In this document: positions 1 through 64,000 of the stretch, piece by piece | Numbering within the stretch: position 1 is the first letter of the stretch | Layout: each line of letters opens with the position of its first letter | Assembly: GCA_041666915.1 (NCBI GenBank) | Contig: JBAYFZ010000001.1 | Span: 137,086-201,085 of the forward strand | DNA: 64,000 nt | Source: Minisyncoccota bacterium | GTDB taxonomy: Bacteria > Patescibacteriota > Minisyncoccia > Phycocordibacterales > PALSA-1337 | Direction of reading: 5' to 3' | Translations under genes and position numbers: made by a program | Notes under the pieces: generated by a model | The model's database searches: none | Seen by the model: only the letters and a program-made list of their open reading frames with translations | Told to the model about the DNA's origin: nothing

Positions 1-2160
<2,160 letters not shown>

Positions 2161-2244
2161 TATTGGTTCGACAGGCTCACCATAAGATGGTTGACATACT
2201 CATCAATCGGAGTAACCTTCTAGTTAAAAGAAAGGAGGTGCTTT

Positions 2245-2637
2245 ATGGCATCATTCAGTGAATTAGTTGAGCTCTTTGAAAAAGGAGAATTAGGAAAATT
2301 GTTGGCCAGCACCTTCAATGGTGAATGTGGCCCAGTGTATCGTTGCAATGAAGATCCTGAGCTTTTGGTTAAATTTAGTATTGGACAAGAAGCTCCTCAG
2401 GTTGATTTGTTGCGCATGGCTATTGAAAAATATTACATGAGAATGGGTTACTTCTTGGTTTTCAATGCGGTTCACAATCCAAACCAACTTGAATTTTTTG
2501 TATTTTTTCAATCAAAAGGGAGAGGATCGGTTAATGTTACTATTACCATTAATAACCATCCTACTCCGGTCATTGGTCAAGGTTACGCTATTTTGTGTTC
2601 CAGTTTACGAGTTACTAGCAAAATCTTCGAACCCTGA
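2245..2637 (+). CDS. Hypothetical protein, 130 aa.
   Basis: Strong SD (AAAGGAGGTG) 6 nt upstream of the ATG. No motif recognised. Confidence 0.5.
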   Translation: MASFSELVELFEKGELGKLLASTFNGECGPVYRCNEDPELLVKFSIGQEAPQVDLLRMAIEKYYMRMGYFLVFNAVHNPNQLEFFVFFQSKGRGSVNVTITINNHPTPVIGQGYAILCSSLRVTSKIFEP

Positions 2638-2688
2638 TATTGCTCGCAGTAACTCTCATAGTCCCGATGTTAATCCTCGGGACTTTTT

Positions 2689-3162
2689 TTACGCCGTCTT
2701 AACTTTCAATTTGGATTTTCTCTTTTTATCTAACTTAGGTAATTTCAAAATCAAAAGGCCATGCTTTTCTATAGCTTCAGCTTCGTCCACATCAATCTCA
2801 ACGGGTAGAGTGACCGTTCTGGAGAAAGAACCCCAATATAATTCTCTAGTGAAAAAATCATCATCACTGGCGATTTGTTCTTCTTCACGTTTGCCACGGA
2901 TAGTTACAAGGTCACGAGTTATAGAAATATCCAGATCTTCTGGTCTAACGCCAGCAATCATAGACTTGATGACGATCATCTCTGGAGTTTGGTATACATC
3001 AACAGTCAATTCGCCCTCTTGTTCAGTCTCTTTGTCTGTCCATGAAGTATCTTCATCGTCGTCTTTGCGTAGTTTTGCAGATAGGGAAGATTCGCTATCG
3101 TCTTTTTGTAAGCGAACTGATCCGGTGAGCCTTTCAAAGAATGAGGGTTTATCTTTTGACAT
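2689..3162 (-). CDS. Small heat-shock protein, Hsp20/alpha-crystallin family.
   Basis: Alpha-crystallin domain core …RELYWGSFSRTVTLPVEIDVDEAEAIEKHGLLILKLPK… (GxF.R…LP….A…GVL…PK pattern). Confidence 0.85.
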   Translation of the reverse strand: MSKDKPSFFERLTGSVRLQKDDSESSLSAKLRKDDDEDTSWTDKETEQEGELTVDVYQTPEMIVIKSMIAGVRPEDLDISITRDLVTIRGKREEEQIASDDDFFTRELYWGSFSRTVTLPVEIDVDEAEAIEKHGLLILKLPKLDKKRKSKLKVKTA

Positions 3163-3202
3163 GGTTATTATAAAAAAGTTCTAAAGTTACCTGTTGATTA
3201 TA

Positions 3203-4156
3203 TCAAGATAATTTGGGTTTGACTACTTTTATCTCTTCAAACAAGATCATGAGAATAACAACTGCTCCCCAAACCCATGTGAAAGCCTTCAAAGTTTCAG
3301 TGGCAGTACCGTTAATTATAGACAAATTGAAAGCGGCATGCAATGTTATAGCTGCGGATAAGCCGACGATAATAGCGATTGCTTTTGCAACATATCCTTT
3401 GTAAAAAACATAACCCAAACCAAATCCTACTACTGCTGAACTGACTATGTGTACAAGAGTTGCACCCATAAATCTCATATTGCCAGTGATTATACTTTGA
3501 GCGATTTCTCCTCCGGTCAATGGTTGGAGTAAAAAGAAAGTGTTTTCTAAAGCTGCGAACCCTAAGGCTACAACTATGCAATAAACCATGGCGTCTATCG
3601 GTTCGTCATTGTAATCAGCGTTCAGTGCTATTACTGCTACTGCAATGAATTTGAATATTTCTTCAATTCCAGCCCAAAGAGTGTATTGAAGTGATGAATT
3701 GAGATGGAGATTTGCAATATATTGTTCGGCAAAAATTGCGGCAATAACTGCTAATGTGCCACCTAGAAAAGTTGCTGTTAGAAGTCCACGCGGTTCAGGG
3801 TTTGCATCTTCACGAATCCAAAACCAAATCCAAATTAGTGAAGGGAGAAGTCCTGCCAAAAGGGCATAAACGAGAGTTGTAAAAGACATGCGTATATTAT
3901 AAAGGAATTGAAAGGAATGACCAAGGAAAAATGGGTATAAAAAAGGGAGAAGCCACACAGCTTCTCCCCATCTTATTTTCGCGGCACACAATTTCGCGAA
4001 AATAAGATTTGACACCATTATAACACCCCTCTTGACAAATGTCCAGTTATTTGATAGTAATAGGGAAGATTCAAACTTTGAAATAGAACCGCAAAAAGAC
4101 TGTGTTCTTGGAAGAATACGTCTGTTTAGCGGTATTTCAACAAAAAAGAAAGACAA
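3203..4156 (-). CDS. PrsW-family intramembrane protease-like membrane protein. The true start is probably at an internal Met (about 4018) or later.
   Basis: Polytopic membrane protein with EExxK (IEEIFKF), ALENTFF and HxxxN (TLHAAFN) motifs typical of PrsW/YpdC proteases. The first ~46 codons of the ORF look like a non-coding extension. Confidence 0.55.
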   Translation of the reverse strand: MSFFFVEIPLNRRILPRTQSFCGSISKFESSLLLSNNWTFVKRGVIMVSNLIFAKLCAAKIRWGEAVWLLPFLYPFFLGHSFQFLYNIRMSFTTLVYALLAGLLPSLIWIWFWIREDANPEPRGLLTATFLGGTLAVIAAIFAEQYIANLHLNSSLQYTLWAGIEEIFKFIAVAVIALNADYNDEPIDAMVYCIVVALGFAALENTFFLLQPLTGGEIAQSIITGNMRFMGATLVHIVSSAVVGFGLGYVFYKGYVAKAIAIIVGLSAAITLHAAFNLSIINGTATETLKAFTWVWGAVVILMILFEEIKVVKPKLS

Positions 4157-4159
4157 AAA

Positions 4160-5194
4160 ATGAAAAAAGTAATGCTAGCGTTGTCGGTTATTGGTCTGTT
4201 ATCAGTAAATCTGATGGCAGAGACTCAGCCTTCTGTGGGAAATCCTACGGTTGGTGATTCTGTAAGTACGGCGCCTAACGTTAAATCAATTGGTGCGCCT
4301 CCACGTTTCAATAGTTTGGTTAAGACACCCATCTCTTCGTTGGGTGGCACGATTGGGAATGTGACCGTAACCCCAGTTTTGGGACCTACGATGTCATCGG
4401 TATCATGGTCTTCGTTTGCTACCAAGTTGGTGGCGGACGCACGTAACCGGTCGGTGAAATTGTCACCAACGGTAATCACTGACCCGACAGATTATACAGT
4501 TTGTTATGGTAAGGTTAGCTGGTCAAACTTAATCTATTCTACGTCCAGCGCGATGTGGGGTGGCAAGTTAAATCCAGCGTCGCCGTTCCAGAATGAAAAG
4601 GGGCAAATAGTGTCCCAGCTGGTTCAAGCGGAATCAGTCAGTGGAGATAATACGATCTCTATGTCAATGCTCAGTGTAAGCTGTGAGTCGTCTGATGGTG
4701 GCAATATCTTGGGAGACCAAATATTGTTCATTCCGGCAGATTACAGCTCATTAGCTATTGGTATCCGGTCTGACGGTACAGTGATTACAAGTGGTCGTAG
4801 CGATCAAAAAGTCGCTCGAATTATCTTGATTACTTCAATGAAGCTATTCAATGGAGGTGCGAATCAAGCCGGCCTTGATCAAGTAGAGAATTGGGTAGCT
4901 GGTAAGGGTAACTTTACCATCACCTATTCAGCCCAAATCATTGGTGATGCTGGCTCCACTGCGTTTGCTCCAGTGAGCATTCTTGGTTACAGCAACGTTA
5001 GGCCGTTGGTTAGTATCAATCGTCAGTCCGGAGTCATCTCTGTAACTGGTGGCGAAAATCGTTATTATTCCATCATGACTACCACCGATCTTAACGGGTC
5101 GTCGTGGCAGTCGGCTGGCTCAGTCTATGGGAATGGAAACATCCCAATGACCTTTACCGGAAACCGTAAGTTTTTCCGCGCTGTGGCCCAGTAA
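4160..5194 (+). CDS. Secreted hypothetical protein with an N-terminal signal peptide.
   Basis: MKKVMLALSVIGLLSVNLMA signal peptide. Long ORF of 344 aa with no recognisable catalytic motif. Confidence 0.6.
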   Translation: MKKVMLALSVIGLLSVNLMAETQPSVGNPTVGDSVSTAPNVKSIGAPPRFNSLVKTPISSLGGTIGNVTVTPVLGPTMSSVSWSSFATKLVADARNRSVKLSPTVITDPTDYTVCYGKVSWSNLIYSTSSAMWGGKLNPASPFQNEKGQIVSQLVQAESVSGDNTISMSMLSVSCESSDGGNILGDQILFIPADYSSLAIGIRSDGTVITSGRSDQKVARIILITSMKLFNGGANQAGLDQVENWVAGKGNFTITYSAQIIGDAGSTAFAPVSILGYSNVRPLVSINRQSGVISVTGGENRYYSIMTTTDLNGSSWQSAGSVYGNGNIPMTFTGNRKFFRAVAQ

Positions 5195-5218
5195 GGCACA
5201 GAAAATAGTACATTCATG

Positions 5219-5258
5219 CAGAAATCCCCTCAAGACCTCAGGTCCTGGGGGATTTTTT
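5219..5258 (+). terminator. Rho-independent terminator.
   Basis: ATCCCC…loop…GGGGAT stem followed by TTTTTTT. Confidence 0.7.
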
Positions 5259-5326
5259 TACATAAAAACAGCTTGACTAGGTCGGACCTCGTAATCCCCG
5301 ATATTTGACCTCATCAGAGTTCAACC

Positions 5327-5360
5327 CTTGACAAAGTTGGCTATATAGTATAGTATACTG
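5327..5360 (+). promoter_or_regulatory. Sigma70-like promoter candidate (TTGACA-N17-TAGTAT/TATAGT), followed by AGTAT/ATACTG inverted repeats upstream of the 5415 gene.
   Basis: TTGACAAAGTTGGCTATATAGTATAGTATACT read directly. Repeated CAGTAT/ATACTG motifs up to 5400. Confidence 0.4.
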
Positions 5361-5414
5361 ATTAATACTGTAATTTCAGTATGTTTAGTATTAACAGAAA
5401 AAACCTTATATTAT

Positions 5415-6257
5415 ATGAATAAAAACATTATAACCTATGTAACAGTTGCTTCTCTCGCCTTCATTCCGATGGTGACTTTTGCGGCTGACCCTTCTGTTGG
5501 AGGTTCATTCTCAACAGCTGATCCTAGTACAGGATCTTCATCTTCTACTGCTGATCCTTCTACAGGAGGTTCAGCTTCTACTGCTAATCCACCAACAGGT
5601 GGTTCAGGCTCAACAGCTGCTCCAGCTGGTTCTACAGGTGGAGGTTCCACTGGTGGTTCTACAGGCTCATCTGGTTCTTCCGGCTCATCTAGTGGAAGAA
5701 GTTCTTCAGGTGGAGGTCGTTCCTTCAATCCTTATTGCACACTTATTACCAGTTACATGAAACTTGGTGCAAACAATGATTCTGCTCAAGTTACAAAACT
5801 TCAGAATTTTCTCAAGAATACTGAAAAGCTTGACGTTGATGTAAACGGTATCTTTGATACAAAGACCGAAACAGCCGTCAAATCTTTCCAGAATAAATAT
5901 TCTGCTGAAACTATGGGTCCTTGGGGTGTTAAAGAAGGTAATGGTAATGTCTTTATGACAACTGTAAAGAAGATCAATCAGATCGCTTGCAACCAACCTC
6001 TTACACTCAATCCTTCTGAATTAGCTATAATCAATTCTTATAGAATGGGTAATAGATCTGTAAATTCAACTGGTCCTACTATTGAGATAAAGGCAACTCC
6101 TGTCTCAACTGACGGTGAGGATAATCTTAAGAAAGATGATAGCGAAACTATTGAAGTCGGTAGTGTTGATGAAAATAAAAATTCTAATACTGCCAGTGTT
6201 GGAGACGCTTCTATCTTGAAACGTTTCTGGAACTTCGTCCTCTTCTTGTTCCGTTAA
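5415..6257 (+). CDS. Secreted peptidoglycan-binding-domain protein with a Gly/Ser/Thr-rich tandem-repeat linker.
   Basis: Signal peptide, 4 tandem ~14-aa repeats (ADPS[VT]GGS.ST), a poly G/S tract, then a PG_binding_1-like segment (TKLQNFLKNT…DVNGIFDTKTETAVKSFQ). Confidence 0.7.
   Translation: MNKNIITYVTVASLAFIPMVTFAADPSVGGSFSTADPSTGSSSSTADPSTGGSASTANPPTGGSGSTAAPAGSTGGGSTGGSTGSSGSSGSSSGRSSSGGGRSFNPYCTLITSYMKLGANNDSAQVTKLQNFLKNTEKLDVDVNGIFDTKTETAVKSFQNKYSAETMGPWGVKEGNGNVFMTTVKKINQIACNQPLTLNPSELAIINSYRMGNRSVNSTGPTIEIKATPVSTDGEDNLKKDDSETIEVGSVDENKNSNTASVGDASILKRFWNFVLFLFR
5478..5690 (+). repeat. Coding tandem repeat (42-nt unit GCTGAYCCTTCT…, about 4 copies) plus a G/S low-complexity tract inside the 5415..6257 CDS.
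   Basis: Direct nucleotide periodicity visible. The antisense ORFs at 5435..5728 and 5479..5760 are artefacts of this repeat. Confidence 0.8.
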
Positions 6258-6277
6258 TTATCTAAACATACTGTAAA

Positions 6278-6306
6278 CAAAAACTCCCCGCAATGGGGAT
6301 TTTTGT
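6278..6306. terminator. Bidirectional rho-independent terminator between the convergent genes 5415..6257 and tsaD.
   Basis: AAAAACTCCCCGCAATGGGGATTTTTGTT: stem TCCCC/GGGGA flanked by an A-run and a T-run. Confidence 0.7.
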
Positions 6307-7520
6307 TATAAACTTTTCGTACCCTGAGCGCGGAGACTAGCTGTATACTCTTTTTCGTCCAATGACCCCGCCAAAGCAATCATAAGAGCATTGTCTCCAG
6401 AAATATGATTTGAAGGTAGATATAGTGGAATATCAAATTCTTTGGCTGTATTCTCAAATGCTTTACGTAAAGTCTTGTTTGCACTTACACCACCTCCGAC
6501 AATAATAGTCTTTGCTCCGGTGTTTTCTATAGCAGAACGAAGTTTTGTATCCAAAGTTATTTTGACTGATTCTTCAAATTCCTTAGCCAATCCTTTTTTG
6601 AAATTATCATCTAATTTGCCATTTTCTTTTTCATAATTTCTAACAGCGTACATGACGGCAGTTTTCAATCCTGAGAATGAAAAATTCAGATCACCACTGT
6701 GAAGCATTGGTCTAGGTAATTTTACAATTGAGACGATCTTTTCTTCTTCTGCTTCGCCGGCCAACTTGCTTACATGAGGACCGCCAGGATATGGAAGTCC
6801 CAAAAGTCTTGCAACTTTGTCAAAAGCTTCGCCGACTGCATCATCTTTGGTTTGACCAAGAATGTTGTAACCAAGTGAGTTTTTGTCGGTTTTGATCTCT
6901 ACAAGTTCAGTGTGTCCACCACTTATGAGTAAAGCTATCGCAGGGAATGCTAGAGGTTTGAGTTTCTGCCATTCACCATGATGTTTGTCTGATTCTAATA
7001 ATGAACCTACGACATGACCTTCCATGTGGTTTACGGGGACGATCGGTATAGACCAAAGTCTAGAGAGTATTTGCCCAAAAATGATACCAACCCATAATGC
7101 TGGTTCAAGACCGGGTCCTTCGGTAACTGCTATACGGTCTATGTGAGGAATTGTTTTCAAGAATTCAACCTTCGCAAATGTTGTCATCAGATCTGAATTT
7201 CTTGCAGAAAAATCTGATTGGAATTGATTCATTCTCAAAGAGAATTGTTCATCGCTCAATAATTCATTTTTTGAATCGTAAATTGCTGACGTGGATTCAT
7301 CCAGTATTTTTTTGAGTAATGGTAACAAGTTTTTACCATGTTCACGTTTTGCTAGGGAAGGAAAGACCCCGCCAAAAGGACGGTGTAATTCGGCCTGTGA
7401 GTGTACCAATGAAGAAATGACGCGACATTCAAATATGCCGTCATTTGCGCGTGTTTCTATGAGTGCCAAAGCTGTCTCATCGCAACTGGTTTCTATACCT
7501 AGGGTGATCATAATGAACAT
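6306..7520 (-). CDS. tsaD: tRNA N6-adenosine threonylcarbamoyltransferase TsaD (Kae1/Gcp family), with an internal ~60-aa insertion.
   Basis: N-terminal …LGIETSCDETALALI… motif. HxxH metal site (HMEGH), GGVSANKTLR. Confidence 0.9.
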   Translation of the reverse strand: MFIMITLGIETSCDETALALIETRANDGIFECRVISSLVHSQAELHRPFGGVFPSLAKREHGKNLLPLLKKILDESTSAIYDSKNELLSDEQFSLRMNQFQSDFSARNSDLMTTFAKVEFLKTIPHIDRIAVTEGPGLEPALWVGIIFGQILSRLWSIPIVPVNHMEGHVVGSLLESDKHHGEWQKLKPLAFPAIALLISGGHTELVEIKTDKNSLGYNILGQTKDDAVGEAFDKVARLLGLPYPGGPHVSKLAGEAEEEKIVSIVKLPRPMLHSGDLNFSFSGLKTAVMYAVRNYEKENGKLDDNFKKGLAKEFEESVKITLDTKLRSAIENTGAKTIIVGGGVSANKTLRKAFENTAKEFDIPLYLPSNHISGDNALMIALAGSLDEKEYTASLRAQGTKSL

Positions 7521-7528
7521 TACTATAG

Positions 7529-7554
7529 CAGGATTCTTTCTTTACGGGAACGGT
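7529..7554 (+). repeat. 26-bp direct repeat, copy 1 (CAGGATTCTTTCTTTACGGGAACGGT), flanking the DUF5678/aspartic-protease cassette.
   Basis: 24/26 identity with the copy at 8228..8253. Both lie outside coding sequence. Confidence 0.8.
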
Positions 7555-7566
7555 GTGGGAATGGAA

Positions 7567-7965
7567 TTATTTTTTCTCTTTTATCTCAACTTCTCCCTTG
7601 GCGTAGTCAAATTTGATGATGAATTTATCAAAAAATCCTTTTTGTCCAACAATACCATACGAAACAATATTGCCACCTAGATTTGGCATGAATCCGACAT
7701 CTGTTTCAAACGATTTGTTACCAATTTTCAAAGTTACCTCATGATCATAATATAGAGAAATTTTACCACCAACACCAAAAACTTCTTTTGTTTTACTATT
7801 GTCTGTGCGAATACCTATTTTTTCACCAATCTCTGTATCAAAGAAACAATGATCAGAACCAGAATCAATTAACACTTCGTATCTGACACACTTACCAGAG
7901 TGCTCTAACGTTACAGGGACGACTGGTCTCAAAGCGTTTCCGTATTCCTTATACTTAAACTTCAT
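7567..7965 (-). CDS. Retropepsin-like (clan AA) aspartic peptidase domain protein.
   Basis: …YEVLIDSGSDHCFFD… (D-S-G active-site motif in a hydrophobic context). About 130 aa, typical of single-domain bacterial retropepsin-like proteins. Confidence 0.7.
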   Translation of the reverse strand: MKFKYKEYGNALRPVVPVTLEHSGKCVRYEVLIDSGSDHCFFDTEIGEKIGIRTDNSKTKEVFGVGGKISLYYDHEVTLKIGNKSFETDVGFMPNLGGNIVSYGIVGQKGFFDKFIIKFDYAKGEVEIKEKK

Positions 7966-8162
7966 AACGCGCCTCCAGCATAAGCTGATAGGCTAGGTGG
8001 CATTCGTGTAAAGATGGGATGGTCATACCCCTTTTTTTGAGCCATATCACTCGCTTCTTTCAAAGTTTTGCCGTGACCGACGACAGTTATTTCATCGTCA
8101 AGTAAAGCGACCCAAAGTCCCTTGTATTTTTTGTATATTTTAGTCCAGTTGATTGCTGACAT
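7962..8162 (-). CDS. Small protein resembling the DUF5678 family, translationally coupled (ATGA overlap) to the aspartic peptidase gene.
   Basis: …KYKGLWVALLDDEITVVGHGKTLKEASDMAQKKGYDHPIFTRMP… pattern. 4-nt overlap with the downstream CDS. Confidence 0.5.
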   Translation of the reverse strand: MSAINWTKIYKKYKGLWVALLDDEITVVGHGKTLKEASDMAQKKGYDHPIFTRMPPSLSAYAGGAL

Positions 8163-8168
8163 GATTCA

Positions 8169-8196
8169 ATTTTATCAGTCACAAAAACTTCGTCAA
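8169..8196 (-). promoter_or_regulatory. Candidate promoter (TTGACG-N16-TAAAAT on the minus strand) immediately upstream of the 7962..8162 gene start. Possibly gives a leaderless transcript. Overlaps a 10-bp palindrome, TCAATATTGA.
   Basis: Read on the reverse complement of 8165..8200. Confidence 0.35.
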
Positions 8197-8214
8197 TATT
8201 GACTATAAAAATAT

Positions 8215-8253
8215 TTTGTGCGCGATACAGGATTCTTTCCCTACGGGAACGGT
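8215..8253 (+). repeat. Composite repeat. It contains a 21-bp duplicate of the tRNA-Val 3' end plus flank (TTTGTGCGCGATACAGGATTC, identical to 8389..8409), fused to copy 2 of the 26-bp direct repeat (8228..8253).
   Basis: Exact 21/21 match to the 3' terminus of the genuine tRNA-Val gene. The next 26 bp match 7529..7554. Confidence 0.8.
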
Positions 8254-8295
8254 ATAGCCTTCACATTTTCTCAGACTCGACAAGCTCGTCCTCGA

Positions 8296-8349
8296 AAATA
8301 TGTTCAGACTTTTCGAATCCTGCCACAAGTGCCGTAGGGCACTTGTTAT
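8296..8349 (+). other. Inverted partial copy of the tRNA-Val 3' half (T-arm TTCGAATCCTG … acceptor TATCGCGCACAAAT), interrupted by a perfect 22-nt hairpin (ACAAGTGCC-GTAG-GGCACTTGT). Followed by a bidirectional terminator-like hairpin at 8350..8388.
   Basis: Sequence comparison with the reverse complement of 8393..8412. AAAAAAATCGCTCGATGCGATTTTCTT forms a stem flanked by A and T runs. Confidence 0.6.
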
Positions 8350-8392
8350 CGCGCACAAATAAAAAAATCGCTCGATGCGATTTTCTTATTTG

Positions 8393-8465
8393 TGCGCGAT
8401 ACAGGATTCGAACCTGTGACCCTCCCCACGTCAAGGGGATGCTCTACCAACTGAGCTAACCGCGC
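8393..8465 (-). tRNA. tRNA-Val (anticodon GAC).
   Basis: Cloverleaf folded by hand: acceptor GCGCGGT/ATCGCGC, D-arm GCTCAGTTGGTAGAGC, anticodon stem TCCCC/GGGGA with loop TTGACGT, T-arm ACAGGTTCGAATCCTGT. No encoded CCA. Confidence 0.9.
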
Positions 8466-8500
8466 ATTTTTGTTACCGCTCAACTCTACCAAAACTTTGC

Positions 8501-9601
8501 CTAAAAATCCATCGGTCCCGAGTTCACGGTTACGTTGCGACGTGAGGCGGTGGAAGTTTCGTAAATCTTGATTTGTTCAATAGTAAACTTTCCTAATTTT
8601 TTTGTAAGGCGTAATTCTACAATATTACCTTTCATAACTTCTGGAGAAAAATATTGATCAAAAAGGAGGTTGCCTATTGAATAGAAAACAGGGACGTCAC
8701 CCATAAAAGAGTGTTCCAAAGTTACATGAGGGTGACCGCCGATTATTGCACTTGCGCCGACCGATACCAACGATCTGGCTTGCGACCTCATCATAGGAGA
8801 AGAACTGGTTGAATATTCTGTACCCCAGTGTGGCATTACGATGACAAAGTAACCATGGTCGGATAATCTTTTTACATCATCTAGTATCCTATCAAAACCC
8901 GGTTGAAAAGCGTGGTAACCGACGAAAGCAACAGTAATATCATTTTTAGTTATAACTGCTTCTGTGGAGCTTGCATTACGAGAATCGCCAAACCATTGGA
9001 GTCCGGATTTTGATAGCCATTTTTTTGTTTCTTCTAGTCCAGAAAGCCCGAAGTTGTCGGTATGATTGTTGGCTAAGCTGAGTAGAGTTATTCCTGTTTT
9101 TGTTAGTGTCTCAGTGACTTTTGGTTCAAATGTAAAAGTAAGTTCCTTGGAAATTTTTCCATTTGGTAAAAGAGTTTTTGATGGATTGGAAGTGATAGGT
9201 CCTTCTAGATTTGCTACGACAATATCAGCTTGTTTGAAAAGTTGTACAGTAGTAGAAGCAAAGAGGGAATCGTAGCCGTATTGTTGACCAAGCCTACGTA
9301 CACCACGGTCCATCATGATGTCGCCACCGATCATTATTGTAAGGGAAGAAGTTGATGGAGTTTTCGTTGTTATAGGAGTTGACTCTGATTGTTTGGAAGT
9401 ATCTGGGATTTCGGAAGATACGGAAATAGGTTGCTGATTTGATGATGTAATATTTTGTATGGCGACACTGACACTAGCGGGCATATTGCTTGCTTTGAAA
9501 CCTTGCAAGCCCACCCACAAAGAACCCCAACCGAATACAACAACTAGTATTGTGTAGAAGATCTTGGCTTTATCTATTGATTTTGGTTCTTCATTATCCA
9601 T
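8501..9601 (-). CDS. CapA/PgsA-family metallophosphatase-like protein (poly-gamma-glutamate capsule biosynthesis family) with an N-terminal membrane anchor.
   Basis: …IMIGGDIMMDRGV…ANLEGPIT…LSLANNHTDNFG…MPHWGTEY…IIGGHPHV… motifs. Confidence 0.8.
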   Translation of the reverse strand: MDNEEPKSIDKAKIFYTILVVVFGWGSLWVGLQGFKASNMPASVSVAIQNITSSNQQPISVSSEIPDTSKQSESTPITTKTPSTSSLTIMIGGDIMMDRGVRRLGQQYGYDSLFASTTVQLFKQADIVVANLEGPITSNPSKTLLPNGKISKELTFTFEPKVTETLTKTGITLLSLANNHTDNFGLSGLEETKKWLSKSGLQWFGDSRNASSTEAVITKNDITVAFVGYHAFQPGFDRILDDVKRLSDHGYFVIVMPHWGTEYSTSSSPMMRSQARSLVSVGASAIIGGHPHVTLEHSFMGDVPVFYSIGNLLFDQYFSPEVMKGNIVELRLTKKLGKFTIEQIKIYETSTASRRNVTVNSGPMDF

Positions 9602-9647
9602 CAGTTTTCAATATGCGGATAGGTGAATTATAGCATGTGGGGGAGGG

Positions 9648-9692
9648 TTTTTAATATAAAAAAACAGGTCTAGATTTTCATCTAAACCTGTC
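9648..9692 (-). terminator. Rho-independent terminator for the 9706..10254 gene.
   Basis: A stem of about 11 bp (CAGGTCTAGAT…ATCTAAACCTG) followed on the minus strand by TTTTTTT. Confidence 0.55.
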
Positions 9693-9705
9693 TGTGAATA
9701 CAATT

Positions 9706-10254
9706 TCACTTTAGTAGCCACGGAATGACTAGAAGTGAACAACCGATAATATTTACTCCAGAGTATAGTCTATCTTCAAGTGTCCAAGCTTTTGCGGAGA
9801 CAAATGCAAGAGTGTTGGAAAGAAGAAATCCTGAATTAGGAATGATGGGGCTACTTTCTGGTGATTTCCAAGTCATTACCATAAATGGTATGAAGGCAAT
9901 AGACGATGCTGTTATTGATAATATCAATGCCAGTTTCGGTCCATTTGTGAGCCAAAGAATTACGCATAACATCACCATGATGGCGATGAGGCTATCCAAC
10001 CCTGACCACGCACATCTTCCTTTGAAGAGAAGAATGATTGTCGTAATTGAAGCACCCGTGCCGTAGACCATGGGAATCGCTGGATTCGCTTTTTGTTTTA
10101 ACATCGTAAAGCATGTTATCCAAGCTAACATGGACCAGAGTCCAAAAGTTGTTAATGACAAACCTTCGCCAGTCCCTTTTGCTGTTGCAATGATCATGTA
10201 GAGGTATGCAGATACACCCGCTACTATACCTAGTATGTTTAAATTTTTCTTCAC
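9706..10254 (-). CDS. Polytopic membrane protein, hypothetical.
   Basis: 5-6 predicted hydrophobic helices. No recognised motif. Confidence 0.6.
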   Translation of the reverse strand: MKKNLNILGIVAGVSAYLYMIIATAKGTGEGLSLTTFGLWSMLAWITCFTMLKQKANPAIPMVYGTGASITTIILLFKGRCAWSGLDSLIAIMVMLCVILWLTNGPKLALILSITASSIAFIPFMVMTWKSPESSPIIPNSGFLLSNTLAFVSAKAWTLEDRLYSGVNIIGCSLLVIPWLLK

Positions 10255-10422
10255 AAGTCATGTCTTTCGTTGATTGTTTGAACCTACTGCTTTTATTATC
10301 ATAGCACGTAGTTTGTGTAGGTGTCAACTATAGGGGAACCGGTCACGCGTATTTTTCTGCTGAAAAATCGCGCGACCCCGACTCGCTCGCCTTCGCGAGC
10401 TCCGTCTTTCGATTCTGAAAAA

Positions 10423-10447
10423 GAGCAATACCCATTGCTCTTTTTCA
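10423..10447. terminator. Bidirectional terminator hairpin downstream of tRNA-Glu.
   Basis: AAAAAGAGCAATACCCATTGCTCTTTTTC. Confidence 0.6.
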
Positions 10448-10475
10448 CTACAAAATTTTACTTCGTAAATTTTTG

Positions 10476-10547
10476 TAGCCCTACGGGGAATCGAACCCCG
10501 ATTACCGCCTTGAAAAGGCGATGTCCTAACCGTTAGACGATAGGGCC
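10476..10547 (-). tRNA. tRNA-Glu (anticodon UUC).
   Basis: Acceptor GGCCCTA/TAGGGCT(A), anticodon stem TCGCC/GGCGG with loop TTTTCAA, T-arm CGGGGTTCGATTCCCCG. Confidence 0.85.
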
Positions 10548-10603
10548 ATGGACTAGATACTACTATTTTTTCATGATTTTGGCAAAAGTGCTATGATGAT
10601 ACG

Positions 10604-11017
10604 ATGACTACGAGGAATGTGTCTGTTCTCATACTTTATAGTAAAGGTAAAATACTATTACAAAAACGTGCCAAGACTGCCAAGAGATTTCCTTGTCGTT
10701 GGGGACTTTTTGGTGGAGGTATAGAGAAAAAAGAGACACCAAAAGCTACTTTGAAAAGGGAAATTATGGAGGAATTAGGTTTGAAATTGACTACTCCCAA
10801 ATTCTTCAAAGAGTATCCATATATTTTGGATGATGTGGGAGAAAGAGGGGATATCTCAGTTTATTTTCATGAGTATAGCAAAGAGAAACTTTATTTAAGG
10901 GAAGGGGAACAAATGAAATGGGTCAGTCTACCGGAAGCTCTCAATTTAGATCTGCATCCGATCTATAGGGATATAATAGAAGATATTGGGAAGAGAGCTG
11001 GTTCTGTGTTATCGTAA
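10604..11017 (+). CDS. NUDIX hydrolase.
   Basis: Nudix box GGGIEKKETPKATLKREIMEELG (Gx5Ex7REUxEExGU). Confidence 0.85.
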   Translation: MTTRNVSVLILYSKGKILLQKRAKTAKRFPCRWGLFGGGIEKKETPKATLKREIMEELGLKLTTPKFFKEYPYILDDVGERGDISVYFHEYSKEKLYLREGEQMKWVSLPEALNLDLHPIYRDIIEDIGKRAGSVLS

Positions 11018-11029
11018 ATTCGTTACCAT

Positions 11030-11116
11030 GGAGAGGTGGCAGAGTGGTCGAATGCACCACTTTCGAAAAGTGGCAGGCTCGCAAGAGCCTCGGGAGTTCG
11101 AATCTCCCCCTCTCCG
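11030..11116 (+). tRNA. tRNA-Ser (anticodon CGA), type II with a long variable arm.
   Basis: Acceptor GGAGAGG/CCTCTCC, discriminator G, anticodon stem CCACT/AGTGG with loop TTCGAAA, variable arm GGCTCGCAAGAGCC, T-arm GGGAGTTCGAATCTCCC. Confidence 0.9.
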
Positions 11117-11140
11117 CAACGAGCTAACTGATGAGAGATT

Positions 11141-11231
11141 GAATTATTCGGAAATTCCGAATAATTCAAAAAGAGAGCGGTGGGGTGGTAGAAAGGAATA
11201 TTGCAACTACTAAGGAATCCTTAGTAGTTCA
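11141..11231. other. Two perfect hairpins between the two tRNA-Ser genes (GAATTATTCGGA-AATT-CCGAATAATTC and ACTACTAAGG-AAT-CCTTAGTAGT). Likely processing or termination signals.
   Basis: Read directly from the sequence. Confidence 0.5.
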
Positions 11232-11313
11232 AAAGCTTGATTACGTAGAAGATGAGATTGTCATAACTAGTGAAAAATATACCCTCTTTATGCTAAGATG
11301 TTTTGGTAACCAT

Positions 11314-11400
11314 GGAGAGATGGCTGAGTGGTTTAAGGCAGCGGTTTACTAAACCGCCGTTCCCTTACAGGAACCGTGGGTTCGAATCCCACTCTCTCCG
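11314..11400 (+). tRNA. Type II Ser-like tRNA whose anticodon loop reads TTACTAA. The anticodon is ACU, where a Ser-GCU would be expected.
   Basis: Acceptor GGAGAGA/TCTCTCC, discriminator G (Ser identity), anticodon stem GCGGT/ACCGC with 7-nt loop TTACTAA, variable arm TTCCCTTACAGGAA, T-arm GTGGGTTCGAATCCCAC. Confidence 0.8.
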
Positions 11401-11526
11401 CATTTGACTTCTATATTATATATGTTATAATCCACATAGAATAGTTGCCAACTGTTCTAGATTGCATGAAGTATTTTTGTAGGTTACAAGCCTATAAAAA
11501 TGGGCTACAACCCCATGGTCTGAAAA

Positions 11527-12306
11527 ATGGCACGAAAGATAAGTACAATGAAAATGAATAATGAAGAGATCGATCGTCTACTACGTGTCGTATCTGAAAG
11601 TCTCCGTCTAAGTTGGGAGAAGGCAATGATCAATGGTCAGAGCTTATTAACAATAAAGAAAGAAAGGGAGGATGCTTTTGCCTTGATTGAGTCTAACGAC
11701 AAGAAGGTTAAACGTATTCTAAGTTTAATGTTATTGTTCTGTGCCTCGTCTGTTGCGGCTACGGTGTACATTTCAGTATGTAACATCGTTTGTCCGGCGT
11801 GGGTTAATGAGATACAGGGTTTTCCGATTTTGTTTCTTTTTATCGGTGTTTATGGACAATGGTATCTTGATAAAAAGAGCAGTACTGCACGGCGGGATGT
11901 ATCAGAATGTGAAGAAGTCTTCACATGGTTAGGGGAGTCAGTGGATTCCTTAAATTGTCTCGGTGTTGGTAATCCTCATTGGGATATCATTACTGAGCCA
12001 CAAGTCACTGAGAGATTGGTTCGGGCTGCTTATAGGGTCTTGGATGCGCAAGCAAGCTTTGAATCGTGTCGTGTAAAACCTAGCGTAGATCGGTACAGTG
12101 TGATCCGTGCTGGAAATTGGATTGAGCATTGTGAAGGAATGTTTAATCGGATTTGGGATACAGCTACGCACGATTTCGGTCTGATCTTTGATAAAGGAGA
12201 GATCTTCAAGCAAGCTTTAAAAGAACTTGAGAAGGATAAAGTTAAAAAAACTTCGGATTGCCCCGACGTTCCTTACTTACCAGACTGGGCGAAACCGCCG
12301 GTGTAA
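11527..12306 (+). CDS. Hypothetical protein with a Cys-rich central region, immediately downstream of the tRNA cluster.
   Basis: Long ORF of 259 aa. No recognised motif. Confidence 0.5.
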   Translation: MARKISTMKMNNEEIDRLLRVVSESLRLSWEKAMINGQSLLTIKKEREDAFALIESNDKKVKRILSLMLLFCASSVAATVYISVCNIVCPAWVNEIQGFPILFLFIGVYGQWYLDKKSSTARRDVSECEEVFTWLGESVDSLNCLGVGNPHWDIITEPQVTERLVRAAYRVLDAQASFESCRVKPSVDRYSVIRAGNWIEHCEGMFNRIWDTATHDFGLIFDKGEIFKQALKELEKDKVKKTSDCPDVPYLPDWAKPPV

Positions 12307-12317
12307 TGGTAACAAAA

Positions 12318-12358
12318 GACCCTCGCGTACAAAGTGTACGTGAGGGTTTGTTTTTTTA
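12318..12358 (+). terminator. Strong rho-independent terminator.
   Basis: ACCCTCGCGTAC-AAAGT-GTACGTGAGGGT followed by TTGTTTTTTT. Confidence 0.8.
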
Positions 12359-12366
12359 AATCGTGA

Positions 12367-12636
12367 TCAATCATCGAACTTGATAGTTTTAGGATTCTGT
12401 CTTATTAGGTCTCGTAGAGCCCTTAGATAATTGACGGCTTCTTCGCCGGTTTTGAAGACTGGAGGTGTTGCCAATACAGTTACGTCTTTCTTCCAATCTT
12501 TAATAAAACCAACAATTCTTCCACTTTCACCACCGAAGTGAATCTCAAGATCCGCTCCTGAGGCTTCTGGGGACAGTAACGTCCTAAGAACGTCTGGCTT
12601 AAGACCTAGACAATTTACTAGCATTTCATCTTTCAT
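12367..12636 (-). CDS. Hypothetical 89-aa protein, last gene of the flavinylation-module operon.
   Basis: ORF co-directional with and 68 nt downstream of the 12705..14231 gene. No motif recognised. Confidence 0.5.
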   Translation of the reverse strand: MKDEMLVNCLGLKPDVLRTLLSPEASGADLEIHFGGESGRIVGFIKDWKKDVTVLATPPVFKTGEEAVNYLRALRDLIRQNPKTIKFDD

Positions 12637-12704
12637 AATATATAGAGCTGTTTATTAAAAAGGCTAGCACTAGGCTAGTCAAAAATCAAGCCCTTTTTCC
12701 TCAC

Positions 12705-14231
12705 CTAAAACCCTGGAAAATAATCAACCTTAACGTTTTTCTTGGGTACACCTATTTCAAAAAGAACTTTTTCACAGGCAGTCACGAAGGCGTGTGGGCC
12801 GGACACAAAGAAGAGACGTTCCATATAGTCGGGCACTTCATTCAAAATCATTTTTACATCCACGAAACCTTTGTAGCCAGCCCAATCTTCTGGTAAATGT
12901 TCCAGATCCGATAGGGTACAGACAGTTTTTAGATCCATCTGAACATGTGCACGATGAACAAGGTTGGTGTAGGCTATCTCCTCAAATCTTTTACAACAAT
13001 AAACCAAGGTAACATCACGTCTCTCATCTCTATCTATCATATAAGAAATCATACTTCGGAAAGGTGTGATACCGATACCACCAGCCAAGAAGCAAAGCTT
13101 GGTATTTTTGTTTTTTGGTAAAGTGAATTCTCCAGAAAGTTGTCCCGCTAATATAGTCTTACCTTCTTCCAATTCTGCTAAAGCTTTTTTGAAACTACTA
13201 GATTTTTTGGCGTCAAATTTTATGCCGAGAAGAATCTCTTTTTCTGTTGGAGAAGAAGCGATGGTCAAGTAACGTCTATTACCACGACTATCCGTCTTAT
13301 TATGATCCAAAGTCCATTCCATGTACTGTCCGGGTTTGAATGATATACGTCTATCAGGAACGAAAGCGAATTCTCCAGTATCTTTGGCTATTTTGGTGCT
13401 ACCTTTGAAGGTTAGGATATATTTTAATTTTGGACTCATGAGCCAAGAGAAGATATTTCCTACGCATAGAGCCAATTCTGGAGTGGAATAGAGCCAACCA
13501 ATGTGTATAGTAGGAATGAATAAGACACCCGTTATGGCACCATAAATGACACGACCAGACTTTGTTGGAGGAGTGGTCAGAGGTTCAGTGAGCATTACCA
13601 AAGCAAAGAAAATGATGGGGGAATCCACGAATATTTGACGAAGTAGTACAAGAGGACTTGTATGTCCAAAAGTAGATATAGTAATAGAGATAAATGCAAC
13701 TACTACGAAACTTATTACCAGATCAAACCTTCTGATTTTGCGAGTGATGAATAATCCACCAATCAAAATGAATGGTAACATCCAGATTGTACCAATCCAC
13801 CAAGTTGCGGACTCATGAATAGTAAGAGCTGTCAAAGCTACGGCGAAACCTGCTGGATTGAAAATATGTTTTTTACCAAAAGCTAAAATAAATTTACCCG
13901 CTGAACCCCAGATACCAGCCCAGATGAGGAATGGAACTACTGAAAGATAATGTCCAGTAGTTGGAGGACTGATCAGAAAAGCTAGAATAAGTGCCGTTAT
14001 ATAAACTGATTCAGAATTGGCCGGAGTATTGAATATTTGAGTGAAGATTTTATTTGTCACCCAAGAAACTATCAACAATATTGCTGTTGAGTAAAGAAGA
14101 GCTTGCGGAGTGAATGGTAACTTTCCAAATGCACTCAAAAGGGAAGCGATAAGAAGCCAAGCAGTGAGACAGTACAGTACCAATCTGTACATCGTTATTT
14201 TATTTAATAAGTTATCTATGGATTTAAGCAT
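12705..14231 (-). CDS. Membrane flavocytochrome-like oxidoreductase. The N-terminal half is a polytopic His-containing membrane domain (ferric-reductase/NOX-like). The C-terminal half has FAD-binding and NAD(P)-binding FNR-like domains.
   Basis: C-terminal …RRYLTIASSP… (RxYS-type FAD motif) and …LAGGIGITPFRSM… (NAD-binding GGxGxxP), …FFVSGPHAFV…. N-terminal region with about 6 TM helices and conserved His residues. Confidence 0.6.
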   Translation of the reverse strand: MLKSIDNLLNKITMYRLVLYCLTAWLLIASLLSAFGKLPFTPQALLYSTAILLIVSWVTNKIFTQIFNTPANSESVYITALILAFLISPPTTGHYLSVVPFLIWAGIWGSAGKFILAFGKKHIFNPAGFAVALTALTIHESATWWIGTIWMLPFILIGGLFITRKIRRFDLVISFVVVAFISITISTFGHTSPLVLLRQIFVDSPIIFFALVMLTEPLTTPPTKSGRVIYGAITGVLFIPTIHIGWLYSTPELALCVGNIFSWLMSPKLKYILTFKGSTKIAKDTGEFAFVPDRRISFKPGQYMEWTLDHNKTDSRGNRRYLTIASSPTEKEILLGIKFDAKKSSSFKKALAELEEGKTILAGQLSGEFTLPKNKNTKLCFLAGGIGITPFRSMISYMIDRDERRDVTLVYCCKRFEEIAYTNLVHRAHVQMDLKTVCTLSDLEHLPEDWAGYKGFVDVKMILNEVPDYMERLFFVSGPHAFVTACEKVLFEIGVPKKNVKVDYFPGF

Positions 14232-15027
14232 CTTTTCTTACGAGATTGTCCGCTGGTTGGTGGATTGCGAAACTTTCAAAACCACTAGTCATGGTCGCCA
14301 TACCTGCATTATCAATTATATAACCTTCTAGACCTTTCTGCTTCTCTATAAAGTTAATACCTGCTTTACCCATAGCAAAAACGGCTGTAGCAAAGCGATC
14401 GGCTTCGTAAACATTCGGTCCTATGACAGAAAGACTGACGATGTCAGTAATTTCTTTACCCTTGTTTTTTGGATTGTAAATATGTTGACCACGAATATAA
14501 GTACCAGATGTGGCGATTCCTTGATTTTGCAAATAAACAACTTTTATAATTTCACCTTGTTTGAAAGGGTTTTCTATACCGACTTTCCAAAGCTCTCCTT
14601 TTGAATTGTTGCCACCGACTTGTATATCACCGCCAGCTTCCACATAGTAATCTTTGAAACCATTTTCTTCTATAATTTTTAAAGCGTTATATATTGCCCA
14701 ACCTTTCACTATGCCTGATGGGTCGTATATCCCTTTGCGATTTACAATATCAAAATAACCATCAGTTTCTTTTTTTGTTTGTTCTGATAAAAGGAAGATC
14801 TCTCGCATATCTCTACTTGAATTTTCAATTGAAATTTCACCGCGATTTATCTTCATAATCTCACTATCTTTTTTGTAAGTACTAAATTTTTCATCAACAT
14901 AAACGAAATAATCAAAAGCTTTGTTGATAGCAAGAGATTCGTGAGGAAAAACAGTAGAATCGTTAGTCTTTGGTGAGACTACTTCTATTGTGATAGGCAT
15001 ACCCATAATAATACGGGTCTGTTTCAT
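14224..15027 (-). CDS. apbE: FAD:protein FMN transferase (ApbE family).
   Basis: ApbE signatures …DYFVYVDEKFSTYKKDSEI…, GIVKGWA, …GDIQVGG…, …GIATSGTY…. 8-nt overlap with the downstream gene. Confidence 0.85.
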   Translation of the reverse strand: MKQTRIIMGMPITIEVVSPKTNDSTVFPHESLAINKAFDYFVYVDEKFSTYKKDSEIMKINRGEISIENSSRDMREIFLLSEQTKKETDGYFDIVNRKGIYDPSGIVKGWAIYNALKIIEENGFKDYYVEAGGDIQVGGNNSKGELWKVGIENPFKQGEIIKVVYLQNQGIATSGTYIRGQHIYNPKNKGKEITDIVSLSVIGPNVYEADRFATAVFAMGKAGINFIEKQKGLEGYIIDNAGMATMTSGFESFAIHQPADNLVRKDA

Positions 15028-15028
15028 A

Positions 15029-15475
15029 TTAGATCTTGGCTTGAACCAATGCTTGAGTTAGAGATTTGATGAATCCAGTACTAGTCTGTGTTGCTCCAGA
15101 GACCATATCCACGGTTGCACTCTGAACTTTGATGGCTTCACTCTTCAAAATCGGCATAGCGTGGGCACTTTTTTCTTGGGAAGTCTCCTGATCATTGGGA
15201 TATTGTAAGAATTTGATGTCAGTCAATTTGCTATTAGCAATAGTTGCTTGTACCTCTACGTTGCCATAGAAAACATCTACTACTGGTCCAGTATATGTAC
15301 CATTTTTGTATTTAATTGAAGCACTTGCTGAGATTTTTGGTTTTGTAGGGGTCACGTTCAATTCTGATGTTACTGGTGTAGGTGAAGAAGCAACCTCTTT
15401 CACTTTTGAAGTGGTCCAAAATGAATAAAATGCAAAGACGATTATTAGTGATAGTGATAAGTATAGTTTTTTCAT
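15029..15475 (-). CDS. Secreted FMN-binding-domain protein, the likely flavinylation substrate of ApbE.
   Basis: Signal/anchor peptide. C-terminal FMN_bind motif …VDMVSGATQTSTGF… (S/T-G-A-T, where Thr is the flavinylated residue in NqrC/RnfG-like proteins). Confidence 0.75.
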   Translation of the reverse strand: MKKLYLSLSLIIVFAFYSFWTTSKVKEVASSPTPVTSELNVTPTKPKISASASIKYKNGTYTGPVVDVFYGNVEVQATIANSKLTDIKFLQYPNDQETSQEKSAHAMPILKSEAIKVQSATVDMVSGATQTSTGFIKSLTQALVQAKI

Positions 15476-15617
15476 GATGTATTTAATATTTATTTAAGGG
15501 TATGTCCAATAAAGGTGAAGCAAAATTTCTTCATTATTTCTTTAATCTTTCTTAATCAGGATTTTAACCAGCTCTGATATCCTTTGTTATTATAAGTATA
15601 ATTCATTTAATAATTTT

Positions 15618-16142
15618 ATGAAAGCAAAAAAAGATTTTATATGTTGCACGATCAAGAAGGTCAAAAAAACTAAGGTCAAAGTTCCAAAGAAAGGTTTTAC
15701 TTTGATAGAAGTTCTAGTGGTTATAGGTATCATTGCTATCTTAGCGGCGGTTGTTTTGGTAGCAGTCAATCCTTCAAGACAATTCAAGTTGGCTCGTGAT
15801 TCTCAGAGAGTTAGTAATGTAAATGCTTTATTGAATGCTATTCATCAAAATATGGCTGAACATCGTGGAATGTTTGTCTGTGGTGGTGTTACAAGGGTCT
15901 TACCAAGTACTGCTAGGGTAGTCAAAACAGCTTCTTCTTCACCAGAAGATGAAGGTGACATAGCTTCTTGCTTGGTGCCAGACTATTTATCTTCTTTACC
16001 AGTTGATCCTTCAATGACCAACGCTCATTTTTCTGACGCAACAGATTATGATACCGGATATGTTATTTATAAGGATATAAACAATCGCATTACTGCTAGT
16101 TCAACAGGTGAGTTGACCACATCTATATCAGTGACACGTTGA
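15618..16142 (+). CDS. Type IV pilin-like protein with a prepilin N-terminal cleavage/methylation motif.
   Basis: …KKGFTLIEVLVVIGIIAILAAVVLVA… (class III signal G|FTLIE followed by a hydrophobic helix). Confidence 0.75.
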   Translation: MKAKKDFICCTIKKVKKTKVKVPKKGFTLIEVLVVIGIIAILAAVVLVAVNPSRQFKLARDSQRVSNVNALLNAIHQNMAEHRGMFVCGGVTRVLPSTARVVKTASSSPEDEGDIASCLVPDYLSSLPVDPSMTNAHFSDATDYDTGYVIYKDINNRITASSTGELTTSISVTR

Positions 16143-16167
16143 AAAAATTAGACTATTATATAGAGTA

Positions 16168-17106
16168 ATGACAGTTAATCGAAAATTTATAATTCTCTGG
16201 TTATCTTGTTTTATTCTTATAGTTTTTGCTCTATTCGTTAAATTTTCCGATTCTTTGTTTCAAGATAAAACATCAAAAGTTTTAGATACTATTCCAGTGC
16301 AAATAGATGCTGTCCCCGATAGTTCTTTCTATTCTCAGGAACAGATTGATAAACAAAAGAAAGCGGTTGTTCCGGTCAAACCACCAGTTTCTGCTAGAGC
16401 TTATTTGGTCGGAAATGTTGAAACTGGGAAGGTTTACATGGAGAAGAATTCCAAATTAGTGTTACCAGTAGCTTCCATGTCAAAGTTGATTACATCTATA
16501 GAATCTTTGGATACGATGTCCTCAACCACAGAGATCACTATTACCGAAAGTATGCTCGGACTATCTGATTCAGTCAATTTGAAAGCTGAAGAGAAATTCA
16601 CTGTTTCGGAATTACTCCATGTATTATTGCTCAATTCTTCAAATGTTGCTGCAGAAGCTCTAGCATCCTCTACAGATAGAAAGAAATTTTTGGACATCAT
16701 GCCAAGTTATGCTTGGGAAGTTGGAATGCCTGTAACTTATTTCGCTGATCCTTCTGGTATAGATCCGCATAATGTGTCATCAGCTAGCGATTTCTTTGCA
16801 TTAGCAAGATATCTATACAAGTTGCGTCCAGATATTCTCGCTATAACCAAGACAACCGATTATATATTGGCCACGACAACTGACCATGGATATCATAGTC
16901 TATTCAATATTCATCCTTTTGTAAGAGATCCCAACTTTCTTGGTGGCAAAACAGGTCATACAGATGAAGCTAAAGATACGATGCTAACCATTATTAAAAT
17001 TGGAGATCAACCTGTAGCAGTTATCGTACTTTCGTCGGATAATAGAAAAGCGGATACGGCGTATCTCATAGGACAGGTTAAGGCAATGAGAATTTCTAAT
17101 TACTAA
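16168..17106 (+). CDS. Serine-type D-Ala-D-Ala carboxypeptidase (peptidase S11/PBP5-like).
   Basis: SxxK (ASMSKL), SxN (NSSNV) and KTG (GGKTGHT) motifs in the canonical order. N-terminal membrane anchor. Confidence 0.8.
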   Translation: MTVNRKFIILWLSCFILIVFALFVKFSDSLFQDKTSKVLDTIPVQIDAVPDSSFYSQEQIDKQKKAVVPVKPPVSARAYLVGNVETGKVYMEKNSKLVLPVASMSKLITSIESLDTMSSTTEITITESMLGLSDSVNLKAEEKFTVSELLHVLLLNSSNVAAEALASSTDRKKFLDIMPSYAWEVGMPVTYFADPSGIDPHNVSSASDFFALARYLYKLRPDILAITKTTDYILATTTDHGYHSLFNIHPFVRDPNFLGGKTGHTDEAKDTMLTIIKIGDQPVAVIVLSSDNRKADTAYLIGQVKAMRISNY

Positions 17107-17125
17107 TTTTTAATTTCTAAGAAAG
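17088..17125 (+). repeat. Repeat family 2 (GAATTTCTAATTACTAATTTTTAATTTCTAAGAAA), copy 1. It overlaps the stop codon of the S11 gene. An inverted copy lies at 17396..17430, and further copies at 47278..47312 and 25214..25240.
   Basis: Direct comparison of the four loci. Confidence 0.7.
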
Positions 17126-17296
17126 CTCCAATAAACAAACACCAATAAACTAACCAGTTTGTTCCGTCGTCGGCCCAGTAGGCGAATCTACTGATTCGTC
17201 GGACGTTGTGAATGTAATACACATTCACACGATCCTCACTAGCCGGAATAACCAACCGCCCATCGTGGCATTTTGGTTATTGATTATTTTTGTTGT

Positions 17297-17389
17297 GTCA
17301 TTCCCGCGAAGGCGGGAATCCAGGATTATTACGAATCAATAGTCCATATTTTGCGGTAACCATGGATTCCCGCCTTCGCGGGAATGACA
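17297..17389. mobile_element. MITE-like element, copy A. Terminal inverted repeats GTCATTCCCGCGAAGGCGGGAATCC / GGATTCCCGCCTTCGCGGGAATGAC, with internal core CAGGATTATTACGAATCAATA…GGTAACCATGG.
   Basis: About 25-bp perfect TIRs. Four related copies in the window (B 29054..29199, C 32030..32106, D 42893..43014). No coding capacity. Confidence 0.8.
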
Positions 17390-17395
17390 ACGCAA

Positions 17396-17430
17396 GAAAT
17401 TAGTAATTAAAAATTAGAAATTCTCTTCAT
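17396..17430 (-). repeat. Repeat family 2, inverted copy (AAGAAATTAGTAATTAAAAATTAGAAATTC). Together with 17088..17125 it brackets a ~340-bp repeat-rich intergenic segment containing MITE copy A.
   Basis: Reverse-complement match to 17088..17125. Confidence 0.65.
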
Positions 17431-18176
17431 ATCCAACTTCTTATCAAAGCCTCCGTTTCTTCTGGACCTTTTACTGAAATACAATCTACACCAGTTGTCT
17501 TGGCAGGATAATCGTTACCACCATAGAATAGGGCATCACCAACAAATAAAATATCATCAACGGATAGTTTCAGATATTGCTCTAGTTTGCGGATACCGTA
17601 AGCCTTATTCACTCCTTTTCTAGTTATATCTACTGATGTAGCACCACCGACTCTAATATCAAATTCTGGAATCTTTGGCATCAAAAGTGAAGCGATATAT
17701 TCACGCTTCTTTCTGGTTGGATCCCAAGCATATTTCAGTTCTACGGGAGCTTTTTGTCCAAGAGCAGAAAAAGTGATTTGTGAACCACGATCTTCTATGA
17801 GATCGCCGTAGACAACGGCAGGTTTTTCGTAAGCAGAACTATTTAAGATCAAGTTCAAAGCAGTCATAATCTTAGCTTTTTCTTTTTGTTCTAAATTTTC
17901 CGCATATTGTTCTTGCCAATCTCCTTTCCAGACATAAAGTTTTGTACCAGAAGTCGGTAAGAGCAAAAGATTACCGTAATTTTCTGAAGCACTAGGTATT
18001 TTGCTTATAAACTGTGTTTGAAATTGAGGGTAACCACCACCGGAAATTATTGCAACTTTTGTCGTGACTAAAAGTTTGCTTATAAGATCGGCCATAACTG
18101 GTTCAATAGGAGATTTACTTTTTGTTAAAGTACCATCAAGGTCAAATATCACTAGTTTTTTGGAAAAGTCTGACAT
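17427..18176 (-). CDS. HAD-superfamily hydrolase, eukaryotic-type phosphomannomutase (PMM)-like.
   Basis: N-terminal …VIFDLDGTLT… HAD motif I. Overall length and motif spacing (…GGGY…, …FVGDAL…GGNDY…) resemble the PMM/HAD-IIB family. Confidence 0.65.
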   Translation of the reverse strand: MSDFSKKLVIFDLDGTLTKSKSPIEPVMADLISKLLVTTKVAIISGGGYPQFQTQFISKIPSASENYGNLLLLPTSGTKLYVWKGDWQEQYAENLEQKEKAKIMTALNLILNSSAYEKPAVVYGDLIEDRGSQITFSALGQKAPVELKYAWDPTRKKREYIASLLMPKIPEFDIRVGGATSVDITRKGVNKAYGIRKLEQYLKLSVDDILFVGDALFYGGNDYPAKTTGVDCISVKGPEETEALIRSWI

Positions 18177-18179
18177 ATT

Positions 18180-20063
18180 TTAGATTTCAAGCATTCGTAA
18201 GAGAGCGGATACTTTTACTGTGGCAACACCGGTGACCAAATCGGCTGCACCGTAATATATATAAGCATTTGTTCCTCGGACTGTTAGTCCGCAAGGGAAG
18301 ACTACGTTTGCGACTATTCCTTTGTGTTCATATTCAGCTTCAGGCTCAAATAATGGAATAGCTGTTCGGGCTTTGACAATGGTAGGGTCTTCTAAATCCA
18401 GCAAGACTGCACCAACGCGATATGTCGTACTCCAAGATACGCCATGGTATAGGAGAAGCCAACCAGCTTTTGTTTTGATGGGTGGTGTAGAAATACCGAC
18501 TTTGCCACCGTCCCACATGCCACGACGTGGAGAAATAATCTCAATACATTGGGTTATTTTTTCTTTTGTAAAATCTAAAGAAGAGACGAAGTCAGCGCAT
18601 ATACTTTCGTTGACTCTATGAAATATCATGTAACCTCCTTTAACTTTTTCTGGCAAAATAGTGGAATCTTTGTTGGCTATAGAAGGTGGAGAGATAACTT
18701 CTGGATTGGACCATCCCGCCCAACGCTTTTTCAGGAAATCATTAGTAGATATTGAACTGATAGCTACTCTAGGTGTAACGCCGTCATAACCGGTATATGT
18801 CATGTAAAGGCGTTTATCTATCTCTACAATTCTAGGGTCTTCACAACCCAATGTTTCAAATCCGGCTCGTGGGAAATATATGGGTTTATCTGATCTTTCG
18901 TCTATTGAAAAACCATCGGATGAACAAGCATAACCAATTGTAGAAATATTGTTGGCTGAAACAGCTCTATAAAGAATATGAGTCTTATTGTCTAATTCAA
19001 TAGCCGCTGGGTTGAGAGTACCTCTAGCTTCCCAAAGCATTTCTGGTCGTGGAGATAGGATAGGGTTACCTGGAAAACGAGTTATGTTGGAACCACGGTC
19101 TTTGTCGGTAATACTCTTTAGGAGATTGTCCAAAGGGATTTTTGCCATGGCACAATGTGTATCGGCGCCACCGTAGTAGATTTCAAAATGATTGTCACGG
19201 ATAAGTGAACCAGAAGGGAATATGACATGTCCTACTTGCCCAACTTCTTCATAATATGTCTCTGGTGCCATGAAAGGGCCCTTTGTCCTACCGATAATAT
19301 GACGAGGATTGTCTTTGTCTAGAAGGAGGACTTCAATACCAAAGACTTGATCGGATCTTCCGTATCTCTGAATATGTGAATACAAAACCAACCAGCCTTT
19401 GTCTGTCTTTATAGGAGCGGCACCTAGCTCTATATGGTCATCTGGAAGTCTGGAGACGTGGAGTTTATGAGCCTCAAGATTTTCATACCAAGCGTTCCAG
19501 TATTCTGGTGACCACATATCTTCTGGTTTATCAAATTCTGCGTAGCAAATGAAGGAAGGTTTACGATCAGTGTTTACGGTTAGGAGTGCTGCGATTTTGC
19601 CGTTTATCTTTTCTGGGAATAATGCCATGGCTTTGGCATTGAATGGTGTGACCAAATGTTTTTCGGTTATGGTATCCAGATCTTTTGAAAGAGCAACTGC
19701 AACCTTGATAGTTTCAGCTGAAAATGGGTAACCTCCTAAAGCGGTATAGAATATGTAGTATGTATCACCAAGTTTTGTGACGCGAGGATCTTCACAACCG
19801 TAGAAATCAAATTCACGATCTGGTGAGACGAGAATTTTGCGATCTTCAAAATGGTGTCCATCTTTGGAAATACCTCTTCCAATAACAGAAGTTTGTACAT
19901 GAGGTTGGCGGAGCAAGTCTGGTTCAGACATGGCTCTGTAAACCAAGATAGTATTTTTACCCTTTACAATAGGAGAACCGTTGAAAGCGGCGGCAGCTTC
20001 CCATGGGTGTTCCTTTATTGGTGACAAGATAGGATTATGTTCTGACCTTGTTAATGTAAACAT
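18180..20063 (-). CDS. Tandem-domain glycoside hydrolase family 130 protein (two GH130 beta-mannoside phosphorylase-like domains).
   Basis: The GH130/DUF377 signature appears twice (…HNPILSPIKEHPWEAAAAFNGSP…LVYRA… and …GNPILSPRPEMLWEARGTLNPAAI…ILYRA…). Length of 627 aa. Confidence 0.75.
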   Translation of the reverse strand: MFTLTRSEHNPILSPIKEHPWEAAAAFNGSPIVKGKNTILVYRAMSEPDLLRQPHVQTSVIGRGISKDGHHFEDRKILVSPDREFDFYGCEDPRVTKLGDTYYIFYTALGGYPFSAETIKVAVALSKDLDTITEKHLVTPFNAKAMALFPEKINGKIAALLTVNTDRKPSFICYAEFDKPEDMWSPEYWNAWYENLEAHKLHVSRLPDDHIELGAAPIKTDKGWLVLYSHIQRYGRSDQVFGIEVLLLDKDNPRHIIGRTKGPFMAPETYYEEVGQVGHVIFPSGSLIRDNHFEIYYGGADTHCAMAKIPLDNLLKSITDKDRGSNITRFPGNPILSPRPEMLWEARGTLNPAAIELDNKTHILYRAVSANNISTIGYACSSDGFSIDERSDKPIYFPRAGFETLGCEDPRIVEIDKRLYMTYTGYDGVTPRVAISSISTNDFLKKRWAGWSNPEVISPPSIANKDSTILPEKVKGGYMIFHRVNESICADFVSSLDFTKEKITQCIEIISPRRGMWDGGKVGISTPPIKTKAGWLLLYHGVSWSTTYRVGAVLLDLEDPTIVKARTAIPLFEPEAEYEHKGIVANVVFPCGLTVRGTNAYIYYGAADLVTGVATVKVSALLRMLEI

Positions 20064-20089
20064 TTTTTTAAATAATCAATAACCAAGAC

Positions 20090-21202
20090 TTAACTAACTC
20101 TTCCATAACTCACCAACCATTCTAATAATTTCTTCATCGGTGTCTCTGCAATACAAACATGTTTATCGCCACCACCGTAATAAATCATCAAATTTTCTCC
20201 TATAACTACTGCTCCTGATGCGTATACAACTCCTGGTTTGCCGTCATTCTCATAGTGAGCATCTGGTTCAAGGATTGAATGAGGTGAACGATACAGTACT
20301 TTTGTCGGATCATTCAGATCTAAGATCATCGCACCAACTTTATATTTGTTTGGGTCAGCTCGGTCCATGGCGTGATAGAGGAGTAACCAACCAAGCTCGG
20401 TCTTGATAGGTGGAGGACCAGCGCCACGTACCCAGTTGTCCCAAAAACCTTTTCTACCTCCTCGAGGAGCACTACTCTTGATGAATTTTGTATCACCGAG
20501 AGCATCTAGACTGTCTACGTAATCAACTAAAATATTTGGAGTGATACCGTGTAGTATTGCAAACTTACCATGGATTTTTTCAGGGAAAATAAGCCAGTTT
20601 TTATTGACCTGTCTTGGTGGAGAGATAAGACATGGTCTTCTCCAATTCCACTTACCTTTTTTGAGATCTTCCAATAAGATTGAGGTTAGACCTATTCTAA
20701 CTGAACTCCAACCTTCAAAAGCTACATAAGTCATGTATACACGACCGTCTATGGTGACAGCACGAGGATCTTCTGAACCACCCCAACCACCACCAGAAGT
20801 ATAAAAAGCAGGGCAGTATTTTTTTGGTCCAGTGACTTTTTCGGCGTCGGGCATTCCGTATCCAGGAAGAGGTTCAAAAACAGGGTATGAAGATCTGACA
20901 TTGAAATCTTTACCGTTTTCACTTGAGGAGTGACCTACACGTGATATACCATCAGCACCTATGGCTCGATAGAGAAGATGAACGATACCTCGATCATCTT
21001 TTATAGCAGCTGGGTTGAAAGTTCCACCATGTTCCCATTCACGTACGAGTTGAGGGGAAAGGATAGGGTTTGCGTGATGACGGTCTAGTTTGTATTGGGG
21101 TTTTAACTTCTTGTAGCTAATAGTTGCAAAACGTGCGATAGCCAAAGCTAAAGCAACAAAGAGGAGGGCTATTAGGGCTAAAATTAAAGAAGGTTGCATC
21201 AT
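20090..21202 (-). CDS. GH130-family protein (beta-1,4-mannooligosaccharide/mannosylglucose phosphorylase-like) with an N-terminal TM anchor.
   Basis: …HANPILSPQLVREWEHGGTFNPAAIKDDRGIVHLLYRAIG… plus the C-terminal conserved Asp/Glu-rich blades. Confidence 0.75.
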   Translation of the reverse strand: MMQPSLILALIALLFVALALAIARFATISYKKLKPQYKLDRHHANPILSPQLVREWEHGGTFNPAAIKDDRGIVHLLYRAIGADGISRVGHSSSENGKDFNVRSSYPVFEPLPGYGMPDAEKVTGPKKYCPAFYTSGGGWGGSEDPRAVTIDGRVYMTYVAFEGWSSVRIGLTSILLEDLKKGKWNWRRPCLISPPRQVNKNWLIFPEKIHGKFAILHGITPNILVDYVDSLDALGDTKFIKSSAPRGGRKGFWDNWVRGAGPPPIKTELGWLLLYHAMDRADPNKYKVGAMILDLNDPTKVLYRSPHSILEPDAHYENDGKPGVVYASGAVVIGENLMIYYGGGDKHVCIAETPMKKLLEWLVSYGRVS

Positions 21203-21225
21203 ACTTAAATGTACTATTTTACTTA

Positions 21226-21582
21226 TTATTTACGGCCGTACTTATCCTCTAGACGAACAATATCTTTTTCGTCAAATTCTCCAAAAGCTAATTCCAATAA
21301 CACTAAATTTTCTGTTCCACCATGTAAACGGTGTTGTATTTCTCTGGGAACAAAACAATCCATTCCGCCTTTGAGTTCAATTTTTTCTCCGTTTATCTCT
21401 GCACTACCATTTCCAGACACAATCCTCCAATATTCGTCACGGTTGTGATGATACTGCAGACTTAAAGATTCTCCAGGAAAGACGGTGATAATCTTAACCA
21501 TTGATGGTCCATCCCTAGTAATCCATAGTTCTTCTCCCCATGGTCTCTTTTCTTGGAACGGTTTAGGAGGTCCTATTTGCAT
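21226..21582 (-). CDS. Cupin-domain protein, resembling a mannose-6-phosphate isomerase type II C-terminal cupin.
   Basis: …SLSLQYHHNRDEYWRIVSGNGSAEINGEKI… (QxH…E…W cupin motif 1 and the H of motif 2). Confidence 0.6.
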   Translation of the reverse strand: MQIGPPKPFQEKRPWGEELWITRDGPSMVKIITVFPGESLSLQYHHNRDEYWRIVSGNGSAEINGEKIELKGGMDCFVPREIQHRLHGGTENLVLLELAFGEFDEKDIVRLEDKYGRK

Positions 21583-21637
21583 AGATAGGAGAATTATACT
21601 ATAAAATCAACATATTTTATGTAAAAACTGTGTATAA

Positions 21638-22333
21638 CTATGAAGAAAATCTCTTTTTATCAGCTGGGAAAAGTTGTAAAGCAATATGATATATAGCGTA
21701 GGTGATGAAGAAGGCAGAAAGTACGTCTATGGAGTAATGTAAATGACCAAGTAAAACTATTATTCCAAAAAATACGGAAGAGATTATGCAAAATACCCTC
21801 AAACGGAAATTATCCCAAAAAATGAGAGCGCTCAAGAAGGGTAGACCTGTATGACCAGAGAAAAACAAGTCTCCACCAGAACTAAATATGTAAAAATCTA
21901 GGTTTTTGAAAAGATTGAAAGAATCCATGTCTATACGATCTGGAAATGGCCCTATGTGTGTCAGTGACATGAATACAGATCTAACTACTGTAAATAAAGC
22001 TATACTTTTTAGCCAGAAAGGTAGTTTTTTGGGATTTAAAGCACAGTATATACAAAGAATAACCCAGAATATGATAGGTGCGTAGATAAAAAGTTCGTCT
22101 ACGTTTACTACTGGAATGTTTGATAGGATTATGTCGTTTACGAAATTGCTAGCTTTATTTGTTGCAAAAGTCCCAGCAGAAATATTAATCATCAAACTTC
22201 CAAATAGTAATAAGAAAGCTATGATTAATGAAGTGACATACTCCTTATCTCTGAAATGTGTCAGGTATTCTTGAACCAAAGTTCTTTTTTCCATATTGAA
22301 GTTTATTGTAACTCGGATGTCAGAAAATGTCAC
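21638..22333 (-). CDS. PAP2-like (PAP2_C / sphingomyelin-synthase-like) integral membrane protein.
   Basis: …FSGHTGLPF… and …GHLHYSIDVLSAFFI… (SGH and H…D phosphatase motifs) in a 6-TM context. Confidence 0.5.
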   Translation of the reverse strand: MTFSDIRVTINFNMEKRTLVQEYLTHFRDKEYVTSLIIAFLLLFGSLMINISAGTFATNKASNFVNDIILSNIPVVNVDELFIYAPIIFWVILCIYCALNPKKLPFWLKSIALFTVVRSVFMSLTHIGPFPDRIDMDSFNLFKNLDFYIFSSGGDLFFSGHTGLPFLSALIFWDNFRLRVFCIISSVFFGIIVLLGHLHYSIDVLSAFFITYAIYHIALQLFPADKKRFSS

Positions 22334-22376
22334 TACGGAAGCGAGGCTTCTGTAAAAATTTTGCTCTTTTGCTCAT

Positions 22377-23612
22377 TTGTGCAATAATAGCACCACTATG
22401 AATATGGAAAATAAGAAACTTATTTATGTGCTTATTGGCTTGCCAGCAGTTATCCTCGCTTTCTTTATAGGTATCTATATCGGAGAAGGTCGCAATTCTC
22501 TTCCTTCTGGTTCAAATCCTGATATGGCCGAAATAGCTAGTTCAAATGAATTCGCTTCGTTTTGGAAAGTCTGGAAAATTCTTGATGAAAAGTATGTCAC
22601 TGCCGGAAGTACTACCCCTCAGACAAAGATATACGGAGCTATTCAAGGTTTAGCATCCTCTTATGGTGATCCTTATACAGTCTTTTTTCCACCAGTGGAG
22701 TCACAGATGTTTAAAGATGATATAAAGGGTGATTTTGGTGGCGTTGGTATGGAGATTGGATTGAAAGACAAACAACTTTTGGTAGTTTCTCCTATAAAAG
22801 ATAGTCCAGCAGAAAAAGCGGGTGTTAAGGTTGGTGATTTTATACTTTCTATAAACGGGACTTCTACGGTTGGTATGGGTACAGATCAAGCAGTCAAACT
22901 GATTCGTGGTCCAAAGGGTACAGAAGTAAGCATTTCATTTTTACCAACTGGTGCTTCAAAACCAATTACCAGAAAGATTGTTCGCGATACTATCAAAATT
23001 CCTACTATAGATACTAGTACAAAACCGGGTGGAATATCAGTTATCTCGCTCTATAGTTTTACTGCTCAATCTCCAGACTTATTCCGCAATGCGCTCAGGG
23101 AATTTATTGCTTCTGGCAATCACAAACTCATTTTGGATTTGAGACGTAACCCAGGTGGATATCTAGATGCAGCTTGGGATATGGCGTCATATTTTCTTCC
23201 AGCAGGGAAGGTTATAGTAACCGAAGATTTTGGAGGTAACAATCAGCCGAATGTCTTTAGAAGTAAGGGTTACAATGTATTTGGTGGTAAGAATTTCTCA
23301 ATGTTGATACTTGTAGATAATGGCTCGGCTTCTGCCGCTGAGATCTTGGCTGGAGCCCTAAAGGAGCATGGTGTAGCCAAGTTGGTTGGTGTTAAAACCT
23401 TCGGTAAAGGTTCAGTACAAGAATTGGTAAATATTACCTCAGACACATCGCTGAAGGTCACCATTGCCCGTTGGCTCACTCCAAAAGGTCACAACCTATC
23501 ACATGATGGCTTGGAGCCAGATTATAAGGTAGAAATCACTGAAAAGGACGCAGCCGCCAAGAAGGATAGTCAGATGGAGAAAGCTGTGCAATTATTACAA
23601 GCATTACCATAA
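22377..23612 (+). CDS. Carboxyl-terminal processing peptidase (S41, CtpA-like) with a PDZ domain.
   Basis: PDZ (…GVGMEIG…DSPAEKAGVKVGDFILSING…). S41 catalytic region (…LDLRRNPGGYL…, …LVDNGSASAAEILAGALKE…GVKTFGKGSVQ…). Confidence 0.85.
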   Translation: MCNNSTTMNMENKKLIYVLIGLPAVILAFFIGIYIGEGRNSLPSGSNPDMAEIASSNEFASFWKVWKILDEKYVTAGSTTPQTKIYGAIQGLASSYGDPYTVFFPPVESQMFKDDIKGDFGGVGMEIGLKDKQLLVVSPIKDSPAEKAGVKVGDFILSINGTSTVGMGTDQAVKLIRGPKGTEVSISFLPTGASKPITRKIVRDTIKIPTIDTSTKPGGISVISLYSFTAQSPDLFRNALREFIASGNHKLILDLRRNPGGYLDAAWDMASYFLPAGKVIVTEDFGGNNQPNVFRSKGYNVFGGKNFSMLILVDNGSASAAEILAGALKEHGVAKLVGVKTFGKGSVQELVNITSDTSLKVTIARWLTPKGHNLSHDGLEPDYKVEITEKDAAAKKDSQMEKAVQLLQALP

Positions 23613-23622
23613 AGATAAAATT

Positions 23623-24060
23623 ATGAAAATCATTTTACTGAAAGATGTCGCCAAGTTAGGAAGGAGGTTTGATACCAAAGAAGTTAGTAGTGGTCACGCT
23701 TTGAATTTACTCATTCCACAGGGCTTAGCTATCGTAGCTACTCCTGAAGCGGTCAAAAAGAATGATGTAGAGCGGGCAAAGGCAGAAGGAGAGAGAAAAG
23801 TACATGCTGATTTATTGGTTAAAAATATAAAAGATTTGGATGGTGTAACCTTGACTATTGTTGGCAAGGCAAATGAAAAAGGTCACTTATTTGCAGGTAT
23901 TCACAAAGAAGCTATTGTTGCAGAATTACAAAAGCAAACAGAACTTCAGATTGACCCTTCTTTTATTGAATTAGATCAGCCGTTGAAAACTGTTGGTGAA
24001 CATATGATTAAAGTTAATGGGGGAGGCAAGTCCGTTACATTTAAAGTCGTCATCGCTTAG
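23623..24060 (+). CDS. rplI: 50S ribosomal protein L9.
   Basis: MKIILLKDVAKLG…VKVNGG… typical L9 N- and C-domains. Confidence 0.9.
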   Translation: MKIILLKDVAKLGRRFDTKEVSSGHALNLLIPQGLAIVATPEAVKKNDVERAKAEGERKVHADLLVKNIKDLDGVTLTIVGKANEKGHLFAGIHKEAIVAELQKQTELQIDPSFIELDQPLKTVGEHMIKVNGGGKSVTFKVVIA

Positions 24061-24139
24061 TCTTGGATTGTGAATATAAGTTTAGTAACAAAAAATGGAA
24101 GATAGACTTCCATTTTTTGTTTATAAGATTTTTGATGTA

Positions 24140-24412
24140 TTAGATAACGTGGACAATCTTTTTTCTATCGATATCGTTGTTGAAACTAGTCTTGCGCTTT
24201 GAACCAAATTCAACCTTACCTTCTTTGAGAGCGAAGAGAGTATCGTCTTTGCCGATGCCTACATTTCTACCAGGAAGAACTGTAGTACCACGTTGGCGGA
24301 CAATGATCTGTCCTGTGGTGATATGTTGGCCATGGTTAATCTTGACCCCAAGATGTTGTGGATTTGAATCGCGACCGTTTTTGGTTGTACCTGCTGCTTT
24401 CTTATGTGCCAT
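24140..24412 (-). CDS. rpmA: 50S ribosomal protein L27.
   Basis: [24 protein letters not shown]…QRGT… universal L27 signature. Confidence 0.95.
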
Positions 24413-24485
24413 ATTAGTGTTTTATTTGAAATTGTTTAACTCGGTGAGTCTAACATAGAAAAGGCTTGTAATGCAAGGAAAGTAG

Positions 24486-24580
24486 GGAAGATGGGATTTA
24501 AATAATCAATAACCAAACACCAATAACCAAAAAGACCGTATTTACTTGATTATTGGATCTTGATTATTGATTATTCCCCT
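24486..24580. repeat. Repeat family 3. Imperfect inverted repeat AAATAATCAATAACCAAACACCAATAACCAA … TTGATTATTGGATCTTGATTATTGATTATT. A third copy of the left arm lies at 20070..20088, and a related arm at 17130..17152.
   Basis: Read directly from the sequence. Confidence 0.6.
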
Positions 24581-24653
24581 TAAACGGCTCTAAATAAGGG
24601 TATTTTGTATGTAAAATACGGCTCTGTTGAGCCATATTACGGTATTAAAGGTC

Positions 24654-24688
24654 TTGACATTGAGACCTGAAGGTGCTAAACTTGTAGT
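24654..24688 (+). promoter_or_regulatory. Sigma70-like promoter candidate (TTGACA-N17-TAAACT) for the 24739 gene. A GTATTTT-GTATGT-AAAATAC palindrome lies upstream.
   Basis: Read directly from the sequence. Confidence 0.4.
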
Positions 24689-24738
24689 ACAAGAGAGCCT
24701 AGTAGTCATCATTGATTATAAAGCTCCCTTTTTAATTT

Positions 24739-25221
24739 ATGACTGAACTTACAACGGGTGTTTTGTTTCTTATGTCTTCATTGTATGGTTCCGGACAAGC
24801 AGACAATCACGTAGCAAATATTGCTACTGACCACGCTAATTCTGAACAGGAAGCAGTGATGACTACTTCAACAGAAGGACAGATCTTCACAACTACAGAT
24901 CCAAAGGAAATGGAAAAGTATCTTCGCCAAGAATATGCTCTAAGTCCTATCCTAGTTGATATTGCCCGTTGCGAGTCTAACTTCAGACAGTTTGATAAGG
25001 ACGGTAATGTCATTCGTGGAATAGTTGATAAGGCAGATATTGGAGTTATGCAAATTAACGAAAGATATCATGCCGAGACTGCAGTTAAACTTGGAATGGA
25101 TATTCATACCATTCAAGGTAACATTGCTTACGCCAAGCATCTTTATGAGGAACAAGGTTTGAAACCTTGGTCAGCTTCAAAGAAGTGTTGGTCAGTAGGG
25201 AATGCTGTGGCTCTGAAGTAA
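24739..25221 (+). CDS. Lysozyme-like / lytic-transglycosylase-domain protein, secreted.
   Basis: …VDIARCESNFRQFDKDG… (catalytic E-S) and …DIGVMQINERYH… (GLMQ-like), followed by an aromatic-rich C-terminus. Confidence 0.6.
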   Translation: MTELTTGVLFLMSSLYGSGQADNHVANIATDHANSEQEAVMTTSTEGQIFTTTDPKEMEKYLRQEYALSPILVDIARCESNFRQFDKDGNVIRGIVDKADIGVMQINERYHAETAVKLGMDIHTIQGNIAYAKHLYEEQGLKPWSASKKCWSVGNAVALK

Positions 25222-25240
25222 AAATTAGAAATTCTATATA

Positions 25241-25277
25241 CAAAAAATCCCCATCGTTATGGTGGGGATTTTTTGGT
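25241..25277 (+). terminator. Rho-independent terminator.
   Basis: AAAATCCCCATCGTTATGGTGGGGATTTTTTGG. Confidence 0.75.
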
Positions 25278-25303
25278 GGTAAATTATGTGATAAAATACG
25301 AAT

Positions 25304-25678
25304 ATGAAAATAGTATTAGGGTGTAGTATGAAATATCGAGATTTAGTCCGAGATACTATCTCAAAATTAGGAGCTCTTGGTTTAGAACCAATTTTTCCAA
25401 ATATTGATTACAGTACGGATAATAAAGATGATGCTAATACTATTGAGGGAAATAAAAAGCTTGCCACAGAACATTATGACGCTATAAATAATGCAGATGT
25501 AGTTTATTTTATTACACCTAAGGGTTATATGGGGACGAGCTGTAAACTTGAGCTCGGGTATGCCCTAGCAAAAGGGAAGCCTATTTATTTTTCGGAGCCG
25601 ACTAATGATATAAGTTTAGATTGTTATGTAATCAAATTTATTCCAGTTGAAAGTCTTGAACTTTTCTTGAAAATTTAG
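25304..25678 (+). CDS. Nucleoside 2-deoxyribosyltransferase-like (Rossmann-like) protein.
   Basis: …ADVVYFITPKGYMGTSCKLELGYALAKGKPIYF… matches the conserved C-terminal half of the nucleoside 2-deoxyribosyltransferase family. Confidence 0.55.
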   Translation: MKIVLGCSMKYRDLVRDTISKLGALGLEPIFPNIDYSTDNKDDANTIEGNKKLATEHYDAINNADVVYFITPKGYMGTSCKLELGYALAKGKPIYFSEPTNDISLDCYVIKFIPVESLELFLKI

Positions 25679-25734
25679 TTAATAAAAAAACTCTCAAGCT
25701 TAAAAAGTCTGGGAGTTTTTTATTGTATCTGGTT

Positions 25735-25915
25735 AATAGGGTAGACCTTATGAGTTGTTACGAATGTCGGCCCTCTCTGTAAACGAGAGGGCACTCGTTG
25801 TTTCCTAACTCGCGCTAATCGCGCTCCTAAGGAAACAATGTCGCACAATATATGTTTTACGCACTACCTATATAAAATAAAGACGGCTTGAAGCGCTGAA
25901 TAGTCCCCTGCTGGT
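25735..25915. ncRNA. Candidate structured non-coding RNA of unknown class. Strand unassigned.
   Basis: Nested hairpins ACGA..GCCCTCTC-TGTAAAC-GAGAGGGC..TCGT and TTGTTTCCT…GCGC-TAATC-GCGC…AGGAAACAA. No ORF. Located between convergent terminators. Confidence 0.3.
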
Positions 25916-25918
25916 AAT

Positions 25919-25952
25919 AAAAAAAGCGACCGGACGATAGATTGGTCGCTTA
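25919..25952 (-). terminator. Rho-independent terminator for the 26009..26278 gene.
   Basis: AGCGACC-loop-GGTCGCT on the minus strand followed by TTTTTTT. Confidence 0.7.
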
Positions 25953-26008
25953 AATATTTATTGTAATCTTTTCTGTAAAAGTTTTTGAAAATAAATTTCA
26001 CTCACCTG

Positions 26009-26278
26009 TTAACCTTGCTTACTCAAATTGTTCATTATTGGATTCCAGACAAAAGGAATAAAAAATGTGTTCCAGACGTACATTACTGGTCCACTTAGAT
26101 AATGATCCCAGATACCTATGACAAAGGACTTCAGGAAGGCCCAATTGTCCACGAAGGTTGGAGAGCTGACTATAGAGCGGATGTTGAAGCCGAAGTAAGC
26201 CAATAGGATGAGTATAGCTAAGATGAGCAAAATCATTTTTATAAGTCCCCCGTTCGTCTTAATTTTTTTGGAAGTCAT
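26009..26278 (-). CDS. Small membrane protein, hypothetical.
   Basis: N-terminal TM helix (ILLILAILILLAYFGF). 89 aa. Confidence 0.5.
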   Translation of the reverse strand: MTSKKIKTNGGLIKMILLILAILILLAYFGFNIRSIVSSPTFVDNWAFLKSFVIGIWDHYLSGPVMYVWNTFFIPFVWNPIMNNLSKQG

Positions 26279-26336
26279 AATATTGAAATAATTTTAACAT
26301 ATTTTTATCTTACGGAAGCCTCGCTTCCGGAAAATT

Positions 26337-27629
26337 TTATAGATATGAAAGTGGGTTTAGGTAGGCTTTATAATCAGCCGTTGGAATGACAACTCCTCGG
26401 CAGTTTACACTATTATCAAAACGTTTGATTTGGACTCCTTCAGTAGCATAGACACCGAAATGTAAATGTGGTCCAGTGGAGTAACCGGTATTACCACTAT
26501 AACCTAGCATATCTCCGGTACTGACTGTCTGCCCTTTTATTACATTTTGAAGTGAAAGGTGGGCGTATAGAGTGGAAAGTCCGTTGGCATGTTTTATCAT
26601 TACCCATTTACCGTAAGAGTAACAACTTCGGACGATGTCTGTATCCCCTACACCGATTATTGTTCCAGAAAGAGCGGCTTTGACTGGTGTACCTATTGAG
26701 GCACGAAAATCTATTCCTGTATGACCGCGACCATTGTAAACTTGGGGGTTGGCTGTTGCGAAAGGAGTGTTGCCAAAATATTGAGTTACAGTGATTTTAT
26801 CTAATGGCCAAGAAAGAACACCTGAACCCGTATGAGGGATAAGGTTTGGGTGTATCAGGAGGTTGAGTTGCGATTCGTAACTATTTATCTCTTGTTGAAA
26901 GGCTGCTTCTTGTGCTTTTTTTTGAGCTAAAATCTTTTTGTAATTGGCTTCTGATTGGCTGGTTTCCTTCAATAGAGCCGTCTGTTCAGCGGATGTAGAA
27001 AGGACCAGAGCACGCTGGTCACTGAGCTGATTGTTAAGTTTAACTAATTCAGCCTTGGCTTTTTCGCTAGCCTTTTTATTTGTCTCAAGATTGGCTTTGT
27101 CTTGACTGAGCTCTTTGATACGATCATATAGGCCTTGTTGCAAGATATTTAATTGCTCAAATGAATCTATAGTCTGCGAGACGGATCTACTACTCAAGAT
27201 TAGTTCTGGTAAAGACTGGCTCCCCGATTCATTTATAGTAGAAAAAGTTTTGGCTATGATGCGCTGATTGTCACTGATATTACTTTCTTTGCCGGTAATC
27301 TGTGAACCAAGTCTTTGGATTTCATAATTTTTGGAAGCAATCTTATCTTGAGTTAAAGAAATGTTTTTTTCAAGTTTTTTGCGGGTTAATTCTAGGGTCT
27401 TTATCGTTGATACAAGAGAAACCGTTTGTGTTGAAAGAGCATCAATCTGTTTTTGATAGCTCGCAATCTCCTTTTCTAGGTTAGCTATATCAGCATTTCT
27501 CTGGTCAATCTTTGCTTGGATGTCGCTGGCAGTTTGGGCGTGGAGAGAAATGGTAGAGGTAAGAGGTAGGAGGTAAGAGATAAGAAATATAACAATAAGA
27601 AGTAAAGAGGTTTTATGGAATTTAATCAT
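26337..27629 (-). CDS. M23/LytM-family metallopeptidase with an N-terminal signal peptide and a long coiled-coil region (EnvC/NlpD-like architecture).
   Basis: C-terminal HxxxD/HxH LytM motifs (…GRGHTGIDFRASIGTPV…, …YAHLS…, …GPHLHFGVY…). Heptad-rich middle region. Confidence 0.85.
   Translation of the reverse strand: MIKFHKTSLLLIVIFLISYLLPLTSTISLHAQTASDIQAKIDQRNADIANLEKEIASYQKQIDALSTQTVSLVSTIKTLELTRKKLEKNISLTQDKIASKNYEIQRLGSQITGKESNISDNQRIIAKTFSTINESGSQSLPELILSSRSVSQTIDSFEQLNILQQGLYDRIKELSQDKANLETNKKASEKAKAELVKLNNQLSDQRALVLSTSAEQTALLKETSQSEANYKKILAQKKAQEAAFQQEINSYESQLNLLIHPNLIPHTGSGVLSWPLDKITVTQYFGNTPFATANPQVYNGRGHTGIDFRASIGTPVKAALSGTIIGVGDTDIVRSCYSYGKWVMIKHANGLSTLYAHLSLQNVIKGQTVSTGDMLGYSGNTGYSTGPHLHFGVYATEGVQIKRFDNSVNCRGVVIPTADYKAYLNPLSYL
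27552..27586 (+). repeat. GTAAGAG-rich repeat family, copy R1 (GGTAGAGGTAAGAGGTAGGAGGTAAGAGATAAGAA). It overlaps the signal-peptide coding region of the M23 peptidase gene.
   Basis: Near-identical to copy R3 at 44531..44573. Confidence 0.8.
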
Positions 27630-27650
27630 ATTTTTTACTGATGGGTGAAT

Positions 27651-27686
27651 CTTAACTCTTACCTCTTATCTCTTACCTCTCTGCCC
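27651..27686 (-). repeat. GTAAGAG-rich repeat, copy R2 (inverted orientation), in the gltX-M23 intergenic region.
   Basis: CTTAACTCTTACCTCTTATCTCTTACCTCTCTGCCC is the reverse complement of the family consensus. Confidence 0.8.
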
Positions 27687-27687
27687 C

Positions 27688-29037
27688 CTAACCCAACTTC
27701 ATTATCGCCCCATCAATCCTCTTCAAAGTCTCCTCTTTACCCAGAATAAATGCCGAGGTAAAAGGATCTGGTGACTTTTCTTGTCCTGTCAAAGCTACAC
27801 GTAATGGCCAAAGAACATCACCTTTGCCTTTTTCTTCCGCATATCCCCAAAGGGCATTTTTGATGTTTTCAACCGTGAAGTTATTAGGTTTGACCTCGTC
27901 AATTAATTCTCGAACCTTGGTCAAATGTTTACCCGCCTCTTCCCTGCTAGGATTCTTTTTCCAAAGAAGCATGTCAGTTTTGTAATCAGAAATTTCTTTT
28001 ATGAAATTTAATTCACCTCCAAGTTCAAAAAGTTTACTGATCTCGCCAAGAACGGAGATTTTCTCACGCAAGATTGGTTGCAACTTTCCGGCTAGATCCG
28101 ACTTAGCCGAAAGCCATTCTGGTATGAAAGGTTTGGCTATTTCATTGAATTCTTTATCGGATAATTTTGTAATGTATTCTTTGTTGAACCAGTTGAGCTT
28201 TTCTATATCAAATATAGCTCCAGCCTTCTGGACTCTTTCTAGAGAAAATTGTTTGAGGATCTCTTCACGACTGAAAATCTCTTTGTCATCATTTGGATGC
28301 CAACCGAGCATGGCTAGATAATTGACTACTGCTTCTGGTAGATATCCTCTGGAACGATATTCGGTAATAGGTAAAGCACCTTTGCGTTTGGAAAGTTTGG
28401 TTCTGTCTGGTGAAAGTAGTAGTGGAATATGAGCGTACTCAGGGATTGGTAAACCCAAAGCTTCAAAAAGAAGAATATGCCTAGGTGTATTGGAAATATG
28501 ATCTTCACCTCTGACAATATGAGTTATGCCAGATTCTGCATCATCTATGACGACCACGAGATGAAAGACTGGCTCGGTCATACTTCTTGCAATGATAAAA
28601 TCGCCAAGCTCGGTAGTATCAAATTCTATTGGACCACGTATCATATCCACAAATTTAACTTTCTTATTTGGATTTCGGAATCGGATAACTTCACTGCGCA
28701 TTTTGGAGGCTTCTTCGGCAGAAAGACCTTCTCTTGGGGTTTCTTTGGAAATATAAGCTTTACCGGAGTCTATGAGTTTTTGAATGTATTTTTGATATAC
28801 GGCTGTCCTATCAGATTGTCTGCAAAAATCGTCGTATTCCAATCCTAGCCACTTTAAACTATCAATAATATTATCCTCATATTCTTTCTTTGAACGTTCC
28901 TTGTCGGTGTCTTCTATGCGTAGGATGAATTTGCCGTCATTTTGGCGGGCGTAAATGTAAGAGAAAAGAGCAGTTCTATAATTGCCGGCATGTAAATATC
29001 CGGTTGGTGATGGGGCGAAACGGGTGATGATTTTCAT
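27688..29037 (-). CDS. gltX: Glutamyl-tRNA synthetase.
   Basis: Class I HIGH (…FAPSPTGYLHAGNYRTAL…) and KMSKS (KLSKRKG) motifs. Overall GluRS architecture. Confidence 0.9.
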   Translation of the reverse strand: MKIITRFAPSPTGYLHAGNYRTALFSYIYARQNDGKFILRIEDTDKERSKKEYEDNIIDSLKWLGLEYDDFCRQSDRTAVYQKYIQKLIDSGKAYISKETPREGLSAEEASKMRSEVIRFRNPNKKVKFVDMIRGPIEFDTTELGDFIIARSMTEPVFHLVVVIDDAESGITHIVRGEDHISNTPRHILLFEALGLPIPEYAHIPLLLSPDRTKLSKRKGALPITEYRSRGYLPEAVVNYLAMLGWHPNDDKEIFSREEILKQFSLERVQKAGAIFDIEKLNWFNKEYITKLSDKEFNEIAKPFIPEWLSAKSDLAGKLQPILREKISVLGEISKLFELGGELNFIKEISDYKTDMLLWKKNPSREEAGKHLTKVRELIDEVKPNNFTVENIKNALWGYAEEKGKGDVLWPLRVALTGQEKSPDPFTSAFILGKEETLKRIDGAIMKLG

Positions 29038-29053
29038 AGGTTGATTTTAACAT

Positions 29054-29199
29054 GTCATTGTCATTCCCGCGAAGGCTTTTTTGTTGTCATTCCCGCGAAG
29101 GCGGGAATCTAGGATTATTACGAGATAATAGTTTATTATAATTATTTGGAAATAGATTTTGTGGTAATATCCTGGATTCCCGCCTTCGCGGGAATGACA
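29054..29199. mobile_element. MITE-like element, copy B. It has an extra partial left-TIR duplicate (29054..29076) and a longer internal core.
   Basis: TIRs GTCATTCCCGCGAAGGCGGGAATCT … GGATTCCCGCCTTCGCGGGAATGACA. Confidence 0.8.
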
Positions 29200-29204
29200 G
29201 CACA

Positions 29205-29238
29205 AACAAAAACCACTGACTTTCGCCAGTGGTTTTTA
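29205..29238. terminator. Bidirectional rho-independent terminator.
   Basis: AAAAACCACTGACTTTCGCCAGTGGTTTTT. Confidence 0.7.
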
Positions 29239-29274
29239 CTAGTCTCTAATAACTAACCCCTAATCCCTATCTAA

Positions 29275-29781
29275 TTATCCCTTAAGTCCTGCATCTGCTG
29301 AAGATGTAGCTTTGAATACTCTCATGATAACATTACCCTTTGCATCTTTGAGAGGTAGATCTTTTGTAGCGTCAAAAGCTTTGGCACCACTATCTGTATA
29401 GATAACAGCGTAGTAAGTATTACCGTCAACCATTGATTGGGTCAAAGTAATCTTGCCTGGATTGATACCAGCAGCGAAACGAGCTGAACCAATGACTTTG
29501 CCTGGAGTACCTGCATTATCGGCTTGGATCACAACCCAGCTAGGAGATGAAACCTGAACTGTTGAGATGTAGACGATGTTACCAGGAAACTGATCTGACA
29601 TGATGATGCGATTTATTGCACCGATCTGGTCATCTGTAGTGATAGGGGTCTCATCTGTTGTTACAGGAGCTTCTGCACCTCCTTTACCACTGAAAACTTT
29701 GATACCTATGATAATAAGTAAAACAATGACAATTACGGTTACAACCCACTGCCATGTCTTGATTCCACTTTGAGGTTCCAT
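29275..29781 (-). CDS. Membrane-anchored secreted hypothetical protein.
   Basis: N-terminal TM (WQWVVTVIVIVLLIIIGI) followed by a beta-rich domain. No motif recognised. Confidence 0.55.
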   Translation of the reverse strand: MEPQSGIKTWQWVVTVIVIVLLIIIGIKVFSGKGGAEAPVTTDETPITTDDQIGAINRIIMSDQFPGNIVYISTVQVSSPSWVVIQADNAGTPGKVIGSARFAAGINPGKITLTQSMVDGNTYYAVIYTDSGAKAFDATKDLPLKDAKGNVIMRVFKATSSADAGLKG

Positions 29782-29846
29782 ATTATTTGTTTAAGAATTA
29801 AAAACTTATAATTACGACTTTATTATTACCCTATAAGCCTAGCATA

Positions 29847-30977
29847 CTATTTCTCGTGTTCCAAGGCTATATCTAGTATAGCGTCAGCTATCACGTTGGC
29901 ACTGTCCAATCTGGCGAAGTTACGGGCTTTTTCACGCATTGCACGATTTATCTCAGGTGAAGTGATTATACGGTTTATCTCTTCTATGAGTATATGAGAA
30001 CTCAGATTGTTTTCTTCAATAATAGAGGCTGCACCAGTTTTTCCATAAGAAAAAGCGTTGGTGGTCTGGTCATGAGATATAGAATGAGGCAGAGGGATGA
30101 TGATAGAAGGTACTCCCCATGCTGCGATTTCAAATATAGTTGACCCAGCTCTAGAGATAACGACGTCGGCCACACCAGATGACATGCGCATAGCCAAATC
30201 ATTCAAATAATCAAAAGGATGATAACGGTATGCGTACTTATTACCTCTCAAAACTTCAGTTGAGGTTAATTTTGTTTCTTCTAGATTGGCACTACCAGTC
30301 TGATGAATAATCTGATAGTTGTTTAGGAGTTCTGGCAGAGCGTCTAACACTACTTCGTTGATACTTTGTGAACCTTGTGAACCTCCAAGAATCAGAATCA
30401 TAGGAGTTCCCTCTTCAAGATCCAAGAATTCTCTAGCACCATTTTTCAGGGGTTGGATAATCTCTTTTCTGATCGGATTGCCTGTAAGAGCGACCCTATC
30501 TTTATGAATAAAGTATTGTTCAGCGTCAGGGAAAGATAGAGCTATACGTTTGGCAAATTTTCCAGACCAAGCATTGACCCTACCCGGCCTACTGTCTGAT
30601 TCGTGAATAACTATAGGAATATTTAATATTTTTCCCGCCAAGAGTGCTGGAAAAGCCCCATAACCGCCTTTGCTAAATATTACATCTGGATATATTGAGT
30701 AAATTTTGAAAAATGCCCATAGACAGCCGTAAGCAGTCTTAAAAAGGTCGGTTATATTTAATATAGAAAAATAACGACGTAGTTTCCCTGCTGGTACGGA
30801 AATAAATTCTATGCCATTCTCAAAAAGAGTCCTAGCGTTGTAAGGATTTGGGGCCATGTAATAGAATTCTGGTTGCAGTATCTTTCCTGATCGTACTTGT
30901 TCCTGAAGAGCTTCGGCAACGGCAATGATTGGATAAAAATGTCCGCCAGTGCCACCTCCTGTAAATAAGATTTTCAT
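29847..30977 (-). CDS. murG: UDP-N-acetylglucosamine--N-acetylmuramyl-(pentapeptide) pyrophosphoryl-undecaprenol N-acetylglucosamine transferase.
   Basis: MKILFTGGGTGGHFYP… N-terminal glycine-rich motif. GT28 architecture, C-terminal …GGSQGS…. Confidence 0.9.
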   Translation of the reverse strand: MKILFTGGGTGGHFYPIIAVAEALQEQVRSGKILQPEFYYMAPNPYNARTLFENGIEFISVPAGKLRRYFSILNITDLFKTAYGCLWAFFKIYSIYPDVIFSKGGYGAFPALLAGKILNIPIVIHESDSRPGRVNAWSGKFAKRIALSFPDAEQYFIHKDRVALTGNPIRKEIIQPLKNGAREFLDLEEGTPMILILGGSQGSQSINEVVLDALPELLNNYQIIHQTGSANLEETKLTSTEVLRGNKYAYRYHPFDYLNDLAMRMSSGVADVVISRAGSTIFEIAAWGVPSIIIPLPHSISHDQTTNAFSYGKTGAASIIEENNLSSHILIEEINRIITSPEINRAMREKARNFARLDSANVIADAILDIALEHEK

Positions 30978-31016
30978 GGGATTATTCTAGCATATTCAAG
31001 GTCTACCCTCGAGGTA

Positions 31017-31991
31017 CTATTTTTTCAGTATTACCTTGTGTATCGCTTTATAAATATCTTTTTCTCCTAAACCGTAAAGTTCAAGAAGTTCTTCTGATTG
31101 ACCTGATTGACCAAAAACATCTTTGACGCCAACGAATTCTATAGGAGTTGGAAAATGTGTTGAAAGACATTCCGCAACAGCTGAACCCATACCTCCGTGA
31201 ATCTGATGTTCCTCTACGGTAACTATTGCCCCAGTCTTGTGTGCCAGTTTGATGATTGCTTGTTCGTCTAACGGCTTGATAGTAGAAAGATTCATGACAG
31301 TTACGTCTATACCTTCATTGGTTAGTTTCTTTGCCGTCATGAGGGCTTTGTATAGGATCGGGCCAGTGGCAATGATGCCGACGGAAGCGAGGCTTCCGGA
31401 TTTTGAACCATTCTTTTCGTAAACAATCTGTGCTTTACCAATCTTGAAAATAGCTTCTTCATTTGTAATGACAGGACTTTTTTCGCGTACCAATCTCACA
31501 TATGTTGGATCATTAGTTTTGGCAATTTCAATGATAGTTTTCTTAGCTTCAATAGCATCGCAAGGGCTCACAACAACCATTCTTGGAAGCGATCTCATGA
31601 GAGCTATGTCTTCTAGAGCTTGATGACTTCCACCATCTGGACCGACATTCAAACCAGCGTGAGTGCCGATGATCTTCACTGGAAGATTGTTGTAACAGAT
31701 AGTTGTGCGGATCTGTTCCCAATTTCTACCGGGACTAAAAACTGCATATGATGCCATGAATGGGATCTTGCCCATGCTAGCCATGCCGGAAGCTACAGTT
31801 GCTAGATTTTGTTCGGCTACACCAACTTCTATGTATCTTTCAGGAAACTTTTGTTTGAAAGGTAACATGCCGGTTGATTCGGCTAGATCTGCACAGAGAC
31901 CTACTACTTGGGCATTTGCTTCACCAGCTATAACTAGGCCTTCACCGAAGCCTGCGCGCATAGAAGCTAGTTTTTTATTGTCATTTTGCAT
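31017..31991 (-). CDS. Transketolase C-terminal section (pyrimidine-binding and C-terminal domains). The ORF-track N-terminal extension (to 32207) runs through MITE copy C and is probably not translated.
   Basis: Starts MQNDNKKLASMRAGFGEGL…. Homology to the transketolase central and C-terminal domains (…GPDGGSHQALEDIA…). Confidence 0.8.
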   Translation of the reverse strand: MQNDNKKLASMRAGFGEGLVIAGEANAQVVGLCADLAESTGMLPFKQKFPERYIEVGVAEQNLATVASGMASMGKIPFMASYAVFSPGRNWEQIRTTICYNNLPVKIIGTHAGLNVGPDGGSHQALEDIALMRSLPRMVVVSPCDAIEAKKTIIEIAKTNDPTYVRLVREKSPVITNEEAIFKIGKAQIVYEKNGSKSGSLASVGIIATGPILYKALMTAKKLTNEGIDVTVMNLSTIKPLDEQAIIKLAHKTGAIVTVEEHQIHGGMGSAVAECLSTHFPTPIEFVGVKDVFGQSGQSEELLELYGLGEKDIYKAIHKVILKK

Positions 31992-32029
31992 AATGTTTTG
32001 TTTGTCATTTACCGTCCCCTCCGAGGATA

Positions 32030-32106
32030 AACTTCGGCGGGAATCCAGGATATTACCAATATATTCACGGGTTAGACACTGGATTCCCGCCTTCGCGGGA
32101 ATGACA
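32030..32106. mobile_element. MITE-like element, copy C. The left TIR is degenerate and the right TIR is intact. It lies between the two transketolase half-genes and supplies the last codons and stop of the N-terminal half (…HSREGGNPVSNP*).
   Basis: CGGCGGGAATCCAGGAT … GGATTCCCGCCTTCGCGGGAATGACA. Confidence 0.7.
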
Positions 32107-32928
32107 CAGTGCAATCTCAATTTCCTCTTTTGTTGTCGGTACTTTTCCATGCCATTCATACTTCCCTTCAAATTCAGGAATTCCTTTTGATGGAATAGTC
32201 TTTGCAATGATAACGGTCGGTTTACCAGAATTCATCTTGGCTGTTTCTATAGCTCTATCAATCTGCAAAAAATCATGCCCATCTATCTCTATAACTTGCC
32301 AACCAAAACTTCGCCATTTTTCTGCTAGAGGATTGAGTGGCATGATTTCATCGGTAGTTCCGCTTATTTGAATGTTATTACGATCTACTATAGCAATGAC
32401 ACTATGGAGTTTTTCTTTGCTTGCGAGCATGATGGCTTCCCAAGAATTACCTTCATCAAGTTCCCCATCGCTCATGAGGCAATAGAATTTTTTTCCAGAA
32501 GTTTTGCCATTGTCTATCCTATCAGCCAAAGCCATGCCTATAGTTTGACCAAGCCCTGAACCGAGTGGGCCAGAAGATGTTTCTAATATTGGTAGCCATT
32601 CTCTATGAGGATGCCCTTGGAGTTTTGAACCGAGTTTACGTAGAGTTTTTAATTCAGAAATTGGAAAATATTTTGCATGCGCGAGAGTTGCATATAAGAC
32701 AGGACAGATGTGACCGTTTGATAATACGACTCGGTCTCGGTATTGCCAATCGGGCTTTTTTGGATCGTGCTTGAGAGCGTAAAAATATAAATAAGTGAAA
32801 ATGTCAGCCATATCTAGCGAGCCAGCGGTATGACCAGACTTGGCTTCAATAAGCATTTCTATGACTGAACGGCGGATTTCCTTGGCTTTCTTTTCAAACA
32901 GAGAAATTTTTGCTTCTGTGAGGGACAT
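32065..32928 (-). CDS. Transketolase N-terminal section (thiamine-diphosphate-binding domain). Its C-terminal tail is encoded by the MITE.
   Basis: …GHTAGSLDMADIF…, …GHPH…, …SDGELDEGNSWEA… TPP-binding motifs. Confidence 0.85.
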   Translation of the reverse strand: MSLTEAKISLFEKKAKEIRRSVIEMLIEAKSGHTAGSLDMADIFTYLYFYALKHDPKKPDWQYRDRVVLSNGHICPVLYATLAHAKYFPISELKTLRKLGSKLQGHPHREWLPILETSSGPLGSGLGQTIGMALADRIDNGKTSGKKFYCLMSDGELDEGNSWEAIMLASKEKLHSVIAIVDRNNIQISGTTDEIMPLNPLAEKWRSFGWQVIEIDGHDFLQIDRAIETAKMNSGKPTVIIAKTIPSKGIPEFEGKYEWHGKVPTTKEEIEIALCHSREGGNPVSNP

Positions 32929-32936
32929 TGGTAGTA

Positions 32937-33617
32937 TTATACCAGAATTTTCTTAAATTTCTGTATCGCCTCAAAAACATTATCCGAATTAAATATAGCC
33001 GATCCTACAACAAGCCTATTTGCCCCAGCTTCTATGAGCATTGGAGCACTTTCCATGGAGACACCTCCGTCAACTGATATTGGAAGCTCTAGATATTTTT
33101 CTCTAATAGTTTTGACCTTTGTCACAACCTCTGGATCAAACTTTTGTCCTTGGAATCCTATCTGATCTATTCCCATACATTGAACAAATTGGATCTGATC
33201 CTTGAAAGTTTCAATAAGATCTATAGGAGTTTCAACATTGAAAGCCAAACCTATCTCGGCTCTATCTTGAAGTTTTGTTATCGCTTCTGCCAAATTCCCC
33301 TTCATTTCAACGTGGAGGATTATGCGAGAAGCGCCAGCGATGACCCATTCATCTACTATTTCTTCAGCTTTATTTGCCATGAGGTCTATTTCAAAATTGA
33401 GTTCTTTCCAACCTGGTAAACCTTCTGCTTCAGTCAAAAGTTTTTTGAAAGTCTCATCGTCTTTCCTGTATGGCCAAGTGGCATTTGGTACAAATTGACC
33501 GTCACAGACATCTATCTGTACAGTTTTGACTAATCCTTGTATGAGCGAGATTTTATCTTCAAGTTCTGCGAAATCACGAGGTAATATTGCAGGGATGATT
33601 TCTAGTTTTTTATTCAT
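32937..33617 (-). CDS. rpe: Ribulose-phosphate 3-epimerase.
   Basis: …IDVCDGQFVPN…, …HVE…, …VDGG… TIM-barrel Rpe motifs. Confidence 0.85.
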   Translation of the reverse strand: MNKKLEIIPAILPRDFAELEDKISLIQGLVKTVQIDVCDGQFVPNATWPYRKDDETFKKLLTEAEGLPGWKELNFEIDLMANKAEEIVDEWVIAGASRIILHVEMKGNLAEAITKLQDRAEIGLAFNVETPIDLIETFKDQIQFVQCMGIDQIGFQGQKFDPEVVTKVKTIREKYLELPISVDGGVSMESAPMLIEAGANRLVVGSAIFNSDNVFEAIQKFKKILV

Positions 33618-33873
33618 ATAATTGGGAATGGGTGCCTATTACAAGTAATCGGTAATGATTTTCGTTAGATTTTTTATATATTATTCGAATATCACCAGTT
33701 ATATTTATACTTCTGCATCCAGCATATTCACCGTGCAATTGGTGATTATTGAGGATGGGATCGGATTCATTTAGTGTGAATATTTTTAGGCGCTCATGTA
33801 CCTTGGATTTTATCTTTTCTGATAAAACCCCAAATTGTTTTTTGAATTTTGGTGAAAAATCTAAATCAATCAT
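33610..33873 (-). CDS. Type II toxin, RelE/ParE superfamily (YafQ-like mRNA interferase).
   Basis: …HQLHGEYAGCRSINITGDIRIIY…LLVIGTHSQLY matches the conserved C-terminal core of YafQ/RelE. Overlaps the rpe start by 8 nt. Confidence 0.75.
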   Translation of the reverse strand: MIDLDFSPKFKKQFGVLSEKIKSKVHERLKIFTLNESDPILNNHQLHGEYAGCRSINITGDIRIIYKKSNENHYRLLVIGTHSQLYE

Positions 33874-33896
33874 TCGTAAAGCTTACCAAGCATAAA

Positions 33897-34175
33897 TTAA
33901 GAACGCAATTCTTCCATGAGTTCTTCAACAGAATGTGCTGTTTTAAAGTTACCTTCCGCATATTCTTTTTCTGCTTCAGCAATTGCAGCTTTCAAATAAG
34001 CAGTGGGCTTATAAGAAACAGAAAAATTAACCTCCTTGTTACGCACGAACTGTTTCAAAAAACTGTTTATGAGTGTCCCAAGAGAAATACCAATCTCCTT
34101 GGCGGTCTCTTGTGCGGCCAACTTGAGGTCTTTATCGGTCTTAACCGTTATGAGTGTTTTGGTGTTTGTAGTCAT
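33897..34175 (-). CDS. Type II antitoxin, DinJ/RelB family.
   Basis: Ribbon-helix-helix-like N-terminus (…ITVKTDKDLKLAAQETAKEIGISLGTLINSFL…) immediately upstream of the toxin. Confidence 0.65.
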   Translation of the reverse strand: MTTNTKTLITVKTDKDLKLAAQETAKEIGISLGTLINSFLKQFVRNKEVNFSVSYKPTAYLKAAIAEAEKEYAEGNFKTAHSVEELMEELRS

Positions 34176-34256
34176 ATACTGAAGTATATACTTTGGTATA
34201 GTATCTCGTCAAGTGGTTATTTTGAGCCGTCCTAGAGGTATTGACCTTTTGAAAAA

Positions 34257-34733
34257 TTATTCTATAGCATCAATCTGATCATTTCTTCGCTTGTATTTTT
34301 CTTCTTCACTAAAGGGTGTGTTTAGCCACAATTCAACAGCATTTTTGGTTTGTTCTTCGGTTACGAATCTTGCGCCAACAGAAAGGACGTTGGCATCGTT
34401 ATGTTCGCGAGAAAGTTTGATGACATCAAAGCTAGGTCTTGATGTGTCACCATACCAGACGACTGCTCGCACTCCTGGGAATCTGTTGGCGACCATAGCC
34501 TCTCCTTGTCCTGAACCACCAAAGATGATGGCTTTTGTATTACCTTTCAAGTCCTCTGCTACTTTCATCGCAGCGGCTGTCATGTAAATAGGAAAATCAT
34601 CCTCAGGAATGAGTTCGTGTGCCCCTACATCCAATATTGAATACCCCTTACTTTCTAGGAATGATTTGACCGACTCTTTGAGCGCAAAACCAGCGTGATC
34701 TGATGCGAGGATTATTTGGGGGGTGGTGGGCAT
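34257..34733 (-). CDS. rpiB: Ribose-5-phosphate isomerase B.
   Basis: …ILASDHAGFALK…, …GGSGQGEAMVANR… RpiB/LacAB signatures. Confidence 0.9.
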   Translation of the reverse strand: MPTTPQIILASDHAGFALKESVKSFLESKGYSILDVGAHELIPEDDFPIYMTAAAMKVAEDLKGNTKAIIFGGSGQGEAMVANRFPGVRAVVWYGDTSRPSFDVIKLSREHNDANVLSVGARFVTEEQTKNAVELWLNTPFSEEEKYKRRNDQIDAIE

Positions 34734-34758
34734 GGAGGTTAGTTAATTAATAGTAATC

Positions 34759-35442
34759 TTAATTCAAATTAACTAGATCCCTTGTTACTCTAGGGATCTG
34801 ATTCGTAAAAAAAGCTTTTACTTCCTTCCAACTGGCTTTGAAATTGGTCTCTGGATCTGGATCATTTTCAGCATCTTCAAAATAGACAAGACTTTTCAAA
34901 ATATGACTGACATTTTGTTTTACGGTGTATTGTTGATCAACTCGCCTTATACTCTCCTCAATGGGTAAAATATTCTGACTTAACCAATACATATCAATAA
35001 AATCTCGTTTTCGTCCTCGTTGACTTATAGCGACAACCTTCATGACAGAGATATCTTTGGGAGTTATAACGTTTACAAAACCAATCTTGAGCATATCATC
35101 TGCATTCTTAAAAAATGGATAGTAAATCAGACTCATCTTTGCGCCCAAAAATTCTCCATAAATAGTCCCGGGACTCATTGAGGTTGTTTCCCATTGACCT
35201 AAAGTGCTCAATTGTTCAGCAATCTTCCCTTCATCAAACTTTTGGTTTGTAAAAAAGTCCAAGTCAACTGATTTTCTATGACCAACTTGAAGAGTGAGTG
35301 CTGTTCCACCAGCAAGATACCAACCATTTTCTGCAAATAATGGGATTTCCACGCATCGTAAGAAAGCCCCCTTTGTCTTTTCGGACAACATCTCAAGGTG
35401 TAGACTTTCAATCGATGTCTTTACTGTAGGACTAGTGACCAT
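34759..35442 (-). CDS. Nucleotidyltransferase, AbiEii/AbiGii toxin family (DUF1814).
   Basis: …WYLAGGTALTLQVGHRKSVDLDFF… (GG…R.S.DLD nucleotidyltransferase motif of AbiEii). Confidence 0.75.
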   Translation of the reverse strand: MVTSPTVKTSIESLHLEMLSEKTKGAFLRCVEIPLFAENGWYLAGGTALTLQVGHRKSVDLDFFTNQKFDEGKIAEQLSTLGQWETTSMSPGTIYGEFLGAKMSLIYYPFFKNADDMLKIGFVNVITPKDISVMKVVAISQRGRKRDFIDMYWLSQNILPIEESIRRVDQQYTVKQNVSHILKSLVYFEDAENDPDPETNFKASWKEVKAFFTNQIPRVTRDLVNLN

Positions 35443-35645
35443 AAGTTTTTTGATTTAGATGACAACTGTACACGAGGTAATTCCATAACTTTTTTGATAG
35501 CATCTTTGGAGTATTGTTTAAAAAGCCAACGAACTTCGTCTAATCTTCCATATTCCAATACTCTCTCAATGACATAACGAGCATTTTTATCTAGATCTAT
35601 TTTTGCGGGATTGGTATCCCAAAAGAGTGATTCTCTGAATTTCAT
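35421..35645 (-). CDS. Small protein upstream of and overlapping AbiEii. Putative cognate antitoxin or regulator (hypothetical).
   Basis: 74 aa, 22-nt overlap with the AbiEii start. Helix-rich (…YVIERVLEYGRLDEVRWLF…). Confidence 0.45.
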   Translation of the reverse strand: MKFRESLFWDTNPAKIDLDKNARYVIERVLEYGRLDEVRWLFKQYSKDAIKKVMELPRVQLSSKSKNLWSLVLQ

Positions 35646-35678
35646 ATCTATATTATAGCATATTTTGGGATAAATTTC

Positions 35679-36218
35679 TCATTCAATTTCTTCGTAATTA
35701 TATGATTGATCCACTCCCTTCATGAAAACTTCGCGGTCATCGATTTTATCGGTCAAAGCGGTACGCAAAAGCTCGCGAATCTCTAGGTCATTCACCGGAC
35801 TGCGTTGCATTGCGTTCAAATAGTTGACCTTGTCGATCTTGACCCAATCAACACATTGTTTGAGATTTTTTTTAAACATCAAATCAAGCCAGATCCTCAT
35901 ACTCCGCCCGTTTCCTTCCATAAATGGATGAGCTATATTCATTTCCACATATTTTGCGACGATGTTCTCAAAAGTAATTTCCGACATTTTATCAATCTTT
36001 TTTAAACTTTCTTCCAGATATAAAGAAGAAGCAAATCGAAAGCCCCCTTTGCTTATATCTTTTATGCGAATCTGACCAGCAAAATCGTAAAGCTCCACAA
36101 ATAAATATTGGTGGATTTTTTGTAAACCTCTGGTTGTGCCGACCTCAAAACTTTCAATTTCCTGACTACCGAAAAGTTTTTTGGCTCGTTCTTTGCTGAT
36201 TTGGTCAACATTTGACAT
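35679..36218 (-). CDS. fic: Fic/Doc-family protein (AMPylating enzyme family).
   Basis: Canonical Fic motif [12 protein letters not shown]. Confidence 0.85.
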
Positions 36219-36278
36219 AGTATTATTATACCATTTTTACAGATGTTTTTCCATAATAATTAAGAATTTTTACAGTTT

Positions 36279-37310
36279 TTACACCAACCTCCCTGCTTTT
36301 ACCACATGTTCCACTAATGTATACGTATACCCCATCTCATTGTCATACCAAGCCATTACCTTCACAAGGTTACCATCAACAACGCGAGTGAGTGCTAGAT
36401 CGGCAATAGAAGCATGGCGGTTACCGATAATATCATGAGAAACCAAAGGCTCTTCGGTTGTGGTGAAGATACCATTCCAACGAGGTGTTGAACCGGCTTT
36501 CTTCAAAATATCATTGACCTCTTCGGCGGTAGTATTCTTTTTGGAAATGAAAGTGACATCAACGATAGAACCACAAACTACTGGAACACGAATGGAAATA
36601 CCATCAAACTTGCCTGCGAGTTGAGGAAGGGCTTTTGTAACAGCGATAGCGGCGCCGGTGGAAGAAGGAACGATATTCTGGGCAGCGGCACGACCTTCAC
36701 GGAGATCTTTTTTGTTTGGACCATCAACTAGTCCTTGTGAAGCGGTGTATCCGTGAACGGTATTCAAAATAGCTTTTTCAATTCCAAGAGATTCATCTAG
36801 GATTGCCATGAGAGGACTAGCAGCATTCGTTGTACAGGAAGCGTTTGAAGTGATCTGACAAGTTTCTAATTTATCCTCATTCATAGCCATGAGAATGGTT
36901 GCGCCTTTAACTGTTGAATCTTCTTTGTCTTTGATAGGTGCAGAGACAACTACCCTCTTGGCACCAGCAATGATATGAGCGTTGGCTTTTTCACTTGAAG
37001 TAAATAATCCGGTGGATTCAACTACAACATCAATGTCCATAGCTTTCCAAGGATATTTGGCAGGATCTTTTTCACTTATATAAAGAATTTCCGCACCATC
37101 AATAACGATGGAATTATTTTTTTCATTTACAGAAACATCAAAAGGACTAACGCCGTAAGCTGTGTCGTATTTTAGTAAATAAGCGAAACTTTTTATGTCA
37201 CCAAGGTCATTGATAGCTACAACTTCTATGTCACTACGATCTTTGACAACTTTGACGAAGGCTCTACCGATGCGACCGAAACCATTTATTGCAACACGGA
37301 TTTTTTTCAT
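36279..37310 (-). CDS. gap: Glyceraldehyde-3-phosphate dehydrogenase. The ORF-track extension to 37595 is a spurious 5' extension.
   Basis: MKKIRVAINGFGRIGR… NAD-binding N-terminus. …ASCTTN… catalytic Cys motif. …WYDNEMGYT…. Confidence 0.95.
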   Translation of the reverse strand: MKKIRVAINGFGRIGRAFVKVVKDRSDIEVVAINDLGDIKSFAYLLKYDTAYGVSPFDVSVNEKNNSIVIDGAEILYISEKDPAKYPWKAMDIDVVVESTGLFTSSEKANAHIIAGAKRVVVSAPIKDKEDSTVKGATILMAMNEDKLETCQITSNASCTTNAASPLMAILDESLGIEKAILNTVHGYTASQGLVDGPNKKDLREGRAAAQNIVPSSTGAAIAVTKALPQLAGKFDGISIRVPVVCGSIVDVTFISKKNTTAEEVNDILKKAGSTPRWNGIFTTTEEPLVSHDIIGNRHASIADLALTRVVDGNLVKVMAWYDNEMGYTYTLVEHVVKAGRLV

Positions 37311-37478
37311 ATTATGAATATTGTTAGTTAATTGGAATAATTGTATCACGGTCTTGTTGAAATATGCACCCATGTTTTGTGTCTTGTACACAGCCCTGCT
37401 TTGTATAAATTTACCAAAAATTATAGACTTGATACGGAATAATACGAGCACAAAACGTGTTCGAGTCCTTATAATGTT

Positions 37479-37937
37479 ATGAACAATAATAACAGAGACC
37501 GTGGTTTCGCTAGTGAGGCGATGGTTAAACGGGCGTTGACTATTCTTAAGAGAAAGAAAAAGCCTGATATTGCAGAAATTACAGAAATAATTCATGCAAC
37601 TCCGAATTCAAATCTTGATAGGAAAGGGATCGATTTCGTTGTTAAGCTTGAGAATGGATATGATGTTCCGTTACAGGTCAAGAGCTCAAAGAGAGCTCAA
37701 AAGAAATTTGATAAGCGATGTCGGCGGACTGGTGTTTGGATTCCAGTTATTGTAGTTAACATCGGTGTAACTATTGGAAATGTTATTCGTCAGATCATAC
37801 GTAGTATCAAGACAGTTCTTAATACGGCAAGACATGCCATGGACGAACGAATCCATCGGGAAAAAGAGAAAGCGTCAAGGAAGCAGAAGAAAAAAGATTG
37901 GTGTGTCAGACATTTTGCACCGAGTATGTGCCACTAA
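37479..37937 (+). CDS. Hypothetical protein with a possible PD-(D/E)xK nuclease-like core and a Lys/Arg-rich C-terminus.
   Basis: …RKGIDFVVKLENGYDVPLQVKSS… (D…D-x-V…Q-V-K pattern). Opposite strand to both neighbouring housekeeping genes. Confidence 0.4.
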   Translation: MNNNNRDRGFASEAMVKRALTILKRKKKPDIAEITEIIHATPNSNLDRKGIDFVVKLENGYDVPLQVKSSKRAQKKFDKRCRRTGVWIPVIVVNIGVTIGNVIRQIIRSIKTVLNTARHAMDERIHREKEKASRKQKKKDWCVRHFAPSMCH

Positions 37938-37954
37938 GGTAAGGTAGAGGTTAT

Positions 37955-39022
37955 TTATTTCACAAGTGCGGCCAAATTTGGTCGCACTTTTTTACACATT
38001 TTTTTAATTAAACTAGGACCTTCATATATGATCCCTGTAATAAGTTGAATGAGATCAGCGCCAGCATCAAATTTTCCTTGTGCTAACTCTGATGACATTA
38101 CTCCACCGACTCCGATAATAGTAAAGCGAGAACCGTAAATCTGTTTGGTTTTCCTTATGAGTTCAGTAGAAAGACTGGCACAAGGTTTGCCAGAAAGACC
38201 GCCATGGTAATCTTTTGGAGCCTCGTCACGATAATCTAGTGAATTGTAATCCTTGTTCAAATTACCAATGATCACGCCCTGTAAACCATGTTTATCAATA
38301 ACTTTAAGTAGAGACTCAAACTGTTCCCAAGGAATATTGATGGGCATTTTTATATAGACAGGCTTTTTGCATGGAATAGTATCAAGCTTGGTCAAAAGCC
38401 TTTCCAATAATTCTGGAGTAGTGAAAGCTTCCCCACCAAAAGCGTTTGGGCATGAGATGTTGATGGTGTAATAGTCGCCGACATTTTCTTCATTTAGTCT
38501 TTTGAATGAATACAAATAATCATTCATTCCAGATTCTATATCGGCTGTTTCGGAACAGTTGGTTTTGGCGATGGAGATGCCAGTGACAAAAGGCAGAGCA
38601 CTTCTTATTAGTTGTACTTTTTTTAACCTCTTGATCACCGCATCAACTCCGTCATTTCTCAAACCTTTATTAACAATGATACTTTGAGATTTTGGTAACC
38701 TAGTCAAACGAGGTTTTGGATTACCTTCGCAAGGTTTGGCTGTGACCGAACCGACTTCTTCCCCACCGAGTCCTATTTCTGGAAGAATTTTGCCCAAATG
38801 TCCGTTGTAGTCAAAACCAGCAGATAAAAGAAAAGGTGTTCGGTATTTTATACCATCAACAGTTTTAGAAATATCAGGACCATTGTAACCATAGATGAGG
38901 TTGGTAAGTTTGCGGGTCAAACTGTAGTTACCTAGAAATTCACCAACATAAGTCATGAAATCATGAACATCTTCGGGGTCAAATTTGAAGAATATAGGTT
39001 TTAGGATTGATTTATATAACAT
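37955..39022 (-). CDS. pyrD: Dihydroorotate dehydrogenase (class 2-like).
   Basis: …LSAGFDYNGH…, …VNKGLRNDG…, …IIGVGGV… DHODH motifs. Confidence 0.9.
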   Translation of the reverse strand: MLYKSILKPIFFKFDPEDVHDFMTYVGEFLGNYSLTRKLTNLIYGYNGPDISKTVDGIKYRTPFLLSAGFDYNGHLGKILPEIGLGGEEVGSVTAKPCEGNPKPRLTRLPKSQSIIVNKGLRNDGVDAVIKRLKKVQLIRSALPFVTGISIAKTNCSETADIESGMNDYLYSFKRLNEENVGDYYTINISCPNAFGGEAFTTPELLERLLTKLDTIPCKKPVYIKMPINIPWEQFESLLKVIDKHGLQGVIIGNLNKDYNSLDYRDEAPKDYHGGLSGKPCASLSTELIRKTKQIYGSRFTIIGVGGVMSSELAQGKFDAGADLIQLITGIIYEGPSLIKKMCKKVRPNLAALVK

Positions 39023-39093
39023 GGAGATATATTACCATATTCCGACTATGTCGGACCTAGACGAAAAATAGGTTATAATGTAACCAAGTTTTT

Positions 39094-39690
39094 ATGCAAG
39101 AATGGCTCATACAACTTGTCACAGTTCACCCTTACGTTGTTTATGCAATTATAATTGTGACTGCTTGCGCCGAAGGGCCAATCCTGTCACTTATCGGTGG
39201 AGTCTTGATTAAGCTCGGTTATTTCTCTTTTATCCCACTTTATGTGGCTTTGATGGTCGGAGACTTACTTGGTGATGCTCTCTGGTATAATATCGGCCGT
39301 TATTATGGTCATCGTTTCATCAAACGTTTTGGAAAATATTTTGATATTACGGAAGAGTCAGTTATCAAAGTCACTGATATTTTTCATAAATACAAACATC
39401 ACATCCTTTTTATTTCTAAAATAACAAATGGTTTGGGTTTTGCTCTTGTTACTCTCATGACAGCTGGTATGGTTAAGATTCCATTTTGGAGATACATGGC
39501 TATCAATGCTACTGGTCAATTTGTCTGGACAGGATTCTTGATTGGTGTAGGATATTTCTTTGGTAATCTATATGTAACGGTTGAATCTGTTTTGGGAAAA
39601 ATGTTCGTTGTTGCTATGTTTATCTTGGTATTCATTGGATTCCTAAGATACAAGAGGTATTTATCCAAAAAAGCCAAAGCTTTTATATAA
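39094..39690 (+). CDS. DedA/SNARE-associated (VTT-domain) membrane protein.
   Basis: Motif spacing of …GDLLGDALWYNIGRYYG… and …ISKITNGLGFAL… typical of the DedA family. Confidence 0.75.
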   Translation: MQEWLIQLVTVHPYVVYAIIIVTACAEGPILSLIGGVLIKLGYFSFIPLYVALMVGDLLGDALWYNIGRYYGHRFIKRFGKYFDITEESVIKVTDIFHKYKHHILFISKITNGLGFALVTLMTAGMVKIPFWRYMAINATGQFVWTGFLIGVGYFFGNLYVTVESVLGKMFVVAMFILVFIGFLRYKRYLSKKAKAFI

Positions 39691-39703
39691 TCCTGCTTTC
39701 TAT

Positions 39704-40426
39704 ATGCTTTCTATAATAATCCCAACCTATAACGAGGAGAAGTACATCGGCGAAAGCTTAGAGCAATTCAAGCAAAAGCTTACTTTACCTCACGAAATCA
39801 TCGTATCTGATGACAAAAGTACTGACAAAACAGTTGAGATTGCCAAATCTTTTCAGGATGTGACCGTCCTAGTTCCAGAAAAAAAGCATCAAGCTATCGG
39901 AGCAAATAGAAACGAAGGAGCTCGTACAGCTAAAGGTGATTTTTTCGTTTTCATGGATGGAGATAGTAGAATAGAAAATCCTGATAAATTCTTTAGTACG
40001 ATTTTAGAATATTTTGAGGCTAATAAAAATGTAGTGGCTGTGACTACTTATTTGCAAGTTTTGAAAGAATGTGAGACTTTTACCGATCGTTTTATTTATA
40101 TTATTTTCAATTGGACACATGTTTTAAAAAATAATATCTTTCATACTGGCGAAGCTTCTGGCAAATTCCAGATGATTCGTAAGGAAGCTTTTTTGAAAGT
40201 TAACGGTTACCGCGAGGACCTCGTTTCTCGTGAAGATGCAAACATGTTCCAAAGATTGAGTGAAATAGGTAGAACCATCTGTTTATCCAATCTCAGGGTC
40301 TTCCATTATGGCCGTAGAGCGCATAGAATAGGGTGGCCCAAGCTTTTGTATATTTGGATGACCGAAACCTTGTATGTGGCTATAAATGACAGGTCAATAG
40401 CGAAGGAATGGAAAGATGTTAGATAA
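39704..40426 (+). CDS. Family 2 glycosyltransferase.
   Basis: MLSIIIPTYNEE…, …SDDKSTDKT…, DxD (MDGDSR). Confidence 0.8.
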   Translation: MLSIIIPTYNEEKYIGESLEQFKQKLTLPHEIIVSDDKSTDKTVEIAKSFQDVTVLVPEKKHQAIGANRNEGARTAKGDFFVFMDGDSRIENPDKFFSTILEYFEANKNVVAVTTYLQVLKECETFTDRFIYIIFNWTHVLKNNIFHTGEASGKFQMIRKEAFLKVNGYREDLVSREDANMFQRLSEIGRTICLSNLRVFHYGRRAHRIGWPKLLYIWMTETLYVAINDRSIAKEWKDVR

Positions 40427-40456
40427 AAATCCGACTACGGCGACCGAGGCAAAAAC

Positions 40457-41176
40457 ATGAAAATATCAATAGTAATACCAGCTTATAATGAAGAGAAAAA
40501 TATTGCAACGACAATAGAGGCTCTTTTGGCTCAAGATTATAAAGATTATGAGATAATTGTTGTTAATAATGCTAGTACTGATAAAACTTACGAAGTTGCC
40601 AGTAAGTTCCCTGTTAAAGTGGTAACTGAGAATAGGAAGGGACTTCTTTGGGCTCGTGAACGAGGGAGGATTGAAGCCGTCGGAGATATTATTGCTAACA
40701 CTGATGCGGATTGTTTGCCAGATAAAACTTGGTTATCAAATGGTTCTTCATATTTTATAGATGAGAAGATTGCCGCAGTTTCTGGACCATATGATTATTA
40801 TGATGCAGATTGGTTTTTCAGAAAGTCCTCATTGTTTTTTCAAAGTGCTATATATCCTATTGCTAATATGTTTTTCCAATTACCTTTCATTCATCGTGGA
40901 GCAACTATCATAGGTGGTAACAATTTCATACGGGCAAGTGCACTAGAAAAAGCCGGCGGTTATGATACTTCTATTACTTTTTATGGTGAAGATACCGATA
41001 CCGCCAAGCGTGTCTCTGCTCATGGTAAGGTCAAGTTCAGTCCAAGTGTTGTCATGAAGACCTCGGCTCGCCGTTTCAAGGCTGAAGGTAAGTTCAATCT
41101 GATGATGAAATATTGGTATCATTTTTTCAAGCATATTTTGTTTGTTAAGCCGGCAAAGAGGGTGGTGAAAAAGTAA
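40457..41176 (+). CDS. Family 2 glycosyltransferase.
   Basis: MKISIVIPAYNEE…, …NNASTDKT…, DxD (TDADC). Confidence 0.8.
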   Translation: MKISIVIPAYNEEKNIATTIEALLAQDYKDYEIIVVNNASTDKTYEVASKFPVKVVTENRKGLLWARERGRIEAVGDIIANTDADCLPDKTWLSNGSSYFIDEKIAAVSGPYDYYDADWFFRKSSLFFQSAIYPIANMFFQLPFIHRGATIIGGNNFIRASALEKAGGYDTSITFYGEDTDTAKRVSAHGKVKFSPSVVMKTSARRFKAEGKFNLMMKYWYHFFKHILFVKPAKRVVKK

Positions 41177-41295
41177 GTGAGTCTTTTGATTTTGGTTGAG
41201 CGAATTAAAGACTATTAAGATTAGAGGGGGGGTCGCTTTTACTTTTAAAGAAAAGAACGTCCGCACATATTACTCTTTGAAAATTCTCTCTTTCT

Positions 41296-41342
41296 CATAA
41301 AATAAATGTGACGGATTTTCCGTCACATTTATTTTATGAGAA
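41296..41342. other. Perfect 47-nt palindrome (CTCATAAAATAAATGTGACGGA-TTTT-CCGTCACATTTATTTTATGAG).
   Basis: 21-bp stem read directly. Lies between convergent genes, upstream of the terminator at 41390..41420. Confidence 0.7.
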
Positions 41343-41389
41343 AAAAGACTCCCTATCCCCTTCCTTTGAATTTCTTGCATATGAAAAAA

Positions 41390-41420
41390 CGTCGAAAAGT
41401 TCGACGTTTTTTCATTTTTC
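41390..41420. terminator. Bidirectional rho-independent terminator.
   Basis: AAAAAACGTCGAAAAGTTCGACGTTTTTTC. Confidence 0.75.
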
Positions 41421-41528
41421 AGTCTTTTCTGTTAGTCTCTACTTTCCTAGATCCTTATTTGAATTGGAATCTTTCACCTCTTAATTAATTCCATTAAATC
41501 CACCAACCTTTGAATAGGTTTTCAACTA

Positions 41529-42464
41529 TTAATCGGATTTCTTATTTGAATCCTTACCAGAATCACTTTTTGGAGTAGAAGTTGCGTTGTTACCCATATT
41601 TATATTTAACTTCTCCCTTTCCTTATCACCCTTTGTTAGAAGCTTAATAATAGTATTTGCTTCGTTCTTGGCAGAAGTGAGATCTCCATGAGCAACCTTT
41701 ATCTTTGCACGAGCAGACTGTAGAGCCTTCGTAGTAGAAGCCATCATACCTTTGTCTCCTTGATCAGGGATAAGGTTTGCAACATCCGTAATGGCTCCCT
41801 GAGCTTGTATTTGAGCATCAGCAACCTTGGAATTGAACCTTACAAGAGCTTCCCTAGCCGAAGCAATATTTGCCGATGTTATTTGACTTGAAGTTGCCTG
41901 ACTATTCAGACGAGCTTCCAATTTTGAGCTGACTATAGACATCATGCTTACCATTGTGGTTATTCTATCTGCTGACGCAATGATATTCATCTTTGGCATA
42001 AACAAAGCGTAAACGCGATATTTACTAGTTATAGAATCACGAGCTTCTTTTAGTGTCGTCGTTGAATTTGTAGTATCTATCGTGTTTTTAAGTTTGTTGA
42101 GCTCAGCTACAAGTTCGTTGACGTTTGAGGCGATAAAAGATTCATCATTATCGGATAGATTTTTGAATTCCTTAATCCTCTCTTGAAGTTTCTTTAAATC
42201 TTCTATCCTCTTTTCAAGTTCCTTATCAGCCGCTGTTTTGATTCTCTCAATCTTTTTTTCTGCCAATTCCCCCTTTTTTTCTTCAATTTCTTTTTTGTTA
42301 TCTGTTGAGGAAGCTGATCTGGTCTCAATCTCATTCTCAACCTCTTGATCATCTGAAGAAATTTTATTTACACGTCTTTCTTCAGCTGAAACTGAAGATA
42401 TTGTGATAAATAAAGCAAAAACCATAGAACATACTATAAGTGGAATTGTTGTTTTGTTTTTCAT
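41529..42464 (-). CDS. Secreted coiled-coil protein, hypothetical.
   Basis: Signal peptide. Highly charged heptad-rich sequence. No catalytic motif. Confidence 0.55.
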   Translation of the reverse strand: MKNKTTIPLIVCSMVFALFITISSVSAEERRVNKISSDDQEVENEIETRSASSTDNKKEIEEKKGELAEKKIERIKTAADKELEKRIEDLKKLQERIKEFKNLSDNDESFIASNVNELVAELNKLKNTIDTTNSTTTLKEARDSITSKYRVYALFMPKMNIIASADRITTMVSMMSIVSSKLEARLNSQATSSQITSANIASAREALVRFNSKVADAQIQAQGAITDVANLIPDQGDKGMMASTTKALQSARAKIKVAHGDLTSAKNEANTIIKLLTKGDKEREKLNINMGNNATSTPKSDSGKDSNKKSD

Positions 42465-42490
42465 ATTTGTATATTGGTTATGGTTAATAA

Positions 42491-42781
42491 TTATTTTATT
42501 GTCATACCCTGATCAACATTGGCTGCGTCAGCGTTCAAAGCTTCTACTTGTTTACTAAAAGCGTCAAGATCATTTTGTATAGCCGTAGTAGATGTGTCTG
42601 TCTCCGCACTAAGTCCTGTACCTGCTGTGTTAGGTTCTTTTGGTGGTGGAGTTACGACGGTTTCAGTTACTATTGGTGTTGGTTCTACTTTTACTTGCGA
42701 ATTGTTGTACCAAATCCAACCTATTACGATAATAACTAGTATAATCACTAGAGCAATACCCGTTTTTGCTGTTGTTGTCAT
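42491..42781 (-). CDS. Small membrane-anchored protein, hypothetical.
   Basis: N-terminal TM (IALVIILVIIVIGWIWY) followed by a Pro/Thr-rich linker. Confidence 0.5.
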   Translation of the reverse strand: MTTTAKTGIALVIILVIIVIGWIWYNNSQVKVEPTPIVTETVVTPPPKEPNTAGTGLSAETDTSTTAIQNDLDAFSKQVEALNADAANVDQGMTIK

Positions 42782-42892
42782 ATGATTTTTAATTTAAATA
42801 TTAATTGGTAATTCGTGTCACGGAGTTTGACGGTAGTCGTAAAAAACGGCAGTCAAACTCACCTTCATGTATCTTACCACAGTTTTGTTATT

Positions 42893-43014
42893 GTCATTCC
42901 CGCGAAGGCGGGAATCCAGAATTATTACGAATCAATAATCTATATTTTGTGGTAACCATGGATTCCCGGTCCATTCGACACGATTTTGCTAAATCGCCTT
43001 TGCGGGAATGACAC
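42893..43014. mobile_element. MITE-like element, copy D. The right TIR is interrupted by a ~29-nt insertion.
   Basis: GTCATTCCCGCGAAGGCGGGAATCCAGAATTATTACGAATCAATA…GGATTCCCGG[…]TTTGCGGGAATGACA. Confidence 0.8.
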
Positions 43015-43150
43015 AACACTGAGAATGACAAGCAAATAACTTTTCCACTGTTTGTCCACCTTTTTTATTTGGAGATATAAAAATTGCACGTGCTACAATT
43101 AAACAACTCAATTATATTTTTCACATAATTTTGTTTAAGAATTTTATTTC

Positions 43151-44530
43151 ATGGACACTGCTTCCCCTTATTTCAAAACTAGAGACCTCAAAATTCCGCC
43201 TCACAGTTTGGAAGCGGAAAAAGCTCTTCTTGGGTCCATCATGATCCGTGGTGAGGCAATGCATGACATTGTTGATATTGTTGGCGAACAATCTTTCTAT
43301 TCAAATATTCACAGAATGGTTTGGTCAGCTTTGTTGGAACTTCATACCAAAGGTTCTCCTATTGATGTTCTCACTTTGTCGGCCCGCCTCAAAGAAAAAG
43401 AGCAATTGGAACAGACTGGTGGCATGGCTTTCCTCACTGAACTCATCAACACGGTTCCTTCTTCTACTAACGCCAATCATTACGCTGAAATAGTTGAGAA
43501 AAAGCACAGCATGCGCGAACTTCTACGTGCAGCTGAGCAAATATCTGGTCTTGGTTATGATGAAGAATCAGAATTACATGAACTTTTGGAAAAAGCGGAA
43601 AAAGCCTTATATCATGTAACCAATAAGACAGGCTCACACAAATTTGTTGCTCTAAAAGACACTTTACATGAAGCATGGGAACGTTTGGATCATTTACACA
43701 AGACTACGGGTGAGCTTCGAGGTGTACCTTCTGGTTTTGCAGAGATTGATGCCAAACTTTCTGGTTTCCAAAAGTCTGACCTCATCATTCTCGCTGCCCG
43801 TCCTTCTATGGGAAAAACTTCCCTTGCTTTGGATATTGCACGTAAAGCTGCCGTCAATCACAAAGTTCCAGTCGCTATCTTTTCTCTAGAAATGAGCTCG
43901 CAACAATTGGTGGATCGTATGCTTTCTGCAGAATCACAAGTTGATAGTTGGAAGATACGCACCGGTCACAATCTTTCGGTTGAACAAGATTTCAAAGCTA
44001 TCGGTGAAGCTATCAGCCGTCTCTCCGATGCTCCTATTTATATTGACGATGCTCCGGGCAATAATATTTTGAAAATGCGCGCCGTCGCTCGTCGTCTCAA
44101 AAATGAAAAGGGTCTCGGACTTATCGTTGTGGACTACCTCCAGCTCATGTTGCCAACTACAACAAAGAACAACGACAACCTTGTTCAACAAGTCACCGAG
44201 ATTTCCCGCTCTTTGAAAAACCTCGCTCGTGAACTAGAAGTTCCTGTCCTAGCTTTGTCACAGCTTTCTCGTGCCGTGGAACAACGTGGTGGTAAACCTC
44301 GCCTTTCAGACCTTCGCGATTCAGGTTCTATTGAACAGGATGCTGACGTAGTCATGTTCATCCATCGTGAAGCCGACCAAGACCTCGGTGGTAAGAAGGA
44401 AGAAGCTGAGATTCTCATTGAAAAGCATAGAAACGGTCCTACTGGTATTGCCAAACTATTCTTTGATAGTAAGAAAACTACTTTCATGTCTATTGATAAA
44501 GCGGACTTTGGTGGTTTTGAGGAGAAGTAA
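43151..44530 (+). CDS. dnaB: Replicative DNA helicase.
   Basis: …PHSLEAEKALLGSIM… N-terminal motif. Walker A (ARPSMGKTS). Walker B (…VVDYLQLM…). RecA-like C-terminus. Confidence 0.95.
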   Translation: MDTASPYFKTRDLKIPPHSLEAEKALLGSIMIRGEAMHDIVDIVGEQSFYSNIHRMVWSALLELHTKGSPIDVLTLSARLKEKEQLEQTGGMAFLTELINTVPSSTNANHYAEIVEKKHSMRELLRAAEQISGLGYDEESELHELLEKAEKALYHVTNKTGSHKFVALKDTLHEAWERLDHLHKTTGELRGVPSGFAEIDAKLSGFQKSDLIILAARPSMGKTSLALDIARKAAVNHKVPVAIFSLEMSSQQLVDRMLSAESQVDSWKIRTGHNLSVEQDFKAIGEAISRLSDAPIYIDDAPGNNILKMRAVARRLKNEKGLGLIVVDYLQLMLPTTTKNNDNLVQQVTEISRSLKNLARELEVPVLALSQLSRAVEQRGGKPRLSDLRDSGSIEQDADVVMFIHREADQDLGGKKEEAEILIEKHRNGPTGIAKLFFDSKKTTFMSIDKADFGGFEEK

Positions 44531-44573
44531 GGGAGAGGTAAGAGGTAGGAGTTAAGAGATAAGAAGGTAAGAA
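44531..44573 (+). repeat. GTAAGAG-rich repeat, copy R3. It fills the whole dnaB-to-next-gene intergenic spacer.
   Basis: GGGAGAGGTAAGAGGTAGGAGTTAAGAGATAAGAAGGTAAGAA. Confidence 0.8.
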
Positions 44574-44575
44574 AA

Positions 44576-44980
44576 ATGCAGACAACAATTAAGATTCAAA
44601 AATTTACTGATTTAGTTGTTTGGCAAGAGGGTCATAAACTTGTTCTTATGATCTATAAGACAACTAGAAAGTTTCCTAAATCTGAGATATTTGGGCTTGT
44701 TAGTCAGATGCAAAGATCTGCCGTTTCAGTTACATCCAATATTGCTGAAGGGTTTGGTAGGCGTGCTTATAAAGAGAGGTCTCATTTTTATTATATTGCC
44801 CAAGGCTCACTTACTGAACTAAAAAATCAACTTTTAATTGCTAGGGATATAGGTTATATTTCAGATGTAGATTATTTAAATATTGAGGAACAAGCCAATC
44901 AAACGCACAGGATTCTTCAAGGGTTTATTTCGAAAACCAATCAATTTGCTGGATCTTATCTCTTAACTCCTACCTCTTAA
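44576..44980 (+). CDS. Four-helix-bundle protein (TIGR02436 / '23S rRNA intervening-sequence protein' family). Its last ~8 codons (…SYLLTPTS*) are encoded by repeat copy R4.
   Basis: …VVWQEGHKLVLMIYKTTRKFPKSEIFGLVSQMQRSAVSVTSNIAEGFGRR…HFYYIAQGSLTEL… matches the family consensus. Confidence 0.8.
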   Translation: MQTTIKIQKFTDLVVWQEGHKLVLMIYKTTRKFPKSEIFGLVSQMQRSAVSVTSNIAEGFGRRAYKERSHFYYIAQGSLTELKNQLLIARDIGYISDVDYLNIEEQANQTHRILQGFISKTNQFAGSYLLTPTS

Positions 44981-44989
44981 CTCTACTCC
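44955..44989 (-). repeat. GTAAGAG-rich repeat, copy R4. Inverted relative to R3, so the four-helix-bundle gene is bracketed by an inverted pair.
   Basis: CTTATCTCTTAACTCCTACCTCTTAACTCTACTCC. Confidence 0.8.
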
Positions 44990-44990
44990 T

Positions 44991-45635
44991 ATGGATTCCC
45001 TTCACCGCCTAGAAGAAATATTTGCCAAATTCCCCGGTATTGGTCCTCGCCAAGCCAAGCGTTTTGTTTATTATATTTTAAATAAGTCACCATCTTCTAT
45101 AAGAGAATTTACCCAGCTCATTGAAGAGGTCAAAAAGTCTACTTTGGAATGCTCAATGTGCCACCGCTTTTTTACTCTTACCTCTAATCTCCTACCTCTT
45201 AACTCCAAATCTTCTCTCTGCCAAATTTGCTCCGACACTTCCCGTGACCAATCCAGCTTGATGATAGTCGCTCGTGATTCAGATCTAGAGACTGTAGAAA
45301 AGAGTCACGCTTATAACGGTTTGTACTTTGTCCTTGGTGGGACAATACCTATTCTAGACAAAGAACCAGATAAGCGTATTCGTTTGGAAATGCTTTTGAA
45401 AAGAGTTTCGGCGGTTTCGGCTCCCACTAGGTCGGACCTCGCGGAAATTATCCTTTCTTTAAATACGACTCCTGATGGTGAGAATACTGCTCAAATAGTT
45501 AAAGAGGCCATACAAAAGGTTGTTGGTGCCAAACCTATCAAAATCTCGGTACTTGGTCGCGGTTTGTCTACTGGTGCCGAGTTGGAATATGTTGACGGTG
45601 AGACTATTAAGAGTGCCCTCAAAAATAGGAGTTAA
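44991..45635 (+). CDS. recR: Recombination protein RecR, carrying an in-frame 11-codon insertion inside the C4 zinc finger.
   Basis: HhH (…FPGIGPRQAKRFVYYIL…). Zinc finger CSMC-x19-CQIC instead of the usual about C-x2-C-x8-10-C-x2-C. Toprim and C-terminal domains present. Confidence 0.9.
   Translation: MDSLHRLEEIFAKFPGIGPRQAKRFVYYILNKSPSSIREFTQLIEEVKKSTLECSMCHRFFTLTSNLLPLNSKSSLCQICSDTSRDQSSLMIVARDSDLETVEKSHAYNGLYFVLGGTIPILDKEPDKRIRLEMLLKRVSAVSAPTRSDLAEIILSLNTTPDGENTAQIVKEAIQKVVGAKPIKISVLGRGLSTGAELEYVDGETIKSALKNRS
45174..45206 (-). repeat. GTAAGAG-rich repeat, copy R5. Exactly 33 nt, embedded in-frame in recR (encodes …TLTSNLLPLNS…).
   Basis: ACTCTTACCTCTAATCTCCTACCTCTTAACTCC. Confidence 0.8.
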
Positions 45636-45640
45636 AAAAC

Positions 45641-45667
45641 GCACTATTTCTGGTGCGTTTTTCTTAT
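45641..45667. terminator. Bidirectional terminator after recR.
   Basis: AAAAAACGCACTATTTCTGGTGCGTTTTTC. Confidence 0.7.
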
Positions 45668-45696
45668 CCCTTAACTCCTATCTCTTACCTCTACCC
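45663..45696 (-). repeat. GTAAGAG-rich repeat, copy R6.
   Basis: CTTATCCCTTAACTCCTATCTCTTACCTCTACCC. Confidence 0.75.
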
Positions 45697-46013
45697 TACT
45701 TCAACGCATCAATCTTGACCTGAACAAAAGGCTGTCTGTGACCATTTTTCTTGAAATAACGGCTCTTTTGTTTGTAGTGAACAACCACAACCTTAGGTTC
45801 ACGACCGATCTTTACGACAGTTGCTTTGACTGAAGCCTTTTCAATGAAAGGTGTGCCAATAGTAGTATTTTTGCCATCATCAACTAGGAGGACTTTGTCG
45901 AAGACGATCTTGTCGCCTTCTTTCTGAGTGTCAGAAAGCTTCTCAATGCTAATAACATCGCCCTTTGAGACGCTGTATTGCTTGCCACCTGTTTGAATTA
46001 CTGCAAATTCCAT
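45696..46013 (-). CDS. rplU: 50S ribosomal protein L21. The ORF-track start at 46055 is a spurious extension.
   Basis: MEFAVIQTGGKQYSV…KVLLV… L21 signature. 105 aa. Confidence 0.9.
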   Translation of the reverse strand: MEFAVIQTGGKQYSVSKGDVISIEKLSDTQKEGDKIVFDKVLLVDDGKNTTIGTPFIEKASVKATVVKIGREPKVVVVHYKQKSRYFKKNGHRQPFVQVKIDALK

Positions 46014-46060
46014 AGTGGAACATAGTATACAGGTTTTATTGGAACATGCAAGCAAAAAAT

Positions 46061-46136
46061 GGAGGTAAGAGGTAAGAGCTAAGAATAGTCACAAATGCGT
46101 TTTTTCTTAACTCTTACCTCCTAACTCTTAACTCTC
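46061..46136. repeat. GTAAGAG-rich repeats, copies R7 (+, 46061..46085) and R8 (-, 46106..46136). Together they form a near-perfect hairpin, GGAGGTAAGAG…CTCTTACCTCC.
   Basis: Read directly from the sequence. Located between rplU and rmuC. Confidence 0.8.
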
Positions 46137-47258
46137 TTCTGCGCTCTCCGGCTTCTCTATCATCGCTACCTCTATACCTGGAGCCACTTCTGTAATGCGT
46201 AGGATGTCTTTGTCTACCTTTTTGAGTTCCTTACCAGCAGTATTGTAATGATTGACCACCGTAGAAAGCGAAACTCCCAATTTACCATGATATTCTTCAT
46301 ATTTCTTTAAGTGTGTACCGAGATCCGAGACCCTCTTGATGATATCTTTTGCAGTTTCTTCTATTTGTAGTGCCTTCAAGCCTTGTAGAACTGTTTGTAA
46401 ATACGCCAAGAATGAAGTTGGAGAAACGATAATAACTTTGTACTTATTGGCTGCTCTCTGAATCAAGTTATCGGTCTCTTCGGTTACGGCCCCGATTTTG
46501 TTGACCAAAAGATCATAGTAAATAGCTTCGTGAGGTATAAACATGAAGGCAAAATCCATCGTCCCTTCGGTTGGTCGGACATATTTGGCAGTCTCTTGGA
46601 TACGGATTTTCAAATCACCAACAAAAGCCTTTTCTAGTTTATCTCTCTCGGCTGGATTTTTTTCCTCAGCCAATTTATTGTAATTTTCCAAAGAAAATTT
46701 GGAGTCTATCGGTATAACTTTATCTTTAACGAAAACAGCCGCATCTACGATCTCTCCATTCTTGAAAGCATATTGCATCTGATATTGTCCTGGCGCCAAA
46801 ACATTTTTGAGTAATGTTTCTAAATAATATTCACCGAGGATTCCACGATGCTTGGGATTTTTCAAAATATCTTGCAGATTTTGTAATTGATCAGCGAAAG
46901 AGACGACCTGTCTGTTGGTCTCATCGAGCTTGGTCAAGCCTTGGGTAACTTCTTTGATCAATTTTGAAGATTCAGAAAGTTGAGCACGCATTGATTCCTG
47001 CATGTTTCTGGATGATTCATGGATCTTGGTATCTACGGCTTTGGTAAGTCCATCAACCTTATTATCTACGGTCCTAGAAAGGTCACCGACACGTCGGTCT
47101 ACGATACGTCCGAGTTCATTTACTTGTTCCAAGATGAGATTCAATCCTTGCCCGTCTTCCTTTACCGGTTCTTCGTTCTTACGTCTCATAATGGCAAAAA
47201 TCATGACAATGTTGGCTACGACGGCAATGACGACTAAAATGATGAGGGTGGTTTGCAT
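46128..47258 (-). CDS. rmuC: DNA recombination protein RmuC.
   Basis: N-terminal TM, long coiled-coil, and the conserved C-terminal RmuC core (…FAFMFIPHEAIYYDLL…, …VIIVSPTSFLAYLQTV…). Confidence 0.85.
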   Translation of the reverse strand: MQTTLIILVVIAVVANIVMIFAIMRRKNEEPVKEDGQGLNLILEQVNELGRIVDRRVGDLSRTVDNKVDGLTKAVDTKIHESSRNMQESMRAQLSESSKLIKEVTQGLTKLDETNRQVVSFADQLQNLQDILKNPKHRGILGEYYLETLLKNVLAPGQYQMQYAFKNGEIVDAAVFVKDKVIPIDSKFSLENYNKLAEEKNPAERDKLEKAFVGDLKIRIQETAKYVRPTEGTMDFAFMFIPHEAIYYDLLVNKIGAVTEETDNLIQRAANKYKVIIVSPTSFLAYLQTVLQGLKALQIEETAKDIIKRVSDLGTHLKKYEEYHGKLGVSLSTVVNHYNTAGKELKKVDKDILRITEVAPGIEVAMIEKPESAEES

Positions 47259-47355
47259 GGGGGTATTATAACAGAAAATTTCTAATTTTTAATTACTAAT
47301 TTCTAAGAAAATCCAATGATGTATTTTATTCTGGATATGATAATATTTCCACAAT

Positions 47356-48098
47356 ATGTTTAAGCCCACAACAGACAGGATAAAAGAGCTCGCGGCCGCT
47401 TACCCGGAAAAGATTCAAGGCCTTGAAAAGATCTTCGATAAGAAGACGAATATTTATATTGACTATGGCAATGTCCGTCCTTGGGCCAAAAAGCTCGGCT
47501 GGCATGTTGATCTCCGTCGTCTGATGCAATTAAATCCTTTGACACTATAAACGAAGTAAAGTTCTATCATGGCACCCTAAAGATAAATCCATATTCAAAA
47601 ATGCTGATCGAGGATGCAAAGCATTTCGATTACATTGTGAGGACCAAACCAGTCAAAATACTGAAACTATCTATTGATGCTTCCAGTATTCCCGCGAATT
47701 CACCTGAATTGCTAAAAAATTTTATTCGCAAGCCTTTTCTGGCAAAACTCAAGGTTGAAACTATAGAAACACTGAACAATGAACTTCGATTACTGAATCA
47801 GCAAGGCATTCTAGAGATCGAGGATCTGAAGTCTAATTTTGATGTGGAAATTGGACGCGACCTGCTTCGCGATTTTGAAAATAATAATGTCGAGACTTTT
47901 ATATTATGGAGTGGAGATAGTGATTTTGAAGACCCGATCAGTCAGCTACTTACAGATAAAAAGCATGTGATGTTATTTGCGACTTCTGGTAAAGTAGCCA
48001 GTGAACTTAGTGATCTTTGCGCCAAAGGCCTTAAGATTTATGATGTAAAGAAGATCAAGGAATTCATCTGCTACAAAAAAGAGATGAAGCTTTTATAA
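47356..48098 (+). pseudogene. NYN-domain (LabA-like/PIN-like) protein gene split by a frameshift. The N-terminal motif is in frame 1 (47356..47550). The remainder is in another frame that is open from about 47511 and extends to 48098.
   Basis: N-terminal …IYIDYGNVRPWAKKLGWHVDL… (D…N motif) and C-terminal …ILWSGDSDFEDPISQLL…KHVMLF… (SGDsDF motif) lie in different frames, with a 40-nt window where both frames are open. Confidence 0.6.
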
Positions 48099-48351
48099 TG
48101 CAAAGGGGACCTCTTGCGAGGCCCCCAAGCTCTGGAAAATTGACTGTTAAGGTCATCTAGATACTAGCAGATTTGAGGAAATTGTAAAGACCCCTTGTGC
48201 ATAACATCATATACAAAGGAAAACGCCACACAGGTTGGCGTTTTCTAATGATTAGATACAGTATAGACGATTGAAGTTAGAAATCAATATCTAGGTGTTG
48301 ATAACATATATACAGAAAAGACCCATATTTTATGGGCCTTTTTGTTACGGA

Positions 48352-49509
48352 TCATAGAGATTTTATTACTTTTTCCTGAGAAATAATATCAGTATAGATT
48401 GTATCCACTTCACTAGGTTTTATGGAGAAATTACTACTATTAATTTTAGCGATGTCATTTTTGATGCTTTCAAGTTCTCTTGATAGCGCATCACCAGTAA
48501 GGACATATCGAGAAATTCCGATCCAATATGGTATAAAGGCGTTGATAGTAGACGCATCGTGAGTTGATGTTGATACTTTGCTAAATGATGTTCTTATAGC
48601 ATTAAGTTGATGTGTAAAAATATTTTTTATATCATCTGATACTTTCGTTCCTTCACTCAACAATACGGAATCGTTATGTGAAGTGATTTTGAATACACGA
48701 GGAATGAATGAATACGTTGAGCTGTTATGCGATTGTCCGTACTTCCACCCGTATCTTCCATCATAAAATGTAAGGAATAATTCACTATTATTAACCCAAA
48801 AATCTTTGGCTTGTAATCCTCCTCCATACCAGTCTGTATCAATTGTTCCAATATCAAATAATTTATCCTCTTGAATAAATAAAATATGGGAATCGCCCGT
48901 ATACTGGTTTCCTTTGGGGGCATAGTCCTGAATGATCAAAAGTATATCGTCACCATATTCTATACTTGAGAGGTGACCGCAACGAAAATCTTCCTTACTC
49001 AAAGAGAATAATGACCTGGTTGAATTAGTAATCGATATTCTACAGATGTCCGTGTCATTACCAACATTGTAGTCACCCGTATCTATTAATTCTAGAGAAA
49101 AATCTTTTATTTTATAAGCTCTATCTGTTTTGATATGCACCAAAAATTTATCTTGATCATCACCAACCTCTTTAGTCTGAACATCGTCTTTGGTACGAAT
49201 AATTCGACTTTCGCCAGTACCAAATTCGGCACACCCACCAATTTCTCCTGGCTGTAATTTGTAACGACTGTCGTACACATCAAAAAATGATCCACAAAAT
49301 CTTACATTTTGATTATTCTTAGATAATATTTTCATAGCTGAATCGTGAATATCTTTCAAAGATTCCAGTTCATATCCAAAATCAAAAAACTTTTCCGGCC
49401 ATAATAGTTTACTATCTTCCTTTTGGTATATCTTTACTATATAGATGCTGGCAAAAATCAGGCCTACTAGAATGACGATGGCTGCTGTTTTAAAAAGAAT
49501 ATTTCTCAT
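48352..49509 (-). CDS. Membrane-anchored hypothetical protein, 385 aa. Last gene of the minus-strand accessory island.
   Basis: N-terminal TM. No motif recognised. AT-rich codon usage. Confidence 0.55.
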   Translation of the reverse strand: MRNILFKTAAIVILVGLIFASIYIVKIYQKEDSKLLWPEKFFDFGYELESLKDIHDSAMKILSKNNQNVRFCGSFFDVYDSRYKLQPGEIGGCAEFGTGESRIIRTKDDVQTKEVGDDQDKFLVHIKTDRAYKIKDFSLELIDTGDYNVGNDTDICRISITNSTRSLFSLSKEDFRCGHLSSIEYGDDILLIIQDYAPKGNQYTGDSHILFIQEDKLFDIGTIDTDWYGGGLQAKDFWVNNSELFLTFYDGRYGWKYGQSHNSSTYSFIPRVFKITSHNDSVLLSEGTKVSDDIKNIFTHQLNAIRTSFSKVSTSTHDASTINAFIPYWIGISRYVLTGDALSRELESIKNDIAKINSSNFSIKPSEVDTIYTDIISQEKVIKSL

Positions 49510-49820
49510 ATAAATAAAGCGACCGCCTGAATAATGAAACCGACGATGACAAGATATATTCCCCTTTTACCGTTTGTCCTTTCATCACGCCTTCTCCGTA
49601 TGAAATCGCCTCGATACCGATTTATTTTCTCTACATCCGTGAGTGCACCAGACAAAGTTTTCCTAGAAGTCGCTGATGTAAAATGAGTAGTTGATGGCTC
49701 TATCGGAATTTCCGATATGTCCTCTATTTCCTTATCGGAAATAAAAAGATATTTTACGAGAATAATTGAACCCAGAACATTCAATACAAGACCTAACAGA
49801 TTAATAAGATCTTTCTCCAT
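49506..49820 (-). CDS. Small two-TM membrane protein, hypothetical.
   Basis: Hydrophobic N- and C-termini. 4-nt overlap with the downstream gene. Confidence 0.5.
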   Translation of the reverse strand: MEKDLINLLGLVLNVLGSIILVKYLFISDKEIEDISEIPIEPSTTHFTSATSRKTLSGALTDVEKINRYRGDFIRRRRDERTNGKRGIYLVIVGFIIQAVALFI

Positions 49821-49824
49821 TAAA

Positions 49825-50505
49825 CTACTTTTTTATGAGAACAAACCTATCGTGTTCATCCATCCAAGGAAGACTGCCGAGAGTGATATCCTTATTTAGA
49901 GCAGTCCAGCAAGGTATATGTTGAGTGTAAATATCTCCTTTTCTACTTTTTCCATATATTACTGAGCCGAAAAACGCGTATGTGACAAAGCCATCCTTAA
50001 CAGCAGTTTTATCACCACTCTGTATACGATTAAATATTCCACCTACTTTCTCCTTAAACCAATTCGATTCAGATTCTTGAAGATATTTTAGGTATTCAAT
50101 TCCGGGGATATAATGGGTGGTCCCGTAGTTTTCAACAACGAATTTTGCAACGTCAGCAACCGTAACCGCATTTTTTGCTATTCCAGATTTCTCACCGCTA
50201 CCTGAAAAATATTTTGGCAGTCTCTCAATAACAACCCTATCTGGTGATATATCTTCCCAATGCAAGGTTATAGTGTCAGGATTGATAGTAAAATTACCGA
50301 ATTTAGATGCCTTATCGGGTTTTGCATTCCATTCGTTTATATTCGCCAAAGTATCCCATGACTGTTCTTCTGGGCGAACCAAAAAAGGTTTAACTTCGGC
50401 CTTCTGCATTGACTGGTCATCAATGTGTAACTTTTTTACGAGATACTCAACAACAAAAGGGTGAAGTTCTCTTTCTATTTTTTCCAAATTGATTTTTTCA
50501 GTCAT
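49825..50505 (-). CDS. Hypothetical protein, probable start MTEKINLEK… (the ORF track extends to 50694).
   Basis: Long ORF. No motif recognised. Confidence 0.5.
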   Translation of the reverse strand: MTEKINLEKIERELHPFVVEYLVKKLHIDDQSMQKAEVKPFLVRPEEQSWDTLANINEWNAKPDKASKFGNFTINPDTITLHWEDISPDRVVIERLPKYFSGSGEKSGIAKNAVTVADVAKFVVENYGTTHYIPGIEYLKYLQESESNWFKEKVGGIFNRIQSGDKTAVKDGFVTYAFFGSVIYGKSRKGDIYTQHIPCWTALNKDITLGSLPWMDEHDRFVLIKK

Positions 50506-51017
50506 AAATTTATTTTTTTGACATACGCTAATTTTAGGTAACTTGATGCTTTTTGACCTAAGAAATGCCAGAAAATCCAAAAGATTATTGCTCCACCGAT
50601 CAAAGACCCTACTCCGCTTCCGATATTGCCCGAATATCCAATTTCTGTAAGTCCATCCAATATAGGCTGCAGTGCAATAAAAACAAATGCACAAATAAGA
50701 GCTTTGTCTTTTAGTTTTATAAAGAAATATATTGTGACTATGCCTAGCAATGCAAGAATAAAGCTCGAAACCATTTCGAGAGTAATTACAGAGAAAAGAA
50801 CCTTTCGAATTTCATCTGATGTCATCACAGAATACATATTTTTAAGACCCCAAAAATTATCGATCTTTATATATGAAGCGATAACAATTACTACAAAAAG
50901 AAACATGCCGGATATACCATAACTTTCTTTGAAGCGTTTGAAAATATTCTTTTTATTAGACTCTTCCATATTTTTATTTAATAAAATAGTTGATATCCTT
51001 GTTGTATAGCTGAGCAA
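50502..51017 (-). CDS. Polytopic membrane protein, hypothetical. The start may be at the internal Met17.
   Basis: 3-4 TM helices, Gly-rich C-terminal helix (GSGVGSLIGGAIIFWIFW). Confidence 0.5.
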   Translation of the reverse strand: MLSYTTRISTILLNKNMEESNKKNIFKRFKESYGISGMFLFVVIVIASYIKIDNFWGLKNMYSVMTSDEIRKVLFSVITLEMVSSFILALLGIVTIYFFIKLKDKALICAFVFIALQPILDGLTEIGYSGNIGSGVGSLIGGAIIFWIFWHFLGQKASSYLKLAYVKKINL

Positions 51018-51225
51018 ACTTTTTGACCTCCATAATATCCAAACGATATTCTCCTGACTCGACGCGAGAGATGTAAGACTGCGGGCGCCTCATCTTCTTT
51101 GCTACATCTATCTGTCGTAGCCCTGCGTCCAATCGAGCCTTTTTCATCCGCTCAATAAAGATCGCGTACTCCTTTGTCCGTATTGTCTTATCCATATATA
51201 CTATAGCGTATATACAGAAAGTCAA
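50974..51225 (-). CDS. XRE-family helix-turn-helix transcriptional regulator.
   Basis: …RLDAGLRQIDVAKKMRRPQSYISRVESGEYRLDIMEV… (HTH_3). Confidence 0.75.
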   Translation of the reverse strand: MTFCIYAIVYMDKTIRTKEYAIFIERMKKARLDAGLRQIDVAKKMRRPQSYISRVESGEYRLDIMEVKKFAQLYNKDINYFIK

Positions 51226-51269
51226 TATCTAAAGTTTAGATATGGTGGATAACGAAAATAATCTTAGAA

Positions 51270-51680
51270 CTAACTCCCCCAGAACCAGGATATGATTTTC
51301 ATCCAGAAGGAATCAGGCTTTGATGCATGATCGTAATGTAGACTTCGAGCTTCCCTATCACTAATCCTAACTGCCTCAATATCACTCTTTGTCCATTTAG
51401 TCGCCCACATTATCTCGTTCGATCGTACCCAATAATGCGACTGACATGCAAAATTCCAGTTACCAATCGATGGATACAGTGTTGCTTTTCCTTTCTGGAT
51501 ATTAAGACTCCATCCACTGGGCTTCAGAGGTGTCACAACCTTATTTCCACACCCACAACAACATAAGTGACTGCACGTTTGGTATTTATTTGAAATATAA
51601 AGAATGCCTTCCTTCAAGTCAGTTGGGATAAATTCAACAAAATTTGGTTGGATAATTTTAGTCGGTTTCATCTGTGTCAT
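51270..51680 (-). CDS. Cys-rich small protein (C-x-H-x-CCCGCG … CQSH), candidate zinc-binding component of the Ubl/E1 operon.
   Basis: …QTCSHLCCCGCGNKVV…NFACQSHYW…. 23-nt overlap with the upstream E1-like gene (translational coupling). Confidence 0.5.
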   Translation of the reverse strand: MTQMKPTKIIQPNFVEFIPTDLKEGILYISNKYQTCSHLCCCGCGNKVVTPLKPSGWSLNIQKGKATLYPSIGNWNFACQSHYWVRSNEIMWATKWTKSDIEAVRISDREARSLHYDHASKPDSFWMKIISWFWGS

Positions 51681-52848
51681 TTAACAACATATTTCCTCCT
51701 ATCGTGTATGTACTAAAGTTTTCTTTCTTCGTGTCAAAATAGAAGCCACGCATTTTTTTCCATTTAATAACTGCTTGAATTGCATTAAGGGCATTGAGAT
51801 CCGCTACTTGGATATTTTTATCGTACTCATTTGCTCCTTGGTCAGTTGGTACAAACGAGATATGTGACCGCGCATTTTCACGATTACTGGATGTGCTGGA
51901 TGTTGTCCTTAATATTCCACCCAGTTTTTCGTCTTTGGCATAAATACCAATTCCCGTGTCAATGAACGAAATATCCTTCTGTTCCAAGTACTCGACTATG
52001 GTTTTCTTTGCGGGACCTGCATCCATACAAAGAAATACATGCGACATGCCATCTAACTGATCGATATTCGTAGTATCAATCGGCACTGGGTGAGCGATGA
52101 TTCCTTTATGCATACGAGAATAAATCTCTTTAAGATAGTCTACTTTAAACATTTGCCTATGGAGATCGTCTATCGAAGCTGCCCCAGGCGCTCGAAAAGC
52201 GTTGTGTGATGAGAATTTATCACCATCGAATAAATGAATTTCTTTGACTGGTGTTTTAGCGATAAAATCAAGAACATATGAACCGGTACCACCCAGCCCT
52301 ACTATCGCCAGCTTTTCTACTGCGAGTTTTTGAGTAATCATATTTATATCTACCCGAGCAGACGCAGTATCAATATATTGAAAAGGTGAATTGTCGTCTT
52401 CGGGCACCACCACCTGATACGTCTTCGAAGTCGCTGATTGATCAATGACTGAGGCGTGACCCTCTATTATTGCCGCATATGTTTTTATCTTTTCATAGTA
52501 GTTTTCATAGTGGCCGCGAGGAGGCTTACTAGAAAAAGAGTGCCGCGTAGTTATACTCTCGCTTATTCGAACAAGGTCACTGTTATGTTTAATACCCGCA
52601 ATAAGCTGGCCATCACTCGAGCACGGATGATCCCCAACAAATTTGATTGTATGATCGCCTGGACGATTGGTAATGTCCCCATTCAAGTCTAAACTGGTCA
52701 CCAAAATACCGTCACGACAAACCTGACGCTTGTCGTTTACATATGGAATATCCCTGACGATAAGATGTCCAGCATGGATATCTACATTAAAACCTGCGTC
52801 ACGGAGTTTCCGAAGATCGTCATTAAGATCGATTAGTCTGTGTGACAT
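51658..52848 (-). CDS. ThiF/MoeB/E1-like ubiquitin-activating-enzyme-family protein with an ~180-aa N-terminal domain of unknown function (contains an HPC motif; possibly E2-like).
   Basis: Rossmann nucleotide-binding …LAIVGLGGTGSYVLDFIA…IHLFDGDKFSSHNAFRAPGA… typical of E1-like adenylyltransferases. N-terminal …IKFVGDHPCSSDGQLIAG…. Confidence 0.75.
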   Translation of the reverse strand: MSHRLIDLNDDLRKLRDAGFNVDIHAGHLIVRDIPYVNDKRQVCRDGILVTSLDLNGDITNRPGDHTIKFVGDHPCSSDGQLIAGIKHNSDLVRISESITTRHSFSSKPPRGHYENYYEKIKTYAAIIEGHASVIDQSATSKTYQVVVPEDDNSPFQYIDTASARVDINMITQKLAVEKLAIVGLGGTGSYVLDFIAKTPVKEIHLFDGDKFSSHNAFRAPGAASIDDLHRQMFKVDYLKEIYSRMHKGIIAHPVPIDTTNIDQLDGMSHVFLCMDAGPAKKTIVEYLEQKDISFIDTGIGIYAKDEKLGGILRTTSSTSSNRENARSHISFVPTDQGANEYDKNIQVADLNALNAIQAVIKWKKMRGFYFDTKKENFSTYTIGGNMLLNDTDETD

Positions 52849-53074
52849 CGAATACGGTACCGTGCTTTTTAACGGTCACTGATCCGCCCGCGGCAAGCGT
52901 ACCCTGATGTGGTTTACTGTGTGCCTTCTCGAAGGTGATTGAGAAGATTGTGTCTGGAGTTGTCGGATGTCCAGGAAAAGCAATCTCAACGACTTGTTCA
53001 AAAGTCACGACATCAGTTGACAACACATGTTCTGTGCCGTTCACTATGATGGTATAATCTTTTTCATGAGCCAT
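52823..53074 (-). CDS. Small beta-grasp protein resembling the Multiubiquitin (Mub) / ThiS-MoaD-like ubiquitin-like family. First gene of the operon. No C-terminal Gly-Gly.
   Basis: …YTIIVNGTEHVLSTDVVTFEQVVEIAF…GGSVTVKKHGTVFDV… matches the pattern of bacterial ubiquitin-like proteins found with E1/E2/JAB genes. 26-nt overlap with the E1-like gene. Confidence 0.5.
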   Translation of the reverse strand: MAHEKDYTIIVNGTEHVLSTDVVTFEQVVEIAFPGHPTTPDTIFSITFEKAHSKPHQGTLAAGGSVTVKKHGTVFDVTQTNRS

Positions 53075-53345
53075 AGTTTTGTATTTATCTAGCTTTGTTA
53101 TTATTAATGTTTAAGCCAGATATTACCTGAATATTACACCTATTTATGGCCACTCGTCTACTTATGTTGTATCGCTAAAAAAGTTATCCACAGTTGTGCG
53201 ACAATGTGACTTGCAAGTTTCTATTATACGAAATCAAACAGTTTTAGTTAATAGTTATTAAGTATCTTTGAACGCGTTCGATTGTGATTAAAACTTTGCT
53301 TCGCCGGTTGGCGAATTGCACTTTTCATTGTAAACTGTCTTTATC

Positions 53346-53807
53346 ATGACCCTACACCAAAACATCAAAGAGCAAATAAAAGAAGCTATGCGCGCCAAGG
53401 ACACTGTTCGTCTAGACACTCTCCGAGGTTTGAATGCATTATTTTTGAATGAAATGCTGGCCCAAAAGATCACTACAGAATTTTTGCCAGATGAAAAAGT
53501 TTTAGCTCTCATCAAGAGGAGTGTAAAACAACGTCAAGATTCAATCCGACAATTCGAAATCGGTAAACGTGCAGATTTGGCTGATAAAGAAAAGGCTGAA
53601 CTTGTGATCTTGGAATCATTCTTGCCAGCTGGTGCTACTAAAGAAGAAATAATGGTTGTTGCCAGTAAAGTCATTGAAAACCTCAAGAAACAAGGTTCTT
53701 TTGATGCAAAAGCTATCGGAAAGATCACTGGTCAAGTTATGAAGGAATTGGGTGGCAGAGCAGATGGTAATGATGTTAAGATTGTACTAGAGGGTTTGGT
53801 AAAATAA
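53346..53807 (+). CDS. GatB/YqeY-domain protein.
   Basis: …LKEQIKEAMRAKDTVRLDTLRGL…KELGGRADGNDV… typical of the YqeY family. Confidence 0.8.
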   Translation: MTLHQNIKEQIKEAMRAKDTVRLDTLRGLNALFLNEMLAQKITTEFLPDEKVLALIKRSVKQRQDSIRQFEIGKRADLADKEKAELVILESFLPAGATKEEIMVVASKVIENLKKQGSFDAKAIGKITGQVMKELGGRADGNDVKIVLEGLVK

Positions 53808-54158
53808 GTACTACTATTGACTTTGTCACCGATTTAGCGTATACTGTTATAGTAGTTTTGTACACAACAACTAACCGAAACGGAATCGTTATGAATCATG
53901 CAATAACGCGTACCCAAAGGGATTTTTTGATGGATCTTTTTAATAACATCAGGAAATCGGTCGGAGTAGCTCGTACTGCTCATCCTATGTTGAGTAAATC
54001 GCACCCAACGCCAAGGAAGAAGGAGCAACCTAAGTGGCGTGGATTGCCACCAAGTGATCAAGAATAAAGTGATCGAGCAAGTTTCAATCAGAAATACCCC
54101 ACTTTTGTACGGGGTATTTTTTTTGTATGTTTTCGGCTAGGTCGGACACGGTCGAATA

Positions 54159-55778
54159 CTATGCCTTTGCGAAAGGTTCTAATTCAACAATAAATGTTGC
54201 ACCCTTCCCTTCTCCAGGAGATTCGGCACGGATGGTACCGTGATGAGCTTCTATCATTTGTTTTGCCACATAAAGTCCCAAGCCAGTACCACGGATGTTT
54301 GTCTTACTTGCATTCTCGGCTCTAGAAAACTTCTGGAACAATCTAGGTAATGTTTCTGGTGCGATGCCCACGCCAGTATCTTTGACCGCGAAGATGAATA
54401 GGTGGCGAGACTTGTCATAAGAAAGTTTGGCGTCAATAGAACCGGAAGGTGTGTATTTGAGTGAGTTATCAATAATGTTGGCAACAACCTGTTTGAGTTT
54501 GTCCCTATCTGCTGTAGTCCTGTAATCTATGCCATGATTTTCGGCTGTGAACGTGAGTTTGACGCCAGTCTTATCAATGTTTGGTTTGAGTTCAGCCACC
54601 ACGTCTTCTATCATCGTCTTTAGATCTATCGTTTCAAATGCGTACTTCATTGCCCCGAGCTCAATACGGCTGAGGTTCAAATAGTCATTAACAATGTTCA
54701 CCAATGTATTCGTGGAATCAAATATTCTCGTAACACCGTTTCTAACCTCTGTAGAAATCTCACCCATATCGCCCTCCAGTATGAGAGATGAATAACCCTT
54801 CATTGCCGTAAGTGGTCCCCGCAACTGATGTGTTGCAAAGGAAACGAATTCGGATTTCTGACGGTCCAATTCCGTCAGACGCGTGTTGGCTTTTTCAAGG
54901 TCGGTTGCGAGAAGTTCGATTTTTTCGCGGTGTTTGACTTCTTGTCGGACGCTTCTTATAAGTAACGAACCGACTATAATAGTAAGAATTAATAGACCTA
55001 TGTTTAATAGACGATCTTGATCTGTCTCTGCAAGTAGTACTCGTACTAAGATAAATATCCACAGACATGCAGTAAACATTTCTGTGGTAATGACCTTGGC
55101 GTTTAGTAGATTATGTTTATAAACTGCGTATAAAAGTACCCAAGCAACAATAAATGCCATGAGAGGACCAATCCAAATATGGGTATAATCATAAGGTGGA
55201 GAGATAAGGTCAAAGTACATGGCTATAAGATAAGGAAGTATTGTACCCAGAAAGATAAATTTTAATTGAATTTTTACCGTATGATCATTACTTTTATTAA
55301 ATGATTTAAATAAATTTGAATAAGCAACAACGAGAGATGCAATAAAATATATAACATATATAGTATAACCAAAAGTATTAACGGTGGCTGATTTAATGCC
55401 ACTTTCTAAAAAGTAAACCGATTGCAATATAAAGTGGGGACTGATCAGTATTCCAAGTGTAATTAACGAAAAAGGTAAATATATGTAGAAACGTTGGGCA
55501 ATCGTTAGGGTGATTTTTTTAGGGAATGTGTATGAGAAATTTAAGAAGAAAAATGGAATTGCTGCTGCTGTAATGTAGTAAAAACGTGTGTAATAAAGAG
55601 CGTATTCTAGGTTATCGGTTAGTCTGAACATCAAAAGCCCAAAAGCCCAGAGACTGATTGATAGTATAAATAAAGAAAAGACTTTATTTGAGGCATTATC
55701 TTCACCCCTAATAATGAACAAGCTTAGACCTGCGGTAATTAGAGAAACAAGTGTAAGAGATATACTAATTATGTCCAT
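54159..55778 (-). CDS. Sensor histidine kinase with a large polytopic N-terminal membrane domain.
   Basis: H-box (…HQLRGPLTAMKGYSSLI…). N, G1, G2 boxes (…IIDNSLKYTP…DTGVGI…GTGLGLYVAKQ…). Confidence 0.85.
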   Translation of the reverse strand: MDIISISLTLVSLITAGLSLFIIRGEDNASNKVFSLFILSISLWAFGLLMFRLTDNLEYALYYTRFYYITAAAIPFFFLNFSYTFPKKITLTIAQRFYIYLPFSLITLGILISPHFILQSVYFLESGIKSATVNTFGYTIYVIYFIASLVVAYSNLFKSFNKSNDHTVKIQLKFIFLGTILPYLIAMYFDLISPPYDYTHIWIGPLMAFIVAWVLLYAVYKHNLLNAKVITTEMFTACLWIFILVRVLLAETDQDRLLNIGLLILTIIVGSLLIRSVRQEVKHREKIELLATDLEKANTRLTELDRQKSEFVSFATHQLRGPLTAMKGYSSLILEGDMGEISTEVRNGVTRIFDSTNTLVNIVNDYLNLSRIELGAMKYAFETIDLKTMIEDVVAELKPNIDKTGVKLTFTAENHGIDYRTTADRDKLKQVVANIIDNSLKYTPSGSIDAKLSYDKSRHLFIFAVKDTGVGIAPETLPRLFQKFSRAENASKTNIRGTGLGLYVAKQMIEAHHGTIRAESPGEGKGATFIVELEPFAKA

Positions 55779-55780
55779 AT

Positions 55781-56683
55781 TTACTTATTTTTTGCTACTG
55801 ATACTACGTGAATTTCTAAAGGCTCGTAATATAACTGGATTTCTCTTTCGTTAAAGCCAGCCTCTAAAAGAAGTCCTCCTAATTCTTCTGCAGAACGATA
55901 AATCATTTTCCAACCAATCACATCGGTTAGAAATTTCTCTTCCTGATTATGACTAATATTTGCTGTTATAAATATTCCTGAACCATTTAGAACATTTTTT
56001 ATATTCCTAAATACAGAAACAGCCTTTTCATCAATAAAATAATCTAGTAATCCAACCATTTCGACAATATCGAACTTGTTATCTTGTACAGATCTAAGAA
56101 ATGTTTCCGCTGTGCCATTAATCCACGTAAGATTGCAATTACTGTTACTTGTTAGATTATGTTCCTCAGAGAGTCTCTTGCTGTATTCTAGAGCCTCAGG
56201 ATTTTTATCAAGAAAAATTATTGAGATTTTTTTATCCATACTATTGGTTTCTACTATAGATTCTATAACGGCCCTTGCAGAGCCAGAAGCAATACTTAAA
56301 ATTGAAATTGGTGTATCTTTTTGTTTAAGGGTCATTAGTGTATTTCTTAGTTCTCTTTTAACAAGCTGCAGTCTATTACGCACAGCTTTTGAATTATTAG
56401 TACCGAACCAAAGTTTATGCATAACTTTTTGTGGCCAACTTTTTGAATGCTTCTTGTGTCCTTTTTTGTATAACAATTCAAGAGCCTTGTGGGTGGTTGC
56501 ATTATCTACAACCTCATCAACAGATTTGTGACTCTTTCTAATTAACGTATTTGACTTTGGTGGCAATATGTTTAAAACTGGGATACATATGCTATTGAAA
56601 AATCTACGCAAATAACCATTTGTCTCGTACGTCAAATCATTATCATGATCAACGATAATATTCATATGAGTATATGATATCAT
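55781..56683 (-). CDS. Class I SAM-dependent methyltransferase.
   Basis: Motif I …ILSIASGSARAV…. Motif II/III region (…IIFLDKN…, …FDIVEMVGLLDYF…). Confidence 0.7.
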   Translation of the reverse strand: MISYTHMNIIVDHDNDLTYETNGYLRRFFNSICIPVLNILPPKSNTLIRKSHKSVDEVVDNATTHKALELLYKKGHKKHSKSWPQKVMHKLWFGTNNSKAVRNRLQLVKRELRNTLMTLKQKDTPISILSIASGSARAVIESIVETNSMDKKISIIFLDKNPEALEYSKRLSEEHNLTSNSNCNLTWINGTAETFLRSVQDNKFDIVEMVGLLDYFIDEKAVSVFRNIKNVLNGSGIFITANISHNQEEKFLTDVIGWKMIYRSAEELGGLLLEAGFNEREIQLYYEPLEIHVVSVAKNK

Positions 56684-56695
56684 AGTGCTAATTAT

Positions 56696-58369
56696 ATGGA
56701 AATTAATATTTATACAACACTTGTTTGGTTTTCAGCAATTTTGATTGGAAGTCTTGATTTGGTTATCTTTCTAGGAAGTAGCAACCCGTCTTCTCGTGCT
56801 TTTACTCATAGTATCTTTTGGGTAACAATATGGATTACGTGTGTAGGTCTTTTTGTTGCAACGTCTAAAGACTACCAAAGTGCAATATTTTTTTCTAGAA
56901 TGACATATTTTCTAGGAAGTACCATTGCGGCTTCATTTTTATACTTCTTCCTAAGTTATCCTGAAGATAGAAAAATTAGTAACTGGATAAAATGGTCGAT
57001 TTTAACTGTTCAGATTATTTTTGCATATCTATTTTTGTTTACAGACACCATAGTATCTAAGTTATTTCCAATTAGTGGTAATAATTTTTTGGGGTGGGGA
57101 TTTGGTCCTTTATCACCTCTATTTGAGATTTTCTTTTTTGGATTTTTTGGAACTGGTATTGTGATTTTATATTACAAATTTAAGAAATGTACAGATTTAA
57201 ATACAAAAGCAAATCTAAAATACATGCTTTGGGTTATTGTTGTCGGTGCAACGCCACCAAGTTTGATGTGTATTATTTTACCAAGATTCGGATACTACGA
57301 TCTTAATTGGCTAGGGCCTGTAACAGAATTGATTTGGATACCAATATTTTCGTATTCCATCATCAAATACCGCCAGATGAACGTAAAGGCCGTAACGGCT
57401 GAAATTTTGGCTATTGCGATGACGGTTATTCTTTTCATTAACATCTTTCTCAATATAACTTCTGACTTATGGCTCAGCGTCATCACTTTTATCGCGTTTA
57501 TCACCCTCGCCTTCTACCTCATCAAAAGTATTCTCCTTGAAACACGTCAGGCTGAATTGCTCAAAGACCTCAACGAAAACCTTGAGGCCAAAGTCGCCGA
57601 ACAAACCCAAGAAATCCGCAAATCTTACGACATGGAAAAGCATGCTCGAAGGGAGTTGGAAAAGCTCAATGAGACAAAGGATCAGTTTATTATGATCACC
57701 CAACATCATTTGCGGGCACCAGTGACGGGTATCAAGTGCCAATTGGAGTCAATACTATCGGGTGAACATGGTGATATTGATTCGAAGTTGCGCGGTTCCA
57801 TCGCAGATGCAAATGCTGGAGCGGTACGATTGACCAAAATAGTGAACGACTTTCTCGCCATAACAGCCATCAAGCCGGGTGGAAATATTTTGAATCTGGC
57901 ATCGGCTAGTTTGAAACCTATGATTGTGGACATTCTCGCGGAACTGTATATAGATATTGAACAAAAGAAATTGATTGTGAATTATCCAGAAGATGAAAAG
58001 AGTTGGCCAATACTCATGGTTGATGCATCCAAGATGCGTGATGCCCTGCTCATCATCATAGAGAATGCAGTACGTTACAACATTCTCGGTGGGCGAATAG
58101 AGATGAAGACGAGTATTTCTGGTGACTCTTTTGAACTTTCTGTGACCGATACTGGCGTGGGTATCAATCCTCTAGACAGAGAAAAGATTTTCGGTAACCT
58201 CTTCCATCGCAGTGAAGTGGCTCGCAAAGCCAATCCTATGGGCATGGGCGTTGGATTATCGGTTGCGAGAGCTATTGTCCGAGCTCATCATGGTGAACTT
58301 GAACTGGTATCAGAGGGTGAAGGGAGAGGAACGAAGGTGGTGGTGAGGGTGAGGGGTGGAGGGTTTTAA
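56696..58369 (+). CDS. Sensor histidine kinase with a large polytopic N-terminal membrane domain.
   Basis: H-box (…HHLRAPVTGIKCQLE…). HATPase_c (…IIENAVRYN…DTGVGI…GMGVGLSVARAIVRAHHG…). Confidence 0.85.
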   Translation: MEINIYTTLVWFSAILIGSLDLVIFLGSSNPSSRAFTHSIFWVTIWITCVGLFVATSKDYQSAIFFSRMTYFLGSTIAASFLYFFLSYPEDRKISNWIKWSILTVQIIFAYLFLFTDTIVSKLFPISGNNFLGWGFGPLSPLFEIFFFGFFGTGIVILYYKFKKCTDLNTKANLKYMLWVIVVGATPPSLMCIILPRFGYYDLNWLGPVTELIWIPIFSYSIIKYRQMNVKAVTAEILAIAMTVILFINIFLNITSDLWLSVITFIAFITLAFYLIKSILLETRQAELLKDLNENLEAKVAEQTQEIRKSYDMEKHARRELEKLNETKDQFIMITQHHLRAPVTGIKCQLESILSGEHGDIDSKLRGSIADANAGAVRLTKIVNDFLAITAIKPGGNILNLASASLKPMIVDILAELYIDIEQKKLIVNYPEDEKSWPILMVDASKMRDALLIIIENAVRYNILGGRIEMKTSISGDSFELSVTDTGVGINPLDREKIFGNLFHRSEVARKANPMGMGVGLSVARAIVRAHHGELELVSEGEGRGTKVVVRVRGGGF

Positions 58370-58401
58370 AAAGATTGGGTAGATGCCTTTGTAGTTCGTG
58401 T

Positions 58402-58734
58402 TTAATCGAGTTTTTTTCTCAATTCGTCCAGAACTCTACCGTACTTTACTCTCCATTCAGGAACTTTTTTCTTAATTTCTTCGAGCTTTGCAACGTATTC
58501 GGTGGACAGATTGATACCGTACGAATCACATAGAGAAAGTAAACTGAAAAGAACGTCCGCGCATTCTTTTCCAAGTTCAACTTTCTTTGCTTGACCATAC
58601 ATCTCAATTTCAGTCACTTCCTTGGCCACCTCCCCAACTTCTTCGAAGAGACCTAGAGTATTTCCCAAGCGTGGATGTTCGATACCACTCAACAACTCGC
58701 TCTGTTCTTGTTGTATTTCAGATAATGTTTTCAT
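58402..58734 (-). CDS. MazG-like nucleotide pyrophosphohydrolase domain protein.
   Basis: …LFEEVGEVAKEV…E…ELGKECADVLFSLLSL… (EExxE … E…AD pattern of all-alpha NTP-PPases). Confidence 0.65.
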   Translation of the reverse strand: MKTLSEIQQEQSELLSGIEHPRLGNTLGLFEEVGEVAKEVTEIEMYGQAKKVELGKECADVLFSLLSLCDSYGINLSTEYVAKLEEIKKKVPEWRVKYGRVLDELRKKLD

Positions 58735-58831
58735 AATTTTCTTTTATTCTACCACACGCTTGTGTTTCCAGTTATAAAAACAGCCCTATTCCGATAGGAC
58801 TGTGTGGCACGACGGTTGTATATTTCCACTT

Positions 58832-58990
58832 TCATTTGAAAAGATACAATCCGCACAATACCAGAGAAGCAAAAACAAGTAGTATCACGGTAATCTGTTT
58901 TCCTGAATAGGTCGCAGACGGAACGATGATACCCATCTTGCGAGCTCCTTGTCTTTTGTACTCGTCAATCTCATTGGGGTGTGTAAACAT
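58832..58990 (-). CDS. Candidate small membrane protein (52 aa, MFTHPNEIDEYKRQGARKMGIIVPSATYSGKQITVILLVFASLVLCGLYLFK). Not in the ORF track because it is under 60 aa.
   Basis: Strong SD (AAAGGAGGTG) 7 nt upstream of the ATG. C-terminal TM helix. Confidence 0.4.
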   Translation of the reverse strand: MFTHPNEIDEYKRQGARKMGIIVPSATYSGKQITVILLVFASLVLCGLYLFK

Positions 58991-59154
58991 AATAACACCT
59001 CCTTTCCTAATAAATATACAATAGTAATTCTCCTAACGCAAGAGAAAATGGTAATATTTCATTATTTCCTCCTCAACAACAATATTCCTCCACCCTCTAC
59101 TTTTTACTTGGCTTCTTGTCGGAATTGAAATCTACTTATTAAGTAAAAACCGAT

Positions 59155-59364
59155 TTATCTTGAAGAGATATTACTTATACCCGCTAATTTACCTATGCTT
59201 TTTATGATTTTATCCAAGCTTGCAAGTAATGATTCCTCGGTTGAATCAATAGTCAAATCAGGATTTAGTGGTACTTCGTATGGCATATCCTTTCCAATTT
59301 TTCCACCTTTTAGGTTAAGGTGTATAACAGAAAAAACAAAATCGAACGCATAAAAATTCCGCAC
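59155..59364 (-). CDS. Hypothetical small protein downstream of tyrS.
   Basis: 69-aa ORF. No motif. Low confidence that it is expressed. Confidence 0.3.
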   Translation of the reverse strand: MRNFYAFDFVFSVIHLNLKGGKIGKDMPYEVPLNPDLTIDSTEESLLASLDKIIKSIGKLAGISNISSR

Positions 59365-59414
59365 GAAGGTACTCTGGCAGATCTACTTTCTCGTTAACGC
59401 GTGTTACTAACCTG

Positions 59415-60599
59415 TTAAATAACCTTAACGAAAAACCTTTTTCCTTTCTGGACGATATCGTCTTTTTTAAGCACCTTCTTTGGATCGTCCATGACGGCTT
59501 CATTAATCTTGACTCCCTTATGCTCAATGAGACGTCGAGCCTCAGATTTACTTGGAGAAAGTCCGGACTCGACCATAACAGTGATGACATCGTAACTACT
59601 AGGCTTTATTTCGGGCACGACATCGGGGATCTCTTTTTTACTAAACGTATTTACGAAAAATTCTTGGGCCTGCTTGGCCATATTCTCTGAATTGTACATC
59701 CTTACTAATTCATAAGCCAGTCTCATTTTTATATCACGTGGATTTGATTTAGCTTTCAATGCATCAGAATAAGTATTGATGACTTCCGTAGGGACTCGAG
59801 TAGCGAAAGTAAAGTACCTGATGATAAATTCATCTTTCAGAGACATGATTTTTCCAAACATATCATTTGGCGTATCTAACAGATTAACCGTATTACCCCA
59901 ACTCGAACTCATCTTTCTTCCATCAAGACCCTCTAACAATGGATTAGTTATCACATCTTGTGGTTCTTGACCGTATTCACGTTGTAGATCACGACCAGCA
60001 AGTAGATTAAATCTTTGATCTGTACCACCTATCTCAACATCTGCTTTAACCTTAACCGAATCATATCCTTGCATAAGAGGATAAAGTAATTCTCGTAATG
60101 AAACCCTTTTACCGTCATCCAATCTTCTGCGAATATTCTCACGCATGATAAAAGAATTCAACGAAAAGACTCCTGCCTGTCTTCCGATCTCCTGATAAGT
60201 AAGCTTATCAAGCCACTCACTATTGTGATATATCTCTGCCTTTTCCACATCAATTATTTTTGCCGCTTGTTCTATATAGGTTTGGAGATTATTTTGGACT
60301 ATTTCCTTAGACAGCATTGGTCGTTCGCTTTCCTTGTCGGAAGTATCTCCGATAATACCAGTAGAATCACCTATAATGAATACCACTGTATGTCCAAGCT
60401 CCTGAAAATCTTTGAGCTTGAGAAGTGGGATGGATCGCCCAATATGAATATTAGGGCTTGTAGGATCAATACCTAATTTTACACGTAATTTCTTACCGCT
60501 TAGGAGTTTTTTCTCCAAAATATCTTTATCGATCACTTCTTCAACCCCGCGTGTAAGTATATCGGATATTTTTTCCTTATTACTTTCGATATTTATCAT
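59415..60599 (-). CDS. tyrS: Tyrosyl-tRNA synthetase with a C-terminal S4-like domain.
   Basis: Class I HIGH-region (…DPTSPNIHIGRSI…). KMSKS (KMSSSWGN). Tyr-binding …GGTDQ… motif. Confidence 0.9.
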   Translation of the reverse strand: MINIESNKEKISDILTRGVEEVIDKDILEKKLLSGKKLRVKLGIDPTSPNIHIGRSIPLLKLKDFQELGHTVVFIIGDSTGIIGDTSDKESERPMLSKEIVQNNLQTYIEQAAKIIDVEKAEIYHNSEWLDKLTYQEIGRQAGVFSLNSFIMRENIRRRLDDGKRVSLRELLYPLMQGYDSVKVKADVEIGGTDQRFNLLAGRDLQREYGQEPQDVITNPLLEGLDGRKMSSSWGNTVNLLDTPNDMFGKIMSLKDEFIIRYFTFATRVPTEVINTYSDALKAKSNPRDIKMRLAYELVRMYNSENMAKQAQEFFVNTFSKKEIPDVVPEIKPSSYDVITVMVESGLSPSKSEARRLIEHKGVKINEAVMDDPKKVLKKDDIVQKGKRFFVKVI

Positions 60600-60638
60600 A
60601 TTAATATATTACCATTTATTTAATAAAATGGAACAGTG

Positions 60639-61946
60639 TCACTTTGTATTGAAGTACTGATCCAAGAGATCCTTCAATACATTTGGTAAGATACGAATCC
60701 TGTTTATCGAATCCATAAATGATATCCTAACCATTGTCCTACCTAATTTCTTGTCCTTAAAGAAATTTTCTAGTGGTGTCATGAGAACTGTATAATATTG
60801 GTTACCGTATTTTGATTTGCCAGATTTTGCACAGAAATTTATAAAATCAATAGCATTAAAATTTGGATCTATATTTTTAAAATCTAAGACAAGATACAAA
60901 GCCGCATCAGGTTTGGATATAATTATGCTAGGAATTTTCTTCTTAAGGTCACAGGAGACAAAGCTAATGATAGATTGGTAGTACTCCCTCTGTTTATCAA
61001 ACCAACATTTGATATCTTTCTTATTTTCTTTAGCTAAAGCTGAAAATATGTATTGACCAATTACATTTGGGCACACATTCGCTGTACTTTCTGCAACAGA
61101 CTTCTCGTAAAAAGTTTCGTTGTCAGTTACGATCGCGCCAATCCTCAAACCACAAGCATTCCAAACCTTAGAAGCTGACTCCAATGAAATTCGTCTTCCT
61201 TGAATGCCTGGGATGGTTTCATCGGACAATCTCCAAATGCTTGGGGCTTTTGATTTCGAGTAATGCAATTCACGATAGGTTTCATCACTCACTAGCCACA
61301 TGTTATATCTAACACAAAGCCTCGCTAAAGCTTCTAGTTGATTTTGAGTAATGAGTTGTCCTGTAGGATTATCGTATGGAATAATTATCATCGCGTTCGG
61401 TTTTTTCTTTAATATGAATTGCTCGATCTTTTTTATAGACGGAAATTCGAATATCCCATCTGACTGGATTATACGAACCATGGATATAGTTCTACGATTT
61501 AACCTTCTCGCCATGTATTCAAATGAAGTGTATGCAGGATCAAATAATAAAATCGGTCCAATATTTTTTTCTGTGTTTCCAGAAATACCCAATAAGCAAA
61601 ATTCTATTGCTTGACTTGCGCCATCTGTAATCTGAATATAGAGATTATCTATCGGTAAGTCGCTCGCATTGAATATCTTTAAAAAAGCTTTTTGTGTCTC
61701 AACGTAGCCTGCCGATGAAGAATACTTGACTATTCCTTTATTGAATGGACTCTGAGGACCAGCTAATCTTCTCATCCTCTTAATTAGCGCTGGATACATC
61801 GCACGATTGATGTTTCCGAGCGCCATATCTATTGGCACCACAATATCTTTACGTTCTTTTAATTTCTCGTAGACAGATCTAATCACGGAAACTTTTCTAG
61901 TCTGATAATAGTTTGATAAATTAGGTTTTTTAATCATAAAAAACAT
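60639..61946 (-). CDS. PLP-dependent aminotransferase, fold type I (class I/II).
   Basis: …IIPYDNPTGQ… and …SASKVWNACGLRIGAIV… (Lys in SxSK context). Confidence 0.7.
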   Translation of the reverse strand: MFFMIKKPNLSNYYQTRKVSVIRSVYEKLKERKDIVVPIDMALGNINRAMYPALIKRMRRLAGPQSPFNKGIVKYSSSAGYVETQKAFLKIFNASDLPIDNLYIQITDGASQAIEFCLLGISGNTEKNIGPILLFDPAYTSFEYMARRLNRRTISMVRIIQSDGIFEFPSIKKIEQFILKKKPNAMIIIPYDNPTGQLITQNQLEALARLCVRYNMWLVSDETYRELHYSKSKAPSIWRLSDETIPGIQGRRISLESASKVWNACGLRIGAIVTDNETFYEKSVAESTANVCPNVIGQYIFSALAKENKKDIKCWFDKQREYYQSIISFVSCDLKKKIPSIIISKPDAALYLVLDFKNIDPNFNAIDFINFCAKSGKSKYGNQYYTVLMTPLENFFKDKKLGRTMVRISFMDSINRIRILPNVLKDLLDQYFNTK

Positions 61947-63607
61947 TATCTTGGCTGATGCTCATGAATACTAATTGTGTCAGATTCATTACTGTGTAAG
62001 TATGACTGCTCAAATTCTGTTTTCATCTTTAGAAGACCGTCCAATATCCTATCGCATAGGCTTTCATCCAAAAATAATGACATTGGAAATAATCTTAAGG
62101 CGGATAGATCAGATCCTATAGTTCGTTTTCGATAATTGGACAAGAAACCAATCAATGGATAATTCTGTTTTTCCTTAGATAATTTATAAAAGGCATACTT
62201 ATAAAATTTTTCGCAGTAACAATTGTAATCATCTCTTATTGATTGATCATGAGACAATAATTCGTAGAAGTCACTACCTTGACCCTTATAATGAGGCTTA
62301 ACCATTATACATGGACCAGCTGAAAAATCGTTGATAATCTGAAAATCATTTGAATATTTTACTGATATTTGTCTTTTCAAATATTCAGACACTTCCATAA
62401 TATATGCCAAGTATTCTCTAAATCCATTAATTCCTAACTGATTAAGTGTTACCCATGCCGACAATATTCCTGTACCAGATCTAGAATTTTCGATTGAATA
62501 TGTATAGACTTGATTATCGCCATATGATTGATTAAATTTATCTTGATTACCAAGACTCTTCTTTGTAATAAAAAAACTTGAAGAATAAGGACAAAAACCC
62601 ATTTTATGCAGGTCCACACCAAAAGAATCGACTAGATTGACATTCATTATTTTTTTATTTACCAACATTAGCTTATTAAGAGCTGATGCACTAATCAAAA
62701 GCTCGTTTTTTTCAAAATCGTAATTCTTATAGAACAACCATGCCCACCCGATAACACTATCAAGGTGAATATGTGGCACATATTGTAAATTATGTTTAAG
62801 ACATATTTTTTTGACGATTTCGATAACCATAGGAATGTTATCAACATTAAGATCCAAAGTGCCTCCACCAGCCAAAATAATACAAGCGATTTTCTTACCA
62901 TCAACGATACATTTACCTAACACATGTTCAAAATCATCCAGACGCATGTTCTCATTCTCATCACAAGATACCCTAATACATGACTTTCTACCGAGACCAA
63001 GTAAATCGCAAACACTTTCAATGGTGTAATGGCAAGCCTTCGATGTTATAACAACATAATCATCTTTAGCGCCGTCATCTTTTGTGTGTTTGTCTATATT
63101 TTCCAATCCCTGTTTTATCGCGTATATCATAGTCGCCTTGCCACCAAAACAAGAAATGCCATCTGCGGTTTTATAATCAAACCCAGCTAAATCACAAAGA
63201 TACTTGACTACATACCTTTCAAATAAAACCATATTCCCAGAATTAATATCCCATAAAATATTCGGATTATAAAGGTTCGTCACCGTTGATACAGCTATAG
63301 CATCCAATGATGTTGGAGGTGTAATATTAAAAAGAGTATTGGGATGATGAAATTTGATTACACCTTCAAAAGCTTTAGAAACAAGGCTGTAAATCATGTC
63401 GTCATCTAAACCGTTGAATGGTATCGATTCTTTTTCTAATTTTTCTCCGTATCTAAACATGGGATCAATCTTCATCCTAGGAGAAGCGACGTCATTTGAA
63501 GAATTCAAAATTATCTCATGCAACTTCTTTTGTTTTTCTGATATCAAATCAAAATTCTTCTCATCAGGCTCAAGAAAGTGTAAAGAAATGTTAGACAGTT
63601 TTATCAT
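61946..63607 (-). CDS. PLP-dependent decarboxylase (group II, aromatic-amino-acid/glutamate decarboxylase-like).
   Basis: …SFGVDLHKMGFCPYSSSFF… (D-x-HK PLP-lysine motif). …ITSKACHYTIE…. Confidence 0.75.
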   Translation of the reverse strand: MIKLSNISLHFLEPDEKNFDLISEKQKKLHEIILNSSNDVASPRMKIDPMFRYGEKLEKESIPFNGLDDDMIYSLVSKAFEGVIKFHHPNTLFNITPPTSLDAIAVSTVTNLYNPNILWDINSGNMVLFERYVVKYLCDLAGFDYKTADGISCFGGKATMIYAIKQGLENIDKHTKDDGAKDDYVVITSKACHYTIESVCDLLGLGRKSCIRVSCDENENMRLDDFEHVLGKCIVDGKKIACIILAGGGTLDLNVDNIPMVIEIVKKICLKHNLQYVPHIHLDSVIGWAWLFYKNYDFEKNELLISASALNKLMLVNKKIMNVNLVDSFGVDLHKMGFCPYSSSFFITKKSLGNQDKFNQSYGDNQVYTYSIENSRSGTGILSAWVTLNQLGINGFREYLAYIMEVSEYLKRQISVKYSNDFQIINDFSAGPCIMVKPHYKGQGSDFYELLSHDQSIRDDYNCYCEKFYKYAFYKLSKEKQNYPLIGFLSNYRKRTIGSDLSALRLFPMSLFLDESLCDRILDGLLKMKTEFEQSYLHSNESDTISIHEHQPR

Positions 63608-63948
63608 GATGATTTTGAATAGGCTAATAATTTTTTATAGATGATTCCCATAAGTTTAATCTTATTCTTACAATCAAGATCGTGTGGATCAATCGCCACC
63701 AATCTGATCACTTCTTTACCAAGGCTTGGTTTAAGTACCAATAGATCATCCTGGTAATGTTTAGATGAATTCATAGATAACTTACCGTTTAGTAAATAAT
63801 GACATTTTGCTACCTCAGCCATGAATAAATTCACTTGATTCATCTCTTCAAATACACTTCTCCACCTACCGCGGATAGCCCACCATTCTGCTTCTTGTTT
63901 TAATCGATTTATGTAGTTATTTATAAACTCGCTCTGACGAGTATTCAT
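63604..63948 (-). CDS. Hypothetical protein upstream of and overlapping the decarboxylase.
   Basis: 114-aa ORF, 4-nt overlap. No motif. Confidence 0.45.
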   Translation of the reverse strand: MNTRQSEFINNYINRLKQEAEWWAIRGRWRSVFEEMNQVNLFMAEVAKCHYLLNGKLSMNSSKHYQDDLLVLKPSLGKEVIRLVAIDPHDLDCKNKIKLMGIIYKKLLAYSKSS

Positions 63949-64000
63949 AAAATTAAAACATCTCTCTCGCTGAGAAACAAAAAAATCATCTTTATCAAAA

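Follow-up and report, generated by a model that had tools for sequence, protein, structure and literature searches.

The GTAAGAG-rich repeats in the window (the whole 64-kb stretch of DNA that was analysed) form a real family of eight copies, R1 to R8, located where the initial annotation had placed them. Sequence comparison indicates that these copies are old, conserved hairpin arms and not recent insertions. R3 and R4 enclose a four-helix-bundle gene, and this R3-gene-R4 cassette is built like a 23S rRNA intervening sequence (IVS), with a TIGR02436/PF05635 open reading frame (ORF) and a stem of ~30 bp at its borders. Its site is not rRNA but a string of protein-coding genes, dnaB-cassette-recR. 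The eight copies and the enclosed gene are given below, the strand of each copy being the one that gives the purine-rich reading.

R1, 27552-27586, plus strand: heptamer-array arm within the M23 peptidase coding sequence (26337-27629, minus strand); pairs with R2.
R2, 27651-27686, minus strand: partner of R1; follows the gltX stop codon (27688-27690) at a distance of 1 nt and precedes the M23 start codon.
R3, 44531-44573, plus strand: 5' arm of the cassette, beginning immediately behind the dnaB stop codon and reaching to 2 nt before the four-helix-bundle ATG.
Four-helix-bundle gene, 44576-44980, plus strand: 134 aa; TIGR02436/PF05635 "23S rRNA intervening sequence protein"; cargo of the cassette.
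R4, 44955-44989, minus strand: 3' arm of the cassette, ending 1 nt before the recR ATG.
R5, 45174-45206, minus strand: solo arm, in frame in recR (44991-45635).
R6, 45663-45696, minus strand: solo arm, with the terminator-like hairpin of recR (45637-45664) on one side and the stop codon of rplU on the other.
R7, 46061-46085, plus strand: one arm of a hairpin that lacks an ORF, located in the rplU-rmuC interval (rplU start at 46013).
R8, 46106-46136, minus strand: partner of R7; gives the last two codons and UAA stop of rmuC (46128-47258, minus strand).

Each copy is ~31-35 nt long and consists of about five 7-nt units, N-TA[A/G]GAG, in fixed order. Tandem Repeats Finder (TRF) reported all eight copies as period-7 arrays of 3.3-5.4 units, and their purine-rich strands aligned in register (xAGAG-TAAGAG-TAGGAG-TAAGAG-TAAGAA) with 18 invariant columns, which bears out the single sequence family proposed initially. 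The 29-mer GGTAAGAGGTAGGAGGTAAGAGATAAGAA had five matches with ≤3 mismatches, compared with none in 100 shuffles. No further copies of this family turned up in the other 50 kb of the window or in the 9.6 kb beyond it. Single copies are tandem heptamers and non-palindromic; together they are laid out as three inverted pairs (R1/R2, R3/R4, and R7/R8) plus the solo arms R5 and R6.

The inverted pairs had been expected to form hairpins, and all three predicted stems were more stable than those of shuffled sequences. The R3/R4 arms (31 nt, 97% complementary, 389 nt apart) came out as the closing stem of the RNA in the MFE fold as well as the centroid fold (z = -4.2). For the R1/R2 arms (31 nt, 90% complementary, 64 nt apart), the predicted stem in minus-strand RNA (-42.8 kcal/mol, z = -4.4) surrounds the translation start of M23 (ribosome-binding site, ATG, and first 14 codons). 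The R7/R8 hairpin has a 20-nt loop and a predicted RNA stem of -41.4 kcal/mol (z = -7.3); in the transcribed (minus-strand) RNA, the R8/R7 stem leads into UUUUUUG and resembles an intrinsic terminator. At gene junctions, R1/R2 and R7/R8 represent ORF-less forms of the cassette structure. The solo arms R5 and R6 are of the 3' type, and R3 is complementary to both (R5 87%, R6 90% over 42 nt) as well as to R4 (97%). Other heptamer families also occur in the window:

AATTTCT-family arm, 17088-17124, plus strand: same class, other heptamer family; extends over the final codons of the peptidase gene upstream.
AGAAATT-family arm, 17395-17426, minus strand: partner of 17088-17124, the pair surrounding a 276-nt intergenic region with nested hairpins.
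Heptamer hairpin with AATAACC and TTGATTA arms, 24501-24575, unstranded: 15-nt loop; upstream of rpmA; z = -5.2 and -7.6.
Third copy of the AATTTCT family, 47273-47310, plus strand: directly upstream of the rmuC start codon.

The cassette spans 459 nt with a 31-bp stem. Its cargo protein matched TIGR02436 with 120.5 bits (cutoff 24), in agreement with the initial placement of such a gene between R3 and R4, and also matched PF05635. The closest solved relative was PDB 2GSC (E = 9.5e-20), an entry with five chains. The gene had dN/dS values of 0.04-0.11 at dS > 1.3, indicating that it is under purifying selection.

R1 and R4 supply coding sequence, as first reported: R1 encodes residues 15-26 of the M23 signal peptide (LISYLLPLTSTI), and R4 contributes the final eight codons and stop of the four-helix-bundle gene. 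The array in recR spans 33 nt in frame and corresponds to RecR residues 62-72, inside the Cys4 zinc finger C54-x2-C57-x19-C77-x2-C80. The initial annotation had described it as an exact 33-nt insertion lengthening the loop from x8-10 to x19. The 33 nt in frame and the x19 loop hold, but the starting length does not: loop lengths in 120 Paceibacterota homologues spanned x10 to x45, most commonly x13, and 15 homologues had x19. Judged from these homologues, the loop is hypervariable, and the net gain from R5 over the usual loop is about six codons. The AlphaFold check suggested at the time predicted an otherwise intact RecR fold, with the x19 loop modelled as low-confidence coil. Orthologues with the same peptide segments had been named as evidence against insertion, and they were found in part, with related RecR and M23 proteins carrying TSYLL/TSNL/LISYLLPLTS-type segments.

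Arrays were found at the same positions in L124/L125, L126, L129, L145, L209, L210, and L211, the shared positions being the flanks of the four-helix-bundle gene, the recR zinc-finger loop, the rplU stop, the rplU-rmuC interval, and the gltX-M23 junction. An array orthologous to R1 was present in L209, L210, and L211, a recR array at the codon position of R5 in L124, L126, and L145, an array orthologous to R6 in L124, L126, and L129, and a hairpin orthologous to R7/R8 in L129. Between the window and one relative (L129/L209), seven arrays were 90% identical (191/213), compared with 33% identity (111/332) at four-fold degenerate sites, which are saturated. More distant relatives have a shifted heptamer, at all positions together. 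Arrays of one genome shared 55% of 6-mers, compared with 24% at orthologous positions across genomes, and orphan arrays at other loci of the candidate phyla radiation (CPR) matched the arms of their own cassette in 34% of cases versus 12.6% across loci (p = 2.6e-5). The copies are ancient, conserved in position and sequence, and change in concert within a genome. In L127, a relative without the four-helix-bundle cassette at dnaB-recR, no period-7 array was found in the 20 kb examined. Related cassettes occupy more than 70 different gene contexts, so the cassette family has clearly moved over a longer time scale.

The same arrangement extends well beyond this locus. Complementary flanks were present in 61 of 75 related four-helix-bundle genes from CPR metagenomes (median score 16 versus 8 cross-locus), and the median duplex energy was -34 kcal/mol for own-locus pairs and -25 kcal/mol for cross-locus pairs (p = 1.6e-13). 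With a criterion of ≥75% self-identity at lag 7, 49% of the CPR four-helix-bundle flanks were period-7, compared with 3.5% of control gene boundaries (p = 6.5e-56); the same criterion at lags 5, 6, 8, and 9 gave ≤2% of flanks. Arm length peaked at 4.4 units (IQR 3.9-5.2), and the 5' arm was purine-rich in 35 of 40 cassettes. Neighbours were co-oriented with the four-helix-bundle gene upstream in 56 of 62 loci and downstream in 48 of 57, and the four-helix-bundle ATG lay a median of 31.5 nt behind the upstream stop, the length of one arm. Beyond CPR, we analyzed ten four-helix-bundle genes on plasmids of Nostoc (3), Calothrix, Pseudanabaena, Picosynechococcus, Geminocystis, Riemerella, Gemmatirosa, and Azospirillum. 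Most were flanked by period-7 arrays, mostly inverted, and two had only one side clear; the arrays were of period 8 in Picosynechococcus and Gemmatirosa, and direct instead of inverted in Pseudanabaena (L213). The Azospirillum locus (L220) is a genuine 23S rRNA IVS (Rfam LSU, 500.8 bits) with arms that consist of period-7 arrays, GAGGACG-type and GTCTTCT-type, of ~4 units. The heptamer-arm arrangement recurs around the four-helix-bundle family in at least five bacterial phyla and probably serves RNA processing. At least 120 genomes spread over many phyla contain (NTAAGAG)n arrays, 28-140 nt long, and for most of these cross-phylum arrays the nearest 8 kb held no four-helix-bundle gene. In the literature that we searched, a connection of heptamer repeats with the four-helix-bundle gene and with IVS elements appears to be undescribed.

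The reading we favour, and consider moderately probable, is that of an IVS-type cassette together with ORF-less hairpins and solo arms, all paired in the operon transcript. This comes close to the RNA-level signal that the initial annotation had mentioned as an alternative. The cassette would be co-transcribed with its neighbours and leaves no room for a promoter of its own. In the transcript, a purine-rich 5' arm and a pyrimidine-rich 3' arm would form ~31 bp of double-stranded RNA, and the stem would hide the ribosome-binding site and start codon of the gene in its loop (the four-helix-bundle gene or the M23 start). By analogy with IVS elements, the stem may also be an RNase III-type substrate whose cleavage would divide the polycistronic RNA at the borders between genes. 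As 7 is not divisible by 3, arms on the 5' side could provide stop codons in all reading frames. The pyrimidine-rich orientation would be translatable as a harmless Ser/Leu/Thr/Pro-rich peptide, which may be why copies are tolerated in recR, M23, rmuC, and the four-helix-bundle tail. It should be noted that if RNase III cut the R2/R1 or R3/R5 pairing, the cuts would fall within the M23 or recR coding sequence. No RNase III gene was found within the 64-kb window, an absence that carries no information either way.

The 90% array identity and the single heptamer family across separate hairpins of a genome exceed what base pairing alone would need. The arrays could be bound by a trans-acting factor that recognises their sequence. 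The most plausible candidate is the putatively pentameric four-helix-bundle protein whose gene they enclose, each subunit of which would read one 7-nt unit, much as TRAP reads triplets; the hairpins would then be secondary, and arrays and protein would co-evolve within each genome. This would explain why array sequence is conserved beyond pairing (90% versus 33% at four-fold sites), why one heptamer family per genome shifts jointly between lineages, and why arm length is sharply peaked at 4.4-5 units. The five chains in the 2GSC entry, the strong purifying selection on the gene, and the lack of period-7 arrays in 20 kb of L127, which has no such gene at the locus, also fit. XCC0516 and bAvd, a DGR protein, both form pentamers, and bAvd is a nucleic-acid binder, which points the same way. 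However, many orphan arrays belong to heptamer families unlike that of the local cassette, most cross-phylum (NTAAGAG)n arrays lack such a gene in the surrounding 8 kb, and the inverted arrangement is more simply explained by pairing. The match between a pentamer and five units is numerology so far, and we regard a trans-acting factor as a rather unlikely explanation.

The initial annotation had favoured an active REP/BIME- or RPE-like repeat that colonises intergenic and coding DNA. A miniature mobile element (REP/BIME/REPIN-, RPE- or MITE-like), now spreading and inserting in frame, would produce copies in register as one 35-mer family, in varied contexts that include coding DNA. Related cassettes in more than 70 gene contexts, the presence or absence of the cassette at dnaB-recR among relatives, and a different array insertion in the recR loop of L129 are also in line with it. 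Against this proposal speak the arrays kept at shared positions across lineages with saturated synonymous sites and the pair boundaries, where no target-site duplications were seen. In addition, single copies are non-palindromic, no transposase or RAYT gene was evident beside any copy, and the rest of the window and its 9.6-kb extension added none. Current mobility seems improbable, and the REP/MITE view is supported only in part.

No G-U bias towards the sense strand was found (sense duplex more stable in 28 loci, antisense in 46; p = 0.13), so pairing could matter equally at the DNA level. A cruciform or single-stranded DNA hairpin, a replication or recombination signal, or a gene-conversion tract would make transcripts irrelevant. 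The stems are equally good on both strands, gene conversion would yield concerted evolution, and the copies cluster among the replication and recombination genes dnaB, recR, and rmuC. However, the coding-strand polarity is strong (the 35 of 40 purine-rich 5' arms), cassettes share the orientation of their neighbours, exact placement at start and stop codons suggests constraints at the level of expression, and the IVS homologues that have been studied act in RNA (PMC4990558). We give this explanation little credence. Neutral polymerase slippage on 7-nt units, yielding functionless simple-sequence repeats, is strongly disfavoured and very improbable: heptamer repeats are over-represented in many bacteria (PMC4692102, PMC4679880) and (NTAAGAG)n arrays are widespread across phyla, but unit order and array length are fixed here, arms form inverted pairs, arrays keep 90% identity at a distance at which neutral sites have reached saturation, and the tie to one gene family is very strong (p = 6.5e-56).

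Among known systems, REP/BIME/REPIN elements are likewise short (~35 nt) interspersed repeats, often in inverted pairs at gene ends that give transcript hairpins. However, they are imperfect palindromes in hundreds of copies linked to RAYT, whereas the arrays here are few, non-palindromic heptamer arrays with no RAYT gene seen. Rickettsia palindromic elements (RPE) also lie in frame within protein genes and leave them intact, but these palindromes of 100-150 bp are known only from Rickettsia and have neither heptamer periodicity nor an associated four-helix-bundle gene. TRAP bound to (G/U)AG-repeat RNA illustrates how a trans-acting factor might work: a ring-shaped homo-oligomer in which each subunit reads one repeat unit of a single strand close to a start codon. 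There is no homology between TRAP and the four-helix-bundle protein, whose binding here is purely putative.

The arrays resemble heptameric simple-sequence repeats, which include the cyanobacterial STRR, in having tandem 7-nt units mostly at gene boundaries. Repeats of this type with unknown function include GGGAATC in Xanthomonas and GGGGA(C/T)T in Nostoc (Rehm et al. 2015, PMC4692102), and TAACTGA in Beggiatoaceae, Cyanobacteria, and Bacteroidetes (MacGregor 2015, PMC4679880). About 70 convergent pairs of the Xanthomonas heptamers could form stem-loops (PMC4692102), and TAACTGA sets sit just upstream of start codons (PMC4679880). Neither paper ties heptamers to four-helix-bundle genes or IVS, and "S23" occurs 0 times in each. 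Another shared trait is that the known repeats keep their positions in related species but vary in sequence and length. The arrays here differ in being short (4-5 units), fixed in unit order, and partly coding.

A close counterpart to the proposed IVS-type cassette, whose arms would pair in the operon transcript, is the 23S rRNA IVS with an S23p/PF05635 ORF, found in Leptospira, Coxiella, and Alphaproteobacteria. The Coxiella IVS has 428 nt, an S23p ORF, and a 28-bp terminal stem cut mid-stem by RNase III (PMC4990558), and rRNA insertions in CPR contain PF05635 ORFs (PMC11270868). The cassette here differs in lying between dnaB and recR and not in helix 25 or 45 of 23S rRNA, in arms that overlap the start and stop codons of neighbouring genes, and in the extra solo arms inside recR and beside rplU; RNase III excision is inferred only by analogy. 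It shares with the IVS the TIGR02436/PF05635 cargo family, the size (459 nt versus 428-760 nt), a terminal inverted repeat closing the element as a stem of ~30 bp, the occurrence of ORF-less versions alongside, and, in the one true IVS examined (Azospirillum L220), arms made of period-7 arrays of ~4 units.

All eight GTAAGAG-rich copies (R1-R8) that the initial annotation placed in the window were present. Tandem Repeats Finder (TRF) resolved each of them into a period-7 array of 3.3-5.4 units, that is, a heptameric simple-sequence repeat with 7-nt units joined head to tail. A 29-mer taken from R1 gave five matches at three or fewer mismatches, compared with none in 100 shuffles. Aligned by their purine-rich strands, the copies were in register as a single 35-mer (xAGAG-TAAGAG-TAGGAG-TAAGAG-TAAGAA) with 18 invariant columns, indicating that they are copies of one sequence and not independent slippage products. 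The window is part of the metagenomic contig k141_1421082 (450,810 bp), assigned to a Candidatus Paceibacterota bacterium within the candidate phyla radiation (CPR), and the eight copies in its 64 kb are found at two loci, arranged as follows.

26337-27629, minus strand, M23 peptidase gene, with residues 15-26 covered by R1
27688-29037, minus strand, gltX, with R2 between it and the M23 peptidase gene
43151-44530, dnaB, followed by R3
44576-44980, four-helix-bundle gene (134 aa; TIGR02436 at 120.5 bits, cutoff 24; PF05635), with R4 forming its last eight codons and stop
44991-45635, recR, with R5 encoding residues 62-72 in the Cys4 loop
between recR and rplU, a terminator-like hairpin, then R6
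45696-46013, minus strand, rplU, with R7/R8 next in the gene map
46128-47258, minus strand, rmuC, with R8 forming its last two codons and stop

The inverted pairs were predicted to form RNA stems more stable than those of shuffled sequences. R3/R4 closed a 390-nt loop in both the MFE and centroid folds (z = -4.2), R2/R1 had a z of -4.4, and R8/R7, with UUUUUUG directly after the stem, had a z of -7.3. No period-7 arrays were found in a further 9.6 kb of the same contig beyond the window. An Rfam scan of the window returned four tRNAs only, with no rRNA and no known RNA family for the repeats. A tRNA-Ser with anticodon ACT was located at 11314-11401, beside a tRNA-Ser(CGA) (ARAGORN); an A34 serine tRNA is unusual in bacteria.

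Further heptamer families with arms of about 30 nt occurred in the window.

17088-17124, 17395-17426 and 47273-47310, AGAAATT family
24501-24575, AATAACC family

The GTAAGAG family thus belongs to a broader class, that of short inverted heptamer arrays at gene boundaries.

The window also contained other features. A second, unrelated repeat, the 22-mer CATTCCCGCGAAGGCGGGAATC, was present in six perfect copies (0 expected).

17299-17320, CATTCCCGCGAAGGCGGGAATC
17365-17386, CATTCCCGCGAAGGCGGGAATC
29088-29109, CATTCCCGCGAAGGCGGGAATC
29175-29196, CATTCCCGCGAAGGCGGGAATC
32082-32103, CATTCCCGCGAAGGCGGGAATC
42895-42916, CATTCCCGCGAAGGCGGGAATC

This 22-mer is itself palindromic, with the form ATTCCC-N8-GGGAAT that is also found in the dRS3 repeats of Neisseria, and its copies are often paired in inverted orientation at a spacing of about 45-65 nt, with up to 86 nt of conserved flanking sequence. 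The 320-nt spacer of convergent genes at 17107-17426 consists almost throughout of nested inverted repeats, with AATTTCT arms enclosing AATAAAC-type arms, which in turn enclose a pair of CATTCCCGCGAAGGCGGGAATC palindromes. At 41291-41343, a 3-nt loop separates the arms of a perfect 25-nt inverted repeat (TTTCTCATAAAATAAATGTGACGGA / TCCGTCACATTTATTTTATGAGAAA). At 5495-5690, 33-nt tandem repeats (3.6 copies) are followed by 15- and 18-nt repeats, which are apparently coding and rich in Ser/Thr/Gly/Ala. Defence-type gene sets were found at ~34990-36220 (AbiEii, DUF6922, and Fic; positions 1-1228 of the overlapping locus L001) and at ~51270-53075 (BubE, DUF6791/ThiF, and Multi_ubiq, a bacterial ubiquitination-like system; L001 16280-18084).

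The cassette between dnaB and recR, consisting of R3, the four-helix-bundle gene, and R4, has the anatomy of an ORF-containing 23S rRNA intervening sequence (IVS). It is 459 nt long, and its 31-nt arms are 97% complementary and form a closing stem comparable to the ~20-30 bp stem of the IVS class; its cargo is the PF05635/TIGR02436 'S23p' ORF that is typical of this class. The IVS of Coxiella is 428 nt long and encodes an S23p protein belonging to the same Pfam, and its 28-bp terminal stem is cut mid-stem by RNase III (PMC4990558). PF05635 ORFs have also been reported in CPR rRNA insertions (PMC11270868). In the IVS class, RNase III removes the element from the precursor transcript, and the ends are not religated. 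However, IVSs are inserted in 23S or 16S rRNA genes, and the cassette studied here lies between two protein-coding genes, so we class it as a variant working like an IVS and not as an rRNA IVS. No paralogous four-helix-bundle gene of the same 450-kb contig appeared among the 120 best matches listed.

Orthologous loci were reached via RecR homologues, and two more (L129 and L145) came from the set of loci encoding relatives of the four-helix-bundle protein. The gene order dnaB-cassette-recR-rplU was found in L124/L125 and L126, whereas L127 had dnaB-recR without the four-helix-bundle gene and no period-7 array in 20 kb. Each of the gene-bearing loci had arrays at the same four positions, namely upstream of the four-helix-bundle gene, at the end of this gene, within the zinc-finger loop of recR, and next to the stop of rplU. 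The units differed between loci, with CTAGGAG/CTAAGAG in L124 and GATTAGA-type units in L126 and L145. L129 had the TAAGAG type of the window and kept the R7/R8 hairpin, but it had a different array insertion in recR. At the gltX-M23 junction, equivalents of R2 and R1 enclosing the M23 start codon were found in L209, L210 (TCTTAGC type), and L211. Downstream of M23, where the window genes differ, L209 13345-18067 encodes Zot, a rolling-circle Rep (REP_ORF2-G2P), and a phage integrase, and looks like an integrated inovirus-like element.

The arrays of one genome change in concert. Arrays at different positions within a genome had 55% of their 6-mers in common, compared with 24% for arrays at the same position in different genomes. 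In the wider CPR set of loci, 34% of orphan arrays (n=91) matched the arms of their own cassette, compared with 12.6% across loci (p = 2.6e-5). Between the window and L129/L209, only 33% of the four-fold sites (111/332) in dnaB, the four-helix-bundle gene, recR, and rplU were identical, which is saturation, whereas the seven arrays were 90% identical (191/213), a figure that periodicity may somewhat inflate. The four-helix-bundle gene is under purifying selection, with a dN/dS of 0.04-0.11 at a dS of 1.4-2.7. By these comparisons, the arrays are old and under selection and did not arise as recent insertions.

The initial annotation had described R5 as lengthening the RecR zinc-finger loop to x19 without breaking the frame. 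Among 120 RecR homologues, the loop between the two Cys-x2-Cys motifs varied between x10 and x45, x13 being the most frequent length, and x19 occurred in 15 of them. Many loops of x17-19 resemble translated arrays (e.g., TSYLLAPSS and NSNLKSLISN). An AlphaFold model based on 50 homologues kept the helix-hairpin-helix, zinc-finger, and Toprim parts; its mean pLDDT was 76 overall, 61 over residues 61-70, and 70 over residues 71-80. The array seems to form a surface loop that is tolerated at a hypervariable site. The recR loop of L129 (4590-4670) contains AAATTCC-type heptamers flanking a small hairpin, unlike the insertion in the window, and the RecR loop of Paceibacterota looks like a recurrent landing or expansion site.

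The architecture is general among CPR relatives. We collected 80 metagenomic loci encoding protein relatives at 52-85% identity, in which 75 genes were analysable, and complementary sequences upstream of the start and around the stop were found for 61 of the 75. The median ungapped complementarity score was 16 within a locus and 8 across loci, and the corresponding median duplex energies were -34 and -25 kcal/mol (p = 1.6e-13). A lag-7 self-identity of at least 75% over 28 nt was found in 49% of cassette flanks but in only 3.5% of the 600 gene boundaries that served as controls within these loci (p = 6.5e-56), and at lags 5, 6, 8, and 9 at most 2% reached this threshold. Arm length was sharply peaked at a median of 4.4 units, with an interquartile range of 3.9-5.2 units in 5' arms and 4.0-4.9 units in 3' arms. 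The arms are also polar, the 5' arm being purine-rich (0.62 versus 0.43; 35/40 cassettes, p = 3.5e-7); in 26 of 40 cassettes, each of its three reading frames contains a stop codon. The arms of most cassettes other than that of the window are built from GATTTAA/GAATTAT-type units. Co-orientation with the cassette was seen for 56 of 62 upstream neighbours and 48 of 57 downstream neighbours. Between the upstream stop and the ATG of the four-helix-bundle gene, the median distance was 31.5 nt, which equals one arm, so that a promoter would not fit. Only five loci had the dnaB-recR context; the remaining loci had other gene contexts, implying that the cassette moved over long times.

Beyond CPR, four-helix-bundle genes retrieved from plasmids by tblastn were mainly cyanobacterial, and ten genes were inspected. 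Inverted arrays on both sides were found in Nostoc edaphicum (GTAGGGA/TCCCTAC), Geminocystis (AAAGGGA/TCCCTTT), Picosynechococcus (GGAGATA/TATCTCC), and Riemerella (AAGGTTT/AAACCTT), with a period of 7 except in Picosynechococcus (period 8, TRF). The Gemmatirosa gene had period-8 arrays, Pseudanabaena (L213) had long arrays of 14-16 units that were direct and not inverted, and two copies in Nostoc PCC 7120 had a clear array at the 3' side only. Some cassettes were wedged between functionally linked genes, namely nrdB/nrdA in Nostoc edaphicum (L212), cas6/cas4 in Pseudanabaena, and cas10/cmr3 in Picosynechococcus (L216). On the Azospirillum lipoferum plasmid AZO_p2 (L220), the flanks aligned to positions 868-1655 of the LSU rRNA (Rfam, 500.8 bits), and this element is a genuine 23S rRNA IVS. 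Its arms (GAGGACG-GATGACA-GAGGACG-GAGGACA and the complement) are period-7 arrays of about four units, and thus the classical IVS and the window cassette have both the cargo family and heptamer-array arms in common.

By pattern scan, tandem (NTAAGAG)n arrays 28-140 nt in length were detected in at least 120 GTDB genomes of many phyla, including Bacteroidota, Cyanobacteriota, Acidobacteriota, Clostridia, Cloacimonadota, CPR, and others. These arrays often adjoin other heptamer arrays (e.g., TTATGAG, GTAATAG, and CTCCTTG), and some form hairpins. A four-helix-bundle gene was detected within 8 kb of the array in 3 of 120 loci, using an HMM built from 76 sequences. The matches across phyla are mostly generic arrays and do not speak for a single mobile family, and we do not equate them with the element in the window.

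By analogy with studied IVSs, the arms would pair in the co-transcript, and the resulting stem of ~31 bp may hide the enclosed ribosome-binding site and start codon. RNase III would then cut the stem and thereby punctuate the polycistronic RNA, and R8/R7 with its U-run may have an additional terminator role. No motif match for an RNase III gene was found in the 64-kb window, a fraction of the genome. As 7 is not divisible by 3, arrays of at least three units place stops or ATGs in all frames when they lie in one orientation and leave an open, Ser/Leu/Thr/Pro-rich reading in the opposite one, which explains both the polarity of the arms and the harmless in-frame copies.

However, four points weaken a pure RNA-stem model. 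A G-U strand bias was absent, the sense duplex being better in 28 loci and the antisense duplex in 46 (p = 0.13). The array sequences are more conserved than pairing needs, separate hairpins of one genome use a common heptamer family, and a cut in R1 or R5 would hit coding sequence. All four speak for a trans-acting factor that reads the arrays in a sequence-specific manner, with the encoded four-helix-bundle protein as the obvious candidate, although on balance we regard such a factor as unlikely. The entry of the closest solved relative (2GSC, E = 9.5e-20) contains five chains, the arms have ~4.4-5 units, and XCC0516 (the protein of entry 2GSC) and bAvd are pentamers. We speculate, with little confidence, that heptamer arrays and TIGR02436 proteins form one widespread, undescribed cis/trans system, in which a pentamer would read about five units, one per subunit. 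Under this doubtful proposal, the target would be RNA or single-stranded DNA at gene boundaries, the specificity of the protein would co-evolve with all arrays of the genome, and the 23S rRNA IVS would be the special case of a cassette that landed in rRNA.

Another candidate reader of the pyrimidine-rich arms is a cold-shock protein (CSP), as CspB-type proteins are described, in work cited in PMC4679880, as binding heptanucleotide units of pyrimidine-rich single strands. A cold-shock-domain protein gene lies just outside the window (L222 1578-1778, at 232.7 kb of the contig). TAGGAGGT and ACCTCCTA stand out in the GTAAGAG family, but Shine-Dalgarno/anti-Shine-Dalgarno mimicry was rejected as a general mechanism, given the different units of most other cassettes. 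Homogenisation by DGR/Avd-type retrohoming was rejected because the Avd equivalog NF033474 scored 24.7 bits against a cutoff of 80 and no reverse transcriptase was adjacent, the gene neighbours being dnaB and recR, whereas Avd genes lie beside a reverse transcriptase together with template and variable repeats. Carriage by phages was likewise rejected, as no relatives were found in IMG/VR.

23S rRNA IVS elements, the large TIGR02436/'S23 ribosomal protein' family, and the excess of 7-nt tandem repeats in several phyla of bacteria have been described separately and were hitherto unexplained. The window and ~90 related loci connect them, since inverted heptamer arrays commonly bracket the gene, inside and outside rRNA and in at least five phyla. 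Notions of a 'selfish IVS' or an 'odd microsatellite' can thus be replaced by concrete hypotheses, namely operon punctuation by RNase III or readout of the arrays by the pentamer that the cassette encodes. The arrays also explain oddities in CPR annotation, such as Ser/Leu/Thr-rich segments in RecR zinc-finger loops, signal peptides, and C-terminal tails. If the cis/trans proposal were true, it would provide a function for the 'S23p/IVS protein' family as well as for the heptamer excess in Cyanobacteria, Bacteroidota, Xanthomonas, and CPR.

Known repeat classes match the copies only in part. REP/BIME/REPIN elements number in the hundreds per genome and are accompanied by a RAYT (IS200/IS605-like) transposase; the 74 kb covered here, out of a contig of at least 450 kb, contained the eight copies. 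Their units are imperfect palindromes, whereas the window copies are purine- or pyrimidine-rich tandem arrays; single copies lack internal dyad symmetry, and only pairs fold. Like MITEs, the pairs end in inverted repeats, but neither R1/R2 nor R3/R4 nor R7/R8 is bordered by a visible direct duplication of a target site, and the arrays occupy orthologous sites despite saturated synonymous divergence, which also argues against MITEs. The initial view of an active REP/MITE-like repeat is only partly supported; the cassette has moved over long times, but the arrays are old, selected, and at orthologous positions. The copies resemble Rickettsia palindromic elements (RPEs) in being in frame (R1, R4, R5, R8) but are tandem heptamer arrays of 25-43 nt, whereas RPEs are palindromes of 100-150 bp.

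Closer parallels are the GGGAATC heptamers of Xanthomonas, with ~186 sites, 70 convergent pairs, and positions conserved between species, and the GGGGA(C/T)T repeat of Nostoc (PMC4692102), together with the TAACTGA repeats of Beggiatoaceae, Cyanobacteria, and Bacteroidetes (PMC4679880). The text of neither paper mentioned an S23 or four-helix-bundle gene, and our literature search, outside which most subscription journals lay, found no published link of IVS/four-helix-bundle genes with heptamer repeats. What we describe is an IVS-type operon cassette together with ORF-less hairpins and solo arms, all of one heptamer family and, by the sequence comparisons, ancient and selected. The novelty lies in connecting two known kinds of element, IVSs and heptameric repeats, which makes two old puzzles testable.

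Follow-up and report, generated by a model that had tools for sequence, protein, structure and literature searches.

Results

A four-helix-bundle gene fills the interval between dnaB and recR

The DNA analysed here, referred to as the window, is a 64-kb stretch of a 450-kb contig from a Candidatus Paceibacterota (CPR) genome. It carries dnaB (43151–44530, forward strand; from the list of open reading frames (ORFs), with Pfam matches to DnaB and DnaB_C at E=2e-100), followed by a 134-residue ORF (44576–44980, forward strand; from the same list and from profile matches) and by recR (44991–45635, forward strand; Pfam RecR_HhH, Toprim_4 and RecR_C, and alignment with relatives). The interval from the dnaB stop to the recR start, 44531–44989, is exactly taken up by the central ORF and by two repeat arms. 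An earlier note on this DNA had described such a precise occupation by a gene of the four-helix-bundle (4HB) family, and both points hold: the ORF scored 128.7 bits against PF05635 (cut-off 33.8) and 120.5 bits against TIGR02436 (cut-off 24). For a member of this family, a four-helix bundle that assembles into a pentameric ring would be expected. By sequence, the nearest solved structure is 2GSC, the Xanthomonas campestris protein XCC0516 (E=9.5e-20). In an alignment of 27 sequences the residues R47, S51, N55 and E58 of the motif R47-x3-S51-x3-N55-x2-E58 were invariant, as were many polar residues of the protein; an R-x3-S-x3-N-x2-E motif has been described for XCC0516 homologues (PMC3936711). 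Comparison with orthologues revealed purifying selection on the protein, with dN/dS values of 0.04–0.14.

The gene is promoterless, and neither promoter-like nor terminator-like sites were found between dnaB and recR. An identical dnaB–4HB–recR arrangement is present in an independent assembly from another sequencing run (L002), which excludes an assembly artefact. An Rfam scan of the window returned four tRNAs and no rRNA, so that the gene does not lie here within an rRNA helix, and no gene for RNase III (rnc) was found in the 64 kb, which says little in view of the 450-kb length of the contig.

The flanking arms are tandem heptamers that can pair around the whole gene

We confirmed that the gene is bracketed, between dnaB and recR, by an inverted repeat. 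Its halves, 44534–44564 and 44954–44984, are 31 nt long and complementary at 30 of 31 positions (97%), with a perfect 24-nt core. Both are tandem heptamer arrays of the type (AGAGKTA)n. The 5' arm belongs to a G-rich, C-free array on the forward strand (44524–44565), the paired core of which begins 3 nt after the dnaB stop and provides 31 of the 45 bases between dnaB and the 4HB gene; the array lies within a C-free run of 72 nt (44507–44578), although a listing of C-free and G-free runs across the window proved too unspecific to serve as a criterion. The 3' arm (44954–44984, forward strand) is C-rich and complementary to the 5' arm. Within it lie the codons for the last eight residues of the 4HB protein and the TAA stop codon (44978–44980), and it ends 6 nt before the ATG of recR. 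The earlier description of the upstream spacer as filled by one repeat, and of the stop codon and 3' flank as covered by its inverted copy, is thereby borne out.

When positions 44520–45000 were folded as RNA, a terminal stem of about 40 bp enclosed the entire ORF in the MFE structure and the centroid structure alike, and none of 100 shuffled sequences folded equally well (z = -3.98). In having terminal inverted repeats that form a long enclosing stem, the dnaB–recR cassette conforms to what characterizes the intervening sequences (IVSs) of 23S rRNA. A telomere-like reading of the inverted arrays was also considered and ruled out by their polarity, which is 5'-G-rich … C-rich-3' on both strands and thus the opposite of telomeric ends.

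The 24-nt core occurs six times in the window with at most three mismatches (0.00 expected from 100 dinucleotide shuffles), and a scan for 7-nt periodicity detected seven heptamer tracts, compared with none in shuffled sequences. One C-rich copy (45176–45205, forward strand) lies in frame within recR, where it encodes LTSNLLPLNS; in the RecR zinc finger, these residues fall within the variable loop that separates one CxxC pair from the other. Another, a third C-rich arm (45661–45702, forward strand), occupies the spacer between recR and rplU and pairs with the extended 42-nt 5' arm at 90%; it is restricted to the four cassette-bearing genomes described below, each of which has its own heptad variant. 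Two solo hairpins of the same AGAGKTA family were also found. The one at 46062–46127, between rplU and rmuC, has 24-nt arms and an 18-nt loop, carries the rmuC stop at its 3' edge and is kept in the related genome L003. The other, at 27555–27680 between gltX and an M23 peptidase gene, has 31-nt arms (90%) and a 64-nt loop that holds the ATG of the peptidase gene, one arm encoding part of the signal peptide.

The cassette is a derived insertion

The history of the junction was followed in 80 loci obtained by a DnaB-seeded scan of metagenome contigs, about 55 of which keep dnaB next to recR, usually with rplU coming after. In most lineages with 57–85% DnaB identity, 0–20 nt separate the dnaB stop from the recR start. 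The junction of L015 (85% DnaB identity) reads TAA-T-ATG, an empty site with neither gene nor arms, and in lineages at about 50% identity ybaB is present. The cassette was found in the window, L003, L178 and L179 only, and these form one clade in DnaB trees. Among the nearest neighbours of this clade, L015 is empty, L017 and L019 carry unrelated genes on the reverse strand, and L016, a sister lineage, harbours at the same junction a different 4HB gene, 56% identical and flanked by different arms of the (AGTAAAN) type (TAGTAAAAACTAGTAA). In other lineages, L023, L077 and L029 have hairpins without a gene at this junction, and L024 has a piece of another palindromic element. This variety of inserts among relatives marks the dnaB–recR junction as a hot spot and the cassette of the window as a derived insertion. 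The empty site of L015 could in principle reflect a precise loss, but the outgroups speak against it.

The synteny comparison had been proposed in the earlier note as a check on its suggestion that the gene was acquired as a cassette by means of its repeats. The short gaps in relatives, the empty site, the confinement to one clade, the other 4HB gene in L016 and the matching cassettes at another junction in L009 and L176 (next section) all favour acquisition, and conserved dnaB–4HB–recR synteny lacking the repeats was not seen among the relatives compared. Mediation by the repeats fared less well: the arms do travel and co-evolve with the gene, as described in the next section, but no target-site duplication was apparent at the junctions when filled sites were compared with the empty site of L015, and there was no recombinase and no other sign of how an insertion might have taken place. 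A search of 2.9 million viral contigs for a phage vector gave one weak match only (38% identity).

Gene and arms behave as a unit

Matching cassettes were sought outside the dnaB–recR junction, as the earlier note had also advised, and were found in L009 and L176, where 4HB homologues 70% and 77% identical to that of the window, with AGAGKTA-type arms, are located between two BPD_transp_2 permease genes. When five loci were aligned, the arms differed between loci and yet each pair was complementary, with 94.8% of the cells paired. Double-sided changes affected 7 of the 31 paired positions, a value reached by none of 500 shuffles in a test on five sequences only, with the register set by hand. 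The arms of the window and of L003 share about 84% identity at a distance at which the synonymous sites of the 4HB gene are saturated (pS 0.70); this preservation, together with the low dN/dS, indicates that both the arms and the protein are under constraint.

Across 50 CPR cassettes, the similarity of the arms tracked the identity of the 4HB proteins (Spearman 0.51; Mantel test, 0/2000). All but four of the 4HB pairs with at least 66% identity had unrelated genes on both flanks, so the package has reached many different sites. Gene and arms thus behave as a unit, the complementarity of which is maintained by compensatory change. Mismatches of the G.T type (16) were about as frequent as those of the A.C type (15) in the 50 cassettes, against four G.U and no A.C in the five type-A loci. 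As the larger sample shows no preference for G.U over A.C, the constraint could operate at either the RNA or the DNA level.

Heptamer arms are common around 4HB genes in CPR genomes

We surveyed 86 4HB genes, from 80 species-representative CPR genomes and four of the loci described above, using inferred start codons and ungapped scoring of inverted repeats. Shuffled flanks and 214 non-4HB genes of the same loci served as controls; a control that mixed flanks between loci was unusable because many loci share one heptamer unit. Flanking inverted repeats exceeded the 99th percentile of shuffled flanks in 61 of the 86 genes, and a score of at least 12 was attained by 71% of the 4HB genes compared with 2.3% of the 214 controls (p=8e-31). 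In about 29% of the cassettes the arms were weak or absent. The flanks of the 86 cassettes were clearly heptameric, with identities of 0.46 at lag 7 and 0.42 at lag 14 against about 0.29 at other lags. Heptamer tracts occurred at 2.56 per kb within 110 nt of 4HB genes and at 0.21 per kb elsewhere, a 12-fold enrichment; the tracts away from 4HB genes numbered 71 in 334 kb of CPR loci.

Most of the genes lie in sense orientation, and their arms abut the stop and start codons of the neighbours: 63 of 80 share the orientation of both neighbouring genes, and the median gaps are 7 nt between the upstream stop and the 5' arm and 8 nt between the 3' arm and the downstream start. The 5' arm was the G-rich one in 56 of 61 cases. 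Two cassettes were present within 5 kb of each other in L101, L110 and L120. No rRNA was found in ten CPR loci in which the 4HB gene has no close neighbouring ORFs, and hence the sampled CPR cassettes are not rRNA inserts.

Similar cassettes, and a heptamer-built rRNA intervening sequence, occur in other phyla

The family is large, 32,564 clusters at 50% identity having a match at E<=1e-3. Outside the CPR, a tblastn search against plasmids gave 34 records, mostly cyanobacterial, and in this small, plasmid-derived sample inverted short-repeat arms scoring at least 14 were present in 10 of the 14 loci inspected. The arm units include (CAGGAGT)n in Nostoc punctiforme, (GGGAGTA)n in N. edaphicum, (GGGTGTA)n in Calothrix and (GGTTTAA)n in Riemerella. 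The plasmid genes are wedged into cmr2|cmr3, cas6|cas4, nrdB|nrdA and similar pairs; that of Picosynechococcus PCC 7003, for instance, is found at cmr2|cmr3. In a Pseudanabaena locus (L182) the flanking arrays, (GCTAAAA)13 and (GCCAAAA)10, are direct rather than inverted, which, together with the CPR cassettes that have weak or no arms, indicates that the hairpin is not obligatory.

On the Azospirillum lipoferum plasmid AZO_p2 (L192), a 23S rRNA gene (LSU model, 907 bits) contains the 4HB ORF, which is enclosed by 30-nt inverted arms of alternating CAGAGGA and CGGATGA heptamers. A genuine IVS can accordingly have the same build as the operon cassettes. In X. campestris, a four-unit GGGAATC repeat covers the start codon of XCC0516, a neighbour of accB (Rehm et al. 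2015, PMC4692102, supplementary file 2). That genome has 186 GGGAATC repeats, with 70 inverted pairs, of a function reported as unknown, and the 4HB family is not mentioned in connection with them (PMC4692102).

Comparison with known elements

The closest likeness is to the IVSs of rRNA. These sit in helix 9, 25 or 45 of 23S rRNA and are excised by RNase III without religation; that of Leptospira is one of those bearing an ORF. Another, the helix-45 IVS of Coxiella burnetii, is 428 nt long, has a terminal stem of 28 bp, carries an S23p ORF and is excised by RNase III (PMC4990558). The dnaB–recR cassette has an ORF of the same family (PF05635/S23p), a similar length (about 460 nt against 428 nt) and a stem of about 28–31 bp, formed by terminal inverted repeats, inside which the ORF lies and which directly adjoins host sequence at either end, and its arms are heptamer-periodic like those of the Azospirillum IVS. 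It differs in its host site, which is the junction of two protein-coding genes in an mRNA instead of an rRNA helix, and in that excision by RNase III, documented for IVSs, is for the cassette a prediction. ORFs named 23S_rRNA_IVP are already known from rRNA inserts of CPR bacteria (J Bacteriol 2024), and have been noted in cas loci as '23S_rRNA_IVP associated with cas genes' (PMC3936711). In the literature, within an incomplete coverage, we found no description of 4HB cassettes with repeat arms at operon junctions, in the CPR or elsewhere, no link of PF05635 genes to heptameric repeats and no IVS stems built of heptamers.

Heptameric repeats as such are well known, as STRR sequences in heterocystous cyanobacteria, GGGAATC in Xanthomonas and GGGGA(T/C)T in Nostoc (Rehm et al. 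2015, PMC4692102). Like the arrays described here, these repeats consist of tandem 7-nt units between genes, often form convergent pairs and are transcribed, and intergenic tandem units of this length are present in the window. The known repeats have however been described as free-standing and G-quadruplex-forming, and with no link to PF05635 (PMC4692102), whereas the cassette arrays flank a gene as its two arms, and most CPR units have a high A+T content and are unable to fold into quadruplexes. A small gene between inverted short repeats, which are also dispersed over the 64 kb as hairpin doublets, is likewise reminiscent of REPIN-RAYT systems. RAYTs, in contrast, are Y1 (HUH) transposases, and the 4HB protein has no such domain (its Pfam and NCBIfam matches were to 4HB and Avd models only); moreover, REP units are palindromes, unlike the tandem heptamers of the cassette arms. 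Separately from the heptamer elements, the window holds true REPIN-like doublets of ATTCCCGCGAAGGCGGGAAT.

Selfish genes that stand alone at operon junctions, namely homing-endonuclease genes and, in the CPR loci, GIY-YIG and DUF559-like genes with flanking inverted repeats, resemble the cassette in being small, sporadic among relatives, wedged between conserved host genes and often accompanied by inverted repeats. In those selfish genes the nuclease explains mobility and the inverted repeats are not heptamer arrays, whereas the 4HB protein has no known enzymatic activity. Two further candidates were rejected. A transposon or MITE does not agree with a unit in which the 4HB gene is the only ORF, with no transposase and no target-site duplication relative to the empty site. 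An integron cassette carries a single attC 3' of a promoterless ORF and stands in an array beside an integron integrase; here the repeats lie on both sides and are inverted, and no integrase was seen among the called genes within 10 kb on either side.

The earlier note had mentioned that the family also occurs at diversity-generating retroelement (DGR) loci, the accessory protein of which, Avd, belongs to a distantly related four-helix-bundle fold family and is a pentamer that binds nucleic acid and reverse transcriptase. A DGR context does not apply at this locus. The 4HB protein shows weak similarity to PF22296 (bAvd, 29 bits) and NF033474 (Avd, 24.7 bits), both below the curated cut-offs of 40 and 80, there are no template and variable repeats at the dnaB–recR locus, and no reverse transcriptase or other DGR component was found among the genes called within 10 kb on either side. 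That the gene encodes a DGR accessory protein is thus refuted here and retains next to no probability.

Discussion

The reading that we favour, with a probability of roughly 0.7, is that the dnaB–recR element is an IVS-type promoterless cassette, inserted into an operon instead of an rRNA and looped out by its own stem. The unit is a promoterless PF05635 gene between a G-rich 5' array and a C-rich 3' array. It was acquired at the dnaB|recR junction by the ancestor of a small Paceibacterota clade and has probably been inherited vertically since then. Its expression would depend on read-through of the dnaB–recR transcription unit. In the transcript, the arms may pair into a stem of about 31–40 bp, looping out the whole cassette, and this could bring the ends of dnaB and recR back together, to the benefit of their coupled expression; this role is proposed by analogy with the terminal stem of the 23S rRNA IVS and the rRNA helix that it interrupts. 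Such a stem would be a natural dsRNA substrate, probably for RNase III as in Coxiella, and cleavage may release the cassette's own mRNA. Like Avd, to which it is distantly related, the 4HB protein is probably a nucleic-acid binder, plausibly with the stem formed by its own heptamers as a target.

The evidence that supports an IVS-type cassette also bears on other ways of accounting for the locus. Had the gene been an ordinary, ancestral member of a dnaB–recR operon, with spacers that are complementary by accident, its co-transcription in the sense direction, its conservation in four related genomes and the purifying selection on its product would be expected. The synteny comparison nevertheless refutes such an origin, and we regard it as extremely improbable: the gene is missing at this junction in the majority of the approximately 55 relatives, distant lineages have ybaB there, L016 has a non-orthologous 4HB gene, close homologues sit at an unrelated junction, and the inverted repeat is far beyond chance. 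It is also very unlikely, if slightly less so, that the heptamer hairpins are generic intergenic elements, terminator- or REP-like, between two of which the 4HB gene merely happens to lie. Gene-free hairpins of the same and of other heptamer families do occur, both within the window and at other CPR loci, and small ones are found at the dnaB|recR junctions of L023, L077 and L029. Chance placement, on the other hand, does not account for flanking inverted repeats in 71% of 4HB genes and 2.3% of controls from the same loci, for the 12-fold enrichment of heptamer tracts beside these genes, for an arm type that follows the 4HB phylogeny across unrelated sites with two co-varying arms, or for the L015 site, which lacks the gene and the arms alike.

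A partnership resembling that of REPINs and RAYTs deserves more weight, although we still consider it unlikely. The 4HB protein would then recognise, maintain or spread heptamer hairpins, the solo hairpins being non-autonomous partners. It is in keeping with this that inverted cognate repeats flank the gene, that elements of the same family stand at 27555–27680, 46062–46127 and 45661–45702, that CPR intergenic DNA is rich in heptamer tracts, and that the protein combines strong purifying selection with many invariant polar residues; the X. campestris repeats, with one over the XCC0516 start among 186 copies and 70 inverted pairs, point the same way (PMC4692102). Against it, the protein has no recognisable catalytic domain and appears, from its sequence match to 2GSC, to be a plain helical bundle. 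Extra copies of the arms were found within 2.5 kb on either side in only 6 of 50 cassettes, several heptamer families coexist in the 64-kb window with no 4HB gene of their own in it, and at least in some genomes the cassettes are multi-copy, L101, L110 and L120 each having a pair within 5 kb.

The IVS-type reading of the dnaB–recR cassette leaves room for arms with a life of their own, since heptamer hairpins with no gene are common in these genomes. As a more tentative extension, which we hold to be doubtful, PF05635 genes and heptamer hairpins could together constitute one widespread, unrecognised class of self-propagating elements in CPR bacteria, cyanobacteria, Bacteroidota and Proteobacteria. 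The protein would recognise the arrays, the rRNA IVS would be one niche of the class, and STRR and GGGAATC repeats would be gene-less derivatives or landing pads. Xanthomonas (XCC0516), N. punctiforme and Picosynechococcus PCC 7003 offer culturable systems for testing these ideas.

Annotations of PF05635 genes routinely imply a functional link with the adjacent genes, for example with cas genes (PMC3936711). The presence of 4HB genes with repeat arms in cas6|cas4 and cmr2|cmr3 at cyanobacterial loci suggests hitch-hiking insertion rather than a Cas function. Two old puzzles, namely the purpose and spread of the ORFs in IVSs and the abundance of heptameric repeats in some bacteria, may prove to be one. 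If the cassette is indeed looped out by its stem, this would offer selfish genes a general means of residing silently in an operon or an rRNA.

Repeat elements in the window

The heptamer family that forms the arms of the four-helix-bundle (4HB) cassette recurs elsewhere in the window. At 27555-27680, a hairpin of this family lies between gltX and the gene for an M23 peptidase. The loop contains the peptidase start codon, and one of the arms encodes the hydrophobic signal-peptide core LISYLLPLTS. The C-rich arm also recurs in frame within recR (45176-45205), in the length-variable zinc-finger loop that separates the two CxxC pairs. A different, heptamer-containing insert occupies this position in recR of L003, a relative carrying the same dnaB-4HB-recR cassette. 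In L016, a relative with a different 4HB gene at the junction, recR has an extra segment farther downstream.

Other heptamers form hairpins as well. A nested arrangement is seen at 17088-17425, where arms of (AATTWCT)n surround 276 nt that include a second hairpin (CAATAAA-type) and a REPIN-like doublet. Next to rmuC (47274-47310), (AATTWCT)n occurs as a solo array, and a (CAATAAC)n hairpin is located at 24501-24575. Within the window, no 4HB gene lies beside (AATTWCT)n, CAATAAA-type or (CAATAAC)n elements.

REPIN-like doublets, each consisting of the 20-nt palindrome ATTCCCGCGAAGGCGGGAAT in two inverted copies spaced by approximately 50-60 nt, were located at 17287-17398, 29053-29206, 32036-32111 and 42883-43018, and had no match in Rfam. 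One of the four, in which the right copy is interrupted, directly precedes dnaB, and the dnaB-recR gap of another locus, L024, holds half of the window's REPIN-like element (ATTCCCGCGAAGGCGGGAAT doublet).

Other gene clusters and an insert in DnaB

At approximately 49.8-53.0 kb of the window (15250-18499 in the coordinates of locus L001), precomputed Pfam matches place ThiF/E1-like, Multi_ubiq and BubE-family domains in one operon together with an HTH protein; this operon resembles a ubiquitination-like (Bub) module of bacteria. At approximately 34-36 kb there is an AbiEii/DUF6922/Fic cluster. DnaB of a relative, L021, is split by an in-frame insert of ~1.1 kb (4845-5954), probably an intein; in the query alignment, the split falls between residues ~445 and ~392-458.

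Long 4HB proteins and other apparent single-gene inserts

In some family members called at 300-900 aa (P0125, P0128, P0148 and P0234 from the protein-cluster search, and 2504-4201 of locus L161), the 4HB is N-terminal. These long proteins are probably fusions to the host gene downstream, produced by read-through at 3' arms that have no in-frame stop.

Small genes with flanking inverted repeats were found in three further CPR loci, L111 (3460-3720), L136 (3842-4453) and L165 (795-1193). None of these repeats, which are 14-29 nt long, is a heptamer array. Judged by motif, two of the genes encode endonucleases of the GIY-YIG type and the third encodes a DUF559/Vsr-like endonuclease. All three look like further selfish single-gene inserts.

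On cyanobacterial plasmids, 4HB genes with repeat arms are located between cmr2 and cmr3 (Picosynechococcus PCC 7003, L183 1192-1548) and between cas6 and cas4 (Pseudanabaena, L182 1204-1563). The published "association" of the 4HB family with cas genes may stem from insertion at junctions within operons and not from a role in CRISPR.
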